Origin: a virus
Length of the DNA stretch: 40,350 nt
Virus record (IMG/VR): IMGVR_UViG_3300045988_141150
Direction: 5' to 3' (one strand)
In this document: positions 1 through 40,350 of the stretch, piece after piece
How positions within the stretch are numbered: the stretch's first letter is position 1
Layout of the letters: each line of letters opens with the position of its first letter
The notes under the pieces: generated by a model
What the model was told of the DNA's origin: nothing
Seen by the model: the letters and a program-made list of their open reading frames with translations, nothing else
Database searches by the model: none
Translations under genes and position numbers: made by a program

Positions 1-95
1 CACGAACATTGAACGCATGATTGCGTTCCATGTGGGCGAAAATGACTATGAATTGACCCTGATTCAGAAGCGAAAGCCCAAAAACTGACAAAAAA

Positions 96-130
96 GGGTG
101 AAAAACCGCTGAAAAATGCGGTTTTTCACC
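96..130. other. Inverted repeat GAAAAACCGC-N8-GCGGTTTTTC. It could act as a bidirectional terminator or simply be an RNA hairpin.
   Basis: A 10-bp perfect stem is visible in the sequence, with a T-run on the minus-strand side. Confidence 0.3.
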
Positions 131-205
131 CGAAAACAAGTCAAAAAATGCAAAAAATAATGGTTGAGAGAACGATGGTAAACCTCAATCAATAGAGAGG
201 ATTTT

Positions 206-622
206 GTGTCAATGGAAAAGATTACTATTAAACTACGCCGATTTAAGGACGGTAGACCGCCTGTTTCAATGGAGTTTATGCCCGATTGTGGCGAGAATCT
301 GAAAGACGTTCAAGCGGTCTACTTTTTCAAGTTTTACAACAACAACAAACTTGAATTTAATAAAGTAGGCACTTCCGCAAAAGACGTTGTAGGGCGCTTG
401 CGTGATGAAATCGGCGAGTATTCAAAAAAGTATCCTATCACGCGAGTTGAAATTCATCGAATCCGCTCTTGCGGAGACTACCCCGCCGAGGGCGCGGAAA
501 GCGCGTTGCGTGCGGAACTGATTAGACGCTATCCCAAAGCGTTTAGAAAGAATGACCGCTTTTTTAATGTGGACATTAGCCCCACGGTGTTCGATGAAAT
601 CGTAAGCGCATTTCTTGCATAA
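206..622 (+). CDS. Hypothetical protein of 138 aa. The start is GTG at 206 or ATG at 212.
   Basis: The ORF is in the track. An AGAGAGGA RBS lies upstream and a terminator hairpin lies downstream. Confidence 0.5.
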   Translation: MSMEKITIKLRRFKDGRPPVSMEFMPDCGENLKDVQAVYFFKFYNNNKLEFNKVGTSAKDVVGRLRDEIGEYSKKYPITRVEIHRIRSCGDYPAEGAESALRAELIRRYPKAFRKNDRFFNVDISPTVFDEIVSAFLA

Positions 623-632
623 ATATTCAATC

Positions 633-665
633 AGCAGGTTGACTAAAACCTGCTGATTTTTTTTG
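633..665 (+). terminator. Rho-independent terminator.
   Basis: Hairpin CAGCAGGTT-N7-ACCTGCTG followed by a run of eight T. Confidence 0.7.
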
Positions 666-677
666 TGCATTTTGCCT

Positions 678-707
678 ATTGACAAGCGGGGAAAAGTGTG
701 GTATAAT
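678..707 (+). promoter_or_regulatory. Sigma70-like promoter of family B: TTGACA, an 18-nt spacer, TATAAT.
   Basis: The hexamers match consensus. The upstream element TGTGCATTTTGCCTATTGACA is conserved in three copies, at 667, 784 and 1171. Confidence 0.6.
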
Positions 708-710
708 TGG

Positions 711-737
711 CCGGCCGTAAACTGACGCCACGGCCGG
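711..737 (+). other. GC-rich hairpin immediately downstream of the promoter: CCGGCCG-N13-CGGCCGG.
   Basis: A 7-bp GC stem is visible in the sequence. Confidence 0.5.
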
Positions 738-783
738 AATTTCGTATCAATAGGCAAGTTCAACAATTTTTGAGCGAAATGTT

Positions 784-832
784 TGTGCATTTTGTCTATT
801 GATTTTATCCCGAAAATGTAGTATCTTATAAT
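784..832 (+). promoter_or_regulatory. Second copy of the family-B promoter element, with a poorer -35 (TTGATT/TTTTAT) and TATAAT at 827..832.
   Basis: It shares the upstream motif TGTGCATTTTGTCTATTGA. Spacing to the -10 is ambiguous. Confidence 0.4.
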
Positions 833-856
833 TACAGAAAGGGAGAGTGATACAAA

Positions 857-982
857 ATGCGGTGTGTTGAATGTCCGTACTACTACTGGAATGACTACGT
901 GGAGATGGAAATCTGCCATGCTGACCCCAACTGGCCCGCCCCTTGCGAATACGATGATGAACCAGAGGAGGAAGAAAAATGA
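857..982 (+). CDS. Small acidic Cys-rich protein of 41 aa: MRCVECPYYYWNDYVEMEICHADPNWPAPCEYDDEPEEEEK.
   Basis: ATG follows an AAAGGGAGAG RBS. The ORF is shorter than the track cutoff. It has a paralogue immediately downstream. Confidence 0.45.
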   Translation: MRCVECPYYYWNDYVEMEICHADPNWPAPCEYDDEPEEEEK

Positions 983-1134
983 AACATTATCATTGCCCTG
1001 TAAATGGTTGGGATTGTCCTTACTACACAGACGACCCTCAGCCTTGTATGTGTACGCTGGAAGACCCATTCCACGATTGCGATGATTTCGCATCGATGTG
1101 GGATGAAGATGATGATTACACAGATTATGATTAA
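979..1134 (+). CDS. Small acidic Cys-rich protein of 51 aa: MKHYHCPVNGWDCPYYTDDPQPCMC..., a paralogue of the previous gene.
   Basis: ATG overlaps the upstream stop (ATGA). It shares the C-P-Y-Y and D-P-x-x-P-C motifs and is followed by a terminator. Confidence 0.45.
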   Translation: MKHYHCPVNGWDCPYYTDDPQPCMCTLEDPFHDCDDFASMWDEDDDYTDYD

Positions 1135-1140
1135 AATTTT

Positions 1141-1171
1141 CGGGCAGAAAAATCTGCCCGAATTTTTTTTT
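1141..1171 (+). terminator. Rho-independent terminator.
   Basis: Hairpin CGGGCAGA-N4-TCTGCCCG followed by a run of nine T. Confidence 0.7.
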
Positions 1172-1214
1172 GTGTAAAATGCCTATTGACAAAGCCTGCG
1201 GTTTGTGGTATAAT
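1171..1214 (+). promoter_or_regulatory. Third family-B promoter: TTGACA at 1186..1191, a 17-nt spacer, TATAAT at 1209..1214.
   Basis: Consensus hexamers plus the conserved upstream TGTGTAAAATGCCTATTGACA. Confidence 0.6.
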
Positions 1215-1227
1215 AAAGGCGGGGCTG

Positions 1228-1257
1228 GCCGGGCCGGGGTGGGACGTCCCGGCCCGA
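1228..1257 (+). other. GC-rich hairpin downstream of the promoter. It contains the perfect palindrome GGGACGTCCC.
   Basis: GGGCCGGG...CCCGGCCC stem, visible in the sequence. Confidence 0.5.
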
Positions 1258-1336
1258 TTTCCCGATCGGTATACCCATATGCGAAATTTTTCATACTTCT
1301 AGCACCTCTCCATATGGCCCAAAAAAATCCCGAAAA

Positions 1337-1365
1337 TTGACTTTTTATAAAAAATATGTTATAAT
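1337..1365 (+). promoter_or_regulatory. Copy of the family-A repeated promoter motif: TTGACT, a 17-nt spacer, TATAAT.
   Basis: It matches the recurrent motif TTGAyTTTTTATAAAAAATA-TATAAT. Confidence 0.5.
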
Positions 1366-1475
1366 GATAAAAAAAGACTTTTTTAAGCCCGCGTAGGATC
1401 ATATGCCTTTATGATTAATTAAAAATTGCTTCGCCCTTACATTGTTTCACGCGTATGTTTTCATTCAAAAAAATC

Positions 1476-1504
1476 TTGACATTTTTAAAAAAAAAGTATA
1501 TAAT
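1476..1504 (+). promoter_or_regulatory. Family-A promoter: TTGACA, a 17-nt spacer, TATAAT. It drives the gene at 1536.
   Basis: Consensus hexamers, followed by ATATATAGAAAATAAGAAAAGAGG. Confidence 0.6.
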
Positions 1505-1535
1505 ATATATAGAAAATAAGAAAAGAGGTATTCAT

Positions 1536-1913
1536 ATGGATATGAATGATATTGTTGCTCGTCTGAAAAATGGTGAGGACGCTCAGACTATTGCGGACGA
1601 GATGGAAAATGCTCTGAATGATGCGATTAAGCAGGTGGAGAAGGAAACCAAGCAGGCCGATCGGAAGACCGCGCTCGCGCAAGAAATCGCCGATCGGATT
1701 AACGAGTATGCCGCTCTTAATGGCCACAAGGATTCCGCGTTGACCGCGTCCGATGTGGAGACTATCTTTGCTGAGGTTTACGGTCTTATGAACGGGGTCA
1801 ACGATCTTATTGACGCGCTTTTCCCCAAGAGCACACAGGTAAAGGTTAAGAAGGTCAAGAAAACTGATGATGATGTAATTGCCGAGTTTTTGAACACTTT
1901 CATTAATAAGTGA
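1536..1913 (+). CDS. Hypothetical protein of 125 aa.
   Basis: In frame within track ORF 1455..1913. ATG follows an AAGAGG RBS. A terminator lies downstream. Confidence 0.6.
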   Translation: MDMNDIVARLKNGEDAQTIADEMENALNDAIKQVEKETKQADRKTALAQEIADRINEYAALNGHKDSALTASDVETIFAEVYGLMNGVNDLIDALFPKSTQVKVKKVKKTDDDVIAEFLNTFINK

Positions 1914-1985
1914 ACAATGTGTCGGGTGAGATATTTTTCATCCTAAGAATTGACAATTTCACCAAGAATTGCCTAATATGAAAGA

Positions 1986-2016
1986 AGAGAGACTAAAAAA
2001 AGTCTCTCTTTTTTTT
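1986..2016 (+). terminator. Rho-independent terminator.
   Basis: Hairpin AGAGAGACT-N6-AGTCTCTCT followed by a run of eight T. Confidence 0.7.
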
Positions 2017-2257
2017 AGGTTCGGAGATCGGAGACGGGAAAAAGTGGTTGGTGGTTTAGTAAAACCGATCGGCACCACACTCTCGCAATTTTCGCTATTT
2101 TAGCAATTTCTACAATTATTCCACGTCGTCCGAATTATCCAAACCTTTAATTACTATCCAAAAGCGAATCAACCAATATAGGTCTATTAACGGTCTCTTC
2201 CAGCGTTCCATAGGCAATATCCAACAGCCACACCAATTAAAAACCAAATAATACCAC

Positions 2258-2662
2258 TCATACAAGCAACTCCTCCAACTTTGTCTTAAATACACTATCA
2301 AGAATGTCATCAGCAAGCGTTCTCTTACTGAGATCCACATCTTCTGATCCAGAAGCAACCCCATTAACGAGGGCGCTTGTGTCCGAAGTCGTCTGCGGCT
2401 GCTTCTCAAACGCGGGCTTCACATATCTATATTCATTCTCGATATATTCTATCTTACCTTGCTCAGTAATTCGACCAAGAACCTTACCATTAAAAACCAA
2501 CTTATTACAGTCATCCCAAATAAGATATGCGCCTTGCGTATTCTCCCTATTAAAAAACTCTTTCTTAGTAGTAGCAATTACATTCCAATTGCGGAAAACG
2601 CCTACCTTTTCTCCATTATTCTTTTTCAGTTCTTCAGTTGTAAATTTCATTTCAGTTTTCAA
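2258..2662 (-). CDS. Hypothetical protein of 134 aa.
   Basis: The ORF is in the track and has no in-frame TAG. Confidence 0.5.
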   Translation of the reverse strand: MKTEMKFTTEELKKNNGEKVGVFRNWNVIATTKKEFFNRENTQGAYLIWDDCNKLVFNGKVLGRITEQGKIEYIENEYRYVKPAFEKQPQTTSDTSALVNGVASGSEDVDLSKRTLADDILDSVFKTKLEELLV

Positions 2663-3139
2663 ATCCTTACTTTCATTTCATTTTTTGAATAGTTCCCCGA
2701 GACAAATACCCCTGCTTTACGCAGAAATAACCTACCCCGGTATTCCATTTTAAAATTATATTTCTTTCTTTTATTATTTATATTATAATATATTATTTAT
2801 TATAAATCAAATAAACTCCTAAAGAAATGGATTTTCTTCTATTGATTCAGGTCTATCCTCATATTTCATTTTAATTGGTTTTGTACTATCTGGAACAACA
2901 AAATAAATAGTATTATCTTTCATATATAAATCAGGTTTTATCATATTTGTTTTATCTATCATCTTATCAAACTATTCTTGCGTTCCTCTTACAAATCTTA
3001 CTATTGAAGGATTGCCTTTTCCGCCCCTTACTTCTTCATAATTATATTCCATTACTTTTTACTCCTTTTGCTCTCATTACTGCCCCTGAATTACCCAGCC
3101 GATATATATTAAATATTATCTATTATATATATATTAATA

Positions 3140-3382
3140 GGAACTTTTTGTTCCGAAAATATAGGCAATTCGGAACTAACGGTTCCAAACATAAGGGGCA
3201 TTTTGGAACTAACGGTTCCGCAGTCCCTAATAATTCATCACGTTTTAAATGAATGGAACTAACGGTTCCGAATTTAATGTTAAAATTCAAATTTGTCTTC
3301 TTTCGGAACTTTTTGTTCCACTTTACTATTATTAATTATCTATTTTTGAATAACAACCTATCCCTTCGGAACTTTTTGTTCC
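3140..3382. repeat. Array of six palindromes GGAAC-N4/5-GTTCC. GGAACTTTTTGTTCC occurs three times and GGAACTAACGGTTCC three times.
   Basis: Exact copies sit at 3140, 3172, 3205, 3255, 3305 and 3368. They lie in a 600-bp non-coding gap between two minus-strand genes. Confidence 0.8.
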
Positions 3383-3711
3383 AGAAAATCATTACAATTA
3401 TCATAAAAATCATATTTTCCTTCCGCGGTTTCGACTAAATAGTTATTATTCTTTAAATCATTTATACCAGCATCAATAGCCTTGCGGACTGCCCTTGCTT
3501 CACTCGCCTTTGAATAATCTTTTCCTAACCAATTGGCATAAGCGGTCGGATTCATAGTCCAAACAAAATTATTAGTATTACCAGCTAAATATAAATATAA
3601 TCTTAAACCATTCAATGTTAAACTCCCAGTAGCCTAACCCAACGTAGGAGTGTTTATTGAAGTAAAATTACCACTCTATAAAACTTCTTTATGAATCTTA
3701 AATAGGCTCAT
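3358..3711 (-). CDS. Hypothetical protein of 117 codons. It is readable only with TAG as sense, with two in-frame TAG.
   Basis: It extends track ORF 3358..3615 upstream through two in-frame CTA (minus-strand TAG) codons to an ATG at 3709..3711. Confidence 0.45.
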
Positions 3712-3887
3712 TATTTCTTGCCCATTAATTCATCCAGAGCCTAAACTAACTCCGGAGTCTTTTCATATATCCAACACATAAAGTTAGGCTTCCGCGGATT
3801 TGCGGTTGTTGTTATTGGATATATTCCTTTCTTTTCTAATTCTAAATATATTCTTAATGAATATATAATTTTATTGGCATTTGGCAT
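3711..3887 (-). CDS. Small hypothetical protein of 58 aa with one in-frame TAG.
   Basis: ATG follows an AAAGGAG RBS on the minus strand. Its TAA overlaps the downstream ATG. Confidence 0.4.
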
Positions 3888-3916
3888 ATTAGCGACTCCT
3901 TTAAGCAATTAAAATA

Positions 3917-4474
3917 TTATTCTAAATATTTAAATGGAGCCAATCTTGATACTTTTTTATTATGTTCCGATTGAAAAATATAATCTAATGGAAGTTGAAT
4001 TCCATCTTTAATCGGATAAGCATAAAATTCGAGACAATCTTTACGCTCTCTTAGGTATCCATGATGAACTAATAAGTCAAAATTAAATACAATATCTTCT
4101 ATATCTTTACAATACTAAATATCTGTATTTAAGATATCATTAAAATGAATATAATCTCCATCCTTTTTATTCATTACATAACACCATAACTCAAAGTTAA
4201 TATAATAAGCGAATGTGTATGTAAATAAATAAAGCGGAACTCCATTATATGCTTTATGTGAAGCCAAAGGCGGAATCTCTCTATTTATTTTAATAGGTTT
4301 AGTAAAATCTAATACTGCTCCTGTTTCATATAAATCATAATTATCAGGACTATTTTTTATAACTTGATAATGTTCCTTTTCAGCAATCTATTCAATATCT
4401 TTAACCGCTCTCATACTACCTTTCTTATAATAGTATTTGTCGTGGAAAAAAGTTATCAATTCCTTTTTAGTCAA
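3917..4474 (-). CDS. Hypothetical protein of 185 codons with two in-frame TAG and a TTG start.
   Basis: An AAAAGGAGGAGG RBS on the minus strand precedes a continuous frame that ends in TAA. The two in-frame TAG hide it from the standard-code ORF track. Confidence 0.45.
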
Positions 4475-4871
4475 TTTATAAGTCCTCCTCCTTTTCTTTT
4501 TAATTGTTCTATAATAAATAAAAATTTTTTTAATACTTTTAATTGCGTTTGCCCACAAATTTTTAAATATTTTTCTAAAAGTAATAATTTGTCTTACATT
4601 TTAATACAAAATGGTAAAAATTTTCTACAATTTTAACTAACGCGGTTTTCCCGTCTAATGTTCCTTCTATCCTAAGCATAGCGATCTCTAATATCTACAT
4701 AAGCGACTATGAAAAATTGCCTACAATTTTTACCTATTTTAATTACATTTAATATGTTTGCCCAAGCGCTTTTATTTTTTATTTAATTCAAAAAACATTT
4801 ATTGATTTTTATTAAATTTTAATATATAATATAAATATAAAATAAAGAAAAACTATTAAAGGTGATAAAAA

Positions 4872-5069
4872 ATGCTAGCTAAACTTATTGATAATCAAGG
4901 TCAAACTCATATCATCAATACGACCCATATTCATTCAATTTCCGTAAAGAATTCTGGGTCGGATAAACTTGTGATGGTTTTTTGGGACAATGAAACAAAA
5001 ACCGCGTATTATGTAAAACCCACTGAGTATAGCACTTTTATCAATTCTATTTTTAAGGAGGATAAGTAA
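4872..5069 (+). CDS. Hypothetical protein of 65 aa.
   Basis: The ORF is in the track. An AAAGGTGAT RBS lies upstream, and a family-A-like promoter lies at about 4795 to 4850. Confidence 0.55.
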   Translation: MLAKLIDNQGQTHIINTTHIHSISVKNSGSDKLVMVFWDNETKTAYYVKPTEYSTFINSIFKEDK

Positions 5070-5070
5070 T

Positions 5071-5409
5071 ATGTCTGTTGATTTTGGTTCTAAGCTCGTG
5101 TGTGGCTACAAAGTCTCTAAGAACCTTCTTGAGAACTATGATAATATGGCTGAGGCTATTGAACAGCTTACCGAAGAAGGTTATTGGCATCGCGCAAGCT
5201 GCTATGATAACGACGAAAATCCTATCTTCGGCTATCTTCTCGGTAAGTCTTCCGCGGGCGAGGCCGTCCGCATCGACAACATCTTCATCGCTCCGCAGGA
5301 GTATTATCGCCTTAACGACACAATGAAGGAAGCTTACGCAAAGTTTCTCAAAATCCCCATCGAAAGCCTTGATGATCCCGAGATTTTTCTAATCTCTACA
5401 ATTTCTTAA
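5071..5409 (+). CDS. Hypothetical protein of 112 aa.
   Basis: The ORF is in the track. An AAGGAGGA RBS lies upstream. It is tightly packed with its neighbours. Confidence 0.6.
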   Translation: MSVDFGSKLVCGYKVSKNLLENYDNMAEAIEQLTEEGYWHRASCYDNDENPIFGYLLGKSSAGEAVRIDNIFIAPQEYYRLNDTMKEAYAKFLKIPIESLDDPEIFLISTIS

Positions 5410-5425
5410 AGAAAGGAAAATAAAT

Positions 5426-5680
5426 ATGAAACAATGCCCTGTTTATTATGAAGCACGCTATTGGGACGATTCTGATAAAATGGATAGACTTACGTGCGGT
5501 TTTATCTTCGCGGAAACCCTCGCAGAAGCCGGCCGTTGGGCAGAAGAATATTTCGAAGATCTTATCACTATCGCATTTACCCCTCTTGACGAGGGCCCTT
5601 TGCGCGTCAATCATGATCTTGCTAACAAGATTCTAAAATTTGACGGCGAAGATGCTCCATATTCTGCTAAAGTGCTATGA
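5426..5680 (+). CDS. Hypothetical protein of 84 aa.
   Basis: The ORF is in the track, with an AAAGGAAA RBS. Confidence 0.55.
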   Translation: MKQCPVYYEARYWDDSDKMDRLTCGFIFAETLAEAGRWAEEYFEDLITIAFTPLDEGPLRVNHDLANKILKFDGEDAPYSAKVL

Positions 5681-6120
5681 TGACTTTCCTATGTAAGAAT
5701 TGCGCTTACCTTTTGTCTAATGGTGCTTGTCCAATAGCAGGATATTCACCCGACCCCAATCAACCCGTTTGTAATAGCTTTAGCGACACTAAGTATACTT
5801 GTAAAGTTTGTCATAACCCAATTTTCCATAAGCAAATGGTTATTGACGACAAAGGAAATACTTATTGCGATAAATGTTTCGCAAGACTTAGCACATGCGC
5901 TAATTGTGAACAAAATGTGAACTGCGCATTTAATGATTCTCCCGACACGCCGAAAATGGTCCAAAAGCGAGAAATCGTTGGAAATATGCAAGCCGTCACG
6001 AATGTCCGTAATCCCGACATTGTCGAAAAGACGTGTAAGAAAGGTTGTTCTTGTTTTAACGAAGAAAATGGCTGTATGAGAGATTTCAATTGTTGCGATA
6101 AACTTAACCCTATTCTTTAA
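5677..6120 (+). CDS. Cys-rich zinc-ribbon protein of 147 aa.
   Basis: It has multiple CxxC pairs, such as CKNCAY, CKVCHNP, CDKC and CANC. Its start overlaps the upstream stop. Confidence 0.55.
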   Translation: MMTFLCKNCAYLLSNGACPIAGYSPDPNQPVCNSFSDTKYTCKVCHNPIFHKQMVIDDKGNTYCDKCFARLSTCANCEQNVNCAFNDSPDTPKMVQKREIVGNMQAVTNVRNPDIVEKTCKKGCSCFNEENGCMRDFNCCDKLNPIL

Positions 6121-6134
6121 AGGAGTTTTTAAAT

Positions 6135-6734
6135 ATGTTTATCTTCTTCTTGAAAACGCTGATGGGCGGATTTGTTCTACCGGCCTTAATTATTTTTCTA
6201 ATTTTCGCCATTCATTCTGCTTATCGTAGTTATAGGTATTATAGCACTCTTTCCGATCCTAAGGCCAAGCATTTCCGCAATTGGTCTCATCGCGACCGCG
6301 TTGATATTCTCCGTCAAATTATTCCTGCCTTTTGGATCGGCGTTTGTCTTTACCTCGCGGTAGGCATGTTTGGCGGAGTTATGATGTCTTCGGCTGTTGA
6401 TGACTATTCTAAGTATGATTATACGATTACGGAAGCCCAAGAGCTAACAAGTATAGATAACGATGGCAATATCTATACTTACCGTGCCTTTGAAGGTGAG
6501 ACTGTTTATTACACTTATCTTACACTCAGCACTGATGGCATTATGAGCACTGAGACCCATCCCGTGAATGACACAGTAATTGTTTACTCTAATCAGGTTC
6601 CGCACATTGAAAAGCGTCTCCCACGTTATGGCGATTGGAGAGAGTGGTTCTTTGTCTGCTCTAAGTCAACGCGAGCTTACCTTTATATTCCAGAAGGAAC
6701 AGATATAGCGAAAGATTATATTGTGGAGAAATAA
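6135..6734 (+). CDS. Membrane protein of 199 aa.
   Basis: The N-terminus is hydrophobic and a second TM segment is present. The ORF is in the track. Confidence 0.55.
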   Translation: MFIFFLKTLMGGFVLPALIIFLIFAIHSAYRSYRYYSTLSDPKAKHFRNWSHRDRVDILRQIIPAFWIGVCLYLAVGMFGGVMMSSAVDDYSKYDYTITEAQELTSIDNDGNIYTYRAFEGETVYYTYLTLSTDGIMSTETHPVNDTVIVYSNQVPHIEKRLPRYGDWREWFFVCSKSTRAYLYIPEGTDIAKDYIVEK

Positions 6735-6735
6735 A

Positions 6736-7005
6736 ATGAACAAAGGTGATTTAATTTATTTAAAAATGTCTAACGGCGACAGTGTTTTCTTCAACGTAAA
6801 TGAAATCGTTGCGGTTCTTGTTTCTCATATTGCCAAGGATAATTCAGATGATGACAGTATTTCTACTGAAACTTTTGAAACAAAACTTGACTTTTATATG
6901 AATGATAAATCTCATTATGAATATGTCTTTGATGATAGGTATTCTAATGGTACCGCAATTCTAAAACAACTTAAAAATTTTGTTTCTGAGGAGGCATTCA
7001 AATGA
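6736..7005 (+). CDS. Hypothetical protein of 89 aa.
   Basis: ATG lies in the frame of track ORF 6721..7005, with a GGAGAAATAAA RBS. Confidence 0.55.
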   Translation: MNKGDLIYLKMSNGDSVFFNVNEIVAVLVSHIAKDNSDDDSISTETFETKLDFYMNDKSHYEYVFDDRYSNGTAILKQLKNFVSEEAFK

Positions 7006-7247
7006 TTGTAATTTTACACAACTTCCGCGGTTCTAAGTATCTTATTAATACTAACAATATTAACGCCGTCGAAATTCGACCCGTGAATTCTGAAACTTAT
7101 GCAAAAGAAATCGCGGAAGCAGGCGGTGGTCCGCTCTCGTTTATTTACATTGATTGGCAATTCAATGCTTCAACAAGCATTCTCGTATCTTCTGAAACTG
7201 CCGAAGAGTTTCTCAATCTTTTTGAAGGCGCGATTGAAATCTTTTAA
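7002..7247 (+). CDS. Hypothetical protein of 81 aa.
   Basis: The ORF is in the track and overlaps the upstream stop. Confidence 0.55.
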   Translation: MIVILHNFRGSKYLINTNNINAVEIRPVNSETYAKEIAEAGGGPLSFIYIDWQFNASTSILVSSETAEEFLNLFEGAIEIF

Positions 7248-7305
7248 TTTCTAAATATATTATAACAAAAATTTTGGGTAAAATCAATTAATGGAGGAAT
7301 AATAT

Positions 7306-7521
7306 ATGAAGCATATGCCTGTCTTATTCATTTATGACGCGTTCTGTGATGAGATTTACTGCGCCACAAATATAAGTGGATCTGACGCTCTCGAAATCGC
7401 TATGTCCGCGATCGAAGAGAATGTTGAGAAACGATTCCATTGTCGTAAATTTGATACAAGACTTTACAAAGATGCATTGGAAGATATGATTATTTATTAT
7501 AATTATGCTCCCGTTCTCTAA
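7306..7521 (+). CDS. Hypothetical protein of 71 aa.
   Basis: The ORF is in the track, with a GGAGGAATAATAT RBS. Confidence 0.55.
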   Translation: MKHMPVLFIYDAFCDEIYCATNISGSDALEIAMSAIEENVEKRFHCRKFDTRLYKDALEDMIIYYNYAPVL

Positions 7522-7530
7522 TTTTTAAAA

Positions 7531-7559
7531 GGATTTGCGCAAACCGCAAATCCTTTTTT
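7531..7559 (+). terminator. Rho-independent terminator.
   Basis: Hairpin GGATTTGCG-N5-CGCAAATCC followed by a run of six T. Confidence 0.7.
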
Positions 7560-7610
7560 GATTTTTTATAAAAAATAATATATAATATATATATAAAGTA
7601 AAGAAAGGAA
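7558..7610 (+). promoter_or_regulatory. Family-A promoter: TTGATT, a 17-nt spacer, TATAAT, then ...AAAGTAAAGAAAGG.
   Basis: It matches the consensus motif. Confidence 0.6.
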
Positions 7611-7702
7611 ATAAAAATTATGACTACTTCTAATTCTAAGATTAAAACTCATTCCATTGGCATTCTTTGTGATACGGCGGGGGAGACCATAATTTCTATT
7701 TC

Positions 7703-7942
7703 TTGAATGCATCTGAGGCCGATATGCAGGAAATGTTTATGGAGTATTGTCGAGATATGGTCGATGATAGTCTTATGGAGCATCAGTTCGAGGTAATTCA
7801 GAAAGACTCTGATAATGATTGGTATCTTTATCACGGCGAGATGACTGGTGATTGGACGAAGAGATTCTCTTCTTATCTCGATATGATGAATAACGTCGCC
7901 GATGATGTTTTTATTGATTTCGTTGATGCGATTGAAATGTAA
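7703..7942 (+). CDS. Hypothetical acidic protein of about 79 aa. The start is uncertain.
   Basis: The ORF is in the track. A 28-codon ORF at 7620..7706 sits just after the promoter, so the true start may be the internal ATG near 7727. Confidence 0.4.
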   Translation: MNASEADMQEMFMEYCRDMVDDSLMEHQFEVIQKDSDNDWYLYHGEMTGDWTKRFSSYLDMMNNVADDVFIDFVDAIEM

Positions 7943-7953
7943 GGAGAATAATT

Positions 7954-8235
7954 ATGAAAGAAATTACTTGTTATAAAATTGAAGATGGAGTGATTGGTAA
8001 GTCTTGGACCTTCGCCAATATTTCTGAAGCAGAAATACAAGAGTTATATCTCGCTTTCATTGAAGGCGCAATCGAAGAAGATATTATGGAAACTCAGCGA
8101 ATCGAATACTTCGATCTCCCTCTTCCTAAGCCCGATTGGTGGCGAGTAGAAGAGGATTATCAGAAAGAAGTTGATAGACTTCGTCTTATGGATAGCGAGT
8201 TCTATATGCATAAATTTAATGCTTATACGTTTTAA
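7954..8235 (+). CDS. Hypothetical protein of 93 aa.
   Basis: The ORF is in the track, with an AAGGAGAATAAT RBS. Confidence 0.55.
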   Translation: MKEITCYKIEDGVIGKSWTFANISEAEIQELYLAFIEGAIEEDIMETQRIEYFDLPLPKPDWWRVEEDYQKEVDRLRLMDSEFYMHKFNAYTF

Positions 8236-8246
8236 GGAGAATATAA

Positions 8247-8981
8247 ATGATTCCTGGACTTTATGAAATCTTTAATACGCGCTGGGGTGGTCAGACGGTC
8301 TGGGTATCCTCTGATTGGCATTTTGGCGATTCAGATTTGCGGATTGGCCACCCCAACCGCATTTCTGATGACGATCTTGTAAAACTTTTAAATAGCAAAG
8401 CAGGTCGGAAAGACACACTCATTTGTCTCGGTGATGTAGGTGATATCTCTTATGTGCGGAAACTGCGCGCCGGTTATAAGGTTCTCATCAAGGGCAACCA
8501 CGATGCTGGCTCTGAAAACTATAAGCGCAAAATTGTCAAGAAGAGATTCTCTATGAATCACTATCGAAAGGACGAAGCGCTTATGGAAATGAAGCGTCTT
8601 TATCCTGATTGTAAGTATTTTATTGATTCGGGATTTAATTTCTGCACTCCCTTTGAATATTGGGAGATTACCGCGGATAATGGTCTTTTCGACGAAGTAT
8701 ATGATGGCGTGCTCCTTATTGGTGAGAAACTTATGCTTTCTCACGAACCAATTAAGCAGGACTGGGCTCTCGATCTTCACGGCCATGACCACAATCATAA
8801 AGAGACGGACATCTATCACAAGAATGTTTGTATAGATGTGTTTGGCCCCGCCCCTTTAAACTTAAATCAGTTCATGAAAAATGGCCCGACTGCGAAGATC
8901 GAGAGCGTCCATAGAAAGACGATTGATACCGCGACCAAGAGAAAGCAGAAGCGAGGAGGTAAAAAGATATGGGAGAAATGA
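8247..8981 (+). CDS. Calcineurin-like metallophosphoesterase, a Ser/Thr phosphatase-like protein of 244 aa.
   Basis: The motifs DWHFG, LGDVGD, GNHD and GHDH occur in the canonical order. Confidence 0.7.
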   Translation: MIPGLYEIFNTRWGGQTVWVSSDWHFGDSDLRIGHPNRISDDDLVKLLNSKAGRKDTLICLGDVGDISYVRKLRAGYKVLIKGNHDAGSENYKRKIVKKRFSMNHYRKDEALMEMKRLYPDCKYFIDSGFNFCTPFEYWEITADNGLFDEVYDGVLLIGEKLMLSHEPIKQDWALDLHGHDHNHKETDIYHKNVCIDVFGPAPLNLNQFMKNGPTAKIESVHRKTIDTATKRKQKRGGKKIWEK

Positions 8982-9139
8982 TTATTATGCTATTTATCAT
9001 ATTAGTATTTTTCGGCTTTATGTATATGGATCTACTGAATGATGATACTATGCCTCTCAATGAGAAGTATTATTATTGCGGTATGGGCATGTTGCTTTGC
9101 CTGTTTGCCGGTTTTATTCAGTCAGTCTTTTATGTTTAA
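8969..9139 (+). CDS. Small membrane protein of 56 aa.
   Basis: ATG follows a GAGGAGG RBS. The protein is hydrophobic. Confidence 0.45.
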   Translation: MGEMIIMLFIILVFFGFMYMDLLNDDTMPLNEKYYYCGMGMLLCLFAGFIQSVFYV

Positions 9140-9215
9140 AATAATAATTCTTTGTTTTTGCGCTCTTGGCATTTTATCCGTTTTGTTCGATGACTTAGAT
9201 TAAGGAGAAGGATAT

Positions 9216-9422
9216 ATGGTAGGATTTATTATAGAAATTATTCTTGGATTAATTGTAATAAGGCTTGCCCTATATATCTTCAACCTTACCGACTGCGCTG
9301 ACCCTTTTGAAGATATGTTTCTGATTGATACTTGTCTCATTACCGGAACCCTTCTACTTGTAATCTCTGCACTCCCAATCATTTTAGGATTGTATGGAGT
9401 AATTCAATATTTTATTCATTAA
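9216..9422 (+). CDS. Small membrane protein of 68 aa.
   Basis: The ORF is in the track, with an AAGGAGAAGGA RBS and two predicted TM segments. Confidence 0.5.
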   Translation: MVGFIIEIILGLIVIRLALYIFNLTDCADPFEDMFLIDTCLITGTLLLVISALPIILGLYGVIQYFIH

Positions 9423-9435
9423 GGAGAAGATAGTT

Positions 9436-9840
9436 ATGCTTTATGTAGTTTTTATTCTTGCGTTCGTGGCCTTTATTGCTCTCGCAGCTTGGGGTTTTTA
9501 TAGATATTCTGATCTTGGTTGTATTAGTTCGATTGTCGGCATCATTGGTACTGCTATCTTTGGAATCGTAATAGTATTTTCTACTATTGTGGTTGTCAAT
9601 GAAAATGTATGCAGTGATGCTCTTTACGAGAAATATACAACTCGTAAGGCTACTCTTGAATGGCGACTTGAGCAGAACTATACTGATAATGACAATAACC
9701 TTGGTGCAACTGAACTTTATAAAGAAATTCAGGAATATAATGAAGACCTTGCGAGCGCAAAGGCTAATCGCGCGAACCCTTGGTTGAAGGTTTTTGCGGG
9801 AGAGTATGTTGATCGACTTGAACCTATTGAGTTAAAGTAA
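9436..9840 (+). CDS. Membrane-anchored protein of 134 aa.
   Basis: The ORF is in the track, with an AAGGAGAAGATAG RBS and N-terminal TM segments. Confidence 0.55.
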   Translation: MLYVVFILAFVAFIALAAWGFYRYSDLGCISSIVGIIGTAIFGIVIVFSTIVVVNENVCSDALYEKYTTRKATLEWRLEQNYTDNDNNLGATELYKEIQEYNEDLASAKANRANPWLKVFAGEYVDRLEPIELK

Positions 9841-9851
9841 GGAGAATAAAA

Positions 9852-10442
9852 ATGATTATTTGTAAACATTGCGGTCAGCCCATTTCTGATAAGTCAAAAG
9901 TTTGTCCGTTTTGTGGAGGCAATGTAAAGATTCCTTTCTATGATAAGACGTGGTTCCATATTCTCCTTGTGCTTATTATCTTTACGGGAATTGATTATGT
10001 CATTAGGAATCCCAATCCTGAACCCACGGTATATAGCCCTCCGATTGTAGAAAGCGCGGGAGCCTCGTCTCAGAGTTCGGTTGATCCCGTCGAAGAGACC
10101 GATGAGCAGGAAACCGCGGAATACTCATCCGAATCTCTTTCTAAGATGATTGATATGGTAGAAGATTATCCTATTAAGGCTGAGGAAGAGTATACCGGTA
10201 AGTATATTCAGGTATCAGGATATCTTGACACCGTTGATAGCGATGGTAAATATTTTACTATTGTATCCGATCCTGATGATTTTACTCTCTTAGATAATAT
10301 CCATTGGAGTATGGACAAGGACTCTGATGTTTATGATTTCATTAAGAATGCCAAGGAAGGCTCTTATATTACCGTTTGTGGCGAAATCACCGATGTAGGC
10401 GAAACTATTTATTACATGGGCGACGCTCATTCAGTTCATTAA
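9852..10442 (+). CDS. Protein with an N-terminal zinc ribbon and a TM segment, 196 aa.
   Basis: CKHCG...CPFCGG followed by a hydrophobic segment. The ORF is in the track. Confidence 0.55.
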   Translation: MIICKHCGQPISDKSKVCPFCGGNVKIPFYDKTWFHILLVLIIFTGIDYVIRNPNPEPTVYSPPIVESAGASSQSSVDPVEETDEQETAEYSSESLSKMIDMVEDYPIKAEEEYTGKYIQVSGYLDTVDSDGKYFTIVSDPDDFTLLDNIHWSMDKDSDVYDFIKNAKEGSYITVCGEITDVGETIYYMGDAHSVH

Positions 10443-10449
10443 ATAAAAT

Positions 10450-10489
10450 AAGGACTTATGTTAATTCATAAGTCCTTATTTTATTTTTA
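10450..10489 (+). terminator. Rho-independent terminator.
   Basis: Hairpin AAGGACTTATG-N6-CATAAGTCCTT followed by a T-run. Confidence 0.7.
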
Positions 10490-10532
10490 TAAAAAAATAT
10501 AATATAATATATATATAAAGTTAAGAAAGGAA
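10481..10532 (+). promoter_or_regulatory. Family-A promoter motif, with a weaker -35.
   Basis: ATAAAAAAATATAATATAATATATATATAAAGTTAAGAAAGG. Confidence 0.5.
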
Positions 10533-10817
10533 ATGAAAATTATGTATGTAGAGCTTTGGGATCTAATTGGTAGAAAGTATACTGATCCAGAAGATGATGA
10601 ATACGCAATGCTCGTTTCTAAGGATGGCGTTCATATTGCCAACGCGGTTGAGATTCTTTTCTCTAAGGCTAAGGGCGAGGGTCGAATCCGCGAGTATAAT
10701 ATTGAAATCCCCTGCGTCTTCGACACAATCGGCATCGAAATGGTTTACGTGCTAATTGTCTCTTGGATTAACGCAGATGGCTCTCTTGGAACTTATTATA
10801 CGGAGGTATGTCATTAA
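10533..10817 (+). CDS. Hypothetical protein of 94 aa.
   Basis: The ORF is in the track. Confidence 0.55.
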   Translation: MKIMYVELWDLIGRKYTDPEDDEYAMLVSKDGVHIANAVEILFSKAKGEGRIREYNIEIPCVFDTIGIEMVYVLIVSWINADGSLGTYYTEVCH

Positions 10818-11065
10818 TGACTATTTATGCTCTTTGTTATCATTATGATAGTTTTGGCGGTGATGATACCGCGGTGCTTGGCCTTTATTCTACTGAGGAA
10901 AAGGCTTTTGAAGCAGGACGAAAAAAAGAAAAGGAAGCGCAAGAACGTTGGAAAAAAAATAAGTCTATTTCATATTGTAAAAAGCCTTCATTTGATGGGT
11001 TTTTCGTTCACAGCTACGGCGACTACTATGTAAAGATTATGGAAGTTGATAAGGAGACTACCTAA
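10817..11065 (+). CDS. Hypothetical protein of 82 aa.
   Basis: ATG lies in the frame of track ORF 10808..11065 and overlaps the upstream TAA. Confidence 0.5.
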   Translation: MTIYALCYHYDSFGGDDTAVLGLYSTEEKAFEAGRKKEKEAQERWKKNKSISYCKKPSFDGFFVHSYGDYYVKIMEVDKETT

Positions 11066-11382
11066 TGGTTGTAATGATTTATGCTTATGAAAGCGTCTAT
11101 TGCGGACTCCACGGTATAAATACTGGCGGTGTCTTCGAGGTTGATAGTGCCGCAGAAGCTGATGATATTGGCAAAGGAATGGCTTATGATGTAATTGATA
11201 GTTATAGTCATGCCTTTGAGGATTACGACCTGGAAGAAGTAGAGGAAGGCATTGAATGGGAAGTCTGGCCCGTCCGCGATAACACTGGACTTTCCGTCAG
11301 TGAGCTTGACTGCGAGTTTGCGAACCTCGGTAAAAGTCTCTTTATTGATGAGTATTGTTGTGTAGATATCCACAATACTTAA
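11065..11382 (+). CDS. Hypothetical acidic protein of 105 aa.
   Basis: The ORF is in the track. Confidence 0.55.
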   Translation: MVVMIYAYESVYCGLHGINTGGVFEVDSAAEADDIGKGMAYDVIDSYSHAFEDYDLEEVEEGIEWEVWPVRDNTGLSVSELDCEFANLGKSLFIDEYCCVDIHNT

Positions 11383-11565
11383 TATAAAACTCTGGAAGGG
11401 CATTCTCTTCCCCAATAGGATAAAGTTTCAGTCCATACCGCCCAAGGGTGCTATTCAATAAGGTTAGATTATAAGTGGGTATGATAGTTCTACTAACAAA
11501 CTTGAATAGGCTATATTATATACGCTAAATCCTTGATTGTATGATACCTCCAAAAAAGAGTTTTA

Positions 11566-11595
11566 TTGATTTTTTATAAAAAATAATATATAATA
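11566..11595 (+). promoter_or_regulatory. Family-A promoter: TTGATT, a 17-nt spacer, TATAAT.
   Basis: It matches the consensus motif. Confidence 0.6.
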
Positions 11596-11618
11596 TATAT
11601 AGAAAGTTAAGAAAGGGA

Positions 11619-11801
11619 ATGATAATTATGAAGTTGATAGAAAAGCCCTGTACTAAGGAAGACGCAGTTGAGGCTCTTGAAACAATTGACACCTATGTTG
11701 ATATGCTTTACTGGCAAGGTGTCATTGATAGCGATGAGCTTGATGAACTTACTTCGAATATTTCAATTCTCAAAAGCTTTATTCGAAATGTAAAAGAATA
11801 A
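11619..11801 (+). CDS. Hypothetical protein of 60 aa.
   Basis: The ORF is in the track. Confidence 0.5.
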   Translation: MIIMKLIEKPCTKEDAVEALETIDTYVDMLYWQGVIDSDELDELTSNISILKSFIRNVKE

Positions 11802-11814
11802 TCAATAAATATTA

Positions 11815-12138
11815 GTGAGAGAGGAAATGATAATTATGGAGAAGTTTATTAATGCAATCGTTTTTGATGATGGCTATCACGATAAGTTTGTCATCTGCAA
11901 AGGTGATATTCATAAGTATAATTTCTGTCTTTTTGTTAATAAGATTGCAATTTGTCATGATGAAACTTATATTTTTAAGACCATTCATTATGAAGACCTC
12001 GAAGAAGAAAGCAATGTCGCAGAAGCTTTTGAAGTAATGGATTCTTCTACTGAGTTATTTCATACTGAAAATACTGTAAAGGCTTTCGAAATTCTTTGGA
12101 ATTGCGAAGATGCGGTTGAAGGCATTGATGTTTATTAA
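11815..12138 (+). CDS. Hypothetical protein of 107 aa.
   Basis: The ORF is in the track. Confidence 0.5.
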   Translation: MREEMIIMEKFINAIVFDDGYHDKFVICKGDIHKYNFCLFVNKIAICHDETYIFKTIHYEDLEEESNVAEAFEVMDSSTELFHTENTVKAFEILWNCEDAVEGIDVY

Positions 12139-12150
12139 GATTATGGAGGA

Positions 12151-12759
12151 GTGATCAATATGTTTTATTATGTTAATTATAAAGATAACTGGGCTGATGA
12201 AATGTTTGTTGATGGCTTTTCCATTATGGACGAAAAGGAATACGAGCACTATACTGCGACTGTAAATGCGATCGTTGCAGATATTGAATGTGGTCTGCCA
12301 TTTATTTATCAGATCGGCACCAATGAGGAAATTGAATATAATAATGTCAACGATTTCCTTAGTGCATTTGAAGTGTCTGAGTTCGAAGAGTATCCCGAAG
12401 GCATTGAAATGGTCTTCGGTAAAAAGTTTCCTGAGTTTGGTTTCTTCCCTTATGAGCAGATGCTTGACACTCTTTGGGATCGAGCTAATGACCTTGAAGA
12501 GGAAGAAGATAATGAAATGCGCGAAGAGTATTATCGCATTGATTATTACAATTCTGTCTCTAATGAACATGTTGGCGATCCGGTGTATATCAAGGTTAAG
12601 GGTTATTCTAATATTGAGATTGATGCTCAGATTGAAACCTTTGAGGAGCATTTTGCCACGGAATATAATAAGCAGTATGGCGTATATGTCTACCCTGAGA
12701 CTTGTCAGATTTATAAGGAACTTTATGACAAGGAGATGAATCTTAATGGCAACGAGTAA
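12151..12759 (+). CDS. Hypothetical acidic protein of 202 aa.
   Basis: The ORF is in the track. Confidence 0.55.
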   Translation: MINMFYYVNYKDNWADEMFVDGFSIMDEKEYEHYTATVNAIVADIECGLPFIYQIGTNEEIEYNNVNDFLSAFEVSEFEEYPEGIEMVFGKKFPEFGFFPYEQMLDTLWDRANDLEEEEDNEMREEYYRIDYYNSVSNEHVGDPVYIKVKGYSNIEIDAQIETFEEHFATEYNKQYGVYVYPETCQIYKELYDKEMNLNGNE

Positions 12760-13024
12760 GTATAAGAAGAGCGCGAAAGACCTTGCTTTTGAGCGCGAGA
12801 AGGTTAAACTTCAAGCGCGTAATCTTCAACTTTGTAGAGAACTTGCGGAAGCCCAAAAGGAACTGGAAGCCGCGAAGAAAGAGCTTGAAGAGAGTCGTGC
12901 GCGCAATGCGGAACTCATTTCTTACATTGAGGAAACTACTGGTTGTTGCCCTGAGACTTTCAAGAAAGATATTAAGAACCGCGAAATGATTGCGGGTTTG
13001 CTCTGTTCTCTTCTCAGGCTATAA
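12746..13024 (+). CDS. Coiled-coil protein of 92 aa.
   Basis: It has heptad-like K/E/A-rich sequence. The ORF is in the track. Confidence 0.5.
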   Translation: MATSKYKKSAKDLAFEREKVKLQARNLQLCRELAEAQKELEAAKKELEESRARNAELISYIEETTGCCPETFKKDIKNREMIAGLLCSLLRL

Positions 13025-13046
13025 GAAAAAGATACAGAGGGCCCTC

Positions 13047-13223
13047 ATGATGAAAAATAATATTTTAGGTAATATTTTAGGCGGACTTTGTTTCTGGGTT
13101 TTATGCATCAATATTATGGAAGGTATTGGCATGAAGATTGCGGTTCCCGCACTAATCACTTGGTTGGTTCTGGCGTTTCGCTGTTTCTGGAACGCTTACA
13201 ATGATAAATATAGCGATGATTAA
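13047..13223 (+). CDS. Small membrane protein of 58 aa, possibly holin-like.
   Basis: ATG lies in the frame of track ORF 12990..13223. There are two hydrophobic segments. Confidence 0.4.
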   Translation: MMKNNILGNILGGLCFWVLCINIMEGIGMKIAVPALITWLVLAFRCFWNAYNDKYSDD

Positions 13224-13260
13224 AGACCTTATATAAACCATAAGGTCTTTCTTTATTTTT
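13223..13260 (+). terminator. Rho-independent terminator.
   Basis: Hairpin AAAGACCTTAT-N7-ATAAGGTCTTT followed by a T-run. Confidence 0.7.
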
Positions 13261-13280
13261 ATAAAAAAATATATTATAAT
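13252..13280 (+). promoter_or_regulatory. Family-A promoter with TATAAT at 13275..13280.
   Basis: It matches the consensus motif. Confidence 0.5.
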
Positions 13281-13325
13281 ATTTATAGAAAGTTAAAGAG
13301 AAGATAAAAAAAAGGAGAGACGCTT

Positions 13326-13595
13326 ATGCTTGGCACTGTTAATATTCCTTATTCTAAAATTGAAGAAGATATTGAGAATATTTGCGTTGAGTATGGCCAT
13401 GGTGGTTATGATGTAATGACTTGCGACGAGATCGCAGTTGATAAAATTCTTGAGTATTTTAATCATCTTCGTATTCAGCAATGGAATCTTTCTTGCGCTG
13501 AATGGCCCAATAGAGAAGGTGGTGCTTGCTTTGTCTCTTGGATTGAGGAAGGTCATTTGTGTGGTTATGGATTTGATTATTTGATGGATAATTAA
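13326..13595 (+). CDS. Hypothetical protein of 89 aa.
   Basis: The ORF is in the track. Confidence 0.55.
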   Translation: MLGTVNIPYSKIEEDIENICVEYGHGGYDVMTCDEIAVDKILEYFNHLRIQQWNLSCAEWPNREGGACFVSWIEEGHLCGYGFDYLMDN

Positions 13596-13610
13596 CAAGG
13601 AGTTTTAATT

Positions 13611-13925
13611 ATGAAAACGATTTACGCTATTAGGGACAATGAGACTGAGGAGATTGTTCTTCTTACAGAAACTATTGATGACGCTCAGGAGACAGTTCTT
13701 TCTCTCCAAGAGGAAGCAATGTATGAGCGATTCCTTGATGATACTGTGCGATTCACCAGTTCTTACCTTACTATTGAACCGGAAAAGTGGTGGAGTGAGG
13801 TTGCCAGTTTGAAAAATTTGTATAGCAAGCTTAAGGCAATGAAGTCTCCTTATACTACGACTGAAGGTTTCGCAATTCAGTTTAAGAGCCATGAATATTA
13901 TATTGAGGAGCGGACAATCCTATGA
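13611..13925 (+). CDS. Hypothetical protein of 104 aa.
   Basis: The ORF is in the track. Confidence 0.55.
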   Translation: MKTIYAIRDNETEEIVLLTETIDDAQETVLSLQEEAMYERFLDDTVRFTSSYLTIEPEKWWSEVASLKNLYSKLKAMKSPYTTTEGFAIQFKSHEYYIEERTIL

Positions 13926-14209
13926 AAAGAGTTTATTTAGTATGTGATGAATTTAGCCCCATTTTAGCTTGCGGTGATCTTTCAGATGCATATGAAATGC
14001 TTCTTTCTTTTTATGAAGAAAAAACTTATGGTGATTTTCTTTGGTCTTGTGTTTATCACGATTTATCCATTGAAGATTATTTTGATAGTATGAAAGACTC
14101 TTTTGAGCTATATAATAAGTGTAATAACTCTAAGAAATATGAAACACTTGAAGCTTATATCTTAGATCACGAAAAACATTTTAGCATAGTTAGTATGTGG
14201 GAGGCGTAA
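13922..14209 (+). CDS. Hypothetical protein of 95 aa.
   Basis: The ORF is in the track. Confidence 0.55.
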   Translation: MKRVYLVCDEFSPILACGDLSDAYEMLLSFYEEKTYGDFLWSCVYHDLSIEDYFDSMKDSFELYNKCNNSKKYETLEAYILDHEKHFSIVSMWEA

Positions 14210-14212
14210 AGC

Positions 14213-14932
14213 ATGGTGGCTCCGAGTTTTCAGAAATTTGAATTTATTGGCGACGTGTATGTGTCTGCGGGAAAGAAATATATTCAGGTGAAGAACCCAA
14301 AAACCGGAACTATTCGCCAGGTGCGTTGGTATGAAGACGCGGAGTATACTAGGCTTTACCCAGAAAAATCCCAAGAGGTAGCAACTAAGATGGCTCCACA
14401 TCGTCAAGTTCTTGGGTTTGGCGACGCAGGCTACATCACGATTTTCAAAGGTAATTGTGATGAAGAGAATGATTGGTTTAAGATGAGTTCCGCACGTTAT
14501 ACGCGGTTGTGGGGTTGGTATTTCCGCTCATGTGATGAGATTCCCGCGCTTCCCGCAGATGTTGAACCGATTCGTCTTGATTGGGATAAGGTCGGCGGAG
14601 CAGACGGCGAACTTTATCGTGAAGAAGTGGTAAAGCACGCGGTTGATGCCCTTATATATGATGAAAGTTTGGCTCAGTGGATCGGTAATATCGGCGACCG
14701 CATTGATATTACCGTAAAGATTGATGATAAGCACGCTCTTGAAAGCAAATATGGTCATACTATTGCTTACTCTATGAGTGATGCTGATGGTAATCAGTTT
14801 ATGTGGATTACTTCTTCCAAGAGTGATTGGACTATTGGAAATACTTATCATATCCGCGGAACTGTGAAATCACAAGATGTTCGTAAGAATGTAAAGATTA
14901 ACACGTTAACGAGATGTAGTGAGGTAAAATAA
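14213..14932 (+). CDS. Hypothetical protein of 239 aa.
   Basis: The ORF is in the track. Its GC content is locally higher. Confidence 0.55.
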   Translation: MVAPSFQKFEFIGDVYVSAGKKYIQVKNPKTGTIRQVRWYEDAEYTRLYPEKSQEVATKMAPHRQVLGFGDAGYITIFKGNCDEENDWFKMSSARYTRLWGWYFRSCDEIPALPADVEPIRLDWDKVGGADGELYREEVVKHAVDALIYDESLAQWIGNIGDRIDITVKIDDKHALESKYGHTIAYSMSDADGNQFMWITSSKSDWTIGNTYHIRGTVKSQDVRKNVKINTLTRCSEVK

Positions 14933-15108
14933 TGGAAATGGAACCTATTTATTGTGCGTATGACACTTTAAATCCTACCATCAATCCTGATGGAACTGAG
15001 AAGCATTGGTGCAGTAGTTATAATACTTATATTTGTCTCAAATGTCCTTCTCGATTTGATGGTGAACGTATCAAAAATTATATGGAAAATAATCCAAAGG
15101 AGCATTAA
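14932..15108 (+). CDS. Small Cys-containing protein of 58 aa.
   Basis: ATG overlaps the upstream TAA, in the pattern TAATGG. Confidence 0.4.
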   Translation: MEMEPIYCAYDTLNPTINPDGTEKHWCSSYNTYICLKCPSRFDGERIKNYMENNPKEH

Positions 15109-15111
15109 ATT

Positions 15112-15783
15112 ATGAAGAGATTTATTTGTGGTATTATTGCAATTATCCTTTGCCTTTCGTTGACTGCGTGCGATAGTCCAGAAACAACTACAATTACTGC
15201 TGAGCCGGAGGATGGCGATGTTAAGCTTTCTTTCCTCGCTACTTTCTATGATAATCACGGCGCTCAGTGGTTTCAGTGTGAAGGCGAGACCTTCGACATT
15301 AAGCCTAATAAGGTAAAGGAATGGGCTTATAACACTGATGGTAGTTGGGTTAGTTCTTATTCTCTTTCGTCGGTTGTAAGCATTGACATTGATGGCAAGA
15401 GTGTTGAGAGTTGCGGTTCTACTATTGTTTTTGCTGATAGCCGTCTCACTCAGTATGATGTAGATATTCCCGCGGAAGCCTCGACTAATAGTGGCAATGG
15501 AGCCAGCATTTCCGCGCCTACCGACCGCAGTTGGGATGAGTATTGGGATCTTTCTTGGTGGTATTGGAAGTCTAAGAATTTGAACAATGCAGATGACGGC
15601 AGTAAGATTGTAGTAATTCAGTCTCAGATGGGCGACCCCATTTGTATGTTTGTAGGGGATAACGTCTCTTGGGGCATTCCAAAGAACCTTCCTAAGACTA
15701 CTCAGTTGACAATTGATGGCAAGGCAGTATATATTCATCGTGCGAATTTCGCCATTATTGATACTGATTTATTCAATAATTAA
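15112..15783 (+). CDS. Lipoprotein of 223 aa.
   Basis: It has a signal peptide ending in the lipobox LSLTAC. Confidence 0.6.
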   Translation: MKRFICGIIAIILCLSLTACDSPETTTITAEPEDGDVKLSFLATFYDNHGAQWFQCEGETFDIKPNKVKEWAYNTDGSWVSSYSLSSVVSIDIDGKSVESCGSTIVFADSRLTQYDVDIPAEASTNSGNGASISAPTDRSWDEYWDLSWWYWKSKNLNNADDGSKIVVIQSQMGDPICMFVGDNVSWGIPKNLPKTTQLTIDGKAVYIHRANFAIIDTDLFNN

Positions 15784-15803
15784 ATAAATTAAAAGTCCTT
15801 TTT

Positions 15804-15832
15804 TGATTTTTTATAAAAATTATTATATAATA
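15804..15832 (+). promoter_or_regulatory. Family-A promoter: TTGATT, a 17-nt spacer, TATAAT. It is embedded between the inverted repeats AAAGTCCTTT and AAAGGACTTT.
   Basis: It matches the motif. The flanking 10-bp inverted repeats sit at 15792 and 15849. Confidence 0.5.
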
Positions 15833-15917
15833 TTTATAGAAAGTTAAGAAAGGACTTTTTTTATATGGATTACTGACTATGTAAGCATGCTCGTGTGTCG
15901 TGGTTGGTAAGATCTTT

Positions 15918-15946
15918 TTGACATTTTTAAAAAAATAATATATAAT
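15918..15946 (+). promoter_or_regulatory. Family-A promoter: TTGACA, a 17-nt spacer, TATAAT.
   Basis: Consensus hexamers. Confidence 0.6.
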
Positions 15947-15979
15947 ATATATAGAAAATAAAAAAAGAGGTTATTTGTT

Positions 15980-16222
15980 ATGGAGTATCACTACATAGCT
16001 CATGTTCATGCAGTAGACTCAGAAAAGGAAGATTTTCAGGGCGTAATAGTAGCCTCTAATTACTTGGAAGCAATTAAGCGTATTGTATATTTCTATAAAT
16101 ATGATATTGCTTTTGTGGAAATTATTATCGCTGATGATAAAACAGTTCCTTACCTCGGAGCAAAGATTACTTTTAGTCATCAGGCAATTTGTGATATATT
16201 AGGAGAAGATAACAATGGTTAA
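15980..16222 (+). CDS. Hypothetical protein of 80 aa.
   Basis: The ORF is in the track. Confidence 0.55.
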   Translation: MEYHYIAHVHAVDSEKEDFQGVIVASNYLEAIKRIVYFYKYDIAFVEIIIADDKTVPYLGAKITFSHQAICDILGEDNNG

Positions 16223-16490
16223 AAGAGTAATTGCGGTTCATAGTGAGCATCATGGCTTTGTGTTTTGTTCGCCTACTGAAACTTGGACCGTAGAGGAATT
16301 TATTACCCATTTGGCGAATCCGCATGAGGATTATTATAGTATTCGTGAAATTTGGGAAACTGATTATCCGGAAAATAGTGGCTACAATGATATGCTAAAT
16401 ATCCTTATTGAGAAAGATAAGGATGGCACAGCTTATACTGAGTTTATTCTATTTTGGGACGATGAAAATGCCAAAGAATGGGTGGAGTAA
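16215..16490 (+). CDS. Hypothetical protein of 91 aa.
   Basis: The ORF is in the track. Confidence 0.55.
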   Translation: MVKRVIAVHSEHHGFVFCSPTETWTVEEFITHLANPHEDYYSIREIWETDYPENSGYNDMLNILIEKDKDGTAYTEFILFWDDENAKEWVE

Positions 16491-16657
16491 TGGATAATTT
16501 GTTTATGTGTTATGCGAATCACACTGAGGAACTTGAAAGAATTATCAAGGAAATTAGTGCGGGCGCGACGATTTTCCAGACTGAGCTCACTTTGACGAAT
16601 ATCGATATGGAATATATCCGACGAGAAGTGGAGAGGAGACTAAATGGCCGAAACTAA
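16490..16657 (+). CDS. Small hypothetical protein of 55 aa.
   Basis: ATG overlaps the upstream TAA. Confidence 0.4.
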   Translation: MDNLFMCYANHTEELERIIKEISAGATIFQTELTLTNIDMEYIRREVERRLNGRN

Positions 16658-18011
16658 TGTAATTGGAATTTTTGAATTCCCACATAATATTTTTGATAAA
16701 ATTTTAGATAGATTTAGTCAAGCAGTTCAAGATAATAAGTATCAGAAACTTGATTATGTCTTTTGGCGTAAACTAAAAACTTCTAAAAATAATGTCAGAA
16801 TTGTTGTCAAATCTGACCTCAATGATAAGATTTTCTTTGATATTTACCCTGATGTTTACACTATAAATTATTCTTTTTTTGTTGATGGCATTGATGGATC
16901 TTTTGGTAAATATCTGCTTGATAATATTTGTAATATTTTTACAGATAAGTATGTAATCAAGTGCTCTGAGAAGTTCTTTGAGTATAAGATGCGTAGAGCG
17001 AAGAAGGCTACTGAAAAGAATAATAATATAAGTAAGCCCGGGGATGGACTTGATTATACCAAAGTATTTGACAAGGGAGTATGGAACACAGAATTTTCTT
17101 GCACGAATACTATTTCTGATGAAGAAGCCCAGAAGATTCTTGGAAAGCTACATACTACACCTATTGTGGCAGTTCCTGATAGCGATTGTAGTCTTCAAAC
17201 TGGGAAGGTTGCTTCGATTAATTCTAATACAATTTTCGCTACTACTCTTACTGATCCTACCACAATTACACTCGGTAGTCAAATTGACGCAATTAAAGAT
17301 AAGTGTGCTATGATTGATACCGATTATATCAATGATCGAATCAATAAAGTTTTGAATGAACAAAATACATTTAACAATAATGTTGATGATAAGAAAGGAA
17401 ATAATAAAATGAAGGCGTTTAATTTTGATTTTGGCCCCTGCACCAATGATAACATTCGTATGTCTATGTATGGTCTGGCTGTGAAGAATGCGGCTGGTAC
17501 TTGGGTTTCTTATAACCCTGAGAGTAAGGAAATTATCGACGTCGATGTCTTCAACTTTGATGGCGGTAAGTTTCTTTACAAGATGCCGGTTGCCATCAAG
17601 GACGTTAAGGTCGGCGACATTGTTATCCACAACCGCAAGGCGATGTTTGTGATTGATGTGTCTGAAACGGGTATGACCGCGATTGATCCGCAGGCCGGTG
17701 AGGAGAAGAAGATTCTGCTTACCAAGTCCCCGTTTGGTTTCAATTTCGCAACGAAGGTCGTGTCTCTCTTTAATATGACTTCTGATGCGCCCACTCCGGA
17801 TGCACCGTTCGGCAATATGCTCCCCTTCCTCATGATGAGTGAGAATAGTGGCGAGTTTGACATGAACACCATGCTGATGCTCTCTATGATGGGCGGTCAG
17901 GGTGGTATGGATTTCTCTAAGAATCCTATGATGATGTATTTCCTTATGAAGGACTCCAAGAACGCGGATGATCTTCTTCCGCTCATGTTCATGGGTAATC
18001 TTTGTAAGTAA
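16644..18011 (+). CDS. Hypothetical protein of 455 aa with a Met-rich C-terminus.
   Basis: The ORF is in the track. Confidence 0.6.
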   Translation: MAETNVIGIFEFPHNIFDKILDRFSQAVQDNKYQKLDYVFWRKLKTSKNNVRIVVKSDLNDKIFFDIYPDVYTINYSFFVDGIDGSFGKYLLDNICNIFTDKYVIKCSEKFFEYKMRRAKKATEKNNNISKPGDGLDYTKVFDKGVWNTEFSCTNTISDEEAQKILGKLHTTPIVAVPDSDCSLQTGKVASINSNTIFATTLTDPTTITLGSQIDAIKDKCAMIDTDYINDRINKVLNEQNTFNNNVDDKKGNNKMKAFNFDFGPCTNDNIRMSMYGLAVKNAAGTWVSYNPESKEIIDVDVFNFDGGKFLYKMPVAIKDVKVGDIVIHNRKAMFVIDVSETGMTAIDPQAGEEKKILLTKSPFGFNFATKVVSLFNMTSDAPTPDAPFGNMLPFLMMSENSGEFDMNTMLMLSMMGGQGGMDFSKNPMMMYFLMKDSKNADDLLPLMFMGNLCK

Positions 18012-18035
18012 ATATAATAAAACCCCTTTCGCAAG

Positions 18036-18075
18036 AAAGCCCTTTGATTGACCGCAAAGGGCTTTCTTTATTTTT
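18036..18075 (+). terminator. Rho-independent terminator.
   Basis: Hairpin AAAGCCCTTTG-N8-CAAAGGGCTTT followed by a T-run. Confidence 0.7.
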
Positions 18076-18095
18076 ATAAAAAAATATAATATAAT
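18067..18095 (+). promoter_or_regulatory. Family-A promoter.
   Basis: It matches the motif. Confidence 0.5.
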
Positions 18096-18140
18096 ATATA
18101 TATAAAGTTAAGAAAGGTATTAAAAAGAGGTTGATAAGAT

Positions 18141-19745
18141 ATGGCTAATTTATTTGAACTCCTTTCCAAAGAAGATTGCGAAAAGATTGAATGGTATATC
18201 CGTAATTTTGCGGGCCTCGGTGGAGATAGTTCCGATATGAAGGCGTCTCTCGACTACATTCTCCGCTTTTGGGCTTATAATAAGCAGAGTCTTTATAAAA
18301 TGTTGGGAGATAATCTTATCATTTCTCGTAAGGTAAGTTATTCTCGCACTTATGAAGATATGAGTGATGATTTTTATGATTATTTCGGTAGAAATGGTGA
18401 TGGATATGAATTCCGAAATACCTTTAATAATAAGGTAAGAGATCTTTATCTTAAAACAGACATCTCTGATACTCAGTATTTTAATCTGGTAAATCTTTTG
18501 GATGTTGAGCCTTTAATGTCTAACATTTATGATGGGGAATCTTTTAAATTCACTTATAACAATAAAACTCTTATGATTAATAAGGGTATGAAGCTTAGTA
18601 AGATGCTTGGTAAGATGAGTGATATCTTGGAGATTGACCGCGATATCTATGAAAAGTTCCGTATCGCTCATTCTCAGTTCCTTAATCAGAAAAATATCTC
18701 TGGTGAACTCTGTCTTTCTATTCATCCTCTTGACTATATCACTATGAGTGATAATGATTGCGGTTGGGATTCTTGTATGAGATGGCAGAGTGGTGGTGGT
18801 GAATATCGTCAGGGAACCGTTGAGATGATGAATTCTCCCATTATCCTCGAAGCTTACCTTAAATCTGATAAGGATATGGAACTTTGGTATAAGAACGGTC
18901 AGCCTGTTATGTGGAATAGTAAGCGTTGGCGCGAGCTTTTCATTGTAGATAAAAGCCTTATTCTTGGCATTAAGGGTTATCCTTATTGTAATGAAAATCT
19001 TGAAAGCATTTGTCTTGCTTGGATCAAAAAGCTCGCTGAACAGAATCTTGGTTTTGGCCCTTATACCAAGTATTTAAATCAGATTCATAATTACAGTAAT
19101 AACATTATTGGCGAGCTTGACAGAAATATTTATTTCAATCTTGATACCAATTTCATGTATAATGATATCTACTCAGAGCATAATGCTTACGTTTCCACTA
19201 AAATTCCTACGGATGAAAGCGTTAATCTTAACTACTCGGGTGAATCTGAGTGCATGTGTTGCGGAGAACTTCTTGATGATTCTCTTCTCGATGATAGAGA
19301 GAATAACGCGGAAATGACCATTTGCCCAAGTTGTTCGGGCACAGTAAAGTGCGATAAGTGTGGCGATATTGTTTATGTCGATGACACTTATAATGTCGAT
19401 GGAAGAACTTACTGCGCTTATTGTTATGACGAAAACACAGAAGTTTGTCCTTGTTGCGGAGTCCGCAAAGACTATGATGACATGAAGCAAATCCGCCTTC
19501 GATTCCAGAAGAAGCCAGTTGGGTTCTATACGGATATTTGTTGGGATTGCTGTGAGGATAAAAAAGTAAAAACCTTCTTCAGTGGTGAAATTGAAGAAGA
19601 TAGAGATGGTTGGCGCTCCAATTATTATGTCGATGGAGAAACTCTCACTAAAAAGGGCAGAGACCTCTTTAATATTAGTGAAAAGGAATTTATTTCTTGG
19701 GCTATTGGCACCAACCCAAATCAAAGACCTTCTTTGATTTTTTAA
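18141..19745 (+). CDS. Large protein of 534 aa with a C-terminal cluster of CxxC zinc ribbons. It is a paralogue of the gene at 22274..23704.
   Basis: The shared motif is GELCLSIHPLDYITMSDNDCGWDSCM against GTLCFSVHPLDFLSVSENTYNWRSCH. It is followed by WNSKRWRELF against WNSKKWRMLL. Confidence 0.6.
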   Translation: MANLFELLSKEDCEKIEWYIRNFAGLGGDSSDMKASLDYILRFWAYNKQSLYKMLGDNLIISRKVSYSRTYEDMSDDFYDYFGRNGDGYEFRNTFNNKVRDLYLKTDISDTQYFNLVNLLDVEPLMSNIYDGESFKFTYNNKTLMINKGMKLSKMLGKMSDILEIDRDIYEKFRIAHSQFLNQKNISGELCLSIHPLDYITMSDNDCGWDSCMRWQSGGGEYRQGTVEMMNSPIILEAYLKSDKDMELWYKNGQPVMWNSKRWRELFIVDKSLILGIKGYPYCNENLESICLAWIKKLAEQNLGFGPYTKYLNQIHNYSNNIIGELDRNIYFNLDTNFMYNDIYSEHNAYVSTKIPTDESVNLNYSGESECMCCGELLDDSLLDDRENNAEMTICPSCSGTVKCDKCGDIVYVDDTYNVDGRTYCAYCYDENTEVCPCCGVRKDYDDMKQIRLRFQKKPVGFYTDICWDCCEDKKVKTFFSGEIEEDRDGWRSNYYVDGETLTKKGRDLFNISEKEFISWAIGTNPNQRPSLIF

Positions 19746-19762
19746 AAAAAATAATATATAAT
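19734..19762 (+). promoter_or_regulatory. Family-A promoter: TTGATT, a 17-nt spacer, TATAAT.
   Basis: It matches the motif. Confidence 0.6.
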
Positions 19763-19835
19763 ATTTATGTAAGGTAAAGGAAGAAATACTTCCTAAAAAT
19801 AAAATTGTTATTTATGAAAGGTTAAGGTAAAAATT

Positions 19836-20273
19836 ATGACTAATGAAGTTAAGGTTTCTAAGCGTGAAATGTTTGAGGCAATTAAAGGTCTGGCTGAGAG
19901 TGGCGCTCTGCACATGGTAGACTTCAATGAGAACATCACTGACGAGGCTGTCGCTGAGTTCTGCGCGAACGAGATTGACCTGCTTGATAAGAAGGCTGCT
20001 AAGGCTAAGGAGCGTGCGGCTGCCAAGAAGGCAGAGGGCGATGAGCTGACTGAGCAGATTTATAATGTTCTTTCTAGCGATGAGTTTATGACTATCCCCG
20101 AGATTGTCAAGGCTCTTGGCGATGAGGATGTCTCTGCGCAGAAGGCAAGCTATCGACTTCGCACTCTTGTGAGCGAGAATCGTGCGGAGAAGACTGAGGT
20201 TTCCGTTCCGGGTACTGATGGCGGTAAGGCGTCCAAGAAAGTGGCTTATCGAAAGATTGTCGCTGAGGACTAA
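19836..20273 (+). CDS. Hypothetical protein of 145 aa in a GC-richer segment.
   Basis: The ORF is in the track, with an AAGGTAAAAATT RBS. A terminator lies downstream. Confidence 0.55.
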   Translation: MTNEVKVSKREMFEAIKGLAESGALHMVDFNENITDEAVAEFCANEIDLLDKKAAKAKERAAAKKAEGDELTEQIYNVLSSDEFMTIPEIVKALGDEDVSAQKASYRLRTLVSENRAEKTEVSVPGTDGGKASKKVAYRKIVAED

Positions 20274-20288
20274 GAGCTAAATGATTAA

Positions 20289-20319
20289 ATGGACTGAAAA
20301 TTTTTCAGTCCATTTTTTC
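20289..20319 (+). terminator. Rho-independent terminator.
   Basis: Hairpin ATGGACTGAAAA-TTTTTCAGTCCAT followed by a T-run. Confidence 0.75.
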
Positions 20320-20391
20320 TTGTTATCTGCTTCGACCGGTGCTGGTCGCATATACCGAAAGTCCAAAAGTAAAAAGCCGTTTAGAATTTTC

Positions 20392-20420
20392 TTGACAAAA
20401 TTGGAGTTTTTTGTTATAAT
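20392..20420 (+). promoter_or_regulatory. Canonical sigma70 promoter: TTGACA, a 17-nt spacer, TATAAT.
   Basis: Both hexamers are perfect consensus. Confidence 0.65.
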
Positions 20421-20597
20421 TATATTATAAAGGAGTGATATAATTTGAAATATTGTGTTTCTGTGCGTCAACCTGATGTTGTTCGCGAGAAAGCTGATGA
20501 ACTTATGGTTAATTATAATGATATAAATATTATGTATGATATGATTTAGAAATTTCCAAATAAACGATATATTATCAGAATCCGCAAAAATGAAGAA

Positions 20598-20813
20598 GTG
20601 AATTGGGAAGAGATTGATTCATTTAAGGATAAAGTCGATCTTATTGTAGCATTTGAAGATATGCTTACCCGCAATGGATGTAATATTGATGTAAAGTATT
20701 ATTTTGCTTATCCTGCTACTACGTGGGCAGAAGTCCGCGTTCTCCTTGATCTTGGAGTTAGCGAACTTTTCATCGGGGCACCGCTTACATTTGATTTAAG
20801 ACAATTAAATTAG
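20598..20813 (+). CDS. Hypothetical protein of 71 aa with a GTG start. It may read through its TAG into the gene at 20835..21245.
   Basis: The ORF is in the track and ends in TAG. The downstream ORF is in the same frame, 7 codons later. Confidence 0.45.
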   Translation: MNWEEIDSFKDKVDLIVAFEDMLTRNGCNIDVKYYFAYPATTWAEVRVLLDLGVSELFIGAPLTFDLRQLN

Positions 20814-20834
20814 CAAGCAAAAGTTCCAATTCGT

Positions 20835-21245
20835 ATGATTGCGAATAAGTGCTATGACGATAACCTTCCAAGAGAAAATGGAATATGCGGTTCTTACGTT
20901 CGACCGGAAGACGTAGATTATTATGGAACATATGTCTCAACTTTAGAATTCGATGAACCTGCGCTCTCTAAAGAAGCTGTGCTTTTGGATATTTATCAAA
21001 GTGGTCATTGGCAAGGTAATCTAAACCTTTTATTAACTAATTTAAATTATAATGTGGATAATCGTGGAATTCCCGAAGATTTTGGCCCCAACCGCATCAA
21101 TTGCGGTCAGCGCTGTCAGCGACAAGGGACGTGTCATTATTGTGAAACCGCATTTATATTTTCTCGTGTTATAGATAAAGCCGTTCAAGCAAGTAAGCAG
21201 AATAATCCTATCCCCGAAGCGGAAGAAGACTCAATTGACAAATAA
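20835..21245 (+). CDS. Hypothetical Cys-containing protein of 136 aa.
   Basis: The ORF is in the track. Confidence 0.5.
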   Translation: MIANKCYDDNLPRENGICGSYVRPEDVDYYGTYVSTLEFDEPALSKEAVLLDIYQSGHWQGNLNLLLTNLNYNVDNRGIPEDFGPNRINCGQRCQRQGTCHYCETAFIFSRVIDKAVQASKQNNPIPEAEEDSIDK

Positions 21246-21296
21246 AAAAAATAATGTTATAATATAAATATAAGATAAAAGATAGGAGAATAAACT

Positions 21297-22403
21297 GTGA
21301 GAGGTTTTAAAACTAATGAACTTTGGTTATTTGAATATCTGGTTCGCTCGACACAAGATGAGTTAAGAGAATATGTTGCCGATGTATTGAAAGCTAAATA
21401 TACTGAAGTAGTTATTACTAAAGAGTATGTTTGTGCGGTTGGCGATATTCCTATTGCTTTAGTAGCTCATCTTGATACTGTGTTTGAGAAACCGGTCAAA
21501 GATTTATATTATGATACAAGAAAAAATGTGCTTTGGTCGCCCGATGGTCTTGGCGCAGATGATAGAGCAGGAGTATATGCGATTCTTCATATTTTGAGAA
21601 ATACATCTTTGCGTCCTTCTATTATTTTTACCACTGATGAAGAAATTGGTGGATTGGGCGCCGAAGCATTAGTATTACAATATTTTGAGTGTCCATTTCC
21701 CAATCTGAAATATATTATTCAGTTGGATAGACAAGGCACAAATGATTGTGTGTTTTATGACCTTTACAATCCTAAATTCATTGATTACATTGAATCTTTT
21801 GGATTTGTAGAGGATTTTGGCACGTTTAGTGATATTAGTGTTTTATGTCCTGAATGGAAAATTTGTGGCGTGAATCTTTCAGTAGGTTATAAAAATGAAC
21901 ATAACCGTATTGAAACATTAAATGCGGGTGCTCTTTTTGATACGATTAATAAGGTAATCCGCATGCTCAAAGAGAAAGATATTCCTAATTTTGAGTATTA
22001 TCGTAATTATCATAGTATTTGGTTCGATAATATTTGTAAGAATTTTCCAACTGATGGCGATGGATTCTACGTTCATTGTAGAGGATGCGGTCAGTTATTT
22101 AGTGAATATGAAACATTTCCAGTAAAGGGATTAGATGGACATACATGTTTTTATTGCCCTGATTGTATTCCCAGTAATGTTGAATGGTGTGCGGAGTGTG
22201 AAGAGGCATTTGAGATTGACCCTGCGAACCCACACAGCGAGTATTGTAAAGATTGTATTGGAGGATTAGTCAAATGTCATATGACTTCGACATCGAAAGC
22301 ATTAAAGAACAGTTCAACAAAGTCATCAGTTACTCCCAAGGAATCAGTAATCCAAAAACAGAAGAACTATTCGAAAGATTCCTCGAAGCCAAAAAAGACT
22401 TAA
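21297..22403 (+). CDS. M20/M28-like Zn metallopeptidase domain followed by a C-terminal zinc ribbon. The true 3' end is uncertain.
   Basis: The motifs HLDTV, DGLGADDRAGV and TTDEEIGGLGA are present, with CxxC pairs at the C-terminus. The last 130 nt overlap the next gene in another frame. Confidence 0.5.
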   Translation: MRGFKTNELWLFEYLVRSTQDELREYVADVLKAKYTEVVITKEYVCAVGDIPIALVAHLDTVFEKPVKDLYYDTRKNVLWSPDGLGADDRAGVYAILHILRNTSLRPSIIFTTDEEIGGLGAEALVLQYFECPFPNLKYIIQLDRQGTNDCVFYDLYNPKFIDYIESFGFVEDFGTFSDISVLCPEWKICGVNLSVGYKNEHNRIETLNAGALFDTINKVIRMLKEKDIPNFEYYRNYHSIWFDNICKNFPTDGDGFYVHCRGCGQLFSEYETFPVKGLDGHTCFYCPDCIPSNVEWCAECEEAFEIDPANPHSEYCKDCIGGLVKCHMTSTSKALKNSSTKSSVTPKESVIQKQKNYSKDSSKPKKT

Positions 22404-23704
22404 TTAAATTTTTTCACGGTCATTTAATTTATGAATGGCCGGAAAAGGTATCTTTTTCCTTAGATGATAAAACTAAAGAGCATCGTCTTGAAGAGTTTCT
22501 TGAAACAATTAATTATACTTATAATAATGAAGACTTAAAGGATTTTATTTCAGTAAATAAAGAAGGATTCTTTAACAATACAGTTATAGATACTTATTTC
22601 TATAAAGATAAAAAGATTCCAAGAGGAATGAAATTAGTTAAGGCTTTTAAGTATTTTGAAGAGAATCCACGCTCTTTGGAAGATATTCAGAATTACGCAA
22701 GTCGTATTATCCAAGAGGACAAGATTGAGGGAACATTATGTTTCTCAGTTCATCCTTTGGATTTTTTAAGCGTAAGTGAAAATACTTATAATTGGCGCTC
22801 TTGCCATGCACTTGACGGCGAATATAGAGCAGGAAATTTATCTTACATGGTAGATAAAAGCACTTTTATTTGTTATTTGCGCGGAGCAGAGAATCAGAAA
22901 CTTCCGCATTTCCCTGAAGATGTTCTTTGGAATTCTAAGAAATGGCGTATGCTTCTTTACATGGAAGATAAGCGACGTGGTTTAATGGCTGGTCGTCAAT
23001 ATCCTTTTATGACAACCAATGCTTTAATTAAAATTAAAGATATTATCAATACTTTTGATAAGACTTTTCAGTTGCGTGAATGGGTAGATGGAGGTATTAA
23101 TACTGTTTCTAATAGGATGAGCACTACTTCTTTTGATGAAGAAACTATTGGATTATCCGAGACATGGATTCCTATTTTATCTCGTTTATATCCTATTAGT
23201 GATATTGTTGAAGATATTGGCGAGCATACTCTTCAATATAATGATTTGCTTTATTCTTCTTGCTATTTACCCATTTATAGTTTAAAATTGTATTATTATC
23301 CATTAGAGACTGATCTTCCTCATTGGTCTATTGGTGGCGATGTCCCTTGTTTACAATGCGGTAAAACTATTATCGAAAGTGGAGAATATATGCGATGCGG
23401 AGACTGTGAATTCAATTATGGAGTAAACGAAGATGATAATTACGGTTATTGCGCTTGTTGCGGTTCTCGTATAATCCTTGATGAAGCAAATTCCGTAGGC
23501 GATGAGAATGAATTGGTTTGCGATAGTTGTGCAGATACTTATTGTAAACGATGCGAATGTTGTAATAATTTATATTATACAGAAGATATTCACTATCATA
23601 AAGGAACTGATATGTATTTATGTCCTTGGTGTTTTAGAGATGCTGATGAAGAAAAAGTTAATAATTTTAGGTCTTTAAAAGACTTTATACATAATTTTAG
23701 TTAA
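22274..23704 (+). CDS. Large protein with C-terminal zinc ribbons. It is a paralogue of the gene at 18141..19745.
   Basis: ATG at 22274 follows a GGAGGATTAGTC RBS, within track ORF 22253..23704. Confidence 0.6.
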   Translation: MSYDFDIESIKEQFNKVISYSQGISNPKTEELFERFLEAKKDLIKFFHGHLIYEWPEKVSFSLDDKTKEHRLEEFLETINYTYNNEDLKDFISVNKEGFFNNTVIDTYFYKDKKIPRGMKLVKAFKYFEENPRSLEDIQNYASRIIQEDKIEGTLCFSVHPLDFLSVSENTYNWRSCHALDGEYRAGNLSYMVDKSTFICYLRGAENQKLPHFPEDVLWNSKKWRMLLYMEDKRRGLMAGRQYPFMTTNALIKIKDIINTFDKTFQLREWVDGGINTVSNRMSTTSFDEETIGLSETWIPILSRLYPISDIVEDIGEHTLQYNDLLYSSCYLPIYSLKLYYYPLETDLPHWSIGGDVPCLQCGKTIIESGEYMRCGDCEFNYGVNEDDNYGYCACCGSRIILDEANSVGDENELVCDSCADTYCKRCECCNNLYYTEDIHYHKGTDMYLCPWCFRDADEEKVNNFRSLKDFIHNFS

Positions 23705-23716
23705 GGAGAATTAGAT

Positions 23717-24022
23717 ATGGCTAAAGGTACAGTAGCTAAGGAACAGATCGCCAAGAAAATGGCGGAAGTATTTGGCGCTGATTGGATCGGCGAGCGAGAT
23801 AAAAAGTATTATCTTTGGGCTAACGAGAATGGTGAGCGAATTCAAATTGCTATTAGTATGACATGCCCAAAGACTCCGGTTGGTGAAGCAGGTGCAACCA
23901 CGGATTCAAATGTTTTGAATTTTGAAGATGGGGCAACCGCAGGTGGAGAAACCCCGATTGAAATTACTACAGATGAAAAGAAAAATGTTGCTGATTTGAT
24001 GGCAAGATTAGGATTGAATTGA
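23717..24022 (+). CDS. Hypothetical protein of 101 aa.
   Basis: The ORF is in the track, with an AAGGAGAATTAGAT RBS. Confidence 0.55.
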   Translation: MAKGTVAKEQIAKKMAEVFGADWIGERDKKYYLWANENGERIQIAISMTCPKTPVGEAGATTDSNVLNFEDGATAGGETPIEITTDEKKNVADLMARLGLN

Positions 24023-24027
24023 TTTAA

Positions 24028-24062
24028 AGAGTAATGTCATTTGACATTACTCTTTTTTTTTG
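24028..24062 (+). terminator. Rho-independent terminator at the early/late boundary.
   Basis: Hairpin AGAGTAATGTCA-TT-TGACATTACTCT followed by a run of nine T. Confidence 0.75.
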
Positions 24063-24194
24063 TTATTATTTATTTAGTAAAAATGATAAATGGTTAGGTT
24101 TAACCGAAATTAAAAAATAAAATAAAATAAATTTTTAATAAAAATAGGATATATAGTATCCTAATTATTTATTTTATTAGGAGGAATTTTAATA

Positions 24195-24611
24195 ATGACT
24201 GAATTAAATAATACCTTTAAGGTAGTTGTTACTGACAATGAAGGCAAAGAGACTGAAAGTATTATAACTGGTCCTATTGTTTTTTCTACAAGTATTAATG
24301 GAGAAACTAGCGGAATTAAATATACTTTTAGACTTCGTGAATATTCAAAAGGCTATGATGTTGAAACTTTAAGTTTACCTAAAGTTTCTGCTCAGCTTAT
24401 TGGAAATTTTGATCGTTCAAAGGTTGCTAAAATTGGTGTATATTATTTAGCTGTTTCTAATGATTATAGAAAAGTTTTTGAAAAAAATGTTGCCAATATT
24501 GCTGAAATGGTATTCGAATATAATAATGATATTGGAGATAAGTCATATGCTAATAGTTATAACACTATAGCAGAGCTTAATATAACTTATACTCCCGAGG
24601 CTGTAAATTAA
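24195..24611 (+). CDS. Hypothetical protein of 138 aa, the first gene of the late block. It contains no TAG.
   Basis: The ORF is in the track, with a TAGGAGGAATTTT RBS. Confidence 0.55.
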   Translation: MTELNNTFKVVVTDNEGKETESIITGPIVFSTSINGETSGIKYTFRLREYSKGYDVETLSLPKVSAQLIGNFDRSKVAKIGVYYLAVSNDYRKVFEKNVANIAEMVFEYNNDIGDKSYANSYNTIAELNITYTPEAVN

Positions 24612-24624
24612 GGAGAGAATATAA

Positions 24625-25347
24625 ATGGCTGGTAGTCGTATTTCATGGAGCGATGTTCGCGCTCTATATGATACTTTAAATACTGCTTAGACTCGTTTTT
24701 CTCAATCTCGCACGGCTGCTCCCTCAAATGAGGGGCGTCGTACGAGAGAAAGTGACATTACTACTTTAAAAAATGAAATTGAAAATTTAAGAAATGTTTC
24801 TTATGTAGGAACTTAGGCTACTTTTTCTAATTTTACCGCTCCAAGAGCTAATGAACTTATGAAACGAGTCCCTTTAGAGGAAATTAGAAGTAAACTTGAT
24901 ACTATAAATGGCATTTGCGCCTATGATGGAGCGAATTATACAAGCAATAATGGTTATCGTGGTGCTAACTATACAAGTAATAATAGTCAACGTTCTTCTT
25001 ATTATTCAAGTAATGATGCTCAACGTTCTTCTTATTATTCAAGTAATAATGCTCAACGTGCTTCAGATTATTCAAGTAATAATGCTCAACGTTCTTCAGA
25101 TTATTCAAGTAATAATGCTCAACGTTCTTCAAATTATTCAAGTAACTATACTTATTATACTGCTAATTATTCAAGTAATAATGGTCATAGATCTGCTAAC
25201 TATAGTAGTAATAATGGTAATAGATCTTCTAACTATAGTAGTAATAATTCTCAACGTTCTTCAAATTATTCAAGTAATTATACTTATAGAAGTGCTTATG
25301 CTTCTAGAAGTTCAAATCGTAGTGGCGCTGGTAGAGTACGCTCTTAA
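24625..25347 (+). CDS. Repeat protein of 240 codons with two in-frame TAG. About 12 tandem 11-residue repeats of the form (A/S)xY(S/T)SNNxQRS follow a 100-residue N-terminal region. It is a candidate multi-core RiPP precursor.
   Basis: ATG follows an AAGGAGAGAAT RBS. The frame is continuous with track ORF 24859..25347 through TAG codons at 24688 and 24814. The underlying nucleotides form a 33-nt tandem repeat. Confidence 0.55.
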
Positions 25348-25378
25348 TTTTTTGAGAAAAAGGAGTTTTATAATATAA

Positions 25379-26878
25379 ATGTTTAAAGAAATGGATATTA
25401 GAGCAATATCTTTAGTTTCTTCATGTGGATGTAATTTACATTGTAAATATTGTCTTATTGAGAATACTTTAAATAATTGCTCTGCAAATTTACAACATGA
25501 AACTATTAAAGCTTTAAATGATGGTACTTTTTTAAATAATGTAAAAGGTATTTTTAAACGTTTAAATCTTGATAGATATAAAATAGAATGTTTTACTTTA
25601 TGGGGTCAAGAGCCTACATTGACATTACATCTTCTTACTGATCATTTGGAAGATTGGTTTAATTATTTCCCAAATATTAATCATATTGACTATTCTACTA
25701 ATGGGATGGATTTTCCTGAAAGAACTGTTAATTTTATTAAAAAGGTTGATGAATTAGCAAATAATGAACTTGCTTTAGAAGTTCAATTCTCTTATGATGG
25801 CACTTACTCAACCAATAATATTAGAAATGCTAATAATGAAAAAATCTTTGAGACTGCTTCAACTGTAATTAAAGAATTAAATAAAATTAAATTTCATAAT
25901 GTAAATGTATCTATTCAATTACATGGTGTTCTTTCTGGAGCTTTAATTCATGAACTTAATACAACTCAAAAAGTTCATGATTATTATAAAGATTTAGATA
26001 ATTTTGGATTTGAATTAGCTGATATTAATCTTAATTAGAGAGTTGAAGTAAATAGTAGTGTATCTATTTGCCCTGAGAATCCAAGAGATGGATCAGTTGA
26101 TGAACGTATTGAATATGAGTCTTTCTTACAACGCATTGTTAATATTGATGTAAGTGATTTTCATGACCCACATCTTCCAGTTAGTATTATTATTGGTTAT
26201 CGTCATCTTTATGAAGAAGTATTTTCTGATTTACATGGATTTACTGGAGAAGATCGTCCAATTACGCCCCAAGAATTAATGCGATTAGTTATGGAAGGAA
26301 ATCAAGAAGCAATTACTGTAGCTTCAAGAAATAATTTTTGTAGTGGTAATTTTAATGAATTAAAATTACTTTATGATGGTACTATGATGTCTTGTCAAAA
26401 CTTTATGTTTGATCTTGATGGTAATAATGTTAAAGATGATGGTACTATTGGAGCACAATTGAGAAAAGACACTCGTCGCACTAAAACTGATTGCATTAAT
26501 CTTTTAACTGATAGTGAAGAAGATATTAATAAAGTTATATATAAATATAATATGTATAAAACACATTCCTTCCCATTTATGTTTCAAGCAACTGTAAATA
26601 CTTTACAAATGCTTAATGAATGCAATCAATTAAATTCTATTTACAAGTATAATCCTGATAAATTATTAAGATTGGCATTAATTGCAACAAAAATTGATGC
26701 TTGTACTTATAATAATTTTATTTCTTCTGGTAGCGCGTTGTTAAGAAGTGTAGGCACTTTAAGAACTCAATCAGCACTATTTATGTATGTAGATAGAGAA
26801 AATAATTTACTTAAACCCGAAGAAGAATGGTTCCGAAATACTGAAAATATGAATGAATATAGAGGAGAAAGTAATTAA
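25379..26878 (+). CDS. Radical SAM enzyme of about 499 codons with one in-frame TAG at 26036.
   Basis: It carries CGCNLHCKYC, a CxxxCxxC motif. Track ORFs 25379..26038 and 26279..26878 are in the same frame, joined through a TAG with no TAA or TGA between them. Confidence 0.6.
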
Positions 26879-28281
26879 TGAATATTAGTGAAGGTTGTCA
26901 ATTAGATAATAATAAATATTTTGAAAAATTTATAGATAATTATATTTTTAATAGGGATCACCAAGAGGAAGGATACTGGATTAATGGAGAGTCTTTTGAG
27001 CTTATTATAAGACCCGAATGTAATCAACAATGTGAATATTGTTATGTTGCACGGTATGGAGATAAACTCTATCCGATGGAGAAACGCGCCGATAAGGAAA
27101 CTCTTGTTCATAATACAGATATTATTTTGAATTATATCTTTAAAGAAAGAAAAGTTTTATTTCATGAAATGGAACTTTTTGCTGGAGATTTATTTTATGA
27201 TGATATTGGATTTGAAATTCTCGAATTAATGTTTAAATATTATAAAGAATTATTTGATGAACATCCAAATATTTTTAATTTCCATCCTCGTATTGTAATT
27301 CCTAATAATTTTAGTTTTGCTATTGATGATAAAAAAGCTAAAAAAATGGAAGAGCTTTTAGCTAAATTTAAAACTATCAATATGGAAATAAGCCTTTCTT
27401 GTTCTATAGATGGACCTTATAATAGTGTGCGCGAGCGCGATAAAGATGATAGTTATTATACTAAAATTCTTGAATTCCTTCAAAGAAATCCTTGTGGTAT
27501 TCATCCTATGATTTCTCCAAGTAATATTGAGAGTGCTATTAAGAATTTTGATTGGTGGGACGAACAATATGAAAAGTATAATCTTGCTGGTGAAGACATT
27601 CATGATTTTCAACCTATGTATTTGGAAGTCCGCAATGATGAATGGACTGATGAGAAATTAGATCATTATCTTGAATTTTTAACTCATATGCTTGAAGTAA
27701 GATTTCATAAAAATGGTGAGTCTGTAGATAAATTGGCAAGACATATTTTCTTAGGAGATGGAAAAGAAGGTTCTTTACCTTGTCTTGGTAATTATGACCC
27801 TATTGGATTAACTTCTACTTGGAATAGTGAAGAATATACTTGCGCGATTTCGCATTAGACTTGTCTTTATGTGGCGAGTTTTGAATTTGCGCCTTGCCAT
27901 AGAACTTCTTATCCTCAGTTTCTTGGTGGACGTCTTGATGTAAAAGATGACAAAGTAGTTGGTATTACTGCAATTAATCCTACTGTGTATAGTGTAATTA
28001 AAACGAATAATACACATATGAATATTGGTTGTTTAACTTGTCCTTTTGATCCTTATTGTTTAAAAGGATGTTTAGGCGCTCAGTATGAAGCCACAGGTGA
28101 TTTATTTGTTCCCGGTGAAAGCGTTTGTAAATTACATAAAACACATTTAACTTTTTTAGTAAAGACTTATTGTGAGTTGGGATTAACTAAAATTGCAGTT
28201 GAAAAAAATTATTTTAAGAGTGAAGCAGATAAAGAAAAATGGCTTACTTTATGTCGTAAATTGGGGTATTATAATGATTGA
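26878..28281 (+). CDS. Radical SAM/SPASM-domain enzyme of about 467 codons with one in-frame TAG at 27856.
   Basis: It has an N-terminal CNQQCEYC radical SAM motif. Its C-terminal Cys cluster CLTCPFDPYCLKGCLG...VCKLH has the SPASM pattern. Track ORFs 26878..27858 and 27871..28281 are in the same frame. Confidence 0.6.
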
Positions 28282-28576
28282 AGAAATGAAAAGACAAATT
28301 CAACACTTAGATGATACTTTTGATCCTTCTAATGTTGGAGATTATAAAGATTTATTATATGTAATCTATTTAAATTGGATTGAAAATAATGGAGAAAACG
28401 AAGAAGTCAATTCTCTTATTAACAATTTAATTAAAAGAATTATTGATTCTAGCATTAATGATAATAATAATTGTGATAATTGTAATGAAGATGAAGATCC
28501 TAATATGAGTGAAGATTATTTAATTTATCGCCATTTCTTAGGATATAAAATTCCTGGCTATTGGCGTAATCATTAA
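28274..28576 (+). CDS. Small acidic protein of 100 aa. It could be an accessory protein or a precursor.
   Basis: ATG lies in the frame of track ORF 28193..28576 and overlaps the upstream TGA. Confidence 0.45.
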   Translation: MIEEMKRQIQHLDDTFDPSNVGDYKDLLYVIYLNWIENNGENEEVNSLINNLIKRIIDSSINDNNNCDNCNEDEDPNMSEDYLIYRHFLGYKIPGYWRNH

Positions 28577-29157
28577 TGTTAATTAATTTATATAATGCTC
28601 GTCAAACTTTATTAAGATCAGTAAAGTTTGACGAGCGTGAATGCGATGATATTGTTTTTGGATTAAATTTTCCAAAAGAAATTACTTTTTGCAAAATTGT
28701 AAATAATTCAAATGATATAGAATATTCTTCATTAAATTATCTATATAGTCAATTAAAAGATTTAGAATATAAAGATATAAAAATTATTGAATTAGTTTTT
28801 AATCAAAAACAAAAATTTACGTTTGAATCTACAGTAAAATCTATTTTTTATAGAACAATGTTATATTCAAGTTAGGGACAATTGGAATTTAAATTATATT
28901 TAACTTTACGATTTGAAGAAGAACATCCAATTATTTACGATAAAGAAGAATAGATTTTAAAGTGTGACAAAAATTGTAAACAGTTAAATAGAAAAATACA
29001 TCGTTGTGAATTTTTTCATAGTGATTTAAATGATATAAATGAAATTTGTACGGAATGTTTTTTGTAGGAAAGAGATAACCAAATAAAAGAATTGGTTAAT
29101 TATAATAGAGATATTATAAATGTTTTGGAGAATAAATATGGAAATAGATAGAACTAA
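28576..29157 (+). CDS. Hypothetical Cys-containing protein of about 193 codons with four in-frame TAG.
   Basis: It extends track ORF 28576..28875 through TAG codons to a TAA at about 29155. Confidence 0.4.
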
Positions 29158-31216
29158 AAATTATCAAGGGATTCCTCCTTATACTAATCCAATATGGAAA
29201 TCGGTTTATGATGGTGTTAGTTTAGAAATGCATATTGTAGATCATTGTAATCTTAATTGCGCAGGATGTAATCATTTTTCCCCTTTAGCAGAACCTTGGT
29301 ATATTGATTTAGATGATTTCCGTGATCAGATTACTTTTGCTTATAAAAAAATTCCAAATATAAAACTTTTTATGATTTTAGGTGGAGAACCTACTTTGCA
29401 TCCAAAATTATTTGAAATATGTTAGATTGCTAGAGAAGTTTTCCCAAAAAATAAAGTAGAAATTAAAATATTAAGCAATGGGTGTCATTTACAAGATGCT
29501 TTTAAACATGAGAAAGAATATCAAGATATGGGAGTAATATTTGATATTACTACTTATGGGAAATATACTGATCATAAAGCGGTAGAATATTTAGACAGTC
29601 ATGGTTTAGGTTTTAATCATAATTCAAGATTATTTATGCGACAATAGCTTGTAAATGAAGCAGGAACTACTGATATAAATGAAGTATATTTTCATAAATG
29701 CCCGCATTAGTTACCTTGTTTTACTTTAAAAAATTATAAAATTTATATATGTCCTTTTTCTGCACATTTGGATATTTATAGAAAAAAATATAATGTAAAT
29801 ATTCCAGAAGATGAAAGTGATTATTTGCGATTAGAGGATATAAATAATTTAGATGATTTACATAATTTTATTTTTAAGCCTAAAAATATTTGTAGATATT
29901 GCGATGGAACTATGTCTAAAGCCTCTTGGATTTGGCACAAATATTATGATACAAAATCGGAATTTATAGTTCCAATGGAAGATGCTTATTTTAGAGATTA
30001 TGATTTTTATTTAAAATTAGTTAATGATAAAGAAAATTTTTTAGAAAATTATTAGTTATTTAAAGAAAACAGATGCCCAATTGAATTTAGATATAATACT
30101 TATTATTTAAAAAAATGTTTTACTCGTTTTATTGATGGAAAAATGGATATTATAATACCTTATTATAATATGAATGATTAGCAAATTATTAATTTGTATA
30201 ATAATTTATCTACCCAAACAATTATAAAAGATTGTTGTGTATATTTTATTAGCGACCATTCTTTCTATGATAAAAAACTTATTGAGATATTTGATGAAGC
30301 GAGTTTTCCTTGTTTCTTTTTTAAGAATTTAAAACGAAAAGGACCAGGTCTAACTCGTAATTTAGGATTAGAATATTCTTTTAATAAATATGTGTTATTT
30401 TGGGATTCTGATGATTTATTCCCAAATGATAATGTTTTAGAAATTTTATATAATTCAATAAAACATAATGAGAAAGATTTTGGAGTATTTAAAATAGCTA
30501 ATACTGATAAATCAGTTGAAAAGATTAATTTAATTCTTAAAAGAGATTTTCTTAATAAAAATAATATAAAATATTCAAAATTTTTCTTTGGAGAAGACAG
30601 TATTTTCTTGGATAGATGTGATATTTATGGTGAATCTTATGAGTTAGAAGACTAGAATTTAGGTCTTTATATAACTTAGTTAGAAGACAATCCTAATTGT
30701 TTATCTCATTCTAATTCTAACATGGTAATTACAGCATATATTAATAAAATAATTGTATTTTTTGCTAATTTTATTGATGTTTTGAAATTAGAAAATATTG
30801 ATGAAAATCGTAAACAAAGTACTTTAAGACGGAATCTTTATAGAATTATTAATGAAATAAAATCAATAAGTGATTTAGATTCTTCTTTTTATGGATATGA
30901 AAATAATTATTTTTTAGAAAAAATTCTTCTTTTAATTTATTATATTTTATATACTATGTATAATTTATATAGTAACAAAGAAGATTTTAATAATATTCCC
31001 AATTTGTGTAATTTAGATAAACAAATTATAGAAGATATCAAAAGTTAGAAAATTAAATTTAGTCTTCTAAGAGGAGAATGTATAACTAATTTTGATGATA
31101 TTAAAAATGAAATTTATCCATTGTTAAATTATCTTAACAATGAATTATGCTATGTGCCTACTTATGAATGGTTTCTGAATTATTTAGATGGAAAAGGAGA
31201 GAGTATTTATGATTGA
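29138..31216 (+). CDS. Continuous 692-codon frame with 9 in-frame TAG and no TAA or TGA. It has an N-terminal radical SAM domain (CNLNCAGCNH, GGEPTLHP and a C-terminal CRYCDG) and a central GT2 glycosyltransferase domain (IIIPYYN...GPGLTRNLG...FWDSDD). It is one fusion protein or two to three cistrons.
   Basis: Track ORFs 29120..29425, 29768..30055, 30194..30655 and 30722..31048 all share one frame and are separated only by TAG. The frame ends at a TGA at 31214. Confidence 0.5.
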
Positions 31217-31391
31217 AACTTATCAAGAATATAAAGAAAAAGTTTATTTTCTTCTAAATAATTTTTTAGATTTTACTAAAGGAGATAAACCTTATTTATT
31301 TAATATGCCTTCAAAATTAGGCAATCTTCCTAATCTAAATGAATATTTATATTTTTGTTTTAATAAATCTGATGCAGGAGAAAATAAATGA
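31209..31391 (+). CDS. Small protein of 60 aa.
   Basis: ATG follows an AAAGGAGAGAG RBS, in the frame of track ORF 31188..31391. It ends in TGA. Confidence 0.45.
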   Translation: MIETYQEYKEKVYFLLNNFLDFTKGDKPYLFNMPSKLGNLPNLNEYLYFCFNKSDAGENK

Positions 31392-31930
31392 GGTTTACTG
31401 ATTATCATTTTGGATAGGCAGAGTCTGACTTTTGGACTTTATTAAAAGAATTTCTATTAAGGTTTGATCCCAATAGTATTTATGATTTTTGGATTTTATT
31501 TATTTATTTTTAGTTAGGTATTATTAGAAAAGATAGATTTATCATTTATTAGGTATAGTATATTTTAAAAGAAAAAATAGATTTTGAAGAAATTAATGAA
31601 GTAAATTTTAATACAATTATTCCAATAGAAAAGATAAATTTATCTAGTTTAAAAGATTGTATTTGGATAAGCTATTGGATTTGTTAGTATAATTATTAGA
31701 ATGATGAAAATTTAATTTTAATTTATAGTGAGAAAATATTTAATAATCTTACTAATATTTTTGAGCCGGATATTGTTATAGATATTCCAATAGTGTAGTA
31801 GAGTAATAAAATATGTAAAATGTGCGGTTTAGAGTCTAAATCTAATGGATAGAATATACCATTTTTTAAAATAAATGATAATAAATATTTATGTCCTAAT
31901 TGTTATTATTTATTAAAATTAAATGAATAA
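31388..31930 (+). CDS. Hypothetical protein of 180 codons with a C-terminal CxxC...CxxC zinc ribbon. It has about 10 in-frame TAG.
   Basis: ATG overlaps the upstream TGA. The frame is free of TAA and TGA for 543 nt in a region of about 25% GC. It is invisible to the standard-code track. Confidence 0.4.
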
Positions 31931-32023
31931 TTATTAAAACCTACTTTTATAGTAGGTTTTAATTGATTTTTAATAAAAAATAATGTATTATAATTATAAG
32001 ATAAATGAAAAGGGTGTGTTTAT

Positions 32024-33808
32024 GTGAATAATTATAATCAACATTATAAAGAAATAAGTCCTATTGAGACTGTTAATAATATTAAAAATTTTTTAGAAGG
32101 ACGCGGATTTACTTGTGTTGAGGAAGCTTTACGACAAGAACAATCAACTACTTGGAGTCTTGTATTAAATCTTGAATACAAAGGACATTTTGTGCTAAAA
32201 ACTTATGGCAAAGGTGTTACAAAAGAATTCGCCAGAGCTTCTGGTTATGCGGAAATGTATGAGCGTTTTTGTAATGGAATGCACTATCTTTGTAATTCTT
32301 TTCTTTGTGCGGAAAAAATTGAATTAAATAGAAAAAATTATGGTTATTCTTTGTTTAAAAATGAAAAGCCTTTAAGTTATAAAGAGGCACTTGGAGGAGA
32401 AGATACTCTTTTATATAAACTTTTTGATCGTTTGAATAAGAAAGATAATGGTTTATTAGAGGATTATTTTAAAACTATTTATAATAATGAATTTTTTGGA
32501 ATACCATTTAAAGGAGTCAACATTAATAAAACTTTATATATGGATCCTCGTCTTCTTCAACGTTATCATGGTAGTTCGGGAATGGCAGCCGGCAATACTT
32601 TTAATGAAGCCTTAAATCAAGGTTTATCTGAAATTTTCGAGCATTATGTTTTAAGTAATTTTTATATTGATATTGATAATAAAGATTTTTATTTTTATGA
32701 TACAGATAGTATTAAAGATGAAAAATTAAAAAATATTATTAGTGCGATTAAATCTCATAATAATAACTTTTATATTATTGATATGTCAAGAACTTATAAT
32801 GTGCCTGTTATGGTAGCAATTTTGATTAATAAATATAGTGGTACTGTAGCTATTAATTTTGGTGCTTTCCCTGTATTTGAAATTGCAGTTGAGCGAGTTT
32901 GTACTGAAATGTATCAAAATTGTTTTTCTTTTGATACAAGAAAAACTTCAGTTGTATCTCCGTATTATTCTTTAGATAAAGAAGATATGGTTATAGATGG
33001 CGGTTCTTGTATTACAAATCTTAATACTTTTCCTGAGAGTTTATTCTTGAATAAGAAATTTGTAAATACTATTAATAAAGATGTATTTTTATCTTATACT
33101 GATAAAAATTACTCTAATGATGAAATCTTAGAGCATAATAAAAAGATTGCTACTAATATTGGAGCAGATATTTATTGTGCTGATGTATCTTTAATTGATA
33201 CCGTATCTGCGATTAGTATTTATGTTGATAATCTTGACGGGCTATGGAAATCTTTCTTTGATAGATGCCAAGGAGTTAAAGAAACTGGAGAAGCAATTAC
33301 TATAACTAAAAATAAACATTTGGCCATTAAAAACTATTTAAATAATAAAGATAAAGTATATGATGTAATTAAATATTGTCTTGATTATTATAATATTACT
33401 TTTGACAAAATTGTAGATAGATTTTGTGGTTTACTTACTCATGGAGATCAATTAGTTGCTTATAATAATAAAAATATATTATTAACACCTAATGAGATGT
33501 TTGTTAAAAACCTTTATATGGATGCAACAGGATATTTATTAGAAGATGAAGGATTTTCTTTAGATATTTCAGTTAGTTGTTTTTATACTTATTATAAAAA
33601 ATATTTAACTTTATTAGCATATGTTCACAGTAGAAAATATACTAAAGAAGATATGATTAAAATTTTCAAAGAATTTGATTATACTTTTACTGATGAAGAT
33701 TTTAAACATATTACGGATAGAAAATATTTAGTAGAAAAATGTATTTTAGAGCCTATGTATAATACATTTAGAAGCAATGATTTTAAAGAAATGATTAAAA
33801 ATTATTAA
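32024..33808 (+). CDS. YcaO-domain protein of 594 aa.
   Basis: HGSSGMAAGNTFNEALNQGLSEIFEHY matches the YcaO ATP-binding signature, which has the form xGSNGLAsGNTxxEAxxQGLxExxER. The ORF is in the track and has no TAG. Confidence 0.65.
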   Translation: MNNYNQHYKEISPIETVNNIKNFLEGRGFTCVEEALRQEQSTTWSLVLNLEYKGHFVLKTYGKGVTKEFARASGYAEMYERFCNGMHYLCNSFLCAEKIELNRKNYGYSLFKNEKPLSYKEALGGEDTLLYKLFDRLNKKDNGLLEDYFKTIYNNEFFGIPFKGVNINKTLYMDPRLLQRYHGSSGMAAGNTFNEALNQGLSEIFEHYVLSNFYIDIDNKDFYFYDTDSIKDEKLKNIISAIKSHNNNFYIIDMSRTYNVPVMVAILINKYSGTVAINFGAFPVFEIAVERVCTEMYQNCFSFDTRKTSVVSPYYSLDKEDMVIDGGSCITNLNTFPESLFLNKKFVNTINKDVFLSYTDKNYSNDEILEHNKKIATNIGADIYCADVSLIDTVSAISIYVDNLDGLWKSFFDRCQGVKETGEAITITKNKHLAIKNYLNNKDKVYDVIKYCLDYYNITFDKIVDRFCGLLTHGDQLVAYNNKNILLTPNEMFVKNLYMDATGYLLEDEGFSLDISVSCFYTYYKKYLTLLAYVHSRKYTKEDMIKIFKEFDYTFTDEDFKHITDRKYLVEKCILEPMYNTFRSNDFKEMIKNY

Positions 33809-33819
33809 TAGGAGATTAT

Positions 33820-34698
33820 ATGAATATTAATTTTAATTGCCCTGAATTTTACTATGGGATTGAAGTATATGATAAACTTTTTGAATTACAAGAAATTGCT
33901 CCAGAAGCATTTTATCCAGAAGCCAAGGTAAAGTATATATATGGCTGTCTTCCTAATATGATTTGGAATGGTGGCGGATTTATGGATGGACGTCCAGAGC
34001 ATAATATTGATTATCTTTGCGCAATGCGTGATTTTTATGAAAAAAATAATATTATTTTACGTTTTACATTGACAAATCCGCTTTTAGAAGAAACTGACGT
34101 TTATGATAGATACTGTAATGAAATGTTAAAACTTTTTGATAATGGTATTAATGAAATTATTGTTAATTCTCCTATTCTTGAGCGCTATCTTCGAGACAAA
34201 TTTCCTAATTATAAGTTGACTAAAAGTATTACGGCAGCAAAAGAAGATTATGATTTTGTAAAAGCTCTTGATAATTATGAAAGCATTGTCCTTCCTCGTC
34301 GTCACAATAGAAATTGGGAACTTCTTGATTCTATTCCAAAAGATAAAAGAGAGAAAATTGAAATTCTTGCTGATGAAAGTTGTCCTATTGATTGTCCTCG
34401 TCTTTATACTCATTACAATGTTTTTGCAAATTTTAGTTTGTTTAAAAAAATTGATGACTCTCAGCGTAATTGTACTACTATGAAAAATAATGGCGCAGTT
34501 TTTCCTGAAATTGATAATAAAGATATGATTTATATGGATGAAATTTTAAATACTTATTTACCAAAAGGATATAATAATTTTAAGATTTCTGGGCGCAATT
34601 GCGCTGACCATTGTGCAAAATCTATTACTCCGTATTTTTTTAAACCAGAATATCAATTAGAAGGTTTTTGCGAGTTGCTCGATATTGGTTTGAGTTGA
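33820..34698 (+). CDS. Hypothetical protein of 292 aa, possibly a partner of the YcaO protein.
   Basis: The ORF is in the track. It begins 12 nt after the YcaO stop and has several Cys pairs. Confidence 0.5.
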   Translation: MNINFNCPEFYYGIEVYDKLFELQEIAPEAFYPEAKVKYIYGCLPNMIWNGGGFMDGRPEHNIDYLCAMRDFYEKNNIILRFTLTNPLLEETDVYDRYCNEMLKLFDNGINEIIVNSPILERYLRDKFPNYKLTKSITAAKEDYDFVKALDNYESIVLPRRHNRNWELLDSIPKDKREKIEILADESCPIDCPRLYTHYNVFANFSLFKKIDDSQRNCTTMKNNGAVFPEIDNKDMIYMDEILNTYLPKGYNNFKISGRNCADHCAKSITPYFFKPEYQLEGFCELLDIGLS

Positions 34699-34702
34699 TT
34701 TT

Positions 34703-34741
34703 AACTCCTTACTATTTTATTTAGTAAGGAGTTTTTTTTTT
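34703..34741 (+). terminator. Rho-independent terminator.
   Basis: Hairpin AACTCCTTACTA-N7-TAGTAAGGAGTT followed by a run of ten T. Confidence 0.75.
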
Positions 34742-34822
34742 ATTTAACCAGATTAAATTAATGACTTCTTATAAATTTTTAAATTTTATAGAAATAATAA
34801 AATTTATAAGGAGGTCATTTAA

Positions 34823-35377
34823 ATGGCAATTCCAAAAGCAATAGAACATATGCGTAGTGGAAGTGGCGGTTTAGAAATTATTCCAATTATTTCTACTGAT
34901 GGATTAACTTACACAGGAACCGCAAAATCTATTAAAGAATATAAAGACGGAATGATTATTGGTCTTATTCCAAATATGAATAATATTGCGACAAATCCAA
35001 TTACTAATATAACGATAAATATAAATAATTTAGGAGCATTAAAATTAACTCAATATTATATTAAAAAAGAACATTCTAATAATGGATTAGGGTGTTGGCA
35101 CAGCAATACTGCTGTAGAAGCCAATTTTTTATATAAAGATGAAGCTTTTATTGGATAGATACAATTAGGGTCATCTAGTGGTGATTATATTTTACCTATT
35201 AATCCAGGATTAGACTTAGCTTAGATTACTAATGGTTCTATTGGGTCTAATTTGTCTGTCACTGCTAATTCTTCTTATTTAAACAATAATATTTTAAGAA
35301 ATATTAAAGTATCTACTTCTGCTCCCACCGCTTCAGACGGAAATGTTGGAGATATTTGGATTTAGTATTTCACTTAA
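34823..35377 (+). CDS. Putative virion or tail protein of 184 codons with three in-frame TAG.
   Basis: Track ORF 34823..35158 continues in frame through TAG to a TAA at 35375. An AAGGAGGTCATTTAA RBS lies upstream. Confidence 0.45.
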
Positions 35378-35393
35378 TAGAGGAGGAATTTAA

Positions 35394-36809
35394 ATGCCAA
35401 ATACTTATAATCCTTCTGGAACTTCTATAACAGATTATTCTTCTATTAAATTTATTCCAGGAGATATTATTAATAGTAGCTATTCAGGAGCGGTAAATCC
35501 AGTAAAACTTCCAACGGGAAATTATCAATTAGAATGTTGGGGTGGCTATGGTGGAATTGGTTATTCTGGTTCTTTAACTTCATCAACAACAACTTCATGG
35601 ATATATATAGGAACTAATAATGCAACTAGTTATTTTAGCATTAATAATGATTCAAATTATTATTTCCGTCAAGATGGAAATGACTGGATAGCTACAAATG
35701 GCGGTATACATTCAAGTACTGCAACCACTACATTAACTTGTACTTCTGCGGGAACTTACAAGATTTATTATTATTATCAGACTGAAGTAAATTGTGATAA
35801 AGTTACTTTAACTGTTGGAGGATCAACGGTTTTAAATGCCGTATCGGGGTCATAGTCTTTAACTGAAGCTGGTAGCTATTCTTTATCATCAGGGTCTACT
35901 ATTGTAATGACTTATTCTAAAGATAGTTCAGTAAATGCCGACAATGAAGAAGTTTATTTTTAGATTTAGAAATAGGAGAGTAATACTACTTATACTCCCA
36001 CAAGTTCAAAAAATAGTTATTGGGGTGGAGCAGGAGGATATTCTACAGGAATTCTTTCTTTATCAGCCCCTACTGTTATCTATTTGTATACAGGAGGTTA
36101 GGGTAATTATTCAAGTAATAGTGAAAAAGGAAAAGTAGTTAGTGGCGGATTTAACGGAGGAGGTAGCTCTAGAATCAGATGGTATACTTCTGCTTATACA
36201 TCAGGAGGTGGCGGAGGTGGCGCTTCCGATGTTCGTATAGGCCAAGACTCTCTTTACGCCCGTGTAATTGTTGCTGGCGGTGGTGGCGGTGGCGCAGGAG
36301 AAAGCAATTCTTCTATTAAATAGGGCGGTGGATTAACTGGTAATTCTGCTGTTGAAGAATATAAAGCTACGTAGACTAAAGCCGGAACAAATGGATCTTT
36401 TGGCCAAGGGGCTGATGCTAGTGGATCTGCCAATTATAATTATGGTCCCGGTGGTGGTGGTGGAGGCTGGTACGGTGGTGGTGCTTCTACTAATGTTAGT
36501 GACAGTTCCGCCGATTATAGAACTTATAATGGCGGAGGTTCTGGCTATGTATATACTTCATCAACTGCCTCTAATTATCCTTCTGGCTGTTTGTTAAATA
36601 GTAATTATTATTTAACAAATGCTTCTACTGCTATAGGATATAGTAAAACCAATCCAGGAGGGCAACATGGGTATATTCGTATTACAGTATTATCTCCATT
36701 AAATGTAAAAATTAATCCTAACACCTATGCTCCTATTAAAGCAATATATACAAAAATAGATAACACAACTTGGAAAGGAGGAATGACTACATGGCAACCT
36801 ATGACTTAA
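35394..36809 (+). CDS. Glycine-rich tail-fibre-like protein of 471 codons with 7 in-frame TAG.
   Basis: Track ORFs 35394..35855, 36352..., and 36591..36809 share one frame. The N-terminus contains LPTGNYQLECWGGYGG. The C-terminus contains SGYVYTSSTASNYPSGCLLNS...GYIRITV. Confidence 0.55.
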
Positions 36810-38128
36810 CTTCTTCGATTCCTTCTTCTTCTTCTTTAAGAACGGGGGATATATTAAATTGTCCTTATAGTGGATCTGCTAAATCAATTACTCTTCCAAA
36901 AGGCACTTATAAATTAGAATGTTGGGGAGCACAAGGTGGAAATGCAGGTTATTATAGTTATGTTCATTCAACCCCTAATGGAGGAAAAGGTGGATACTCT
37001 ACTGGTGTAATCACTTTATCTTCAAGTGTTATAGTATATCTTTATACCGGAGGACAAGGAGGAAGTACTATCGGGAATAAGCTAGACTAGAATTCAGTAG
37101 CTACAGCACCTGGTGGATTTAATGGAGGTGGCATCGCTAATCAAATGGGAGCCGCTGGTGGTGGTGGAGCTTCTGATATTCGCATAGGCCAAGATTCTCT
37201 CTATGCTCGTATAATCGTCGCTGGAGGCGGTGGTGGTGGAGGCAATGCGAGTAGTTCTACTTTATTATCTTGTGGCGGAAATGGTGGAGGAACTACTGGT
37301 GGAACTCCACCTAATTAGCACAATAATAGAACCCCAGGAAAAGGAGGAACTCAAACTGGAATAACAGCTAGTCGTTCATCATCAATTTCTGCGGGATTTG
37401 GTAATGGAGCTGGTGGTACGGGAGAAAATCTTCGTGGAGCCGGTGGCGGTGGCTGGTATGGTGGAACTATGGGTGAAAATTCAACTGGCGGAGGTGGAGG
37501 TTCTGGTTATGTATATACTTCCTCAACTGCTTCTAATTATCCATCTGGTTGCTTATTGAATAGCACTCATTATCTTAGTTCTGCTTCTACAATAGCTGGC
37601 GACACTTCATTCACTTCTCCAACAGGGTCATCTGAAACAGGTCATAGCGGAAACGGGTATATAAGAATTACTATTTAGTCTATTGTTAACTGGGCTTATT
37701 CTACTGTATCAATTCCTGCTCCTACTTATAGTAAATAGGATACTTCTTCTTGGACTTTATCTCCGAGTGCTTGCAGGTATTTTTCTTTTACCCCTACTAT
37801 TTCAGGAGATTTTATTGTTTATTCCAATTCTTCAATAGATACTTTTGGCTATTTAACATCAAATATTGTTTCTCTTAATAGTAGTGGATAGCCTTCTTCT
37901 AATATTTTAGCTAGTGATGATGATTAGGCAAAAAAATATGGTGGATCTGGAAGTAATTTTGGTATTTGTTATAAAGTTACTGCTGGAACTACTTATTATA
38001 TATATGTTAAGCCTTATCGTGATAGTACAGCAAATAGTTCAGTATATTTAACTTATTATATGGCTCATCCTGACAGTAGAGTATATGTAAAAACAGATAG
38101 TACAACATGGAAATTAATAACCAATTAA
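36791..38128 (+). CDS. Glycine-rich tail-fibre-like protein of 445 codons with about 8 in-frame TAG. It is a paralogue of the gene at 35394..36809.
   Basis: It shares LPKGTYKLECWGAQGG, SDIRIGQDSLYARIIVAGGGGGG and SGYVYTSSTASNYPSGCLLNS...GNGYIRITI with the upstream gene. It ends at a TAA at 38126. Confidence 0.55.
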
Positions 38129-38136
38129 AAAATTTT

Positions 38137-38165
38137 TTGACATTTTAAAAAAAATAATATATAAT
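38137..38165 (+). promoter_or_regulatory. Family-A promoter: TTGACA, a 17-nt spacer, TATAAT.
   Basis: It matches the motif. It drives the tRNA-Trp region. Confidence 0.6.
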
Positions 38166-38299
38166 ATATTTATAAAATAAAGAAAGACCTTTACAGCAAA
38201 AATAACTTCCAGAATAAACTAATGATTAAGTCATAATCCTTTAAGATTAAAATAATGGTTCAACTCCATTTTCCGGACAAAGTTAAGGTCTTGTTTTTA

Positions 38300-38374
38300 T
38301 AGGCGTCTGGTGTAACGGTAGCATGCGGGTCTCCAAAACCTTGCGGTGTGGGTTCGAATCCTACGACGCCTGCC
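38300..38374 (+). tRNA. tRNA-Trp with anticodon CCA.
   Basis: Acceptor stem AGGCGTC pairs with GACGCCT over 7 bp. The T arm is GTGGG-TTCGAAT-CCTAC. The anticodon loop is CTCCAAA. The discriminator is G and CCA is encoded. Confidence 0.7.
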
Positions 38375-38396
38375 ATTTTAGACAAAAAGAACTTTT

Positions 38397-38425
38397 TTGA
38401 TTTTATTAAAAATATATAATATAAT
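38397..38425 (+). promoter_or_regulatory. Family-A promoter.
   Basis: TTGATT, a 17-nt spacer, TATAAT. Confidence 0.6.
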
Positions 38426-38459
38426 ATATATAGAAAGTTGAGAAAGGAGAAAATAAATA

Positions 38460-38642
38460 ATGAATATTGAAGTTGGTAATTCTTATTGTTTTGTCCCTTA
38501 TCGTGGTCGTTGTTATCGTAGACAGTATCTTAAATGTACTGTTATTCGAGTATTAAATTATCAGATTGAAGTCCTTGATGAGCATGGTGAAAAATGGCTT
38601 CTTTCAGAAGATGATTTAATGCCAATTCAAAGACCTTATTGA
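38460..38642 (+). CDS. Small hypothetical protein of 60 aa.
   Basis: The ORF is in the track, with an AAAGGAGAAAAT RBS, and sits between two promoter copies. Confidence 0.45.
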   Translation: MNIEVGNSYCFVPYRGRCYRRQYLKCTVIRVLNYQIEVLDEHGEKWLLSEDDLMPIQRPY

Positions 38643-38667
38643 CATTTTATAAAAAATATTATATAAT
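38639..38667 (+). promoter_or_regulatory. Family-A promoter: TTGACA, a 17-nt spacer, TATAAT.
   Basis: It matches the motif. Confidence 0.6.
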
Positions 38668-38726
38668 ATTTATATAAGATGAGGAAAGAAAAAAGAAAAT
38701 AAAAAACTTTGGGTAAAAGAGAAAAG

Positions 38727-38755
38727 TTGATTTTTTAAAAAAAATATAATATAAT
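38727..38755 (+). promoter_or_regulatory. Family-A promoter: TTGATT, a 17-nt spacer, TATAAT.
   Basis: It matches the motif. It drives the interrupted tRNA. Confidence 0.6.
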
Positions 38756-38794
38756 AAATATATAAAGTAAGGATTTTAAAAGTCCTTCTTTTAT

Positions 38795-39342
38795 GGGAGT
38801 GTAGCTCAGTTGGTTAGAGCACGCGGCTGTTTACTTGACCTTATCATTTTCTTATAAAAAAATGAAATGAATAGTAAACAAAAAGGTAATATTACCGAGC
38901 TTGAAACAATGTTAGCATTTATGAAACTTGGTTATAATGTTCTTACTCCTTACGGAGATTGTGAGCGTTATGATTTTGTGGTTGATGTAAATGGTAAATT
39001 TATTAGAATTCAAGCTAAAACATCGCGAACCGAAGATGAAGGAGCTTCTTTTATTTTTTCTGGTAGAAGTTGCCATAGAAAAGATGGAAGAATAGTTCAT
39101 CATCAATATACTAACGAAGAAATTGATTACTTCGTAACTACTTTTAATGGAAAATGTTATTTGATTCCAGTGGAAGAGTGCGGAGCAGATAAAAGACTTC
39201 GTATTCTTCCACCTAAAAACAATCAAGTAAGAGGTATTACTTGGGCGAAAGATTATGAGTTGGAGGAAGTAGTAAGAAAATGGTAAGCTGATGTGTAAGC
39301 AACCGCGGTTTGTCGTGAGTTCGAGTCTCTCCTCTCCCGCCA
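38795..39342 (+). tRNA. Interrupted tRNA gene, tRNA-Asp-like with an inferred anticodon GUC. The 5' half is 38795..38830 and the 3' half is 39300..39342. A 469-bp insertion in the anticodon loop separates them.
   Basis: The 5' half reads GGGAGTG-TA-GCTCAGTTGGTTAGAGC-A-CGCGG-CTGT. The 3' half reads CAA-CCGCG-GTTTGTC-GTGAG-TTCGAGT-CTCTC-CTCTCCC-G-CCA. The anticodon stem CGCGG pairs with CCGCG perfectly. The acceptor stem pairs 6 of 7. The D loop resembles tRNA-Asp. Confidence 0.55.
38867..39286 (+). CDS. PD-(D/E)xK nuclease of 139 aa encoded inside the tRNA insertion. It resembles Hjc and I-Ssp6803I and is a candidate homing endonuclease.
   Basis: The ORF is in the track. The motifs ELETML (E), GDCERYDFVVDV (D) and IRIQAKTS (Q/E-x-K) occur in the order and spacing of the Hjc / I-Ssp6803I fold. 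Confidence 0.55.
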   Translation: MNSKQKGNITELETMLAFMKLGYNVLTPYGDCERYDFVVDVNGKFIRIQAKTSRTEDEGASFIFSGRSCHRKDGRIVHHQYTNEEIDYFVTTFNGKCYLIPVEECGADKRLRILPPKNNQVRGITWAKDYELEEVVRKW

Positions 39343-39582
39343 TTGGGGCGTTAACACGGATTTTGTAAGTTTAAACTACCACCGATCGAAAGAGTATGTG
39401 GCTTGCGGAAAACGCCCGACTAAATATAAGGAAGCGAAGTAAAACTTATTGTGAAATAGTAGCTATACTCACATTAATCAAGGCTATGGGTTCTGGGAAT
39501 CCAAAAGAGTAAAAGTTGGTTCGAGTCCTAACGATTGACGAAGTTCGAATCTTCGCGATGTGGGTTATAAAACTCTTTATTT
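39343..39582 (+). ncRNA. Structured non-coding region with tRNA-like fragments of uncertain nature.
   Basis: It contains the long-range helix GGGGCGTT...AACGCCC at 39346 and 39411. It also holds two T-arm-like motifs, GTTGG-TTCGAGT-CCTAAC and CGAAG-TTCGAAT-CTTCG, but I cannot fold a complete canonical tRNA. Confidence 0.3.
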
Positions 39583-39659
39583 GCTGGTGTAGCCGAATTG
39601 GCATAGGCGAATGATTTAGGATCATTAATCTGAAGGTTCGAGTCCTTTCTCCAGCACCA
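39583..39659 (+). tRNA. Class-I tRNA with a short variable loop and anticodon UAG. The anticodon would read CUN codons as Leu, but amino-acid identity is uncertain.
   Basis: The acceptor stem GCTGGTG pairs with CTCCAGC 6 of 7. The anticodon arm is AATGA-TTTAGGA-TCATT. The T arm is GAAGG-TTCGAGT-CCTTT. The discriminator is A, CCA is encoded, and the variable loop is 5 nt. Confidence 0.6.
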
Positions 39660-39746
39660 GTCCCTCCCTGGGAATGCGTTGAAGGCTTGCGAACTTTGAA
39701 CGCAGGTGGTTGGCAACTCCATCTATACATAAATAAGTTGCGTTTT

Positions 39747-39825
39747 GGGCTTCGGGACTGCATGGCGTGGTCGTCTGTCTTGCACACAGAAAATCAGGTG
39801 AGTTCGATTCTCACGAGGTCCACCA
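39747..39825 (+). tRNA. tRNA-Ala with anticodon UGC.
   Basis: The acceptor stem is GGGCTTC with GAGGTCC and includes a G3:U70 pair. The anticodon arm is TCTGT-CTTGCAC-ACAGA. The T arm is GTGAG-TTCGATT-CTCAC. CCA is encoded. Confidence 0.6.
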
Positions 39826-40225
39826 TTATATGGTTATATGGTGTAAAGAGTAAGCACGGCGGTTAAATAAACCGCAAATTTAGGAGCATTGCCTAATATA
39901 ACCGATTATATGATTGGTGATAAAAGCAGCCAGAAATATTATCTTATTAATTAAAACTTAATACAATATACTAAACGATATAATAGATAAGGTATATTAA
40001 TAAAATTTATATACAATAAGATAATATATACAAAATGCTAATAGTGATTTTGGTTCCAGCGCTAGGAAAGTTTTTCCCACTACGAAGAGAAAATTTGAAG
40101 AGTTAGCGTAGTCTTGATAATTATGTCTTAAATAATTATCCCTTTTTGGCTCATAACCTTTTTTTGGATAAAAAATTATATTATATTTACCGTGATGCCG
40201 CGGAGGGACGGCCGCCCTAAAGTGC

Positions 40226-40350
40226 GATTAAGATTAGAAAGAAGTTGGAAGATCTTCTTAAAACTTCCATTAGATTAGAAAGAAGTTGGAAGATCTTCTT
40301 AAAACTTCCATTAGATTAGAAAGAAGTTGGAAGATCTTCTTAAAACTTCC
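40226..40350. repeat. 41-bp direct tandem repeat, ATTAGATTAGAAAGAAGTTGGAAGATCTTCTTAAAACTTCC, present in at least three copies and running off the window end.
   Basis: Copies sit at 40226, 40269 and 40310. Each unit contains the nested inverted repeats GAAGTT..AACTTC and GAAGATCTTC. Confidence 0.8.

Follow-up and report, generated by a model that had tools for sequence, protein, structure and literature searches.

Background

The closest described counterparts of the arrangement reported here are the promoter-early stem-loop (PeSL) cassettes of T4-like phages (Arbiol et al. 2010, PMC2839356; Comeau et al. 2014, PMC4122927). These cassettes combine strong sigma-70-like promoters with adjacent G/C stem-loops, which sometimes lie 3' of the -10 box; they have both terminator and promoter activity, and they mediate recombination (PMC2839356, PMC4122927). 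Here we describe what may be a similar arrangement in viral DNA from IMG/VR record IMGVR_UViG_3300045988_141150, of which the whole stretch analysed (40,350 nt) is called the window.

Stem-loops that stabilise a transcript from its 5' end are known from the ompA leader of Escherichia coli and from the aprE and ermC leaders of Bacillus subtilis. Face-to-face promoters with about 60 bp between their starts, together with repressor operators, form the single lysis/lysogeny switches of coliphages 186 and P2 (pR/pL and Pe/Pc). The N4 vRNAP recognizes hairpin promoters with a 5-7 bp stem, a 3-nt loop and a conserved loop purine (PMC4496689).

Promoters and terminators

A first-pass annotation had placed three copies of a second promoter family at 667, 784 and 1171, all with TATAAT at a spacing of 17 or 18 nt, and had described GC-rich hairpins as following each copy, two of them immediately. 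The features that we recognize in this part of the window are the following.

629..664, + strand: intrinsic terminator of the ORF at 206-622, a 12-bp stem and T8 (-18.3 kcal/mol, z -7.1, d score +27)
657..707, + strand: predicted promoter copy 1, consensus subtype of family 2, with upstream element TTTTTTTTGTGCATTTTGCCTA, -35 box TTGACA at 679-684, a 17-nt spacer and TGTGG-TATAAT, the -10 box at 702-707
709..742, + strand: GC hairpin element 1 (hairpin at 711-737), GG + CCGGCCGT/AAACTGACGCC/ACGGCCGG + AATTT
746..766, - strand: inverted upstream element and -35 box (TTGTTGAACTTGCCTATTGAT on the minus strand) with no -10 box, from an inverted-repeat search and comparison with relatives
782..827, + strand: predicted promoter copy 2, weak gene-proximal subtype of family 2, with upstream element TTTGTGCATTTTGTCTA, TTGATT at 799-804, a 17-nt spacer and TATCTT at 822-827, then the leader and RBS ATAATTACAGAAAGGGAGAG
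857..1134, + strand: two overlapping small Cys-rich ORFs with a CPYY motif (41 aa, 857-982; 51 aa, 979-1134), from the ORF list and comparison
1139..1171, + strand: intrinsic terminator of the small-ORF cassette, a 10-bp stem and T9 (d +56), adjoining promoter copy 3
1164..1214, + strand: predicted promoter copy 3, consensus subtype of family 2, with TTTTTTTTGTGTAAAATGCCTA, TTGACA at 1186-1191, a 17-nt spacer and TGTGG-TATAAT, the -10 box at 1209-1214
1227..1260, + strand: GC hairpin element 2, "class B" (hairpin at 1230-1256), GGC + CGGGCCGGG/GTGGGACGT/CCCGGCCCG + ATTT
1260..1282, no strand assigned: conserved flank CCCGATCGGTATACCCATATGCG, with the palindromes CCGATCGG and CATATG, both of which follow every class-B hairpin in relatives
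1337..1504, + strand: two family-1 promoters in tandem (1337-1365 and 1476-1504), downstream of copy 3 and ahead of the ORF at 1536-1913, from a promoter scan

The 21-mer TGTGCATTTTGCCTATTGACA at 664-684 recurs with three mismatches at 784-804 and as TGTGTAAAATGCCTATTGACA at 1171-1191; no recurrence is expected in shuffled sequence, and none of 100 shuffles contained a match. A 19-nt upstream element and the -35 box are common to the copies at 664, 784 and 1171, so that two of the three positions first given are right and the first copy begins at 664 rather than 667. Copies 1 and 3 have a perfect TTGACA-17-TGTGGTATAAT, matching the sigma-70 consensus at 12 of 12 positions with the 17-nt spacer. 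Both also have an extended -10 (TGTGGTATAAT) and an A+T-rich upstream element, consisting of a T-run and the conserved 19-nt element 5' of the -35 box. In copy 2 the TATAAT previously read as the -10 box (827-832) is 22 nt away from TTGATT, and the correctly spaced box is TATCTT at 822-827. Copy 2 is followed by an RBS and the ATG at 857, and not by a hairpin. Comparison with relatives, one of which (L016) has a homologous unit, assigns it to a putative weaker, "gene-proximal" subtype.

The three copies are the only members of family 2 in the window. To judge from relatives in which it is intact, the inverted copy at 746-766 is probably the remnant of an antisense promoter facing the hairpin; with 783-803 it makes a back-to-back pair. 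When 89 sense and 60 antisense hairpin-linked promoters were compared with 570 promoters that have no hairpin, the hairpin-linked consensus was TTTTTGTGCAnnTTgcCTA upstream of the -35 box and TGTGRTATAAT-GG, whereas the other promoters have an upstream A-tract and an AT-only spacer and start region. A second, distinct promoter family had therefore been rightly recognized. Its signature is an upstream element of about 19 nt (TTTTTGTGCAnnTTGCCTA), TTGACA, a 17-nt spacer, a TRTG-type extended -10 and a GG discriminator, and the comparison shows the three repeats to be members of a lineage-wide family of predicted early promoters for host RNA polymerase (sigma-70/sigma-A type).

The T-run of the terminator at 629-664 leads straight into promoter copy 1. 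A crude scorer classed none of the upstream terminators as bidirectional, a property that would delimit a short antisense RNA, and a consensus scan flagged some. The only exact protein match to the ORF at 206-622 was on a 2.2-kb ENA contig that gives no further context.

Occurrence in related phages

The same promoter family and hairpin element were found at more than 100 related loci on gut and rumen phage contigs of about 100-200 kb, with related-locus searches returning 12 and 74 loci. The exact 18-mer GGTATAATGGAAATTCSG is present in 20 large viral contigs, and copies also occur in MAG-binned phage contigs, including one (L187) that is 96-97% identical to the window. A scan of bacterial genomes with the hairpin pattern returned ordinary terminators of GC-rich bacteria and phage contigs, L187 among them, in MAGs of inconsistent taxonomy, and it yielded no host assignment. 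No DNA similarity was found to any of 50,697 deposited phage records. The nearest protein matches are to Enterococcus phages of about 140 kb, at 26-38% identity, and most of the proteins are orphans. The phages of this lineage are uncultured, and their contigs measure about 100-200 kb. Apart from one weak look-alike, the units are absent from the distant Enterococcus phage relatives.

Within the lineage, hundreds of copies stand at non-homologous positions with strict geometry. The setting is an early region crowded with small ORFans that have a promoter and a terminator each; one such region of 8.5 kb, in L001, has 44 promoter-like sites, 11 of them perfect, where 16 are expected.

The first 2.7 kb of the window is richer in GC than the remainder, as had been noticed: bases 1-2700 have 40.8% GC against 33.5% overall and are the richest stretch of that length, though other 1-kb stretches also reach 41-42%. 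The suggestion that this module was recently acquired is contradicted by its distribution. The order of promoter, 15 nt, hairpin 2 and CCGATCGG..CATATGC, after a small Cys-rich ORF, is kept in distant relatives as well as in the 96-97% identical genome.

Hairpin elements

Both GC-rich stems of the earlier description are present. Hairpin 1 (711-737) has an 8 bp stem and an 11 nt loop (-15.3 kcal/mol). Hairpin 2, which had been given as 1228..1257 and which we place at 1230-1256, has a 9 bp stem and a 9 nt loop, can be extended through G.U pairs (about -21 to -24 kcal/mol) and contains, as had been claimed, a palindrome, GGGACGTCCC at 1241-1250. With copy 2 lacking one, two of the three promoter copies and not all of them have a hairpin. 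The flank at 1260-1282 is a probable protein-binding site. The class B leader (1221-1336) gave no folding signal as a structured RNA (z = 0.05). The single-sequence folding z-scores of the two hairpins are weak (-1.7 and -0.4); the significance of the hairpins rests on comparative data.

The comparative data reveal a polar element, GG-[8 bp stem, 11 nt loop]-ARTTT, with a modal length of 27 nt. The stem consensus is CSGSSCGY, in which positions 1, 3, 6 and 7 are fixed and positions 2, 4, 5 and 8 co-vary; the loop has conserved bases at positions 3-5 (ACG) and 8-9 (CG). The upstream GG and downstream ARTTT are present whatever promoters flank the hairpin, even where no promoter is adjacent, and T occurs at +3 to +5 after the hairpin in 77-89% of cases. 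Hairpin length ranges from 23 to 41 nt in distant clades.

Pairing is kept at 190 of 192 stem pairs in synteny-defined orthologous units, which include at least four stem variants. The loop is the least conserved part of these units (identity 0.56-0.67, against 0.93-0.96 for the 3' flank), and loops are hypervariable from genome to genome and inside single genomes, with the structure preserved. Between the window and L187, hairpin 2 differs by five substitutions, four of which make two compensatory pair changes. Double-sided changes number 135 in a set that was in part ascertained by pairing, a count reached in none of 500 shuffles, and the covariation is register-specific when compared with slides of +/-1-3 columns. 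A pairing-independent test gave 48/118, compared with 1/118 in the control. G.U and A.C mismatches (16 against 12) lie mostly at the loop-closing pair, and their asymmetry is uninformative on the functional RNA strand. At the level of sequence, these comparisons show that hairpin pairing is maintained by compensatory changes, and they bear out the view that the hairpins are real, selected structures.

Cassette borders and predicted transcription starts

Where a promoter fires into a hairpin, the distance from the -10 box to the hairpin is 2-4 nt (mode 3) in the sense orientation and 7-8 nt in the antisense orientation. Perfect antisense promoters do so in 38 of 43 cases (88%) in close relatives and 42 of 86 in distant ones; in the same comparison sense promoters do so in 27 of 151 and 22 of 475, respectively. 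Consensus promoters stand on both sides of the hairpin in 44 distinct units, with about 38 bp between the -10 boxes. Most units carry one promoter or none.

Among 13 close genomes, the slot from the ORF138 terminator to the class-B flank occurs in five different lengths. Homology sets in 3-4 nt ahead of the hairpin, the left flanks being of four unrelated kinds, and gains and losses of cassettes between close genomes break at the hairpin foot. One genome has a nearly identical hairpin at two units, and a paralogous unit that a relative has in this early region shares homology with the flank of unit 1. Taken together, the comparisons show the terminator, predicted promoter and hairpin to be a composite cassette that borders small early-gene cassettes; the Cys-rich ORFs at 857-1134 are the cargo of the one lying between the hairpin elements.

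Start sites were predicted by the standard rule of 7 +/- 1 nt from the -10 box. The hairpins had been said to lie within the first 5-50 nt of the transcript, which fits hairpin 2 and not hairpin 1. Because hairpin 1 begins 3 nt past the -10 box of promoter 1, the expected start (G713/G714) falls inside its 5' arm; folding from this predicted start retains 5-6 of the 8 stem pairs, and the stability drops from -15.3 to between -6 and -10 kcal/mol. Hairpin 2 begins 15 nt past the -10 box of promoter 3, whose expected start is about 1221, and is for that reason predicted at about +10 to +36. The logic of a start inside the arm does not apply to copy 3, since the class B ancestral form (15 nt) keeps the whole hairpin in the sense transcript. 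From the -10 spacing, the predicted 5' end has 0 unpaired nt in sense class A transcripts, 0-2 in antisense transcripts and about 9 for copy 3 of the window.

Proposed role and alternatives

The roles first suggested, which took in attenuation, stability and a protein site, form a broad list that these data narrow. Our preferred reading, to which we give a probability of roughly one half, is that the locus is a PeSL-like composite early-promoter/stem-loop boundary cassette, with a hairpin function that we infer from comparison of sequences. The hairpin would act mainly on the RNA, as a 5'-terminal structure and as a read-through barrier, with an effect that depends on where transcription starts; the repeated units would be recombination substrates. 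Sense family-2 transcripts should start inside the 5' arm, since the promoters end 2-4 nt before the hairpin, and the short 5'-terminal stem left to them would shield the 5' end while being too weak to stop polymerase. The sense promoter would then be a strong distal promoter into the downstream cassette, in tandem with the weaker proximal one. The whole hairpin would be present in transcripts that read through the upstream terminator and in antisense transcripts, whose promoter is 7-8 nt downstream in relatives; it could there be a barrier or pause and protect the end, insulating adjacent cassettes. Because there are many repeats per genome, the units may be substrates for homologous recombination or conversion, shuffling cassettes on the principle of the T4-like PeSL. 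In the window itself, unit 1 has a degenerate antisense promoter, and unit 2, as a class B unit, would place the whole hairpin at about +10 of the leader.

The original suggestion of attenuation or antitermination structures would have transcription from the consensus promoters end at the hairpin, as at a non-canonical terminator, unless an antitermination factor is present. The very stable GC stem followed by a conserved short T-tract is in keeping with this, as is the class B leader with its full hairpin, and PeSL stem-loops cut downstream expression like a strong terminator (PMC2839356). However, the hairpins are not canonical terminators, since they have no U-tract: tail scores have a median of 1.0, against 4.7-5.8 for neighbouring true terminators, and the d'Aubenton-Carafa d values of the two window hairpins are -48 and -15, against +27 and +56 for their neighbours. 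Of 204 related hairpins, 9% score above zero when read in the sense direction and 0.5% in the antisense direction; the hairpins fail the test of a canonical terminator in both orientations. An 11-nt loop is atypical of terminators, and in class A the start inside the 5' arm weakens the hairpin. Rfam searches of window positions 1-3600 (permissive E-value, maximum 1) and of six related loci (gathering threshold) found no family for the hairpins or leaders and no boxA/boxB, put or other match; scans elsewhere gave two sub-threshold chance matches only. We consider this explanation quite unlikely. A sense/antisense switch, in which face-to-face promoters compete for polymerase, complementary 5' hairpins or loops form kissing complexes or duplexes, and variable loops give unit specificity, seems very unlikely. 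The 44 two-promoter units would suit it, since polymerase footprints should overlap with about 38 bp between -10 boxes, as would loops that are hypervariable within a kept structure. However, most units have a single promoter or none, the antisense promoter in the window is degenerate although a close relative has conserved the unit, and the conserved loop bases argue against free diversification. No second sites for the loop sequences, as antisense determinants or trans targets, were found in the window. As to chance similarity or a purely local, functionless duplication, the three copies do lie within 600 bp, and short GC-rich stretches form good folds by chance (z -0.4 to -1.7); this reading is already refuted by the shuffles of the 21-mer, the hundreds of copies at non-homologous positions, the recurrence at more than 100 related loci and the compensatory changes.

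Three features are not accounted for by a simple 5' stabiliser or barrier: the fixed 27-nt size, the conservation of loop bases and the polar ARTTT in promoterless units. The same features would be expected if the hairpin were primarily a recognition site for a phage or host protein, whether an antiterminator or processing factor that binds the RNA of the 5' leader, a recombinase or nuclease that recognizes structure at the borders (attC/REP-like), or a phage RNA polymerase using it as a hairpin promoter or terminator (N4 vRNAP-like). Four stem positions are invariant and four co-vary freely, as described for N4 vRNAP promoter hairpins (PMC4496689). The conserved loop bases (ACG..CG) are strand-specific, the GG/ARTTT polarity persists without neighbouring promoters, breakpoints fall exactly at the hairpin foot, and conversion is apparently confined to the hairpin. 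However, no RNA polymerase, recombinase or HUH nuclease, and no candidate protein, was seen in the 40-kb window or in loci of 12-20 kb. The size of stem and loop is unlike that of N4 or boxB, hairpin length varies in distant clades, and the tight coupling to sigma-70 start sites points to a role at the RNA end. We regard a protein site as possible, though unlikely. Rather less likely is a specific form of it, in which GG-[CSGSSCGY N2-ACG-N2-CG-N2 RCGSSCSG]-ARTTT would be a candidate for a new class of site, which a dedicated phage protein would recognize by its structure; it would be an attC-like cassette-border recombination site, or else a phage polymerase would use it as a hairpin-type promoter or terminator, with host promoters placed around it (sense 3 nt, antisense 7-8 nt) to control or exploit folding. 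If this were true, the early region would be an integron-like, self-insulating cassette array.

Some further ideas were rejected. Extrusion of the hairpin to align -35 and -10 boxes was checked by eye in units whose -35 box abuts the hairpin, and the spacings fail. A CRISPR-repeat mimic (RNA anti-CRISPR) would not have 11-nt loops and several different stems per genome, and the conserved nonanucleotide loop of a geminivirus/HUH-type origin is absent.

Comparison with known systems

The likeness to the ompA, aprE and ermC leaders would lie in a stable stem-loop with 0-3 unpaired nt at the predicted 5' end, for both sense and antisense promoters; in a 5'-terminal stabiliser the stem-loop is expected no further than about 4 nt from the end of the transcript. 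Neither a fixed size nor a particular loop sequence or 3' flank is required in those leaders, and they are not common to two convergent promoters. The start sites here are predictions. Rho-independent terminators share the GC-rich hairpin, some T residues after it and an intergenic place behind a gene. However, the T-tract here is about 3 nt long and follows two purines, the loop has 11 nt, and the element fails the d'Aubenton-Carafa score that neighbouring true terminators pass.

The N4 promoters resemble the element in being small hairpins with invariant and freely co-varying stem positions, the variable ones needing only to pair, in conserving loop bases, and in having a short homopolymer-like run that separates the hairpin from downstream sequence. 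The stem here is 8 bp with an 11 nt loop, however, and the hairpin is tied to host-type promoters. We know of no vRNAP gene in this lineage. As in phages 186 and P2, convergent host-type promoters are near enough to interfere, but in this lineage each genome carries many repeats of the arrangement, built around a hairpin and set in a lytic-type early region. This poses the question of why a perfect promoter is aimed at the hairpin, against the direction of the genes.

The PeSL cassettes share with this locus a strong sigma-70-like early promoter, repeated many times, with conserved sequence upstream of the -35 box and a stable G/C stem-loop in the same cassette of about 100 bp, one PeSL subclass having the stem-loop downstream of the -10 box. 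Both are intergenic, among packed small ORFans in plastic regions, and in both ORFs are inserted, deleted or replaced between close relatives with breakpoints in the cassette. The lineage here is unrelated to the T4-like myoviruses, however, and the stem is CSGSSCGY instead of polyG/polyC (typically GGGG...CCCC). Here the hairpin stands apart as a polar element whose size is fixed and whose loop bases are conserved, a canonical terminator is additionally present, and the consensus promoters point at the hairpin from either side, at distances that are fixed but unequal. PeSL recombination yields mini-circles. The element could supply rules by which to annotate early regions, and the borders of cassettes, in the genomes of uncultured phages from gut and rumen; it could also be a source of natural consensus promoters, and of candidate insulators, for polymerases of the Firmicute type. 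Should the PeSL-like reading hold, the T4-like solution, a compact promoter/stem-loop cassette that regulates and mobilises small early genes, has evolved again in large phages of a second, unrelated lineage, in a version that is more regular and easier to test, with a fixed-size polar hairpin, predicted starts inside or at the foot of the stem and an antisense consensus promoter aimed at nearly every hairpin.

Promoters and genes of the left end

The 21-mer TGTGCATTTTGCCTATTGACA at 664-684 (copy 1) recurs at 784-804 with three mismatches (copy 2; no shuffle contained a match), and the element occurs again at 1171-1191 (copy 3). In copies 1 and 3 the promoter matches the sigma-70 type perfectly (TTGACA, 17-nt spacer, TATAAT extended by TG), and each copy starts within the run of T residues that closes a strong intrinsic terminator. 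Copy 2 reads TTGATT-17-TATCTT and runs directly into an RBS and the ATG at 857. The first-pass annotation had rightly observed these repeats, but the TATAAT that it gave to copy 2 lies 22 nt from the -35 box, TATCTT being the actual -10, and a GC hairpin follows copies 1 and 3 only.

Features of the left end of the window
Start of the window (within 1-2100), plus strand: end of an ORF
206-622, plus strand: ORF, 138 aa
629-664, plus strand: strong intrinsic terminator (z = -7.1, d +27)
711-737, plus strand: GC hairpin 1, 8-bp stem, 11-nt loop
857-1134, plus strand: two overlapping Cys-rich ORFs, 41 aa and 51 aa
1139-1171, plus strand: strong intrinsic terminator (z = -5.3, d +56)
1230-1256, plus strand: GC hairpin 2, 9-bp stem, 9-nt loop
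1260-1282, 1657, 1690 and 2065: sites of the palindrome CCGATCGG
1536-1913, plus strand: ORF

A whole-window scan confined the upstream element, among promoters, to these three copies. Another promoter family has about 12 members over 40 kb, of the form TTGAYW - TTTTATAAAAAATAATA - TATAAT - ATATATAGAAAG (start region also given as ATATATAGAAAGTTAAGAAAGG), at 1337, 1476, 7558, 11566, 15803, 15918, 19734, 21235, 38137, 38397, 38639 and 38727; its conserved AT-only spacer and start region suggest a second regulatory class. At related loci, the consensus is TTTTTTTGTnnAtTTTgcCTA-TTGACA-17-TGTGaTAtAAT-gGg for sense promoters followed by a hairpin (89 copies) and tTTTgTgcAAaTTTtCTC-TTGACA-17-GTGGTATAAT-GGaAAaT for antisense hairpin-linked promoters (60 copies), whereas 570 hairpin-free promoters have an upstream A-tract and an A/T-rich start region. 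Because the hairpin-linked and hairpin-free promoters differ in consensus, the second family proposed earlier is real, and is the hairpin-linked one. Extended -10 boxes of the TRTG type are typical of Gram-positive hosts.

No small gene of bases 1-2100 had an informative Pfam or PHROG match. The Cys-rich ORFs belong to a family with the motif NGWDCPYY...CDDF, whose members occur on 26 or more related phage contigs (L088-L113) of many metagenomes; in the close relative L187 (96-97% identical), the first of them is partly deleted. A 14-bp stem-loop at 96-131, kept in all close relatives, lies directly 3' of a plus-strand ORF. Since the T residues follow it on the minus strand (d = +33 there, against -50 on the plus strand), it would stop leftward transcription and not that of the preceding gene.

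Bases 1-2700 have the highest GC content of any 2.7-kb stretch (40.8%, against 33.5% for the whole window). This excess is modest, with 41-42% reached in other 1-kb windows; it fits the distinct early module that had been proposed, and gives no sign of the recent acquisition proposed with it.

The phage lineage

None of 50,697 deposited phages matched at the DNA level. With ORF 206-622 as query we recovered 12 loci on IMG/VR contigs of 85-197 kb (protein identity 86-97%), and a neighbouring gene gave 74 further loci with identities down to about 40%. L187, a 164-kb MAG-binned contig, is 96-97.6% identical over window 1-6100. The window thus comes from a large uncultured phage. The leftmost 1.3 kb is the tail of an early region that continues upstream beyond the window and gives almost every small gene its own consensus promoter and terminator; a stretch of 8.5 kb of L001 has 44 promoter-like sites where 16 are expected, and 11 of the 44 are perfect. 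Contigs of the lineage (L138, L141, L155, L156, L166, L176, L178, L182, L187, L191 and L195) have been binned in MAGs, whose labels (Acutalibacteraceae, Lachnospiraceae, Clostridia, Treponema, Mollicutes) are mutually inconsistent and therefore useless as host evidence.

The hairpin element

Across the related loci we found 545 distinct GC hairpins; next to promoters, most have a length of exactly 27 nt. In position frequencies from 79 distinct 27-mers, C1, G3, C6, G7 and the stem bases opposite them are 93-100% fixed, the stem varies at positions 2, 4, 5 and 8, and the loop conserves ACG (positions 3-5) and CG (positions 8-9). The two flanks differ, with GG upstream and A(A/G)TTT downstream (T 77-89% at +3 to +5), and keep this polarity whether a promoter lies left, right, on both sides or on neither.

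In a pooled set whose members were ascertained by pairing, double-sided changes (135 cells) occur at 7 of 8 pairs, a level reached by none of 500 shuffles, and the pairing register is sharply specific. Two checks independent of pairing also show that the stem is maintained. Among 27-mers anchored solely on a perfect antisense promoter, 48 of 118 form at least 7 of 8 pairs, against 1 of 118 at a control position; in two synteny-defined orthologous units from 12 close genomes, 190 of 192 pairs are kept through at least four stem variants, and nothing in the locus varies more than the loops. The clearest case of maintained pairing is hairpin 2 of the window against that of L187, where four of five substitutions compensate one another in two pairs, one changing from G-C to C-G and the other from G-C to A-T. 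The hairpins of the first-pass annotation are thus upheld, and copies with strict geometry at related loci exclude chance or local duplication.

The hairpins are not canonical terminators: d is -48 and -15 for the two in the window, against +27 and +56 for the adjacent terminators, and of 204 related hairpins 9% score positive on the sense and 0.5% on the antisense strand. No Rfam family matched them. The types of mismatch in the stems give no indication of which RNA strand is selected.

Geometry and borders of the units

The -10 box ends 2-4 nt before the hairpin in sense promoters (mode 3) and 7-8 nt after it in antisense promoters. Perfect antisense promoters fire into a hairpin at 7-8 nt in 38 of 43 cases in close and 42 of 86 in distant relatives, and perfect sense promoters have a hairpin in 27 of 151 and 22 of 475, respectively, orientation being relative to the query gene and the ORFs of L001 and L039, a convention that may fail in some distant loci. 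In 44 distinct units consensus promoters stand face to face on both sides, their -10 boxes about 38 bp apart, and the gene then follows a third promoter, which is weaker and resembles copy 2. By the usual 7-nt rule from the -10 box, sense transcripts are predicted to begin within the 5' arm of the hairpin and antisense transcripts at its foot. With such a start, hairpin 1 would keep -6 to -10 of its -15.3 kcal/mol. In unit 1 of the window (copy 1 with hairpin 1), the antisense promoter is reduced to the upstream element and -35 box, at 746-766 on the minus strand, and has no -10 box; a paralogous unit of relatives has the same reduced form and a nearly identical flank.

In relatives, downstream of units with the predicted start inside the 5' arm (class A), the weak third promoter yields predicted ORF-less transcripts (L039 7170-7340; L001 1965-2090 and 4503-4650), which begin with GTCAAGRGG and carry several small hairpins whose loop (TACAGACC) is conserved while their stems co-vary. 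These transcripts had no Rfam match and are candidate non-coding RNAs.

Unit 2 (copy 3 with hairpin 2) is of class B, with the whole hairpin in the leader, the loop GTGGRACGT and the flank TTTCCGATCGGTATACCCATATGC. Its 15-nt promoter-hairpin spacing recurs in distant relatives, again after a homologue of the Cys-rich ORF, which makes the arrangement in the window ancestral; the cassette has been lost in several close relatives. Every class B hairpin (window; L033/L034/L044/L061/L088) is followed by the 8-bp palindrome CCGATCGG, usually with CATATG(C) 6-7 nt later. Distant relatives repeat the palindrome two to four times downstream, and close relatives also have it within promoter spacers (TTGACA-CCGATCGG-AAAATGTGGTATAAT); an early regulator probably binds it.

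From the terminator of ORF 206-622 to the class B flank, 13 close genomes measure 107, 134, about 229, 626 (the window) or 852 nt, with differing contents. Homology starts 3-4 nt upstream of hairpin 2. The sequences to its left are of four unrelated kinds, two of them promoters (one at 3 nt, one at 15 nt), one a spacer with no promoter and one the last part of another ORF. In one genome, two units share a nearly identical hairpin with flanks still orthologous, which suggests gene conversion confined to the hairpin.

Other features of the window

Six to seven GGAACT-N4-GTTCC palindromes (TTCGGAACTTTTTGTTCCA / GGAACTAACGGTTCC), about 32-130 nt apart at 3137-3383 in an AT-rich intergenic region adjoining minus-strand genes, look like operators for a dimeric regulator. 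A very AT-rich block (26878-34698, 20-27% GC) may be a phage peptide-modification (RiPP-like) cluster: its genes include one for a YcaO cyclodehydratase (32024-33805, Pfam E = 5e-28), one for a radical-SAM-like protein with a PHROG match (26878-27855) and a weak peptidase U32-like ORF. A cluster of tRNA genes at 38208-39905 comprises Trp, Leu, Ala, Ile and a fifth whose anticodon loop is odd, with promoters of the AT-only-spacer family between them. Long perfect AT-rich stem-loops occur at 28597-28636 (15 bp, no T-run) and 18033-18068 (14 bp, with T-run), the latter probably a terminator following ORF 16644-18011.

Interpretation and comparison with known systems

The units are best explained, with a probability that we put at about 0.5, as composite boundary cassettes of early promoter and hairpin. 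The hairpin would work at the RNA level, both as a structure at the 5' end and as a block to read-through and to antisense transcripts; sense promoters would escape this block through a start within the arm, and the repeated units would double as recombination substrates. A protein that reads the folded hairpin would better account for its constant length, conserved loop bases and polarity, though we consider such a protein unlikely; the promoter of the N4 vRNAP, with its conserved and merely pairing stem positions (PMC4496689), and integron attC sites would then be nearer analogies. Plain attenuation, which the class B leader hairpin favours and the negative d values do not, is a doubtful reading. 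A kissing switch between sense and antisense transcripts, both of which the facing promoters would supply, is quite improbable; nowhere in the window is there a second site for a hairpin loop. For the boundary cassette, the regular architecture poses a testable question, namely why consensus promoters point at hairpins.

The nearest described system is the PeSL (promoter-early stem-loop) cassette of T4-like phages, in which strong sigma-70-like early promoters adjoin a G/C stem-loop; one subclass has the stem-loop downstream of the -10 box (PMC2839356). PeSLs separate ORFans in plastic regions, have been shown to act as promoters and as terminators, and shuffle genes by recombination among themselves (PMC2839356, PMC4122927). 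The present units resemble them in architecture and evolution but are not members by descent or sequence. They differ in having a separate canonical terminator, a polar hairpin of fixed size with conserved loop bases, a strict predicted start-site placement and an antisense consensus promoter pointing at the hairpin. We infer that they are PeSL-like cassettes, in altered form, in an uncharacterised phage lineage.

Follow-up and report, generated by a model that had tools for sequence, protein, structure and literature searches.

What reads the short promoter-like unit that recurs in the genome of a ~191-kb human-gut phage, and what keeps its copies so alike? The question arises from a 40,350-nt stretch of that genome (the window), in which an earlier note had described some 15 copies of one promoter–ribosome-binding site (RBS) cassette as a universal transcription signal. 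A 50-nt degenerate pattern for the whole cassette (TTGAyw, a 17-nt T/A-rich spacer, TATAAT and ATaTATAgAAAGTtAAGAAAGG; three or fewer mismatches) matches 14 times in the 40-kb window, always on the + strand, and not once in 100 shuffles. The 28-nt core TATAATATATATAGAAAGTTAAGAAAGG gives six window matches at three or fewer mismatches and again none in 100 shuffles. A copy is present at all 15 positions named in the note; 14 are full matches, and the remaining one, at 1337–1365, has only the promoter half (TTGACT, a cassette-type spacer ending in TGT, and TATAAT), followed by a different downstream block and without a match to the 50-nt pattern. A second partial copy, a diverged relative at 21235–21284 (TTGACA, TGT-TATAAT; 20.3 bits), lies ahead of the peptidase gene 21297–22403, giving a total of 14 to 16. 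A weak additional copy is found at 31962. The window copies and terminator hairpins given coordinates below are on the + strand.

The spacer is 17 nt and TATAAT is exact in every copy. Among the 16 window copies the −35 hexamer holds 8.0 bits, the spacer, a T-run followed by an A-run, 18.0 bits, the −10 hexamer 9.5 bits and the next 25 nt 23.3 bits, which bears out the claim that conservation extends well beyond the two hexamers. The combination of TTGAyw, an exact 17-nt A/T-only spacer and a perfect TATAAT would be expected to confer near-maximal promoter strength. We consider it likely that every copy works on its own as an early expression cassette for the σA/σ70 holoenzyme of the host, similar to the PeSL cassettes of T4-type phages. 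The host housekeeping RNA polymerase (σA/σ70 type) would read each cassette, with the AT-rich 'ATATATA' serving as discriminator and transcription predicted to start at an A or G ~7–8 nt past the −10 element.

The downstream block comprises this AT-rich discriminator and putative start site, then an unstructured ~25-nt leader that is 82% purine (A 57%, G 25%, C 2%). The first 45 nt of the leader have a median folding energy of −1.95 kcal/mol. The Shine–Dalgarno sequence of the leader, AGAAAGGA, forms a −10.3 kcal/mol duplex with a CCUCCUUUCU-type anti-Shine–Dalgarno, and the distance of the start codon from the −10 element peaks at 32–33 nt (133 of 223 within 29–35 nt). This anatomy supports the proposed fusion of promoter and RBS. 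The Shine–Dalgarno half, the last ~10 nt, holds 8.8 bits where an ATG follows versus 5.6 bits where none does, and the first 14 nt of the block are conserved in both situations (14.9 versus 11.7 bits). L026 has a duplicated gene preceded by the RBS half alone, with no promoter. Because the first ~14 nt are kept without an ATG and the last ~10 nt are a Shine–Dalgarno sequence at fixed spacing, the block is largely explained as a leader and RBS rather than a structured 5′ UTR element. The purine-rich leader would open the transcript, and AGAAAGGA would pair with the 3′ end of 16S rRNA and set the distance to the ATG.

A second function had been suggested for this block, and the leader and RBS account for most of what that suggestion was meant to explain; a structured 5′ UTR element does not fit the unstructured leader. 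The high sequence conservation of the block could in principle reflect a riboswitch, an attenuator or an RNase processing signal, but such a purine-rich, C-poor leader has essentially no folding potential, and the fixed-spacing Shine–Dalgarno explains the conserved part. Rfam gives no family match across the whole window at the gathering threshold, or in 38.7–39.6 kb at E values up to 1. We regard the probability of this reading as close to nil, although a site for a sequence-specific single-strand nuclease is conceivable.

The cassettes directly precede, in the same orientation, tRNA genes and operons of small ORFans written in the standard code, a placement that fits an early-infection signal for host RNA polymerase. 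Full cassettes at 1476–1525 (a TTGACA variant) and 7558–7607 serve genes starting at 1536 and 7620, respectively, and a diverged cassette at 4802–4851 heads the operon 4872–7521. The gene served by the full cassette at 13252–13301 has a more distant start, at 13326, and a GGAG of its own. Behind the full cassette at 15803–15852 lies a gene that has an internal deletion in the window and is intact in L090 and L026, and a further TTGACA variant (15918–15967) drives genes 15980 to 18011. The cassette at 19734–19783 has a variant leader (ATTTATGTAAGGTAAAGGAAG) that runs a long way to an ATG at 19836, and gene 18141–19745 stops at the TGA inside the cassette's −35. Towards the right end of the window, the cassette at 38137–38186 precedes a tRNA-like gene (38208–38278) and tRNA-Trp (38301–38375), and the full cassette at 38397–38446 is followed by an ATG at 38460. 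The cassette at 38639–38688 is the first of a tandem pair, and that at 38727–38776 lies ahead of tRNA-Asn(GTT), which is split by an insert in the window (5′ part ~38795–38834, 3′ part ~39306–39342). The idea that the cassette also drives tRNA genes is thus borne out. First open reading frames behind cassettes have a median length of 85 amino acids in the standard code, with TAG read-through needed in 3 of 178. A Pfam search of nine cassette-led genes returned no match for eight and a sub-threshold match only for the ninth.

The signal is not universal. No full copy occurs between 21.3 and 38.1 kb, TAG read-through is required between 20.4 and 38.1 kb, and cassettes are confined to standard-code regions and positions ahead of tRNAs. 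A second class of perfect promoters, TTGACA-N17-TATAAT, is present at 679, 1186 and 20392, with nine more in the 8.5 kb to the left of the window, which brings the class to 11 in L124. These share perfect hexamers and have a poorly conserved GC spacer and a different leader. Since they manage without a conserved spacer, the conservation specific to the cassette may carry extra information. The 18 bits in the spacer and the ~12–15 bits in the first 14 discriminator and transcribed bases exceed what σ70 is known to need, and promoter strength alone is not obviously their cause.

These observations bear on the possibility that the cassette is a host-polymerase promoter whose spacer, first ~14 nt or both are also the target of a phage global switch: a repressor or activator, or a RegA/RegB-like RNA-binding protein or nuclease, toggling the whole cassette regulon. 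If so, the cassette would constitute a temporal class distinct from the neighbouring GC-spacer promoters. The information in the spacer and downstream 25 nt of the window copies, the retention of the first 14 nt without an ATG and the very existence of the neighbouring class all favour a switch. So does the Shine–Dalgarno sequence, which has a longer spacing in cassettes (AGAAAGGA) whereas internal genes use AAGGAG or GGAGG, and a factor might use this difference to distinguish cassette messages from those of internal genes. In addition, the core formed by the T-run and the A-run, TTTTTATAAAAA or TTTTTAAAAA, is its own reverse complement. However, any T-run that leads into an A-run is a palindrome in a trivial sense, and the register of this one shifts from lineage to lineage, which a dimeric operator would not predict. 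A candidate regulator was not found, terminator U-tract use accounts for part of the T-run, and T4 early promoters, too, have additional consensus and no dedicated operator (PMC2988021). On balance, a switch of this kind seems unlikely.

The suggestion that most copies directly follow a terminator is not upheld. A strong hairpin lies directly 5′ of 4 of the 16 window copies: at 7527–7557 (−16.3 kcal/mol), where the T-tract of the intrinsic terminator continues into the −35 of the 7558 cassette; at 10447–10480 (−23.9 kcal/mol), abutting the 10480 cassette; at 13222–13250, before 13252; and at 18033–18068 (−21.2 kcal/mol), before 18067. In a fifth case, at 15918, the hairpin before the cassette belongs to a truncated gene. 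Family-wide, hairpins of −12 kcal/mol or stronger abut 103 of 313 copies (33%) versus 25 of 313 random positions (8%). The −35 of these copies is T-richer, with G at position 3 in 66% compared with 97% of copies without a hairpin, and doubles as the terminator U-tract. In about a third of copies the U-tract of the preceding hairpin would thus supply the T-rich −35 and the early spacer, and this overlap may insulate successive short operons of one to eight genes.

The cassette recurs hundreds of times in related viral contigs of 60–198 kb, as a search of related phages suggested by the note revealed. At least 118 IMG/VR loci carry the exact 28-mer, and an HMM search of related contigs returned 368 matches, 287 of them unique. 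Conservation is sharply limited to −23 through ~+27 relative to the start of the −10 element, and the downstream block still holds 17 bits when copies are found with a promoter-only HMM and the retrieval pattern is left out. The cassette is kept in relatives with protein identities of only 28–55%. Between the window and L093, orthologous cassette cores are 94% identical and flanks 76–78%; the unit is therefore under selection. The uniformity would be maintained by purifying selection acting over all ~52 nt of the unit, together with a degree of gene conversion among copies. For the regions tested, deposited phages gave no DNA or protein match. Cassette-carrying contigs that are binned into metagenome-assembled genomes all fall in Bacillota bins, although such binning of phage contigs is weak host evidence. 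Some related lineages carry TRTGn directly 5′ of TATAAT (…atatgtTATAAT), which corresponds to the Gram-positive −16 element. The same motif occurs in Kayvirus early promoters that were mapped by experiment (PMC7698491). A Bacillota gut bacterium is the probable host.

Could the cassette merely resemble the σ70 consensus and instead be the middle promoter of a phage-encoded RNA polymerase or sigma factor? Its tightest conservation, from −10 to ~+14, recalls phage-polymerase promoters, which are compact and highly uniform. Genomes of ~190 kb also often encode their own transcription factors. Against this, the pairing of TTGA with a perfect TATAAT at a distance of exactly 17 nt hardly varies (by the 97% G of hairpin-less copies), some lineages have the TRTG −16 element, and the genes served, small standard-code ORFans and tRNAs, are those that early units read by host polymerase typically contain. 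The sequence read covered ~50 kb of the ~191-kb genome, and none of the window proteins scanned had a polymerase or sigma domain. We judge this explanation very unlikely.

Returning to the host-read early cassette, identical repeated units would provide portable homology for the gain and loss of gene blocks. Three independent deletions have a single chimeric cassette at the junction: in L002, in L090, and in L084 relative to L038/L041. The L002 deletion joins the full cassettes at 10480–10529 (with a TTTATT −35 variant) and 18067–18116, removing 7.5 kb, although it comes from a short-read metagenome assembly and may be an artefact. The L090 deletion (1.6 kb) joins the full cassette at 11566–11615, which has the exact 28-nt core, to that at 13252. 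Several metagenome contigs break at the 18067 cassette. The 10480 and 18067 copies share an identical stretch of 51 nt, and the 18067 copy departs from its orthologues exactly where it matches the 10480 paralogue, a sign of some gene conversion between copies. Indel breakpoints fall at cassettes in 47 of 568 cases, against 3.0% of the sequence; this enrichment is only 2.8-fold, and most rearrangements therefore do not use cassettes.

Such identity, the signs of conversion and the cassettes at some indel junctions would also be expected of a selfish repeat, either MITE-like or dispersed by homing, that multiplied recently and is uniform because of recent common descent. However, orthologous copies retain their position-specific variants from genome to genome, every copy points the same way as the genes, and the spacing to the ATG is fixed; neither terminal inverted repeats nor target-site duplications were seen. 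The persistence of the consensus in distant relatives and the core-versus-flank identities largely refute this reading, which we consider extremely unlikely.

The design is already known in phages, and is here unusually uniform and clade-wide. The PeSL (promoter-early stem-loop) cassettes of the T4-type phages RB49/phi1, PST and nt-1 (Arbiol et al. 2010, PMC2839356; Comeau et al. 2014, PMC4122927) are likewise repeated units with a strong σ70-like early promoter, A/T-rich surroundings and a 3′-end Shine–Dalgarno and start codon, often with an overlapping or adjacent terminator stem-loop. Genomes of these phages, too, carry tens of copies, placed in variable regions before small ORFan genes; when two copies recombine, gene modules are lost or inserted and a single chimeric cassette remains. 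The gut phage, by contrast, is uncultured, TAG-recoded, ~190 kb, unrelated to T4-type phages and probably Bacillota-infecting. Its spacer and leader are far more uniform, and its breakpoint enrichment at cassettes is modest. Where present, its stem-loop lies upstream with the −35 as U-tract, whereas RB49/phi1 have stem-loops at five positions. The stem-loop defines PeSL cassettes, and its occurrence in only a third of copies counts against a PeSL assignment.

Staphylococcus Kayvirus vB_SauM-515A1 and SPO1 are large lytic Bacillota phages with dozens of near-consensus σA early promoters (TTGACW, 17-nt spacer, TRTGn, TATANT) that drive small early genes with strong RBSs. The Kayvirus has 58 such promoters (PMC7698491), and SPO1 host-takeover genes are equipped with promoters and RBSs like those of genes expressed at high levels (PMC6873191, citing Stewart et al. 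1998). Conservation there is reported mainly in recognized promoter elements, a near-invariant spacer and fixed 25-nt leader as a clade-wide unit are not described in PMC7698491 or PMC6873191, and those phages use the standard genetic code, unlike the TAG-recoded gut phage. As in the cassette, consensus in the T4 early 'uber' promoters extends past the standard elements (beyond −35, TGn, −10 and UP elements), and is read as optimized capture of host polymerase (Hinton 2010, PMC2988021). T4 modifies the polymerase α subunit through Alt/ModA, a step with no known counterpart in the gut phage. The T5 early promoter PN25 resembles the cassette in its short purine-rich leader and strong Shine–Dalgarno. 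Both T4 and T5 differ from the gut phage in having Proteobacteria hosts and in the positions of their extra consensus.

The same unit can be read at each of the 15 positions that the earlier note had given for a reused promoter–ribosome-binding-site cassette (at 1337, the promoter half only). This unit of about 50 nt comprises a −35 hexamer, a 17-nt spacer, TATAAT, a conserved downstream block and then a start codon. Sixteen copies align without gaps at a mean column identity of 73%. Beyond the 15 positions, the window has a diverged extra copy (21235) and a weak one (31962). Six matches to the 28-nt core TATAATATATATAGAAAGTTAAGAAAGG occur in the window at three or fewer mismatches and none in 100 dinucleotide-preserving shuffles, and a degenerate 50-nt pattern for the whole unit has 14 (three or fewer mismatches), on the + strand only, and none in the shuffles.

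Every window copy has TTGAyw or TTTATT as its −35 and lies on the + strand upstream of + strand open reading frames (ORFs) or tRNAs, and an exact TATAAT with a 17-nt spacer is present in 16 of 16. The same −35/−10 register recurs in 358 of 363 cassette matches across related viral contigs (the family), with TTGA in 97% of the family's hairpin-free copies. The cassette thus has the features of a housekeeping sigma-70/sigma-A promoter, namely a −35, a −10 at 17 ± 1 nt and co-orientation with the genes. A different reading would make it the promoter of a single-subunit, T7-like phage RNA polymerase, whose marks would be conservation across about 23 nt (−17 to +6), independence of a −35 and a phage gene for such a polymerase; the conserved −35 at 17 nt speaks against this. 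Scans also list an antisense TTAACT-N16/17-TATTAT/TATATT promoter on the minus strand of the cassette, which we judge incidental to its A/T richness. We consider it likely that the cassette is a sigma-A/sigma-70 early promoter joined to a short leader and ribosome-binding site, often overlapped by a terminator, selected across the clade and occasionally a site of recombination. The sigma-A-type promoter, TRTG elements and GGAGG-type ribosome sites together point to a host among the Bacillota.

Measured against the base composition of the window, information amounts to 8.0 bits in the −35, 18.0 in the 17-nt spacer, 9.5 in the −10 and 23.3 in the 25 nt that follow. Conservation beyond the two hexamers is therefore real and large, as the earlier note had proposed. 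The pattern is also widespread: when IMG/VR was scanned for exact matches to a 28-mer of slight degeneracy, at least 118 loci came up in related phages, with about 60 contigs, mostly of 100–198 kb, among the matches listed. Among contigs assigned to MAGs, 19 stretches carry the 28-mer pattern, and the label is Bacillota in every case (Oscillospiraceae, Acutalibacteraceae, Lachnospiraceae, Eubacterium, Erysipelotrichia and 'Mollicutes'); yak rumen is the source of one sample.

A search of the window and 1.03 Mb of related loci with a 60-nt profile of the window copies gave 368 matches, 287 of them unique, and in these conservation sets in abruptly at TTGA and ends about 27 nt past the start of the −10. 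Because the retrieval pattern could bias the downstream conservation, we searched again with a profile of the promoter alone and removed copies that match the retrieval pattern; the downstream block keeps 17 bits. Across eight orthologous cassettes shared by the window and the related locus L093, the 52-nt core is 94% identical, whereas the upstream flank is 78% and the downstream flank 76% identical. Many near-consensus cassettes also occur in several loci whose orthologues of window proteins are only 28–55% identical. The difference between core and flanks and the persistence in distant relatives argue for purifying selection on the whole unit, and the same observations largely exclude a recent amplification. 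The 52-nt unit is also a candidate compact, strong promoter–ribosome-binding-site part for gut Firmicutes.

The position of the first plausible start codon has a sharp peak 32–33 nt past the −10, and 133 of 223 cases lie at 29–35 nt; of 281 unique copies, 178 have an ATG 27–38 nt past the −10. A transcript that began at the usual 7–8 nt past the −10 would have a leader of about 25 nt. This leader consists of 57% A, 25% G, 16% T and 2% C, and is essentially unfolded (median −1.95 kcal/mol over the first 45 nt). The Rfam search reports no family for the leader, with only tRNAs at gathering score, and on this ground, together with the low C content and the near absence of folding, we reject a structured-RNA reading. 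The leader sequence AGAAAGGA can form 8 bp with a 16S rRNA 3′ end of the CCUCCUUUCU type (−10.3 kcal/mol), and genes inside the operons have a more familiar type of Shine–Dalgarno sequence than the cassette does, AAGGAG or GGAGG at 7–9 nt.

When promoter-selected copies are divided by the presence or absence of an ATG at +27 to +38, the Shine–Dalgarno segment holds 8.8 bits with and 5.6 bits without the ATG, and the first 14 nt (ATaTATAgAAAgTt) 14.9 and 11.7 bits. The downstream block therefore has two parts. The first is linked to transcription and would comprise a discriminator rich in A and T, the start site and the bases transcribed first; the second is a ribosome-binding site. The ribosome-binding half is found without the promoter in the related locus L026, upstream of a duplicated gene.

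The earlier note had most copies directly following a terminator, which is more than we find. Strong hairpins directly precede only the cassettes at 7558 (hairpin 7527–7557), 10480, 13252 (13222–13250) and 18067 (18033–18068). These four, folding at −14.9 to −23.9 kcal/mol, have the G+C stem-loop and immediate T-run of intrinsic terminators. The cassette at 15918 is preceded by the hairpin of a truncated gene, which puts stem-loops at four to five of 16 window copies. Family-wide, a hairpin of −12 kcal/mol or stronger that ends no more than 8 nt from the −35 lies upstream of 103 of 313 unique copies, compared with 25 of 313 random positions. Copies with a hairpin have G at the third −35 position in 66% of cases, compared with 97% of those without, and T at the last two −35 bases in 81% and 95%, compared with 51% and 71%. 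Where a terminator is present, the −35 and the beginning of the spacer thus also serve as its U-tract, and the −35 pays some price for this shift towards T. Copies that lack a hairpin conserve the T-run of the spacer as well as those that have one, which excludes a role as a terminator U-tract only and indicates that the T-run is also kept for a reason of its own.

The cassette resembles the promoter-early stem-loop (PeSL) cassettes of T4-type phages. It is a strong, repeated, sigma-70-like early promoter in an A/T-rich context (14–16 copies in the 40-kb window), ends in a Shine–Dalgarno sequence and start codon, stands before ORFans in variable regions, and has recombined to leave a single chimeric cassette in three independent cases. 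The stem-loop belongs to the definition of a PeSL but is enriched rather than constant here. The cassette works like a PeSL and has most of the sequence features of one, in a phage that does not appear to be T4-type. Recombination between promoter–terminator cassettes, so far described for T4-type phages, also shapes this apparently unrelated phage group.

Insertions and deletions that leave one chimeric cassette are the behaviour described for T4-type PeSLs (PMC2839356; PMC4122927). In the short-read assembly of L002, window 7724–10530 is joined straight to 18067–25969, and the 51-nt overlap at the junction is a cassette, identical at 10480 and 18067; other contigs end exactly at a cassette of the 10480/18067 type. 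The segment 11619–13223 is missing from L090 (about 90% identity to the window), where the one cassette at the junction has the left flank of 11566 and the right half of 13252. In a distant lineage, a gene of about 310 nt lies between two cassettes in L038 and L041, and L084 has a single chimeric cassette at this place. Cassettes were used in these three of six distinct direct-repeat deletions. Cassette 18067 also bears a sign of gene conversion: at the two to three sites where it departs from its orthologues in L090, L093 and L116, it has the bases of its paralogue at 10480. Breakpoints fall at cassettes in 47 of 568 cases, a 2.8-fold enrichment over the 3.0% of the sequence that cassettes occupy. 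Cassettes are not the main site of rearrangement, as 249 of 284 events have neither end at one, and recombination between them is not the dominant mode of change.

The cassette-led region as a whole is full of insertions and deletions relative to genomes that are 75–95% identical. At window 15853–15917 the interior of a gene of about 95 aa has been lost, which left the cassettes at 15803 and 15918 only 115 nt apart. The gene is kept in L090 (6490–6786), and L026 has two tandem paralogues (12207–12822) of the gene that is reduced in the window, and we therefore regard the tandem promoter pair as the scar of a deletion and not as a built-in design. In comparison with close relatives, two insertions are specific to the window. 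One, at 9852–10442, sits behind a stop codon and in front of the terminator that precedes cassette 10480 and encodes a 196-aa protein that matches a Sie-like superinfection-exclusion protein (PHROG phrog_8545, E = 1.1e-06). The other, at 34.7–38.1 kb, is a 3.4-kb block encoding Gly-rich repeat proteins and ends exactly at cassette 38137.

First ORFs behind cassettes have a median length of 85 aa and are in the standard code, TAG read-through being needed in 3 of 178. Eight of nine cassette-led window genes tested have no Pfam match and the ninth only a sub-threshold one; transcription units in the window hold one to eight genes each. As judged from sequence, this gene set has the profile of early genes that would depend on the host polymerase. 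[quoted passage not shown] At cassette 19734, gene end and promoter overlap: the stop codon of a 534-aa gene (19743–19745) is the TGA inside the −35 (TTGATT).

The cassettes also stand before tRNA genes, as had been claimed. Behind 38137 lie a tRNA-like gene and tRNA-Trp, and behind 38727 tRNA-Asn(GTT) and a further cluster. The tRNA-like gene (38208–38278, directly behind its cassette) scores 37.5 bits against the Rfam tRNA model, receives no name from ARAGORN and is kept in L036, L048 and L105. Its anticodon loop, CUUUAA, is one base short; if the loop is read as U33 followed by UUA, the gene could be a stop-codon suppressor. The tRNA-Asn(GTT) gene (38795–39342) is uninterrupted in L036 and L105; in the window, about 470 nt have been inserted just past its anticodon region, and this insert encodes a 139-aa PD-(D/E)XK endonuclease ORF (38867–39286; Pfam PDDEXK_5, E = 1.4e-31). 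A group I intron was considered and rejected, Rfam giving no match at E up to 1.

The window is the first 40 kb or so of a 190,948-bp human-gut metagenome scaffold (99.995% identity), which also encodes the 534-aa protein (18141–19745). Among deposited phages, megablast and blastn found no match to 16000–23900, and tblastn none to this protein. Genes in 20439–38128, where G+C drops to 20–30%, are intact only with TAG as a sense codon (read-through genes at 25379–26878, 26878–28281, 28576–29157 and 29120–31216), whereas the cassette-led regions need no TAG read-through. This requirement places the phage among the TAG-reassigning gut phages surveyed by Borges et al. (10.1101/2021.08.26.457843), a preprint with no promoter analysis and hence no prior description of the motif. 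The cassette offers a sequence handle on the transcription programme of uncultured TAG-reassigning gut and rumen phages of about 100–200 kb, marking the genes that are probably expressed first, all of them standard-code and the tRNA genes among them. These findings do not overturn current understanding.

The earlier note's description of the cassette as a universal signal proved too broad. Full cassettes are confined to the standard-code parts of the window, at 1.3–20 kb and 38.1–38.8 kb, and a second class of perfect promoters adjoins them: 11 TTGACA-N17-TATAAT promoters in the 8.5 kb to the left of the window (L124:1–9800) and at window 679–707 and 1186–1214. Their region is 43–46% G+C, their spacers are G+C-rich and poorly conserved, and in several an inverted repeat embraces the −35. 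Their leader consensus, aATACATCAAAtGAAAGGGG, ends at an ATG about 29–31 nt past the −10. Ahead of TAG-containing genes, there are TG-extended consensus promoters at 20392 and 24041.

The chief argument for a possible class-specific regulator is that, of two equally perfect promoter classes, a single one keeps its spacer invariant. A phage factor would recognize the near-invariant spacer and the first transcribed bases, either as DNA or as leader RNA, and would shut off or license all cassette units together. Such a regulon would have at least 20 units in the 40 kb sampled of one relative's 164-kb contig, which holds 20 profile matches. Since cassettes drive the tRNA with the CUUUAA loop and the tRNA cluster, the regulon could also set the moment at which the genetic code changes and the TAG-containing genes become readable. 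We regard a cassette regulon with its own global switch, linked to tRNA expression and a change of code, as improbable.

Three of the second-class promoters point straight into G+C-rich hairpins (GGCCGGCCG...CGGCCGG; 708–740, 1215–1255 and L124:4758–4795) and not into an ORF. The hairpins have no Rfam match, and their transcripts may be small structured RNAs. Within the TAG-recoded region, the ORF at 24625–25347 contains about ten tandem 33-nt units (24934–25278) that encode NYSSNNAQRSS-like 11-mers. It is followed by radical-SAM-like genes, and genes for a U32-like peptidase and a YcaO cyclodehydratase (32024–33808, E = 5e-28) are close by. This neighbourhood may be a multi-core peptide-modification locus. 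The window ends in three perfect 41-nt tandem repeats (40231–40350), and relatives align up to 40345.

Follow-up and report, generated by a model that had tools for sequence, protein, structure and literature searches.

The whole stretch of viral DNA analysed in this study, hereafter the window, is 40,350 nucleotides in length (IMG/VR record IMGVR_UViG_3300045988_141150). [quoted passage not shown] It was found that the longest run free of TAA and TGA on the minus strand of this region spans 227 codons. When the region was simulated 2000 times with a first-order Markov model, the longest chance run averaged 71 codons and never exceeded 161 codons. Thus, the open run is longer than expected by chance. 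Genes A to D together contain nine in-frame TAG codons and no in-frame TAA or TGA codon. The initial annotation had described three of these genes. Its 186-codon gene with two TAG codons, an RBS and a TAA stop is gene A, and its 59-codon gene with one TAG codon was found in place as gene B. It was also correct that ORF 3358..3615 continues upstream via two in-frame TAG codons to an ATG (3711), which is the start codon of gene C. However, the RBS reported for this ATG was not seen; no clear Shine-Dalgarno sequence lies upstream of it. The ATG shares one base with the TAA stop codon of gene B, and this overlap suggests translational coupling of the two genes. The end of gene C also had to be moved. 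With TAG as a sense codon, the ORF does not stop at the TAG at 3358 but passes two more TAG codons before the TAA at 3280, and the tail beyond the TAG at 3358 is kept in homologues together with its terminal F-x-F. Gene D, a fourth TAG-containing gene, had been overlooked. Both of its TAG codons are conserved in the orthologue of a 95%-identical relative (L001), while family scans assigned it no function and gave no NTPase family match. Orthologues of gene E were found in L001 and in four further related loci (L003, L004, L005, and L012).

Table 1. Features of the leftward gene block and its flanks (positions in the window)
Feature	Position	Strand	Details
Gene E	2258..2650	-	about 130 aa; free of TAG; the conserved leftward block ends with it
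Gene D	2807..3052	-	81 aa; two in-frame TAG; same strand as A to C, beyond the array
AT-rich stretch	3100..3139	.	abuts the last site; only one G in about 38 nt
Six perfect 15-bp palindromes, GGAAC-N5-GTTCC	3140..3382	.	starts at 3140, 3172, 3205, 3255, 3305, 3368
Gene C	3280..3711	-	143 aa; ATG 3711; TAA stop 3282-3280
Gene C in-frame TAGs	3678-3676, 3636-3634, 3360-3358, 3342-3340	-	codons 12, 26, 118, 124
Gene B	3711..3887	-	58 aa; ATG 3887; RBS AAGGAG; TAA stop
Gene B in-frame TAG	3743-3741	-	codon 49
Gene A	3917..4474	-	185 aa; TTG start 4474; TAA stop 3919-3917
Gene A in-frame TAGs	4390-4388, 4117-4115	-	codons 29, 120
Gene A Shine-Dalgarno sequence	4484..4495	-	AAAAGGAGGAGG; conserved in L001
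Degenerate remnant of a GGAAC-N5-GTTCC site	4496..4510	-	AGAACAATTAAAAAG; one half-site in the window and L001
Promoter-like repeats, leftward	4536..4770	-	TGGGCA-17-TAAAAT/TAAAAA; divergent intergenic region

Are these interruptions nonsense mutations in decaying, non-functional genes? Under the standard code the genes do fall into short ORFs; the intact genes are absent from the standard-code track, as had been noted, but their fragments are present there as ORFs 3741..3908, 4115..4267, and 4388..4558. Likewise, no suppressor tRNA turned up in the window or the related loci searched. Nevertheless, the homologues of genes A, B, and C are continuous across the TAG positions, and those of A and C across every TAG. 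The translations, for which the initial annotation had proposed a conservation check, are indeed conserved, with 19 homologues of gene A at E<=1e-29 and 11 homologues of gene C. Between the window and L001, the single relative used for the selection comparison, there are 30 synonymous and 13 non-synonymous differences, giving an overall dN/dS of 0.09. The ratio is 0.05 for gene A and ranges from 0.05 to 0.17 across A and C, including the parts downstream of the TAG codons. In gene A, 9 synonymous and no non-synonymous differences fall in codons 30-118, and 8 synonymous and 3 non-synonymous differences in codons 120-185. The TAG codons are shared by the window and L001 despite the divergence at synonymous sites, and L001 has gained one extra TAG by a TCG to TAG change with the frame kept. 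TAG positions differ between independent lineages, and L003 has no TAG at all. Moreover, all nine interruptions of genes A to D are TAG, with no frameshift. The 29 TAG-free plus-strand genes in the neighbourhood end in TAA (26 genes) or TGA (three genes), never in TAG, and not one of their 5022 codons is an in-frame TAG; in L001, L005, and L009, too, the called genes do not use TAG as a terminator. Owing to this purifying selection, the TAG-only interruptions, and the lack of TAG terminators nearby, the pseudogene explanation was rejected as extremely improbable. The proposal that three minus-strand genes need TAG as a sense codon is therefore upheld by homologues spanning the TAGs and by the low dN/dS, and these comparisons show A, B, and C to be real genes in which TAG is read through.

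Codon usage, another check proposed in the initial annotation, points in the same direction. The relative synonymous codon usage (RSCU) of the minus-strand TAG genes correlates at 0.79 with that of a TAG-rich block of plus-strand genes, as against 0.175 with the TAG-free plus-strand array. The GC3 value of the minus-strand TAG genes is 0.21, compared with 0.13 for the TAG-rich block and 0.38 for the TAG-free array. The TAG-rich block includes radical-SAM, YcaO, glycosyltransferase, and glycine-rich genes.

TAG most likely encodes glutamine, as in genetic code 15. The TAG at codon 26 of gene C occupies a near-invariant Q column; L003 uses CAA there, whereas three lineages (the window with L001, L009, and L012) use TAG. 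The remaining TAG columns are variable, with mostly E, K, N, or D in relatives, but also M, Y, and some hydrophobic residues. In crAss-like phages, the insertion of glutamine at TAG has been shown by proteomics (PMC9523058). A tRNA with a CUA anticodon was sought in the window and in about 100 kb of sequence from nine related loci, and none turned up; the available sequence covers only about 20% of the element (about 190 kb, see below), and the decoding agent may be encoded in the remaining 150 kb or so. At 38208-38278 there is an odd tRNA whose anticodon loop, CUUUAA, has 6 nt.

How large is the element? A relative 87-95% identical to the window forms an inner segment of a contig of 189,106 bp that continues past the left end of the window (ENA ERZ28617132, SAYO22-1_SAMEA14102080_METAG-scaffold_40). 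Thus, the window represents one piece of an element of about 190 kb, not a 40-kb genome. It has no terminal repeat, and its right end lies within a 41-bp tandem repeat. The suggestion of a circular or permuted genome is accordingly not supported. The claim that recoding extends to the left arm holds insofar as the minus-strand block is recoded, but a fragment has no genome arms. No helicase, primase, polymerase, or terminase gene was identified in the window. The strong Shine-Dalgarno sites suggest a host of the Firmicutes type. A nucleotide search of GenBank phages (3000-5000 in distant mode; 16-36 kb in near mode) gave no match, nor did a tblastn search of A and C against GenBank phages or a search with the A-family alignment against the IMG/VR and GTDB representative genomes. 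INPHARED also holds no relatives of the element.

Gene A encodes a predicted tandem winged-helix protein. It had no significant match in Pfam, PHROG, or NCBIfam scans or in a PDB sequence search. Its best fold matches are winged-helix domains of replication proteins, while a BFVD fold search gave only non-significant matches annotated as HTH domain protein. All of the fold matches are of the winged-helix type, and A has no Walker motif or NTPase fold. An HU-like N-terminus was considered and dropped, since its E-value of 0.27 is not significant and the fold search lent it no support. Gene B likewise had no significant Pfam, PHROG, NCBIfam, or PDB match. Its score against DUF5659 (Pfam PF18903) is 13.9 bits (E 0.052), short of the gathering threshold of 23.6 bits, and its orthologues (L001, L003, L004, L009, and L012) score 15.6-17.5 bits (E 0.0038-0.015), also below the threshold. 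A distant homologue of gene C, P0070 in locus L011, has a DUF5659 gene directly upstream. Since the sub-threshold matches recur and the gene neighbourhood agrees with them, a distant relationship of B to DUF5659 is plausible.

The gene C product is a predicted winged-helix DNA-binding protein with a disordered tail that contains two EQKVPK repeats and ends in F-x-F. C had no significant match when it was scanned directly against Pfam, PHROG, and NCBIfam or searched against PDB sequences. The AlphaFold model has a pLDDT of 61 overall and below 50 for residues 105-143, and a fold search with so weak a model was given no weight. In contrast to the direct scans, a profile of the C family found 249 representative proteins at E<=1e-3 and reached long proteins at E-values of 1e-5 to 1e-11. 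These long, distant homologues match Pfam HTH_36 above the cut-off and PHROGs 270, 678, and 186 (replication initiation, O-like and DnaD-like) at 1e-6 to 1e-11, with matches below the threshold to Pfam Phage_rep_O and DnaD_N and NCBIfam phage_O_Nterm (TIGR01610). Thus, the profile comparisons show that C is linked to phage initiator families by a chain of homology, although the link is transitive. The long homologues have a C-terminal region. C, on the other hand, has no C-terminal domain for the recruitment of a helicase loader; its ORF ends within the array after the disordered tail. Gene A might fill the recruiting role. Three proteins, P0015, P0018, and P0021, are carried on contigs of 180-196 kb.

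The palindromes are more numerous than expected by chance. Against the six perfect copies, only 0.46 matches with up to one mismatch are expected in the whole window, and none of the shuffled sequences reached the observed total. All are perfect palindromes with two types of spacer, and the sites at 3305 and 3368 lie inside gene C, where they encode its EQKVP repeats. The sequences GGAACAAAAAGTTCC and GGAACCGTTAGTTCC are candidate targets for C. In L001, L003, L004, L005, L009, and L012, an equivalent array of 5-8 sites likewise starts within the 3′ end of gene C. In seven of seven sequences, the last site is followed by TATTAATATATATA, with which the AT-rich stretch of the window begins. This layout is kept even though the proteins are only 40-55% identical. 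In P0070, five 23-bp iterons (GTGTACAAAAAGGACAC) lie within the gene directly after the HTH domain, and many members of the C family have peptide repeats at the equivalent place. The AT-rich stretch is a candidate DNA-unwinding element or a candidate promoter of gene D. GC skew, which tracks gene orientation only and marks no origin, was set aside as an origin marker.

In the divergent intergenic region upstream of gene A, L003, L004, L005, L009, and L012 have a perfect copy of the site 30-45 nt upstream of the start of A, at which the window and L001 have the degenerate remnant. A block GGGCA...GTATTAAAA in this region is also conserved in the relatives. The leftward repeats (Table 1) may function as promoters, judging from their resemblance to promoter elements. 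In the opposite direction, a sigma-70-like promoter (TTGATT-17-TATAAT) is present at 4802-4830, which agrees with the first plus-strand promoter placed at about 4800 in the initial annotation. Exact copies of a further promoter-like motif, GGGCAAAC, were found solely in the intergenic region upstream of A and none before the TAG-rich plus-strand genes. With one mismatch, there are 17 copies against 15.3 expected, which is the chance level; therefore, no inference on timing was drawn from it.

I read genes A to C as a replication-origin or DNA-binding control module, not as late structural genes. In the scheme that I favour with some confidence, sense TAG codons are confined to a subset of low-GC genes of the element, to which A, B, C, and D would belong, and TAG never serves as a terminator. 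Transcription of A, B, and C as a single operon would start in the divergent intergenic region and run leftward. C would be a short winged-helix protein of the phage O-like/DnaD-like initiator lineage, and it most likely binds GGAAC-N5-GTTCC as a dimer, as I infer from the palindromes. The sites, starting inside the 3′ coding region of C, running for about 240 bp, and ending at the AT-rich stretch, would then correspond to the layout of a phage origin placed in or next to the initiator gene, as in lambda O and ori-lambda. A, with its tandem winged helix, and the DUF5659-like B would be co-expressed partners of C. In most of the relatives, C could repress its own operon through the single site upstream of A, a control that would have been lost with the decay of this site in the lineage of the window.

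The initial annotation had suggested that these may be late genes on the opposite strand, that is, structural, lysis, or assembly genes of a circular or permuted genome whose late block wraps round. Their codon usage and TAG density do match the TAG-rich plus-strand block, and a published model places the expression of TAG-containing genes after the code switch (bioRxiv 10.1101/2021.08.26.457843). However, the genes have no structural or lysis homology, and their products are predicted winged-helix DNA-binding proteins beside an array of binding sites, so that the module rather resembles an origin-binding, initiator-type operon with iterons. The window is internal to the element, with other genes following leftward in the relatives, and no terminal repeat was found. 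In the TAG-rich block itself, no structural gene was identified. It is thus improbable that A, B, and C are late genes.

A stronger competitor, though still clearly less likely than the origin, is that C is a transcription factor, a repressor or activator, and the palindromes are its operators. The array would then control the leftward genes D and E and, in the relatives, the promoter of A, B, and C, and the whole could be an immunity or switch module at a divergent control region. The palindromic form of every site suits dimeric repressors, and winged helices of the HTH_36, MarR, and TrmB types are common in regulators. C has no helicase-recruiting domain. The single site of the relatives lies just downstream of the promoter-like element upstream of A, and the last site of the array borders on a stretch with TATAAT immediately before gene D; palindromes beside promoters fit a repressor with its operators equally well. 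On the other hand, the distant homologues of C match initiator PHROGs, and iterons within the gene, as found in the distant homologues, are a hallmark of O-like initiators and not of repressors. An array of 6-8 sites over 240 bp that ends at an AT-rich run exceeds a typical operator. The upstream site is indecisive, since initiators commonly repress their own synthesis.

Repeated palindromes beside the gene of a small DNA-binding protein also resemble the centromeres of type Ib, II, and III partition systems. C would then be a centromere-binding protein and the array a parS- or parC-like site for segregation of a plasmid-like prophage, and an element of about 190 kb could persist as a plasmid. 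However, no NTPase of the ParA, ParM, or TubZ type is encoded in the operon; A, B, D, and E match no NTPase family, A shows winged-helix matches only, and the homologues of C point to initiators. For want of a partner NTPase and in view of these homologues, the partition system was rejected as very improbable.

What would the TAG codons of the module do? Since A, B, and C each carry an in-frame TAG, the full-length proteins require active amber suppression; they would be made only when suppression is active in the infected cell. It is conceivable, but rather unlikely, that the amber codons gate the replication initiator, tying origin firing or a change of replication mode to the code switch, with the TAG at codon 118 setting the ratio of short to long C. 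Full-length A, B, and C would then presumably appear only after the switch to TAG read-through, and the short form of C would coexist, depending on suppression, with a long form that carries the conserved C-terminal F-x-F. Codon 118 is located two codons past the first EQKVPK repeat, and the C orthologues of L005 and L012 end in TAA within a few codons of this position.

Pipelines that use the standard code miss such genes. In the NCBI contig JAZMBO010000086.1, the orthologues of B and C are uncalled because of their TAG codons. Code 15 is needed throughout the element, with the corrected end for gene C. The results also define a conserved module, in which the GGAAC-N5-GTTCC array is combined with a short binding protein of the O-like type, a partner with a tandem winged helix, and a protein resembling DUF5659, in the lineage of an uncultured phage of about 190 kb that has no relatives in reference phage collections.

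Mixed-code phages of gut microbiomes, with TAG read as Gln (genetic code 15), have already been described in a survey by Borges et al., and their replication genes are reported as "variably" recoded (bioRxiv 10.1101/2021.08.26.457843). The present element resembles them in that in-frame TAG is confined to some of the genes and TAG is never used as a stop, in that the recoded genes are low in GC and lie in several separate modules, and in that replication genes are probably among them. It also falls in a similar genome class; in size it comes closest to two clades of about 200 kb, Jade and Sapphire (bioRxiv 10.1101/2021.08.26.457843). It differs in that no CUA suppressor tRNA was seen in the 40-kb window, that no relatives exist in INPHARED, IMG/VR, or the GTDB representatives, and that the recoded genes include a probable initiator operon and a radical-SAM/YcaO cluster, with no identified structural or lysis genes. 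Clade-to-clade variation in which genes are recoded is known from the literature, and the current understanding of recoding is unchanged by the finding. It adds a case in which amber recoding reaches a probable replication-origin operon, beyond structural and lysis genes.

Among initiators, the phage O-like/DnaD-like families (PHROGs 270, 678, and 186; Pfam Phage_rep_O, DnaD_N, and HTH_36) were compared, as was the lambda system, in which ori-lambda lies inside gene O (PMC6022878). C shares with them a predicted N-terminal winged-helix domain, repeated sites in the coding sequence directly after the DNA-binding domain, and an adjoining AT-rich stretch; the full arrangement is seen in P0070. 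In contrast, C is short (143 aa), ends within the array, and lacks a helicase-loader-recruiting domain; its sites are perfect palindromes with two spacer types; its homology is transitive, with no direct profile match; and its gene carries four TAG codons. The iteron plasmid initiators of the RepA/RepE/pi type are also winged-helix proteins whose iteron array lies beside an AT-rich region, and a further site occupies the promoter of the initiator, as in the relatives of the window. However, no sequence homology to them was shown, A and B have no plasmid counterpart, and plasmid iterons, unlike the sites of the present array, which are all palindromes, are direct repeats to which monomers bind.

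The minus strand of 3000-5200 was read and translated with TAG marked, and it was found that three consecutive ORFs (genes A, B, and C) need TAG as a sense codon, as the initial annotation had proposed. Together they fill 98% of 3280-4474. The proposed end of gene C at 3358 did not hold up; the standard-code ORF 3358..3615 terminates in a TAG (3360-3358), and with TAG as sense, gene C continues through this codon and the next TAG (3342-3340) to the TAA. Two other TAGs, at codons 12 and 26, lie upstream of the TTG of the standard-code ORF. Nor was the proposed RBS recovered: no clear Shine-Dalgarno sequence precedes the gene C ATG on the minus strand. Since this ATG also overlaps the gene B stop codon by one base, gene C is likely to be translationally coupled to gene B. 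Gene D is a further TAG gene outside the interval first described. It has no family match, and both of its TAGs are retained in the orthologue of L001, a close relative on a 189,106-bp ENA contig.

Coordinates of the minus-strand genes and associated elements in the window, and of hairpins in related loci
Feature	Position	Strand	Details
Promoter-like units	4536-4770	-	three in tandem; divergent intergenic region upstream of gene A
Gene A RBS		-	AAAAGGAGGAGG; TTG start follows after seven bases
Gene A	TTG 4474 to TAA 3919-3917	-	185 aa; TAG codons 29 and 120
Gene B	ATG 3887 to TAA 3713-3711	-	RBS AAGGAG; 58 aa; TAG codon 49
Gene C	ATG 3711 to TAA 3282-3280	-	143 aa with TAG as sense
GGAAC-N5-GTTCC sites	3140, 3172, 3205, 3255, 3305, 3368		six perfect copies
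AT-rich run	3100-3139		about 38 nt, single G
Gene D	3052..2807	-	81 aa; two in-frame TAG; downstream of site array
Gene E	about 2650..2258	-	no TAG
Hairpin, locus L003	about 1600-1640
Hairpin, locus L005	about 11210-11250
Hairpin, locus L009	about 11260-11290
Hairpin, locus L012	about 4620-4660

The longest run free of TAA and TGA on the minus strand is 227 codons, whereas 2000 simulations of the same base composition averaged 71 and never exceeded 161. All nine in-frame stops within genes A-D are TAG (TAA, 0; TGA, 0). The recoding claim had been tied to the conservation of the translations, and conservation was found: the databases contain 19 homologues of gene A (E 1e-29 to 1e-105) and 11 of gene C, and both sets align continuously through the TAG positions. 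The gene A homologues also confirm that the protein is extended N-terminally to the TTG. In L001 and another related locus, L002 (DNA identity to the window, 87-95%), every TAG is kept, and L001 has acquired an extra one via TCG to TAG with the frame intact. Gene A differs between the window and L001 by 21 synonymous and 5 non-synonymous changes (dN/dS 0.05; third codon positions account for 20 of the 26 base substitutions), with 9 and 0, respectively, in codons 30-118 between the TAGs and 8 and 3 in codons 120-185 after the second TAG. For A, B, and C pooled, dN/dS is 0.09. It might be supposed that these are pseudogenes and the TAGs nonsense mutations, but such ratios contradict this, as do the restriction of the interruptions to TAG and the absence of TAG stops. 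In more distant relatives, the A-B-C order is preserved while TAG positions differ or TAG is absent: none in the three genes of L003, two in L004 (C only), one in L005 to L008 (in A), one in A and four in C of L009, and two each in B and C of L012. Such gain and loss at non-conserved positions is the behaviour of a low-frequency sense codon and not of nonsense mutations. Furthermore, the 29 TAG-free plus-strand genes (4.8 to 23.7 kb) end in TAA (26) or TGA (3) but never in TAG, and none of their 5022 codons is an in-frame TAG, against 116 off-frame TAGs. Thus, TAG is a terminator nowhere in the element.

Codon usage, on which the claim had also been made to depend, agrees with it. The left genes have a GC3 of 0.21 and 18 TAG per 1000 codons, and lack CAG. 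Their RSCU correlates with that of the TAG-rich plus-strand block (r = 0.79; block GC3 0.13) but not with that of the TAG-free array (r = 0.175; GC3 0.38), and in the relatives TAG-containing genes likewise form low-GC3 islands. Given this match and the conservation, the claim that recoding reaches the minus-strand left block stands. Over the whole window and in L001, L005, and L009, TAG, GC3, and CAG split the gene set sharply in two: TAG-free genes have a GC3 of about 0.3-0.7 and 12.9 CAG per 1000 codons, and TAG-containing genes about 0.1-0.27 and 0-1.5. L001 has two added low-GC3 genes (5361-6290, 4 TAGs each) within its otherwise TAG-free array, which are absent from the window.

The suggestion that the left genes are late genes finds no support in gene content. 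The TAG-rich block that shares their codon usage has no identified structural protein. This block (24600-35400, plus strand; GC 0.20-0.30) encodes at least two radical-SAM-type enzymes, a radical-SAM/glycosyltransferase-2 fusion with 8 TAGs, a YcaO cyclodehydratase, and a U32-peptidase-like protein (a weak, sub-threshold match); this content resembles a cluster for peptide or sugar modification and not a set of structural genes. Glycine-rich proteins also belong to the TAG-rich block: two paralogues (35394-38128, plus strand) of 471 and 452 aa have 7 and 6 in-frame TAGs, and the first matches Pfam ALK_LTK_GRD, a glycine-rich domain (E 4e-35). Two large plus-strand paralogues of 534 and 483 aa (18141-19745 and 22253-23704) share a core HPLD[YF]..S...W.SC and a Cys-rich C-terminus. 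Neither has a Pfam match, and the shorter one matches phrog_18912, a PHROG of unknown function. A circular or permuted genome, also suggested initially, fails on three points: the window has no terminal repeat; its last part (40231-40350) consists of 2.9 perfect copies of a 41-bp tandem repeat (AGATTAGAAAGAAGTTGGAAGATCTTCTTAAAACTTCCATT), where the assembly probably broke; and its match to the 189-kb contig is internal, the contig extending past the left end. Further relatives sit on contigs of 180-196 kb.

The sequence evidence, though thin, is compatible with glutamine as the residue at TAG. The near-invariant Q of the gene C motif LGQA is CAA in L003 and TAG in the window, L001, L009, and L012; the remaining TAG columns are mostly E, K, N, or D in homologues. 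Proteomic support for TAG to Gln comes from crAss-like phages (PMC9523058). Neither the 40 kb window nor the related loci yielded an amber suppressor tRNA. An odd tRNA-like gene adjoins tRNA-Trp(CCA) at 38208-38278 on the plus strand (Rfam tRNA, 37.5 bits, above the gathering score), with a 6-nt anticodon loop CUUUAA, a weak D-stem, and a GC of 30%; ARAGORN did not assign it an anticodon. The Rfam alignment gives the loop as C32 U33 U34 U35 A36 A37, so the anticodon would be UUA. It could be an ochre/amber-type suppressor or, equally, a decayed tRNA; its fold is not better than that of shuffled sequence (z = -0.22).

What do these genes do? Family scans run directly on A and C gave no match. 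A C-family profile search reached 249 representative proteins at E<=1e-3, the longer of which (244-423 aa) match Pfam HTH_36 above the cut-off, DnaD_N and Phage_rep_O below it, and PHROGs 270, 678, and 186 (named replication initiation protein, replication initiation O-like, and DnaD-like helicase loader) at 1e-6 to 1e-11. P0070, a distant long homologue, has temperate-phage surroundings that include an integrase and RuvC, and a DUF5659 gene directly upstream pairs with it as B, whose own DUF5659 match is below threshold, does with C. Its gene has five internal 23-bp iterons (GTGTACAAAAAGGACAC) directly after the HTH domain, where peptide repeats are common across the C family. Lambda O has this arrangement, its origin lying within the initiator gene (PMC6022878).

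The palindromic sites have the spacer TTTTT in three copies and TAACG in three; 0.46 matches are expected by chance in the entire window, and all shuffles fell short of the observed count. The sites at 3305 and 3368 lie within gene C; there, GGAACAAAAAGTTCC is translated as EQKVP. Every relative examined has an equivalent array of 5-8 sites that begins within the 3′ end of its C orthologue, and in 7/7 sequences an identical TATTAATATATATA comes after the last site and begins the AT-rich run. This layout is common to relatives whose proteins are only 40-55% identical. Most relatives also have a single site 30-45 nt upstream of gene A, directly after a conserved promoter-like block; the window (4510-4496) and L001 have a half-site only. 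The tandem promoter-like units consist of TGGGCA or TAGACG, 16-17 nt, and TAAAAT or TAAAAA, and the unit closest to gene A is conserved in relatives. Beyond the AT-rich run, several relatives have a 12-15-bp hairpin with a CTTCG loop, its stem varying by lineage with pairing kept. This hairpin, apparently missing from the window and L001, may act as a terminator, as a priming signal, or as an RNA element.

From these sequence features it is concluded that genes A, B, and C and the array form a DNA-binding module. Most probably this module is the replication origin of the element, with C as a short O-like protein that binds the origin and with two partner proteins. The main alternative is that gene C is a regulator and the array its operator set: the sites are palindromic and adjoin promoter-like sequences, and the C protein has no helicase-recruiting domain. 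Initiators often act as regulators too, and sequence analysis alone does not separate the two. A partition module is contradicted by the lack of an NTPase in the operon. The whole A-B-C module would be expressed in the TAG-as-sense coding regime. It is rather improbable that the amber codons gate initiator synthesis, with the codon-118 TAG of gene C also setting the ratio of short to long forms.

The deposited annotation of L012 (GCA_052829825.1, JAZMBO010000086.1; 3900-4700) calls the TAG-free gene A orthologue and has no gene call for the B and C orthologues (2 TAGs each), apparently because the standard code was used. The lineage has no relatives in reference collections. What is new here is limited to the uncultured lineage, the recoded probable initiator operon, and the well-defined conserved array of putative binding sites. 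The element is otherwise the same kind of phage as the mixed-code phages of Borges et al., in which recoding is confined to a fraction of the genes, the recoded stop codon is under-represented among terminators, and GC content is low; their Jade and Sapphire clades, of about 200 kb, have several recoded modules dispersed over the genome, and replication genes are 'variable' in whether they use the alternative code (bioRxiv 10.1101/2021.08.26.457843).

Follow-up and report, generated by a model that had tools for sequence, protein, structure and literature searches.

A conserved gene cassette of a stop-codon-recoded giant gut phage and the tandem-repeat protein that is its probable substrate

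What might a phage modify with a set of genes that places radical SAM (rSAM) enzymes, a GT2 glycosyltransferase, and a YcaO protein beside a tandem-repeat protein? This question is raised by IMGVR_UViG_3300045988_141150 (the window; i.e., the whole stretch of 40,350 nt that was analyzed), in which a run of plus-strand genes with in-frame TAG codons read as Gln occupies 24.2–34.7 kb. The source is a stop-codon-recoded giant gut phage, which carries a conserved cassette without an existing name. The original prediction described a RiPP-like locus that could produce a secreted modified peptide or modify virion proteins, and every element that it listed for 24625–34698 was found in its place (Table 1). 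Based on sequence and genomic context, we consider it likely that gut-Clostridia phages and prophages carry this locus as a self-contained cassette for post-translational modification, with the co-encoded g24625 protein as its substrate.

Table 1. Features of the predicted transcription unit and its boundaries (positions in the window).
Feature	Position	Strand	Remarks
Upstream terminator-like hairpin	24026-24055	+	13-bp stem, then T-run; overlaps promoter
Predicted sigma-70-like promoter, strong	24041-24069	+	TTGACA, 17 nt, TATTAT, TG extension; 11/12 positions match
g24195, 138 aa	24195-24611	+	First gene of predicted unit; no detectable family
g24625, 240 aa, two in-frame TAG	24625-25347	+	Repeat family D1; probable substrate
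rSAM-A (g25379), 499 aa	25379-26878	+	CX3CX2C at C18/C22/C25
rSAM-B (g26878), 467 aa	26878-28281	+	CX3CX2C at C48/C52/C55
Small acidic protein, ~100 aa	28274-28576	+	ATG overlaps rSAM-B end
g28576, 193 aa, four TAG	28576-29157	+	C-terminal CxxC...CxxC
g29120, 698 aa, eight TAG	29120-31216	+	Radical SAM-GT2 fusion
g31388, 180 aa, nine TAG	31388-31930	+	C-terminal zinc-ribbon-like CxxC...CxxC
Hairpin	31933-31963	+	Just upstream of both TAG-free genes (YcaO, g33820)
Promoter element that recurs in the window (weak copy)	31962-32003	+	Family D3, 74% identity
YcaO, 594 aa, no TAG	32024-33808	+	PF02624
g33820, 292 aa, no TAG	33820-34698	+	U32-like TIM barrel
Downstream terminator-like hairpin	34703-34733	+	T-run; end of predicted unit

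For the boundaries, the plus-strand run was expected to begin at 24625, directly after a terminator. The run itself was recovered, but not this start: the upstream hairpin and a promoter predicted from a consensus scan alone both precede an extra gene, g24195, and the predicted unit therefore begins about 0.5 kb before 24625. Sequence homologs of g24195 were found only in relatives with 70% identity (L013–L015), small ORFs occupy the equivalent position in the more distant L016, L017, and L023, and searches of Pfam, PHROG, and PADLOC returned no match. The predicted unit is bracketed by two terminator-like hairpins, and homology to two relatives with 93% identity (L001 and L002) ends at 34692, near the downstream one. 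The proposed amber recoding was borne out. Full-length genes across 24625–31930 emerge from fragmented ORFs once TAG is treated as a sense codon, and in-frame comparison with L001 and L002 revealed five exchanges of TAG with CAA or CAG and one with TGG, which supports the reading as Gln.

The g24625 protein has two parts. Residues 1–105 form a conserved N-domain (about 100 aa) with a junction Cys (Cys98, within GICAY), and across residues ~104–218 the 11-aa unit NYSSNNAQRSS is repeated 10.5 times, followed by the C-terminus NRSGAGRVRS. Tandem Repeats Finder identified the same array at the DNA level (33-nt period, 10.5 copies, 82% matches, score 340), in agreement with the Tyr/Ser/Asn-rich repeat protein that had been predicted. 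Homology of the N-domain was detected at an E-value of 6e-7, and the family comprises 247 clusters, in which the domain nearly always spans residues 1–110 and is followed by repeats rich in S/N/T/G. A Cys is present at the domain–tail junction in 123 of 136 members. Repeat number varies among near-identical strains, resulting in proteins of 196, 240, and 248 aa. The AF2 model of g24625 has a pLDDT of 36 and is unreliable for the N-domain fold or a docking surface.

All three proteins with a CX3CX2C motif (g25379, g26878, and g29120) match PF04055, at very different levels. For rSAM-A (E-value 1.3e-5; 25.8 bits, under the cut-off of 29.5) and rSAM-B (E-value 0.015), scores are below the Pfam and NCBIfam cut-offs, and within the cassette curated family thresholds are reached only by YcaO, GT2, and one Radical_SAM match. 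rSAM-A has three further conserved Cys in its C-terminal part (C321, C339, and C442), and its profile matches include twitch rSAM, PapB, YhhB, DynA, and GggB. rSAM-B has seven (C322, C340, C385, C388, C394, C398, and C417), including a SPASM-type CX2CX5CX3C; all seven are invariant across 10 homologs, such that the expectation of at least one SPASM-type cluster holds with a complete motif. All eight rSAM-B family members compared match PapB, QhpD, and nif11 rSAM profiles, five of the eight match SPASM TIGR04085, and a weak match to CteB was also observed. The g24625 tail is free of Cys, yet the nearest profiles of rSAM-B are those of thioether formers, which counts against the modification reading. 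Overall, the rSAM-A and rSAM-B families match only peptide/protein maturase profiles (PapB, with a best E-value of 1.9e-15, QhpD, SCIFF, and nif11 rSAM, and further YhhB, DynA, GggB, and twitch/SPASM).

The third radical SAM protein, g29120, combines a radical SAM domain (residues ~35–300; PF04055 with 31.5 bits, above the cut-off of 29.5, and also PF13353) with the anticipated GT2 domain (residues ~340–490; PF00535 with an E-value of 1.5e-11, and a WDSDD motif). The same fusion is annotated in the NCBI genome GCA_050435405.1, and in L009 the rSAM gene that immediately precedes YcaO encodes a homolog of the N-terminal domain. Contrary to the prediction of three radical SAM/SPASM enzymes, this domain has no SPASM, and its best matches, all weak, are to W-cofactor maturase, MoaA, NrdG, and the pVip core. 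Assignment of the radical SAM proteins to nucleotide or cofactor families had been named as grounds for a different role; the maturase profiles of rSAM-A and rSAM-B run counter to it, and the matches of g29120 go in its direction. These matches would fit a DNA, nucleotide, or cofactor pathway, such as DNA hypermodification or glycosylation or a MoaA-, QueE-, or viperin-like product, for which the repeat protein would be irrelevant. DNA glycosylation is frequent among phages. Thymidine hypermodification has also been described (PMC8989533), and the YcaO does not belong to the TOMM type. However, the g29120 matches span only a generic cluster-binding core (residues 35–130) and fall far under the cut-offs, the SPASM-bearing rSAM-B and its partner match maturases only, and scans of the module's proteins with Pfam, NCBIfam, and PHROG found no nucleotide-metabolism family. 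We regard such a pathway as extremely unlikely.

The YcaO signature scored strongly against PF02624 (E-value 5e-28; 98.8 bits, cut-off 25.7). Its ATP-binding domain (residues ~60–390) is followed by a C-terminal extension of ~200 aa without a known family, the ATP-site blocks align with those of E. coli YcaO (PDB 4q84; E-value 1e-21), and about 50 full-length homologs of roughly 520–620 aa were found, several on contigs of 100–270 kb. The protein resembles the E. coli type most closely and is unlike TOMM cyclodehydratases; Pfam and NCBIfam scans of the module's proteins yielded neither an E1-like nor a TfuA family. The RiPP-like enzyme set is supported, and the outcomes named as refuting it were mostly not seen, although the third rSAM lacks SPASM and the YcaO is not TOMM-type. 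YcaO homologs also occur in another phage context, beside genes for DUF2828, RNase T, and RNA ligase (L004 and L009), so that YcaO and its rSAM partner may act on something else, or on something else as well. For g33820, Cys188, Cys192, and Cys218 (CPxDCPR) are conserved and the best match of the structure model is a U32 'peptidase', an assignment that holds at the fold level only (PF01136 with 19.3 bits against a cut-off of 22.4; one of eight members matches). Among the smaller genes, the one overlapping the rSAM-B 3' end recurs as sequence homologs in L013–L015 and L017/L025 and as positional equivalents in L003 and L007; its product has no family match in Pfam, NCBIfam, or PHROG and is possibly a partner protein. 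Gene g28576 adjoins the rSAM-GT2 gene here and in L017/L025, and g31388 is present in close relatives only.

Comparison among loci from IMG/VR, ENA, and GTDB (rSAM-B identities of 94%, 70%, 41–37%, and 34–30%) revealed one gene order, N-domain/repeat protein, rSAM-A, rSAM-B, in about 25 loci of phages, prophages, and gut Clostridia. Wherever both rSAM genes were detected in a genomic locus (13 of 13), rSAM-B directly follows rSAM-A. The N-domain protein accompanies the rSAM pair in 14 of 14 phage, prophage, or metagenome loci, and of the 14 genomic loci with rSAM-A or rSAM-B, 9 encode it. YcaO, the rSAM-GT2 fusion, and one to three copies of the U32-like gene are frequent accessories; in L003, L007, L021, and L038, YcaO is directly upstream of the repeat-protein gene. 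The linkage spans TAG-recoded contigs of 100–200 kb, a 58%-GC contig, and a standard-code SPbeta-like prophage of the cultured Clostridiales Family XIII bacterium PM5-7. The description of the phage as virulent-looking is therefore not established, and the prophage makes the modification reading experimentally testable. The tails are hypervariable between loci, and their type tracks the enzyme clade. Aromatic-rich, Cys-poor tails accompany rSAM-B identities of at least 37% and long rSAM-A alignments (380–490 residues), whereas Cys-containing tails accompany rSAM-B identities of 30–34%, with rSAM-A aligning over a core of ~200 aa only in seven of eight such loci. Because synteny is kept and tail type co-varies with enzyme clade, we infer that the repeat protein is the probable substrate, and its nomination as candidate precursor gains strong comparative support.

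Alternatively, the enzymes may modify other virion proteins, such as tail fibers or the downstream glycine-rich proteins, with the repeat protein as an unrelated structural neighbor. The cassette does lie among TAG-containing genes, and it is located after Gp10_C, YadA-head, and CBM-containing genes in L007, just upstream of terminase and structural genes in the standard-code L025, and behind a tail-fiber-like protein gene that precedes rSAM-A in L033. The original argument was that tail-fiber genes follow immediately; they encode PF12810 glycine-rich-domain proteins of unproven role, and the argument fails because these neighbors are an indel, missing at this position in L001 and L002. Moreover, flanking structural genes differ per locus, whereas the repeat protein is constant and co-varies with the enzymes. 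This alternative appears very unlikely.

For the fate of a modified g24625, a classical multi-core RiPP is conceivable, in which the N-domain is a cleaved leader and the repeats become small cross-linked, glycosylated, or azoline-bearing peptides (e.g., one triceptide-like cyclophane unit per repeat), released by lysis as an antibiotic or signal. Repeat precursors that yield uniform small products are known from rSAM systems (PMC11851443; PMC12957482), the single Tyr and single Arg per unit are possible cross-link and cleavage sites, aromatic-x-x motifs recur in aromatic-type tails, and the cyclophane-synthase profiles YhhB and XyeB are among the weak matches. Lysis would make an exporter unnecessary, and an M20/M28-like peptidase gene a few kb upstream (21294–22403) is conserved in L013–L016 and L021. 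However, that gene is absent from the prophage version, and Pfam, NCBIfam, and PHROG scans of the cassette found neither a leader peptidase nor an exporter, nor a RiPP recognition element (RRE/PqqD), a lack that also counts against the preferred reading. Furthermore, Cys-type tails have a non-repetitive middle segment rich in Trp/Tyr/Gly and a conserved TIDITC..TK.N motif at the C-terminus, which resemble parts of a folded protein rather than a spacer, and repeat units differ wholly between phages, contrary to one conserved bioactive core. A multi-core RiPP is thus rather unlikely. For the preferred reading, a modified intact protein, we infer the following steps. The N-domain would serve as the recognition handle, and rSAM-A and rSAM-B would install carbon–carbon or carbon–sulfur cross-links in the short tandem repeats, with the near-universal junction Cys as a possible further target. 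Accessory enzymes, variable between phages, may add other modifications: the rSAM-GT2 fusion glycosylation of Ser, Thr, Asn, Tyr, or Cys, YcaO the ATP-driven activation of backbone amides, and the U32-like TIM barrels possibly Fe–S-dependent, oxygen-independent hydroxylation. We lean toward a product that remains a protein, with the N-domain and a stapled, decorated tail not cut into small antibiotic peptides, which may act as an effector or fiber, after lysis or on the particle.

Such a set was initially described as lacking a known precedent in the late operon of a virulent-looking, amber-recoded phage. However, SPbeta carries genes for the glycocin sublancin and a GT2 enzyme. In addition, phages have an rSAM family of their own in PHROG 1802, and a repeat effector (HxsA) is paired with two rSAM enzymes in the HXS anti-phage system (PMC13128918). 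Given these three cases, the claim was too strong. Repeat precursors/effectors matured by an rSAM enzyme are also exemplified by WprA (PMC11851443) and the poly-cyclopropylglycine TvgA (PMC9062424). The closest known systems are the HXS system and RiPP maturases of the rSAM/SPASM type that act on repeat precursors, and the proposed intact stapled-protein product would resemble QhpC or HxsA.

When read with the standard code, the 24.6–31.9 kb region of the window is broken into short ORFs, and taking TAG as a sense codon turns it into continuous plus-strand genes. Two IMG/VR contigs (194 and 124 kb) match the window over 22.1–34.7 kb at 93% identity, and compared with these contigs the in-frame TAG codons are either retained or swapped with CAA/CAG (five cases) or TGG (one case). 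The reading of TAG as Gln is thus well supported, and the exchange of in-frame TAG with Gln codons of relatives in conserved genes is the pattern that marks code 15. No suppressor tRNA with a CUA anticodon was found in the window or in the examined stretches of these two relatives, L001 and L002 (approximately 10–20% of a roughly 190-kb genome).

Two terminator-like hairpins enclose exactly ten genes, from g24195 to g33820, hereafter the cassette. The original prediction had described a contiguous gene run that opens with the repeat protein; the run itself stands, and its beginning moves one gene upstream, to g24195. Homology to L001 and L002 ends at position 34692. An ORF at 24908–25378 (frame +2) is a by-product of the repeats read in another frame and was rejected as a gene, and g28576 and g31388 were excluded as paralogues (BLASTP E 1.5).

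Genes and boundaries of the cassette in the window (numbers in gene names are start positions)
Feature	Start or extent	Length	Strand	Remark
Upstream boundary	24026–24069			Terminator-like hairpin overlapped by a strong sigma-70-like promoter
g24195	24195	138 aa	+	First gene of the unit
g24625	24625	240 aa	+	Repeat protein
g25379	25379	499 aa	+	rSAM-A
g26878	26878	467 aa	+	rSAM-B
Acidic protein		~100 aa	+	Overlaps the end of the rSAM-B gene
g28576	28576	193 aa	+	
g29120	29120	698 aa	+	rSAM + GT2 fusion
g31388	31388	180 aa	+	
g32024	32024	594 aa	+	YcaO
g33820	33820	292 aa	+	U32-like protein
Downstream boundary	34703–34733			Second terminator-like hairpin

The tandem-repeat array proposed for g24625 was confirmed (TRF score 340, period 33 nt, 10.5 copies). 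A profile search with the domain that precedes it (N-domain) recovered 247 clusters at E ≤ 1e-3 out of 1.84 billion representatives. The N-domain almost always occupies residues 1–110 of proteins that are 100–370 aa long, and none of these proteins is named or matched by Pfam or PHROG. Short tandem repeats with a high content of S, N, T, and G make up their tails, of which there are two flavours: 46 proteins have aromatic-rich, Cys-poor tails like that of the window, and 68 have Cys-containing tails, which also include an aromatic segment without repeats and a C-terminal motif that is conserved. Given this S/N/T-rich composition, N-x-S/T sequons in the tails are expected by chance. A Cys is present at the domain–tail junction in 123 of 136 family members. 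Its surrounding motif is [VI][KRQ]C[RK]N for Cys-type tails and xxC[AP][FYH] for aromatic tails, with GICAY in the window protein. Among near-identical strains the number of repeats varies, giving proteins of 196, 240, and 248 aa. An AF2 model of the window protein, based on an alignment of eight sequences, reached a pLDDT of 36, too low for a fold search. The CxxxC-repeat protein L009_16221 was rejected as an N-domain carrier (E 0.68). One family member, P0274, has DNGFRSSDF repeats followed by a C-terminal Hint/intein-like domain (starting with CLIPGT and ending with VHN); this sequence feature suggests that the modified tail may be released by autoproteolysis or transferred through its C-terminus in some lineages.

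All three predicted CX3CX2C motifs of radical SAM (rSAM) proteins are present (CNLHCKYC in g25379, CNQQCEYC in g26878, and CNLNCAGC in g29120), and this motif shows no variation in the rSAM family alignments. With PF04055, g29120 alone exceeds the gathering cut-off (31.5 bits vs. 29.5; g25379 and g26878 score 25.8 and 15.9, respectively), and five of eight rSAM-B homologues match at E<0.01. The SPASM-type Cys cluster expected in at least one of these proteins was found in g26878, where C322, C340, C385-x2-C388-x5-C394-x3-C398, and C417 are invariant across 10 homologues, and the order C...C...CX2CX5CX3C...C is the SPASM arrangement. The Pfam scan reported no PF13186 match for g26878, contrary to the expectation. 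The SPASM profile TIGR04085 scores 19.3 bits on this protein (E 1.1e-3), under its 27-bit cut-off, and is matched at E<0.01 by five of eight homologues (best 1.9e-5). In rSAM-A, three additional Cys are conserved in the alignment.

The profile matches of both enzymes are to peptide or protein cross-linkers, all far under the equivalog cut-offs. PapB (best E 1.9e-15), QhpD, and nif11 rSAM profiles are matched by all eight rSAM-B members and the SCIFF maturase by seven of the eight, and rSAM-A members match twitch-domain rSAM (5.7e-15), PapB, YhhB, DynA, and GggB. rSAM-A and rSAM-B are new families inside a known class. A PDB sequence search with rSAM-B returned CteB alone (E 0.27), and among 50,697 GenBank phages neither megablast of 24.0–38.2 kb nor tblastn of rSAM-B gave a match, leaving no annotated relative there.

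The repeat protein, rSAM-A, and rSAM-B form a core that is conserved across distant loci. Full-length YcaO homologues (about 30–37% identity, roughly 520–620 aa) were found on contigs of 100–270 kb. In two of these loci (L003 and L007), YcaO is followed by a protein of 309 or 368 aa, homologues of rSAM-A and rSAM-B, and a small overlapping gene, with GT2 genes close by. The first ~105 residues of the protein after YcaO are homologous to the N-terminus of g24625 (BLASTP E 6e-7), and its tails, with CCNTNSTNAN and GCGNGNHGQ repeats, are unlike that of the window. Scans with the rSAM-B alignment yielded 14 loci in IMG/VR and 16 more in GTDB species genomes. rSAM-A lies directly upstream of rSAM-B in every locus with enough flanking sequence. 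An N-domain protein is encoded in all 14 phage, prophage, or metagenome loci with both rSAM genes and in 9 of 14 genomic loci with rSAM-A or rSAM-B, almost always immediately upstream of rSAM-A. The other components are more variable: about half of the loci have YcaO, the g29120-type rSAM is fused to GT2 in some and stand-alone in others, and g33820-like genes are present in one to three copies per locus. An apparent fusion of the repeat protein with rSAM-A in L020 is an artefact, as this contig uses the standard code and the ORF has a single TAG, precisely where the stop is expected; L035 and L042 show an equivalent merged ORF of ~800 aa, which is interpreted by analogy as the same artefact.

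The carriers of the cassette differ in genetic code and phage type, ranging from TAG-recoded, low-GC giant contigs to a 58%-GC contig in which TAG terminates the repeat-protein gene. A standard-code cassette is located between YonJ/HU and YonG/terminase in an SPbeta-like prophage (L025) of a cultured isolate, Clostridiales Family XIII bacterium PM5-7 (GCA_050435405.1, JBNDKG010000001.1, about 90.4–101.3 kb). It encodes a repeat protein of 168 aa, rSAM-A, rSAM-B, a putative partner of 147 aa, an rSAM-GT2 fusion, and U32-like genes. The GTDB records name Gemmiger, Roseburia, Oscillospiraceae, and Lachnospiraceae, such that gut Clostridia are the likely hosts.

The type of tail varies with the type of enzyme. 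In five loci besides the window, the tails are aromatic-rich (0–4% Cys), the rSAM-B homologues are at least 37% identical to that of the window, and rSAM-A aligns over 380–490 residues. In eight loci with Cys-containing and mostly less aromatic tails, rSAM-B identity is 30–34%, and in seven of the eight rSAM-A aligns only over a ~200-aa core. Taken together, the synteny, the N-domain family, the junction Cys, the co-variation of tails and enzymes, and the variation in repeat number make the repeat protein the most probable substrate. The same comparative facts on the repeat protein and rSAM genes make chance adjacency very unlikely.

For the accessory enzymes, the GT2 domain anticipated in g29120 is supported by PF00535 (45 bits vs. 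23.3, E 1.5e-11, residues 344–488), with WDSDD visible as its DxD motif. The rSAM domain of this protein is without SPASM, and its weak matches (W-cofactor maturase, MoaA, NrdG, and pVip) are confined to the core. A PADLOC scan with a 2023 library, which may predate HXS, gave the pVip match through the generic rSAM core and otherwise none, including no HXS. The YcaO assignment of g32024 likewise holds (PF02624, 98.8 bits vs. 25.7, E 5e-28; TIGR00702, 84.4 bits vs. a cut-off of 75.65), and the protein aligns with E. coli YcaO (4q84, E 1e-21) across the conserved blocks of the nucleotide (ATP) site. It scores far lower than required for the TOMM SagD subfamily TIGR03604 (36.1 bits vs. 219) and the S12-type equivalog (100 bits vs. 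700). No ThiF, E1-like, or TfuA family was detected in the ten cassette proteins by Pfam and NCBIfam scans, and a ThiF gene near a YcaO homologue occurs in L004 only.

In another locus with this YcaO family (L009), a homologue of the g29120-type rSAM lies directly upstream of the YcaO gene and overlaps it, suggesting that these two enzymes may work together. This second phage context was observed at L009 8826–17099 and L004 9–21 kb. In the former, DUF2828/DUF7788 comes after the rSAM–YcaO pair; next are a secreted protein rich in Ala, Lys, and Glu, a further rSAM, and a CxxxC-repeat protein of 292 aa without the N-domain, and then RNase T and RNA ligase genes. The YcaO-DUF2828-RNase T-RNA ligase block is shared by L004, which also has two rSAM genes and the ThiF gene 2.5 kb upstream of YcaO.

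The last gene, g33820, scores 19.3 bits with PF01136 (peptidase U32), below the cut-off of 22.4, and one of eight homologues matches. Its predicted model has the U32 TIM-barrel fold, with the correspondence at fold level and 10% sequence identity to 5d88; a PDB sequence search with the U32-like family gave no match. The gene g20439 was rejected as a paralogue of g33820 (phmmer not significant). The U32 family includes UbiU/UbiV, TrhP, and RlhA, which are Fe-S-dependent, oxygen-independent hydroxylases, and by analogy a hydroxylase function of the U32-like cassette proteins is put forward as a hypothesis only. A g33820-like homologue was also observed in an Oscillospiraceae MAG (L027/L028), beside four or five transglutaminase-core proteins and without rSAM genes; based on this bacterial context, the family is not restricted to the phage cassette. 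Directly after the prophage cassette (L025 12388–13191, GCA_050435405.1) lies a DAHP_synth_1 family gene (a DAHP or KDO8P type of synthase). This neighbour is worth attention because the U32 hydroxylases characterised so far require prephenate, a product of the shikimate pathway. A sugar-acid synthase that supplies GT2 is an equally possible reading of the gene.

Several features of the surrounding sequence were also recorded. A ~75-nt promoter-like element (TTGAyw, an A/T spacer, and TATAATATATATATAAAGTwAAGAAAGG, often followed by ATG) occurs in 16 copies at 1468–21299 and 38127–38791. It is absent over the 16.9 kb between 21.3 and 38.1 kb, save for one weaker, partial copy (31962–32003) just upstream of YcaO and g33820. 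These are the two large cassette genes without in-frame TAG, and the adjacent partial copy hints that they may be expressed before suppression is active. Further upstream, two paralogous proteins of ~480–535 aa (18141–19745 and 22274–23704) share the core LC.S.HPLD....S....W.SC and have multiple C-terminal zinc ribbons; one matches PHROG 18912. The region 20439–22403 encodes a Cys-rich protein of 246–268 aa with two in-frame TAG and no family match, as well as an M20/M28-like peptidase (PHROG 34186, E 8e-43). Both paralogues, the Cys-rich protein, and the peptidase are conserved upstream of the cassette in L013–L016 and L021, the latter two within a few kb; the prophage version lacks these two. 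The peptidase may serve in processing, or its conservation may simply reflect backbone synteny.

The genes downstream of the cassette had been taken for tail-fibre genes. The block at 34823–38128 consists of a 184-aa gene and two paralogous proteins with PF12810, the ALK/LTK glycine-rich domain (E 4e-35 and 3e-46), each with six to seven in-frame TAG. It is missing from this position in L001 and L002 and present in L015 (70% identical). The block is mobile or variable, and its PF12810 proteins are only candidate tail fibres. An unusual tRNA follows at 38208–38278 and is conserved at L001 10755–10825 and L002 12751–12821. With the Rfam tRNA model it scores 37.5 bits, which exceeds the gathering score, and ARAGORN assigns it no anticodon. 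The anticodon loop comprises 6 nt (CUUUAA), and opening of the closing pair would extend it to 8 nt; the tRNA possibly reads quadruplets or acts as a UUA-type suppressor. The array that comes next (38301–39905; 10.8–19.8 kb in L001) comprises four more tRNAs in the window and 17 in the examined part of L001. Very large phage genomes typically carry such arrays. At the end of the window, a 41-nt stretch is perfectly duplicated in tandem (40231–40312).

A mechanism may be proposed for this cassette, whose gene content, motifs, recoding, unit boundaries, deep cross-phage synteny, and tail-clade co-variation are matters of observation. The N-domain would act as a recognition handle, and rSAM-A and rSAM-B would cross-link side chains of the repeats, possibly also the junction Cys, through C–C bonds in aromatic tails and thioethers in Cys tails. 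GT2 would glycosylate the tail, YcaO would activate backbone amides, and the U32-like proteins would hydroxylate. The product could be a fibre or adhesin that is released or bound to the particle, a superinfection-exclusion effector, or a source of small antibiotic peptides. We lean toward a product that remains a protein, because the N-domain is always attached, the Cys-type tails have a non-repetitive segment and a conserved C-terminal motif, and no protease or exporter was detected in the cassette. QhpC provides a precedent for such a product, as does HxsA, the repeat effector of the HXS system (PMC13128918). As a whole, from handle and cross-linking to decoration and product role, the following scenario is possible and held only tentatively: the cassette would define a phage-specific class, the "stapled repeat proteins," that has gone unrecognised so far. 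The N-terminal handle would be common to the proteins of hundreds of gut-Clostridia phages and prophages, each with a private, fast-evolving repeat tail that the paired rSAMs cross-link in the anaerobic cytoplasm of the host. YcaO, rSAM-GT2, and U32-type oxygen-independent hydroxylases would add further decoration, giving either a fibre or adhesin that resists proteases or, by analogy with HxsA, an effector of superinfection exclusion. In this scenario, U32-type enzymes would gain a first proposed protein substrate, and E. coli-type YcaO a first functional context outside the ribosome.

Bacterial peptide natural-product pathways are a familiar setting for rSAM/SPASM maturases, YcaO enzymes, and GT2 transferases. 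A conserved cassette of such enzymes that travels with phages is new as far as the literature searches show, and the present one is linked to an unnamed substrate family comprising at least 247 clusters of sequences. If the proposal is true, phages spend five or more Fe-S or ATP-dependent enzymes on hypermodifying one protein of their own, and the cassettes would become a fresh source of rSAM chemistry directed at repeats with Tyr/Phe/Trp or Cys. They would also offer a genomic handle on two poorly understood groups, namely E. coli-type YcaO and U32-like TIM barrels. The standard-code copy in a cultured isolate makes these ideas testable without expression of recoded genes or an uncultivated phage.

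Literature searches found no description of the cassette or the N-domain family. As a class, the rSAM/SPASM systems that mature repeat precursors come nearest (PMC11851443; PMC9062424). In RiPP systems of this kind (ranthipeptides/PapB, SCIFF/CteB, triceptide cyclophane synthases, WprB, and TvgB), as in the cassette, the substrate gene adjoins rSAM/SPASM maturase genes and modification probably falls on short repeated motifs. For rSAM-A and rSAM-B, these families give the best profile matches, and the seven-Cys SPASM motif is present. However, the matches are far under the equivalog cut-offs (PapB, 21 bits vs. 340), the substrate is 150–370 aa with a conserved ~100-aa N-domain and no short leader, and the cassette always pairs two distinct rSAM enzymes and is carried by phages or prophages. 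Scans of the cassette proteins detected no PqqD/RRE, peptidase, or ABC transporter families, and the cassette thus falls outside the classical definition of a RiPP cluster (a short leader-core precursor, RRE/PqqD, and a protease and/or exporter). By score, no cassette protein belongs to HXS, PapB, SCIFF, TOMM-YcaO, or U32.

The likeness to other systems is partial. E. coli-type YcaO (the RimO accessory factor) is the nearest solved structure, and YcaO is paired with an rSAM gene in both E. coli and L009, whereas PF18381 (the YcaO C-terminal domain) was not found in the Pfam scan of the window YcaO. The sequence of the window protein likewise shows no proline-rich C-terminus. In the QhpD/QhpC system, the rSAM-SPASM enzyme introduces staples into a small subunit, which remains a functional protein, and all eight rSAM-B members match QhpD. 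However, the score is 22 bits vs. 453, and the cassette lacks a dehydrogenase context or a QhpC-like substrate. Sublancin (SunA/SunS), from the SPbeta prophage, is a phage-borne ribosomal product that is decorated by a GT2 enzyme. Its likeness to the cassette is by features alone (GT2 and carriage by a phage, with one cassette version in an SPbeta-like prophage); sublancin has a short leader, a dedicated exporter, and a non-repetitive precursor, and needs no rSAM, YcaO, or U32-like enzymes. With this GT2-decorated phage product, and with rSAM genes of sequenced phages in PHROG 1802, the original prediction, which knew of no described precedent for such an enzyme set in the late operon of a virulent-looking phage, went too far.

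The closest architecture is that of HXS, which comprises the repeat effector HxsA, the rSAM enzymes HxsB and HxsC, and the small HxsD (PMC13128918); in both systems a repeat protein is encoded along with an adjacent pair of rSAM enzymes and a small partner. rSAM-B matches HxsB weakly (E 3.9e-6), but the TIGR03978 score is 25.9 bits vs. 370 and involves the C-terminal region alone, such that rSAM-B is no equivalog. No match to HxsC or HxsD was reported among the cassette proteins. Moreover, the cassette has no HxS repeats or peptidoglycan-binding domain (the tail has 0.7% His), and HXS has no YcaO, GT2, or U32-like genes. HXS is chromosomal and 99.7% Pseudomonadota (PMC13128918), whereas the cassette is phage-borne in Clostridia. 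The cassette is therefore not an HXS system, and the likeness is one of architecture only. The HXS product is a modified protein effector rather than a small peptide, and recent work showed that this rSAM-matured repeat protein blocks phage DNA entry (PMC13128918), which makes a role of the cassette in phage-versus-phage or phage-versus-host conflict a concrete hypothesis.

Follow-up and report, generated by a model that had tools for sequence, protein, structure and literature searches.

A phage protein family with a conserved N-terminal domain and aromatic-rich tails, encoded beside two radical-SAM enzymes as their probable substrate

In the viral record IMGVR_UViG_3300045988_141150, whose whole stretch of 40,350 nucleotides is referred to here as the window, a gene for a protein with tandem Tyr-containing repeats lies in front of two radical-SAM genes. 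This arrangement raises the question of whether the repeat protein is a substrate of these enzymes and, if so, whether it serves as a precursor of many small cyclised peptides, as the original prediction had it, or is matured as a protein in its own right.

Reading frame and repeats of the target gene

The gene at positions 24625-25347 comprises 240 codons and a TAA stop, and carries two in-frame TAG codons (24688-24690, TAG-22; 24814-24816, TAG-64), in agreement with the TAG-as-sense, repeat-bearing gene that had been proposed. Its parts are as follows.

24625..24930, + strand: N-terminal domain (N-domain), residues 1-102, with both TAGs inside, ending with the junction motif ICAYDG
24931..25293, + strand: eleven 11-aa units (33 nt each; Tandem Repeats Finder and unit table), the putative modification site
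25294..25347, + strand: degenerate twelfth unit, C-terminus ..SNRSGAGRVRS (kept within the subfamily), and TAA stop

As judged by sequence comparison, TAG is a sense codon in this gene, for which there are three lines of support. The profile of the family described below runs through both TAG codons (E 1.9e-31 over window residues 2-101); orthologues possess Gln (or Arg) at the position of TAG-22 and Lys (or Thr) at that of TAG-64; and in the TAG columns of 10 window genes, TAG stands opposite TAG 83 times and opposite Gln 39 times, Gln being the commonest sense residue. The in-frame TAG most likely specifies Gln. A tRNA with a CUA anticodon was not found within the window.

The 33-nt periodicity is evident at the DNA level: Tandem Repeats Finder reports an array at 24934-25278 (period 33, 10.5 copies, 82% matches, score 340), well ahead of any other array in the window, and the units starting at 25063 and 25096 have the same DNA. 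About 12 units had been claimed; 11 of these stand in perfect 11-aa register from residue 103 (nt 24931) onward, while the twelfth is degenerate. Within the unit consensus, [S/A]-N-Y-S-S-N-N-x-Q-R-S (11 aa, 33 nt), Tyr 3, Ser 5, and Asn 6 are each conserved in 11 of the 12 units and Arg 10 in 10 of them. An aromatic-X-X motif (Y-S-S or Y-T-S) is found in 11 of the 12 units. The target contains the pattern Y-[ST]-[ST]-N 11 times, compared to 0.4 +/- 0.6 times in composition-preserving shuffles. Taken alone, the aromatic-X-X motif of this tail is a weak feature, and family-wide there is no fixed motif.

In its composition, the tail is dominated by Ser (30%), is nearly devoid of aliphatic residues (0.7% V+I+L+M), and contains 0% Lys and 0% Trp. 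It has no Cys; the single Cys of the protein, C98, is located at the junction. N-x-S/T sequons number 13 in the target compared to 9.5 +/- 2.2 expected from composition, an enrichment that is not significant. Five orthologues differ in their repeats yet all share the invariant C-terminal sequence NRSGAGRxRS.

The N-domain and its family

The target protein matched none of the Pfam, NCBIfam, or PHROG models. Profile searches with its N-domain recovered 301 protein clusters (50% identity), in which the domain always occupies residues 1 to ~105. By these sequence criteria, the target belongs to a sizeable, previously undescribed phage protein family, which is known from metagenomes only. Neither tblastn searches with the N-domain, the second radical-SAM enzyme (rSAM2), and a fibre-like protein of locus L035 nor a megablast search with the 22-32 kb region gave a match among 50,697 GenBank phages, and literature searches covering phage-encoded RiPPs with radical SAM, tail fibres with SPASM, YcaO in phages, and recoding with radical SAM turned up no account of the system. 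Downstream His/Tyr-rich proteins in L023-26 matched only the latter half of the N-domain profile, and only faintly (11.6 bits); they were not counted as members.

AlphaFold2 predicted the N-domain with high confidence as three long helices in a run with 117 sequences, which supersedes an earlier run with 19 sequences (pLDDT 56). The predicted fold has no known fold relative, and disorder is predicted for the beginning of the tail (pLDDT<50). In two among ~140 family sequences, the N-domain is fused to the tail-fibre chaperone domain Peptidase_S74 (P0144, E 2e-10; P0159, E 2e-7), with the first radical-SAM gene (rSAM1) still downstream, and in P0168 it is joined to a Hint domain; Pfam searches found S74 only in P0144 and P0159 and not in the window protein. 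Since the N-domain is confidently folded in the model and recurs in combination with S74, Hint, or globular domains, its role probably goes beyond that of a disposable leader. The 100-residue leader originally proposed thus stands as a non-repetitive N-terminal region of ~102 aa, but one that is predicted to form a folded domain.

Family tails (n=117) contain 24% aromatic residues (F, Y, W, H), 19% Ser, 12% Asn, 12% Gly, and 3.3% V+I+L+M. Their median length is 65 aa, with a range of 20-418 aa, and the longest reported reach up to 570 aa. The spacing of the aromatic residues is broad (mode 4), and no single aromatic-x-x motif is held in common. The tails are hypervariable across the family, and most of them possess neither regular multi-copy units nor a common cleavage site. 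A conserved N-terminal part followed by a hypervariable C-terminal part recalls RiPP logic, and in this respect the suggested leader-and-core likeness is apt. Unlike the window tail, 96 of the 117 family tails (82%) contain Cys; the typical chemistry of the family may involve this residue and be different in the window phage.

The radical-SAM pair and the surrounding cassette

The radical-SAM genes predicted directly downstream of the target are present, and both enzymes possess an invariant CX3CX2C motif, the second one together with a full seven-Cys SPASM region. The features around the target gene are listed here.

24026..24069, + strand: terminator-like hairpin (24026-24055) and promoter-like site (24041-24069), from a pattern scan only
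24195..24611, + strand: 138-aa ORF, 13 nt before the target gene; position conserved, fast-evolving
25379..26878, + strand: rSAM1, 499 aa; CX3CX2C (C18, C22, C25) and further invariant C321, C339, and C442
26878..28281, + strand: rSAM2 (radical-SAM/SPASM), 467 aa; CX3CX2C (C48, C52, C55) and seven conserved C-terminal Cys
28274..28576, + strand: 100-aa protein after rSAM2; position conserved
28576..29157, + strand: 193-aa protein; accessory tailoring gene, in some loci only
29120..31216, + strand: radical-SAM and glycosyltransferase-2 (GT2) fusion (Pfam Glycos_transf_2 E 1.5e-11, Radical_SAM E 2.5e-7); accessory tailoring gene, in some loci only
31388..31930, + strand: 180-aa protein within the island, with 9 in-frame TAGs; 46% identity to the L003 orthologue
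32009..33808, + strand: YcaO-domain protein (Pfam YcaO E 6.3e-22), in some loci only
33820..34698, + strand: 292-aa member of a ~290-aa paralogue family, marking the right end of the island

The rSAM1 gene begins 32 nt past the target stop. Its product matches Pfam Radical_SAM with E 1.3e-5, which is under the gathering score; its Cys residues are invariant across 10 homologues, and its weak NCBIfam matches are peptide maturases. For rSAM2 there are 294 homologues, and its Cys residues are invariant columns of an 18-sequence alignment. It matches phrog_1802 (E 8.5e-11) and, weakly, the NCBIfam models for the SPASM domain (TIGR04085), HxsB, QhpD, and PapB; its profile gave weak PDB matches, all within the SPASM region, to 8vpo and CteB (5wgg). 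Single-sequence PDB searches with rSAM1, rSAM2, and the 292-aa protein returned nothing useful. The best NCBIfam matches of the pair (YhhB, PapB, HxsB), all of them peptide maturases, amount to 19-26 bits, compared to cut-offs of 340-445 (e.g., 19.4 bits for each enzyme against NF041707 YhhB, cut-off 445), so that NCBIfam scores do not place either enzyme in the 3-CyFE rSAM/SPASM clade. With both enzymes scoring under the threshold of every characterised maturase family, their reaction type can only be guessed. At most 47 residues precede CX3CX2C in rSAM1 and rSAM2, and searches of the ~100-aa protein and its homologues for an RRE/PqqD-like domain gave no match at E<=1, although sequence methods could miss a divergent RRE. 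In view of the NCBIfam scores, the proposed assignment to the triceptide, cyclophane, or streptide class was not supported.

All genes share one strand, and adjacency in a single lineage is therefore weak evidence; only conservation across lineages carries weight. The order N-domain gene, rSAM1, rSAM2 is kept in ~21 distinct loci with identities down to 28-35%, and these genes are followed by U32-like genes (window, L001-5, L011-13, L019, L020, L022, L027, L029, L033, L038, L039, and L041-44, and the partial loci L031, L032, and L034); as an exception, the N-domain gene of L028 lies between the two enzyme genes. The loci belong to gut Firmicutes phages and prophages. Synteny spans very different backbones, from SPbeta-like prophages (L011 and L027) to TAG-recoded phages of 100-200 kb, and in L027 the module sits among replication genes. 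A natural control is provided by relatives in L035 and L036, which possess a globular, non-repetitive tail of ~130 aa and no rSAM genes. These members close a fibre-like gene block ahead of a lysozyme gene, a context that is a reading of the gene layout, as HMM and PDB searches gave no support for the neighbours as tail-fibre genes. Across the loci compared, the tail-bearing form is tied to rSAM1, rSAM2 (SPASM), the ~100-aa protein, and two or three ~290-aa paralogues. In the window, the profile match, the aliphatic-poor tail, and directly downstream rSAM1 and rSAM2 are found together. Since the tailed loci adjoin the rSAM pair and the globular-tailed relatives are without the enzymes, the repeat protein is very probably the substrate of this pair.

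The target gene was thought to be the first of its operon, but it is probably the second. A terminator-like hairpin and a promoter-like site that overlaps it (TTGACA-17-TATTAT with TG) stand upstream of the 138-aa ORF, which accordingly probably opens the operon. These elements coincide with a fall in GC and a fall in orthologue identity, and probably represent the left boundary or start of the operon or cassette. In nearly all loci, an ORF of 116-148 aa is found directly 5' of the N-domain gene; jackhmmer detected no similarity between groups of these ORFs, and the window member has no Pfam or PHROG match. Its identity to the L003 orthologue is 41%, with flanking genes at 93-98%. For the module as a whole, identities are 41-76% between phages whose flanks are 93-98% identical, and the GC content of the island is 20-30%, compared to 32-50% in the flanks. 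In the window phage, the module is thus a low-GC, fast-diverging cassette with in-frame TAG codons.

Homologues of the 100-aa protein (94-147 aa) come after rSAM2 in L011-13 and L027-29; this protein has no Pfam match, including PqqD/RRE, and could be an accessory or chaperone protein. Homologues of the genes at 28576..31216 are also found in L011. The YcaO ORF is open from 32009, with a first ATG at 32255, and its best NCBIfam match is the E. coli-type YcaO. In the window it accompanies a core with 30% Ser, and no E1-like/Ocin-ThiF/TfuA partner was recognised there; L029 has two YcaO genes and ThiF, and most loci lack YcaO. The ~290-aa paralogues occur in two or three copies beside the rSAM pair in almost all loci. 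Three of 12 members match Pfam Peptidase_U32 (best E 1.5e-5) in a weak and local manner, and a comparison of the family profile with solved structures yielded noise only. We treat a U32-type hydroxylase function as speculation, given an hhalign probability of 1.7% against UbiU/UbiV and an HMM score of 13 bits over 60 residues of UbiU. A DAHP synthase gene is present near the module in L011 and a chorismate mutase gene in L012/13.

Possible fate of the tail and comparison with known systems

In our preferred reading, to which we assign a probability of about 0.6, the target is a two-part protein whose tail is modified iteratively by radical-SAM enzymes and whose N-domain is retained on a fibre-like or virion-associated product. 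Both enzymes would use the tail as substrate and act iteratively along its repeats, most plausibly joining side chains on or close to each Tyr (C-C or C-O bonds of the cyclophane type within Y-S-S-N); epimerisation of residues is also conceivable. Cross-linking would turn the disordered tail rigid and protease-resistant. The N-domain would act as a docking handle and, unlike a classical leader, probably stay on the product, as the S74-bearing relatives suggest, to serve there for oligomerisation or attachment. What results would be a protein carrying modifications and not a short peptide cut from it, and in the window phage further tailoring may come from the YcaO protein and the rSAM-GT2 fusion. 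A structural or virion role is possible on the basis of the two S74 fusions and the reading of the L035/L036 genes as fibre-like; comparison with solved phage fibres found no structural homology.

As a more tentative and in our view unlikely possibility, phages of anaerobic gut Firmicutes could form the hypervariable distal portion of a surface-exposed or fibre-like protein through RiPP-type radical-SAM cross-linking of aromatic low-complexity sequence. Cross-linking would then replace the folding of a conventional domain, the three-helix N-domain would anchor or oligomerise the protein, and enzymes and substrate would be exchanged together as a cassette. In a still more speculative variant, the paired U32-like proteins would hydroxylate Tyr without oxygen to yield a DOPA-like adhesive.

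Were the protein a classical multi-core RiPP precursor, its leader would be cleaved, and each 11-mer would be cyclised at Tyr by the rSAM/SPASM enzymes, excised, and freed at lysis, yielding a small cyclophane peptide in many copies. The eleven near-identical units finish with Q-R-S, which could be a cleavage site common to them, the median tail has a typical RiPP core length, and paired rSAM genes adjoin the target gene across loci, some of which possess YcaO and ThiF; the faint similarity of the ~290-aa paralogues to Peptidase_U32 also fits. SPbeta-type prophages carry a RiPP cluster, that for sublancin, and two of our loci are SPbeta-like. Iterative action of rSAM enzymes on repeated motifs has precedents in WprB, which acts on three WPR motifs of WprA (PMC11851443), and in TvgB, which acts on the TVGG repeats of TvgA (PMC9062424). 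However, regular units and a shared cleavage site are lacking in most family tails, some of which are as long as 418-570 aa, and the conservation of C-termini within individual subfamilies points to the entire tail working as one piece. Pfam and NCBIfam searches recognised neither a protease that could serve as leader peptidase nor an exporter in the island, the enzymes fall outside every cyclophane-synthase family by score, and the folded, reused N-domain likewise speaks against excision of free peptides, which we regard as unlikely.

Alternatively, the tail might be modified by another chemistry: rSAM epimerisation to D-amino acids as in proteusins, YcaO-catalysed formation of Ser-derived azolines or thioamides, glycosylation by the rSAM-GT2 fusion, or Tyr hydroxylation without oxygen by the U32-like paralogue pair. 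A ~100-aa N-terminal region with several rSAM enzymes recalls the proteusin layout, YcaO and GT2 domains are clearly recognised within the island, two adjacent U32-like paralogues in nearly all loci recall the UbiU/UbiV pair, and genes for DAHP synthase (L011) and chorismate mutase (L012/13) lie nearby. Yet most loci lack YcaO and GT2, which rules these out as the core chemistry, the resemblance to U32 is faint and local only, the N-domain has no NHLP or Nif11 match, and the sequon count stays within expectation; taken together, this makes such chemistry a distinctly improbable main route. It is similarly improbable that the protein is an unmodified prion-like, phase-separating scaffold or flexible fibre beside an unrelated co-travelling pathway (e.g., nucleotide, sugar, or cofactor chemistry), for although its S/N/Y/R-rich, predictedly disordered tail resembles condensate-forming domains, the GT2 fusion and E. 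coli-type YcaO would fit non-peptide or other-protein targets, and the evidence for modification is entirely by association, the adjacency is kept in ~21 loci across very different backbones at 28-40% identity, the rSAM genes are missing exactly where a globular domain replaces the tail, enzymes and substrate co-diverge inside the cassette, and the module holds no other conserved candidate substrate.

If the preferred reading of a modified, domain-bearing protein is true, at least 301 clusters (50% identity) of phage-encoded radical-SAM substrates with a new recognition domain would exist in gut anaerobes, and RiPP enzymes would possibly mature virion-associated or late phage proteins, which would be swapped between phages as cassettes. 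For natural-product chemistry, the extreme diversity of the tails would constitute a ready library of aromatic-rich cores, together with two uncharacterised rSAM clades. Were the cross-linked fibre real as well, it would represent a new route to diversity in binding and adhesion (host range, mucus or surface adherence).

Among known systems, triceptides (Xye, Fxs, Grr, YhhB, WprA/WprB) likewise combine ribosomally made repeats of aromatic motifs with a radical-SAM/SPASM enzyme. Triceptide enzymes can treat each motif independently, and in the window tail each unit has a fixed Tyr with Ser/Asn at +2 and +3. Unlike triceptide systems, that of the window is phage-borne, has two rSAM enzymes instead of one (19-22 bits, compared to 340-445 for YhhB and PapB), and combines a folded 100-aa N-terminus of a new family with no recognised RRE, protease, or exporter; there are also at least 11 motifs, and tails extend to hundreds of residues. 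The window tail, without Lys, Trp, or Cys, offers neither the Lys-Trp partners of streptide-like cross-links nor the Cys donors of sactipeptides and ranthipeptides.

Proteusins (polytheonamide-type) have nitrile-hydratase-like leaders of ~100 aa and several radical-SAM enzymes. The window system shares with them an unusually long N-terminal region, multiple rSAMs that would act many times along a long core rich in small polar residues, and a product that would resemble a small protein more than a peptide. It differs in that its core is aromatic-rich with almost no aliphatics, no methyltransferase-type rSAM was recognised, and the N-domain gave no match to proteusin leaders (NHLP/Nif11) in Pfam and NCBIfam searches. 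As in the His-Xaa-Ser system (HxsA; HxsB/HxsC, TIGR03978 and TIGR03977), a repeat substrate lies beside a pair of distinct rSAMs, and HxsB is the best NCBIfam match of rSAM2 (SPASM part), but with 25.9 bits compared to a cut-off of 370; in TvgA/TvgB, too, a repeat-bearing substrate protein adjoins an rSAM enzyme. The repeat chemistry of these two systems differs from that of the window, and they are bacterial chromosomal systems, whereas ours is a phage cassette.

Unlike phage tail fibres and spikes, the window protein has no S74 domain, and its distal part is predicted to be disordered and of low complexity, not beta-helical. Like them, the family has a conserved N-terminus and a hypervariable C-terminus, and two of its members possess bona fide S74 domains; the module behaves like an exchangeable cassette, and the globular-tailed members end a fibre-like block before the lysozyme gene.

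Repeat gene, TAG recoding and operon layout

The gene at 24625-25347 (+ strand) translates into 240 codons with a TAA stop and two in-frame TAGs (24688-24690 and 24814-24816). Behind a conserved N-terminal part of about 100 residues (the N-domain), a repeat tail with the consensus [S/A]-N-Y-S-S-N-N-x-Q-R-S begins at residue 103 (nt 24931). Of the roughly 12 Tyr-bearing 11-residue units in the original prediction, 11 keep a perfect register and the twelfth is degenerate. Within the unit, Tyr-3, Ser-5 and Asn-6 are each kept in 11 of the 12 copies and Arg-10 in ten; Y-[ST]-[ST]-N is found 11 times, compared with 0.4 expected from shuffles. The 33-nt DNA repeat that had been predicted was recovered by Tandem Repeats Finder as a period-33 array at 24934-25278 (10.5 copies, 82% matches, score 340), and two neighbouring units are identical in their DNA.

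The window is phage-like (33.5% GC, nearly all genes on the + strand), and ten of its genes, between 20.5 and 38.1 kb, contain in-frame TAGs. Since orthologues carry TAG (83 times) or Gln (39 times, the commonest sense residue) at these positions, and since the N-domain family profile runs uninterrupted across both TAGs of the repeat gene, we consider the predicted reading of TAG as sense, most likely Gln, justified. No tRNA with a CUA anticodon was found in the window, and no tRNA-CUA suppressor in the window or the fetched comparison loci. An odd tRNA lies at 38208-38278 (+; Rfam tRNA 37.5 bits), for which ARAGORN gives a two-base 'anticodon (tt)' and in which we read a 6-nt anticodon loop, CTTTAA; it is kept immediately after the island (about 24.07-34.7 kb) in five related contigs. 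The related large phages L012 and L013 have 21 tRNAs together with genes for a release factor and a chorismate mutase immediately after the module.

Features around the repeat gene
24026-24069, +, terminator-like hairpin and strong promoter-like site, upstream of the 138-aa ORF
24195-24611, +, 138-aa ORF, abutting the repeat gene upstream
25379-26878, +, rSAM1, radical-SAM protein with CX3CX2C and three more invariant Cys
26878-28281, +, rSAM2, radical-SAM/SPASM protein with CX3CX2C and seven conserved C-terminal Cys

The two radical-SAM genes follow the repeat gene directly, as anticipated; its supposed place at the head of the operon probably does not hold, since the hairpin and promoter-like site precede the 138-aa ORF and would make the repeat gene the second. 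After rSAM2 come genes for 100-aa, 193-aa, radical-SAM/glycosyltransferase-2 fusion, 180-aa, YcaO and 292-aa proteins, the last with faint similarity to Peptidase_U32. YcaO translation probably begins at a non-ATG codon ahead of the first ATG, because the frame is open for about 245 nt there (32009-32255) and the alignment with the L029 homologue begins at residue 77 of that protein. An ORF of 116-148 aa always lies immediately upstream of the N-domain gene (window, L003, L011, L019, L020, L022, L027, L029, L032, L033, L038 and L041-44); similarity between groups of these ORFs was not detectable, and they could encode a fast-evolving specific partner, e.g., a chaperone, immunity-like protein or adaptor.

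The stretch at 24.07-34.7 kb has a GC content of 20-30%, compared with 32-50% in its flanks, and protein identity to related phages is only 41-76% within it, compared with 93-98% for flanking genes. This is the behaviour of an exchangeable cassette whose genes diverge together; low GC and divergence point to cassette exchange or diversifying selection. Adjacent to it, at 34670-38129, lie an ORF of 184 aa and genes for two Gly-rich proteins (phrog_1589-like, many in-frame TAGs); all three recur in L009 and are cleanly missing from L006 and L010, which are related contigs. They are an accessory indel, not core tail fibres. Upstream, paralogous ~500-aa proteins with Cys-rich, zinc-ribbon-like C-termini (18141-19745 and 22274-23704, the latter matching phrog_18912) flank a 246-aa protein and are 93-98% conserved among related phages. 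A 33-bp repeat in the early region (3150-3220, 2.2 copies) contains inverted GTTCCGAA/TTCGGAAC, and a perfect 41-bp tandem repeat (40231-40350, 2.9 copies) runs off the window end.

The N-domain family

Close relatives are few: a single metagenome supplies five IMG/VR contigs (97-196 kb), and a collection of 5.8 billion proteins supplies five fragments. In these, the first 100 residues and the motif NRSGAGRxRS at the C-terminus are kept, and copy number and repeat unit vary (e.g., ~15-residue YDGSYNGSYRASNNA). A second search, from the enzyme side, yielded 294 rSAM2 homologues. In three distant contexts, the rSAM1-rSAM2 pair is immediately preceded by a gene that encodes a homologous N-domain (target against the prophage locus L011, tblastn E 2e-20) and a wholly different tail of aromatic-rich repeats, 60 to 570 residues long; these contexts are two phages with TAG recoding, 128 and 206 kb in size, and an SPbeta-like prophage in a genome of Clostridiales Family XIII. 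Profile searches with the N-domain returned 301 clusters (50% identity level), 132 of them at E<=1e-10, and the domain always occupies residues 1 to ~105. The composition of 117 family tails (median length 65 residues) is 24% F+Y+W+H, 19% Ser and 12% each of Asn and Gly, with only 3.3% V+I+L+M and 1.8% K+E; 82% of the tails contain Cys, and conserved C-termini are shared within subfamilies. The family matches no model in Pfam, NCBIfam or PHROG, and a sequence search found it in no GenBank phage.

Peptidase_S74 intramolecular chaperones typify the trimeric fibres and spikes of phages. In two members (P0144, P0159) a short aromatic/Cys stretch precedes such a domain (E 2e-10, 2e-7), with rSAM1 still downstream; P0168 ends in a Hint/intein-like domain. 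Globular-tailed members stand last in a block of genes that we read as fibre-like, for which HMM support was not found; in L036 this block directly precedes a phage lysozyme. Because the domain is reused with S74, Hint and globular ends, we argue that it is probably an oligomerisation or attachment module kept on the product; the predicted leader-like region is conserved, and would be more than a leader. Repeats behind a conserved N-terminal part would also suit a classical multi-core RiPP whose leader is removed; given this reuse, and an island with no recognisable protease or exporter, we regard that as unlikely.

Link to the radical-SAM pair

All fetched loci were scanned with profiles of the N-domain, of both enzymes and of the ~290-aa family. 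The order N-domain gene, rSAM1, rSAM2, small ORF and two U32-like paralogues recurs in about 21 distinct loci, including bacterial MAGs (Erysipelotrichia, Gemmiger, Lachnospiraceae, Neglectibacter, other Clostridia); L039 agrees when its upstream ORF, which is truncated, is taken into account. In P0245 and P0252 the tail is a non-repetitive, beta-rich stretch of ~130 residues, and no rSAM genes lie nearby. We infer that the enzymes act on the low-complexity tail, chiefly because rSAM genes accompany such tails and are absent with those of P0245 and P0252. Set beside this pattern, it is highly improbable that the low-complexity protein stays unmodified and that the enzymes next to it have nothing to do with it.

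Two complete modules with differently tailed N-domain genes (L042/L043) share a 50.6-kb contig, CAYLJU010000010.1, whose binning as Muribaculaceae is questionable, every other host being a member of the Firmicutes. The rSAM1-rSAM2 pairs of L023-L026 (about 7800-9060), which are more distant (28-29% identity), lack an upstream N-domain gene. Behind them lie one or two repeat proteins rich in His, Tyr, Thr and Asn (T-H-x-x-x-Y units), whose only match to the N-domain profile is a faint one in its second half; genes for collagen-like SGYSGY fibres adjoin them.

With a probability of about 0.6, we propose that the protein is a dedicated substrate of rSAM1 and rSAM2, which would dock on the N-domain and work iteratively along the eleven units; the substrate relationship alone we rate higher. 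The likeliest reaction would be a side-chain cross-link at every Tyr inside Y-S-S-N, with epimerisation as the alternative; here, the rSAM-GT2 fusion and YcaO may tailor further. The product would be a modified protein of increased rigidity. Precedents for an rSAM enzyme working iteratively along repeated motifs are WprB, with three WPR motifs (PMC11851443), and TvgB, with TVGG repeats (PMC9062424). Homology gives the reaction type no support: all matches to characterised maturases fell far under the cut-offs and no RRE was found. The triceptide/cyclophane-type or streptide-like class originally suggested was not supported. That the tail is modified by some chemistry other than aromatic cross-linking seems scarcely probable.

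We speculate that the paired ~290-aa proteins may be UbiU/UbiV-like oxygen-independent hydroxylases; Pfam U32 matches occur in only 3 of 12 members, the hhalign probability against UbiU/UbiV is 1.7%, and the match to UbiU is local (13 bits). DAHP synthase and chorismate mutase genes lie near some modules, with a DAHP-synthase-like gene beside that of the L011 prophage.

Comparison with known systems

No account of this system turned up in literature searches, and we rate as new the putative substrate family of a phage-borne rSAM modification system, of interest for being large, unannotated and directly testable. It resembles the rSAM-modified repeat peptides of the triceptides, Wpr, Tvg, Hxs and proteusins, although, apart from the aromatic-X-X motif of the triceptides, the membership tests run on these were largely negative. 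With phage fibres it shares the logic of an anchor plus a variable tip, but not their folds.

Follow-up and report, generated by a model that had tools for sequence, protein, structure and literature searches.

A large human-gut phage that probably decodes TAG as glutamine in a subset of its genes

Gut phages that use genetic code 15, in which TAG is read as glutamine, and that carry a suppressor tRNA have already been published (bioRxiv 10.1101/2021.08.26.457843; PMC9523058; PMC10607447). The survey of Borges et al. (bioRxiv 10.1101/2021.08.26.457843) describes large Jade, Sapphire and Agate clades with mean sizes of about 150-210 kb, the reading of TAG as Gln in crAss-like phages has been validated by metaproteomics (PMC9523058), and phAss-1 of the proposed Phassvirus has a genome of 136 kb with TAG in 41 ORFs and three suppressor tRNA genes (PMC10607447). 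Theta ribozymes, which are minimal and HDV-like, are located at the 3' end of phage tRNAs, and one in five such tRNAs are suppressors (PMC10879173). The recoding of TAG to glutamine is therefore a known phage arrangement, of which the phage studied here is a further example. We consider it highly likely that the 40,350-nucleotide stretch of DNA that we analyzed (the window) comes from a phage of the human gut, about 190 kb in size, in which TAG is decoded as glutamine in part of the genes.

A megablast search of the block at positions 24625-38128 against 50,697 phage records gave no match, and protein matches among deposited phages were few and distant, namely to Bacillus and Enterococcus phages and to unclassified faecal contigs; relatedness to the crAss-like and Lak phages named in the original prediction was not found in these searches. 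Public metagenomes contain hundreds to thousands of near-identical sequences, and we examined six close relatives, which share 82-95% nucleotide identity across the aligning parts only. As DUF5052, SPOR and SLH domains are present, the host is probably a member of the Bacillota.

Frames of 0.3-2.1 kb, each closed by TAA or TGA, tile the plus strand between 24625 and 38128 when TAG is taken as a sense codon. The 13 genes of this block, with 4423 codons, contain 41 in-frame TAG codons but neither TAA nor TGA as an internal codon, and all of them terminate at TAA or TGA, as originally predicted, while their two off-frames contain 529 TAA, 294 TGA and 208 TAG. At the off-frame TAA plus TGA rate of 9.3% per codon, a frame of 698 codons without either triplet would arise by chance with a probability of about 1e-30, which bears out the claim that the long frames exceed chance even at low GC content (20-30% at 24-35 kb versus 35-39% elsewhere). 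Fourteen of the 24 standard-code ORFs in the block 'end' in TAG, versus 1 of 41 at 4.8-24.6 kb, and this sole TAG-ending ORF outside the block is a piece of a read-through gene (20445-21245, see below). The density of in-frame TAG is very different in the block (41/4423) and outside it (2/5729; Fisher test, p = 4e-13). Matches to the Pfam domains Radical_SAM, Glycos_transf_2 and ALK_LTK_GRD extend across TAG codons, and the TAG sites are retained in 9-15 independent assemblies. At least 10 genes in the window have TAG as an internal sense codon, and no gene in it is terminated by TAG. The TAGs at 24688, 24814, 26036 and 27856, noted earlier as separating adjacent ORF fragments of the same frame, are in frame, and the seven TAGs reported for the gene at 35394 agree with our count. 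However, the frame at 29138 has eight TAGs instead of nine, and TAG makes up 0.93% of the codons in the block instead of the suggested 3-5%, with 5% being reached only in 31388-31930.

The block genes are all on the plus strand. The first encodes a 240-aa protein (24625..25347; TAG at 24688 and 24814) whose C-terminal half consists of 10.5 copies of an 11-aa Ser/Asn/Tyr-rich repeat; its TAG at 24688 lies opposite CAA in three relatives. A radical SAM enzyme of 499 aa (25379..26878; one TAG, 26036, opposite CAA in relatives) and a radical SAM/SPASM-like protein of 467 aa (26878..28281; one TAG, 27856) follow. Next to them are a small TAG-free gene of about 100 aa with an uncertain start codon (28274..28576) and a gene for a 193-aa protein without an assigned function (28576..29157; four TAGs). 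The 692-aa fusion of radical SAM and glycosyltransferase-2 (29138..31216) contains the eight TAGs mentioned above, both of its Pfam domains span TAG codons, and relatives that are 58% identical align across residues 6-698. It is followed by a TAG-free 60-aa gene (31209..31391) and a 180-aa protein (31388..31930) with nine TAGs and neither CAA nor CAG, in which relatives have CAA at four of the TAG sites. A terminator-like hairpin (31933..31963) and then a degenerate version of the sigma-70-like promoter of this phage (31963-31994) stand between these TAG-bearing genes and a TAG-free pair, i.e., a YcaO-domain protein (32024..33808; 509-517 aa with the later start of the source annotations) and a 292-aa protein weakly resembling peptidase U32 (33820..34698). 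The remaining genes encode a 184-aa core protein (34823..35377), each of whose three TAGs is TAG in 15 of 15 aligned loci, a 471-aa glycine-rich-domain protein (PF12810; 35394..36809; seven TAGs, three within the domain match) and a second, 445-aa glycine-rich-domain protein (36791..38128; six TAGs, two within the domain match).

Much of the block belongs to an accessory low-GC island of about 10.7 kb (24062..34742), which has terminator hairpins at its borders (24026-24055 and 34703-34733); a strong sigma-70-like site (11/12 positions, with TG) is located at the left edge of the block (24041-24069). The island is missing from relatives L012, L015 and L016, and is present in L042-L044 in a divergent version with 58-65% amino acid identity. 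About 10.7 kb of the block is a radical-SAM/YcaO island of peptide-modifying enzymes, not a classic late module.

The original prediction confined TAG recoding to late genes, and held that no gene in 4872-24611 needs read-through. However, a 266-aa gene on the plus strand (20445..21245), which has its own sigma-70-like promoter and is conserved end to end, contains two conserved in-frame TAGs (20547 and 20811); site 20811 is Gln in four relatives, and a 44%-identical relative aligns through both sites. Two minus-strand genes are also probable read-through genes, namely, a 143-aa gene in a strain-variable region (3280..3711; four in-frame TAGs), which is a single gene in the annotation of the source contig, and a 165-aa gene (3917..4414; two in-frame TAGs). 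We grade the former only as probable because a family search returned no match for it. Conversely, 32024-33808, 33820-34698 and two small genes are TAG-free within the block, so that there are exceptions to the early/late pattern in both directions. The recoded genes in the window are enzymes of the accessory island and glycine-rich proteins; the annotation of the window contains no recognised structural or lysis gene, and function searches of the TAG-free genes gave no assignment. In the relatives, tail-fibre-like, NAGPA/SPOR lysin-like and HNH genes downstream of the window's equivalent carry TAG, with 5 TAGs in the HNH gene, 6 in an extra 305-aa gene of L012, and 0 to 10 in each of the tail-fibre paralogues.

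Such a patchy distribution might result from mosaic ancestry and mutation pressure rather than from a life-cycle switch, if AT-rich accessory or fast-evolving genes had drifted from CAG to TAG where a resident suppressor makes the change harmless, while conserved genes kept CAA and CAG. The island is indeed accessory and AT-rich, with its two versions only distantly alike, and the other TAG-bearing genes are likewise low in GC, strain-variable or mobile (the HNH gene, the 305-aa gene and the minus-strand genes at 3.3-4.4 kb); the wide range among the tail-fibre paralogues fits this account as well. So does codon usage, as CAG is 59% of CAA plus CAG in the TAG-free genes (68/115), but only 5% of the Gln codons in the block, where TAG is 36%: CAG has nearly gone (6 versus 41 TAG) and CAA persists. 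TAG thus seems to have displaced CAG in the AT-rich block. However, TAG is absent, both internally and as a stop, from a run of some 40 genes (5.4 kb of codons, gene 20445 excepted), which points to selection for compatibility with both codes and not to drift alone, and the two TAG-free genes of the island lie behind their own terminator and promoter-like site. We therefore regard drift as a possible but somewhat unlikely explanation of the pattern. It concerns the cause of the distribution, and is compatible with the decoding of TAG as Gln.

Judged from alignments with relatives, glutamine is the best assignment for TAG, in agreement with the original prediction. At identities of at least 45%, 57 distinct position/residue events involve TAGs of the window, and Gln is the aligned residue in 11 of them; Gln is thereby enriched 8.9-fold, against 1.7-fold for the residue that comes second, and in 10 of these 11 events the codon is CAA, which is two mutations away from TAG. 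In the reverse direction, TAGs of the relatives fall on Gln of the window at 9 of 36 positions. The combined log-likelihood places Gln ahead by more than 60 units at identities of at least 45% and by about 40 in the two other identity ranges tested, and when positions were bootstrapped, Gln came out best in 952 of 1000 replicates; in one of the comparison directions Tyr is a weak second. Compared with L043, 'TAG or Gln' is retained at 21 of 37 sites (57%), versus 48% for true Gln codons, and there are TAG/CAG strain polymorphisms at 27856, where the TAG of the window is CAG in six other strains, and at 28981 in the gene of the 193-aa protein, where the CAG of the window is TAG in four. By these comparisons, TAG exchanges with CAA/CAG among relatives at the rate of a glutamine codon. 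With TAG included, Gln accounts for 2.60% of the block codons versus 2.11% in the TAG-free genes. Since most TAG sites are variable positions, only 11 of the 26 informative sites have Gln in some relative.

A phage tRNA array begins at 38208..39905 (plus strand) with an odd tRNA-like gene, Trp(CCA), an interrupted Asn(GUU), Leu(UAG) and two weaker calls. Neither a tRNA with anticodon CUA nor a release-factor gene was found in the window, and about 80 kb of examined sequence showed no gene for a release factor or a synthetase. All six close relatives carry a tRNA(CUA) between tRNA-Val and tRNA-Tyr in the same array, about 9 kb past the window end and about 11 kb downstream of the odd tRNA, and one more distant relative has two copies in this array. 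The gene scores 56 bits with the Rfam tRNA model, lacks an encoded CCA, and has a U1 unpaired with position 72, G73 and U35. An unpaired U1-72, G73 and U35 are recognition features of GlnRS. On the other hand, the commonest suppressor is 90 nt long with a 21-nt variable arm, which is unusual for tRNA-Gln; its anticodon arm and that of the neighbouring tRNA-Tyr(GUA) are different at only 3 of 17 positions, and phage tRNA-Trp and tRNA-Tyr are the closest to it in overall similarity. Directly 3' of the tRNA(CUA) in the relatives is the element GGUGCU-AAAAACAAA-ACCUCCUCGCGGU-AGCACU-GGGUAAUGCUAA-UUUGUUU, whose segments can pair into the nested helices of the double pseudoknot of a minimal HDV-like ribozyme. 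Its motif CCTCCTCGCGG occurs once per relative, always directly after the tRNA(CUA), and the same element stands after two different suppressor variants. A match to RF02682 begins right after the tRNA (26.1 bits, below the threshold of 44; E = 0.06). These features suggest that the element is a putative minimal HDV-like ("theta"-type) ribozyme.

The suppressor may be a hybrid, in which a class-II-like body with the 21-nt variable arm and Tyr-like anticodon arm is joined to a Gln-charging acceptor end (unpaired 1-72, G73), is released by the cis ribozyme, and unlocks a mobile radical-SAM/YcaO island for peptide modification that uses the altered code; we think this unlikely as a whole. In a stronger form of this reading, TAG may be decoded ambiguously as Gln and Tyr.

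As the suppressor is class-II-like and lies beside tRNA-Tyr, it can also be proposed that TAG encodes another residue (Tyr, Ser or Trp), or Gln together with a second residue. The long variable arm, the similarity of the anticodon arm to that of tRNA-Tyr(GUA) and the overall similarity to tRNA-Trp and tRNA-Tyr would fit this proposal, and TAT/TAC ranks second among the partners of TAG in some comparisons, although a single mutation separates TAT from TAG, which by itself inflates this pairing. The isotypes predicted for phage suppressors in the literature also include Trp, Ile and Tyr (PMC10879173). However, the likelihood favours Gln over every other residue by 20-60 log units whichever direction is compared, 'TAG or Tyr' is conserved at only 43% versus 81% for true Tyr against L043, and Trp never occurs opposite TAG sites in the best-match comparisons. 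Moreover, G73 and an unpaired 1-72 are not known to be identity features of tRNA-Tyr, and in classical genetics the mischarging mutants of E. coli su+3 (supF) tRNA-Tyr(CUA), with changes of the G73/unpaired 1-72 type, insert glutamine. We find this proposal, whether as another residue or as a mixture with Gln, quite improbable. It is scarcely credible that the standard code holds and that short separate genes, remnants of pseudogenes or an artefact of assembly account for the pieces between the TAGs, even though ORF calling under that code yields many fragments of plausible length. Successive fragments always keep one frame, uninterrupted by TAA or TGA; individual Pfam domains extend across TAG codons, as do alignments with homologues over their full length; identical TAGs are present in many assemblies made independently from different samples; and TAG interchanges with CAA/CAG.

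With TAG read as glutamine, we infer that the present genome has the same suppressor about 9 kb beyond the window end, and that this tRNA would be charged with glutamine. The TAG-free genes could then be translated by the unmodified host machinery, whereas full-length products of the TAG-bearing genes would appear only after the suppressor accumulates; the dependent set would comprise the accessory radical-SAM island and the glycine-rich proteins, together with the tail-fibre, lysin-like and HNH genes seen in relatives. Points against such timing are the strong sigma-70-like site at the left edge of the block and the sigma-70-like promoter that the TAG-bearing gene at 20445 has of its own. The window also shows that a strain-variable biosynthetic island can use the altered code while two of its genes stay readable either way. 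Since annotation with the standard code would break up at least 10 genes of the window, translation table 15 is needed for this abundant gut phage family. Otherwise, the phage is of modest interest and raises no new question, being one more case of a large phage that needs a suppressor tRNA of its own making for some modules only.

By analogy only, the suppressor is like the su+3 mutants in being a class-II-resembling amber suppressor with G73 and an unpaired 1-72. As in the theta ribozymes (PMC10879173), the HDV-like element of the relatives abuts a CCA-less tRNA(CUA), but its Rfam score is under the family threshold (26 versus 44 bits), and it is known here from sequence outside the window. 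Our phage shares with the crAss-like phages (PMC9523058) and Lak megaphages the same reassignment and the same proposed logic of standard-code-compatible genes plus TAG-containing late genes, but differs from them in that its block has no megablast match among deposited phage genomes, crAss-like ones included, and in its size of about 190 kb and its probable Bacillota host. Like phAss-1, it is a human-gut member of the Caudoviricetes with patchy TAG read-through and, to judge from its relatives, probably suppressor tRNAs of its own, although the two genomes differ in size and the phage collection gave no match at the nucleotide level. It also resembles the phages of Borges et al., which are likewise from the human gut, carry TAG in part of their genes in several modules across a large genome, have a suppressor tRNA, and include homing-endonuclease, tail and lysis genes among the recoded ones (the last two features being seen here in relatives only); unlike in those phages, an accessory radical-SAM/YcaO island, and not a structural or lysis module, forms the longest recoded stretch visible here.

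The plus-strand block at 24625-38128 is tiled by reading frames in which TAG is a sense codon and which end in TAA or TGA, with the in-frame TAGs at the coordinates given in the original prediction. Its 13 genes (4423 codons) contain 41 in-frame TAG codons and not a single TAA or TGA, versus 529 TAA, 294 TGA and 208 TAG in the other two frames of the same DNA. At this off-frame rate, a 698-codon frame lacking TAA and TGA has a probability near 1e-30. When the standard code is applied, 14 of the block's 24 ORFs have TAG as their apparent "end", versus 1 of the 41 at 4.8-24.6 kb, and the in-frame TAG counts are 41 in 4423 codons of the block versus 2 in 5729 codons outside it (Fisher p = 4e-13). 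The core of the original prediction is therefore real, and some of its figures need correction: the frame at 29138 has eight TAG codons rather than nine, and TAG makes up 0.93% of the codons of the block overall rather than 3-5%, reaching 5% only in 31388-31930. Four genes of the block carry no TAG, among them the YcaO gene at 32024-33808 and the gene at 33820-34698.

The TAG-separated fragments could in principle be independent small genes, remnants of pseudogenes or products of assembly error. These possibilities are excluded by the span of the domains, by full-length alignments and by the recurrence of the TAG codons. Both the Radical_SAM and the Glycos_transf_2 matches of the gene at 29138-31216 run across TAG codons, and relatives with 58% identity to this fusion enzyme align across residues 6-698; likewise, the glycine-rich domain match in each of the genes at 35394-36809 and 36791-38128 crosses TAG codons. 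Single TAG sites stay TAG in 9 to 15 independent assemblies. Since domains and alignments cross the TAGs, and the TAGs recur across assemblies, the fragments are single genes.

Read-through is not confined to the block, contrary to what had been proposed. The plus-strand gene at 20445-21245, which lies among the genes said not to need it, starts with TTG behind an AGGAG and has its two TAG codons at 20547 and 20811. Relatives conserve it over its whole length, four of them with Gln at 20811, and a homologue with 44% identity aligns across both sites. Two minus-strand genes, at 3280-3711 (four TAG) and 3917-4414 (two TAG), are each a single gene in the calls for the source contig; they are only probable read-through genes, because neither gave a family match.

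As the protein collection already translates TAG as Q, database homologues are circular as a readout of the inserted amino acid (a 95%-identical protein match shows Q at 8 of 8 sites), so we used a codon-level DNA comparison. The block proteins, with X at each TAG, were aligned to 117 retrieved DNA loci, and the codons opposite TAG were read. At 45% identity or above, 26 sites gave 57 distinct position/residue events, 11 of which were Gln, an 8.9-fold enrichment over composition, versus 1.7-fold for the runner-up residue. Ten of these 11 events were CAA, which is two changes away from TAG, and therefore mutational proximity does not explain the excess. In the reverse comparison, TAGs of the relatives stood opposite a Gln of the window at 9 of 36 positions. 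With a substitution table built from the same alignments, the likelihood was highest for Gln in both directions, in line with the assignment originally suggested; the lead over the next residue was about 60 log units at 45% identity or above and roughly 40 in each of the two further identity ranges tested, and Gln was best in 952 of 1000 bootstraps over positions. Against L043, a related locus, "TAG or Gln" was retained at 21 of 37 sites (57%), similar to the 48% for true Gln codons, and "TAG or Tyr" at 43%, versus 81% for true Tyr; Trp was not seen at any site. TAG alternates with CAG among strains at 27856 and 28981, and the other exchanges between strains (GAG, AGT, TAT and TGG) fall in hypervariable parts. 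Three distant bacterial radical-SAM homologues were uninformative, because their alignment is variable at the TAG sites. With TAG counted, Gln amounts to 2.60% of the codons in the block versus 2.11% in the TAG-free genes. Of the 115 Gln codons counted in each set, CAG accounts for 68 in the TAG-free genes and for 6 in the block; TAG accounts for 41 of those in the block, and conversion of CAG to TAG by C-to-T drift in AT-rich genes fits these proportions.

No tRNA(CUA) was found within the window, but the tRNA array beginning at 38208 runs on past its end. All six IMG/VR relatives, whose aligning parts share 82-95% identity with the window, carry a tRNA(CUA) (56 bits with the Rfam tRNA model) flanked by tRNA-Val(UAC) and tRNA-Tyr(GUA). 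It sits about 11 kb downstream of the position equivalent to 38208, so that its expected place is about 9 kb beyond the window end. Two tRNA(CUA) genes are present in a more distant relative, where one directly adjoins tRNA-Gln(CUG). In the common form, which is 90 nt long, U1 faces U72, residue 73 is G, the CCA end is not encoded and the variable arm measures 21 nt. The glutaminyl-tRNA synthetase of E. coli recognizes G73, U35 and a 1-72 position that is unpaired. A variable arm of this length and an anticodon arm resembling that of tRNA-Tyr are unusual, and leave a small doubt about the suppressor. The sequence directly 3' of this tRNA weakly matches the HDV-like ribozyme family RF02682 (26 bits; threshold 44), and each relative has a single copy of the HDV-like core motif, in the same place each time. 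The tRNA and the minimal ribozyme candidate together occupy 15549-15693 in the related locus L022, with equivalents in L015-L018, L020, L021 and L024; the candidate follows two suppressor variants, the 73-nt one being that of L021 and L024. The ARAGORN calls of "tRNA-SeC(tca)" in L022 and L024 were rejected as opal suppressors, having no Rfam support at E <= 0.1.

The array within the window has peculiarities of its own. The tRNA-like gene at 38208-38278 (37.5 bits) is present in most relatives and has a six-base anticodon loop, CUUUAA, which reads CUUCAA in L005, L012 and L015; in L003 it is partly deleted along with the adjoining tRNA-Trp. The short loop, its variation among strains and this deletion led us to reject the gene as a suppressor. 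A 469-bp insertion (38832-39300), shared with L017 and L020, splits the tRNA-Asn(GUU) at 38795-39353 directly 3' of anticodon base 36; the gene is uninterrupted in L003. The insertion holds an ORF for a 140-aa PD-(D/E)XK endonuclease (PF11645, I-Ssp6803I type), gave no group I intron match, lacks a terminal G and has a non-coding part of only about 46 nt. A perfect 41-nt tandem repeat at 40231-40350 (2.9 copies) is truncated by the window end, and several assemblies end at or close to it.

Most of the block belongs to an island at 24062-34742, bounded by two terminator hairpins, whose flanks are directly joined in L012, L015 and L016, and whose version in L042-L044 is only 58-65% identical. 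The GC content is 20-30% at 24-35 kb versus 35-39% in the remainder of the window (33.5% overall). The island encodes two radical-SAM/SPASM-like enzymes, the radical-SAM/glycosyltransferase (GT2) fusion, a YcaO protein, a U32-like protein and, at 24625-25347, a 240-aa protein whose C-terminus repeats an 11-aa Ser/Asn/Tyr unit 10.5 times. This strain-variable island looks like a peptide-modification cluster, of which the repeat protein is a possible substrate. The core part of the block comprises a 184-aa gene and the two glycine-rich-domain proteins, and no structural or lysis annotation was obtained for any gene of the block, which the original prediction had called late.

Sigma-70-like promoters with an AT-rich spacer are strongly enriched (19 observed versus 1.7 expected), and almost every one lies either in the TAG-free region or in the tRNA array. 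From this sequence pattern, a model in which TAG-free genes are expressed early and TAG-bearing genes late is plausible, but no more than that, because promoters are also found at the island's left boundary (a good site at 24041-24069), 5' of the TAG-free YcaO pair (a degenerate site behind a terminator) and at the TAG-bearing gene at 20445, which has one of its own. Part of the TAG distribution is explained by mosaic ancestry combined with AT drift. A putative late promoter, TTTAACC..A.TAAA, upstream of 24195 and 34823, was dropped, as it has two copies only and 6 of 100 shuffles gave at least as many matches. Two perfect TTGACA-17-TATAAT sites at 679-707 and 1186-1214, in which the spacer is GC-rich and TGG precedes the -10 element, are unlike the AT-rich-spacer promoters and lie in a 41% GC stretch without a convincing ORF.

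Our searches gave no assignable function for the TAG-free genes. Among these, the very conserved 476-aa protein at 22274-23704, with over 2000 homologues that are 46-53% identical to it, carries the invariant motif HPLDFLS.SENTYNWRSCH and CxxC pairs in its tail; its confident AlphaFold model (pLDDT 83) had no significant PDB fold match, and synteny with an unannotated Enterococcus phage block suggested no function. The annotation of the source contig lacks an M20/M28-like peptidase ORF at 21297-22403 (PHROG E = 8e-43), which shares 130 nt with the following gene.

Positions 6642-28011 match LIJU14-1 scaffold_23 (ENA ERZ28595197; 190,948 bp), from a human-gut metagenome, at 99.99%, and near-identical or related contigs of 160-197 kb are numerous in ENA, Logan and IMG/VR. 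Megablast of the block found no nucleotide-level match among deposited phage genomes, and protein matches are few and distant, to Bacillus and Enterococcus phages. A tblastn search of phages with the glycine-rich domain returned nothing, probably because of the low-complexity filter; PDB sequence searches with four proteins gave no useful result, and exact look-ups of the window proteins at 38864-39286 and 2258-2662 returned no records.

Public gene calls for the same phage already treat TAG as read-through. Partial TAG-to-Gln recoding, phage suppressor tRNAs and recoded gene modules scattered over the genome have been described in large gut phages (10.1101/2021.08.26.457843; PMC10607447; PMC11210395), and TAG-to-Gln recoding has been validated by proteomics in crAss-like phages (PMC9523058). 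Downstream of the window, the relatives' genes do fit the published recoding pattern: tail-fibre-like paralogues have 0 to 10 TAG, a NAGPA/SPOR lysin-like gene two and an HNH endonuclease gene five. The suppressor tRNA followed by an HDV-like candidate in the relatives would be the same arrangement as that published for theta ribozymes (PMC10879173). TAG recoding here is thus soundly regarded as a further instance of a known phenomenon, to which an accessory island in recoded form and a long-armed suppressor, the latter seen in the relatives, add minor new points.
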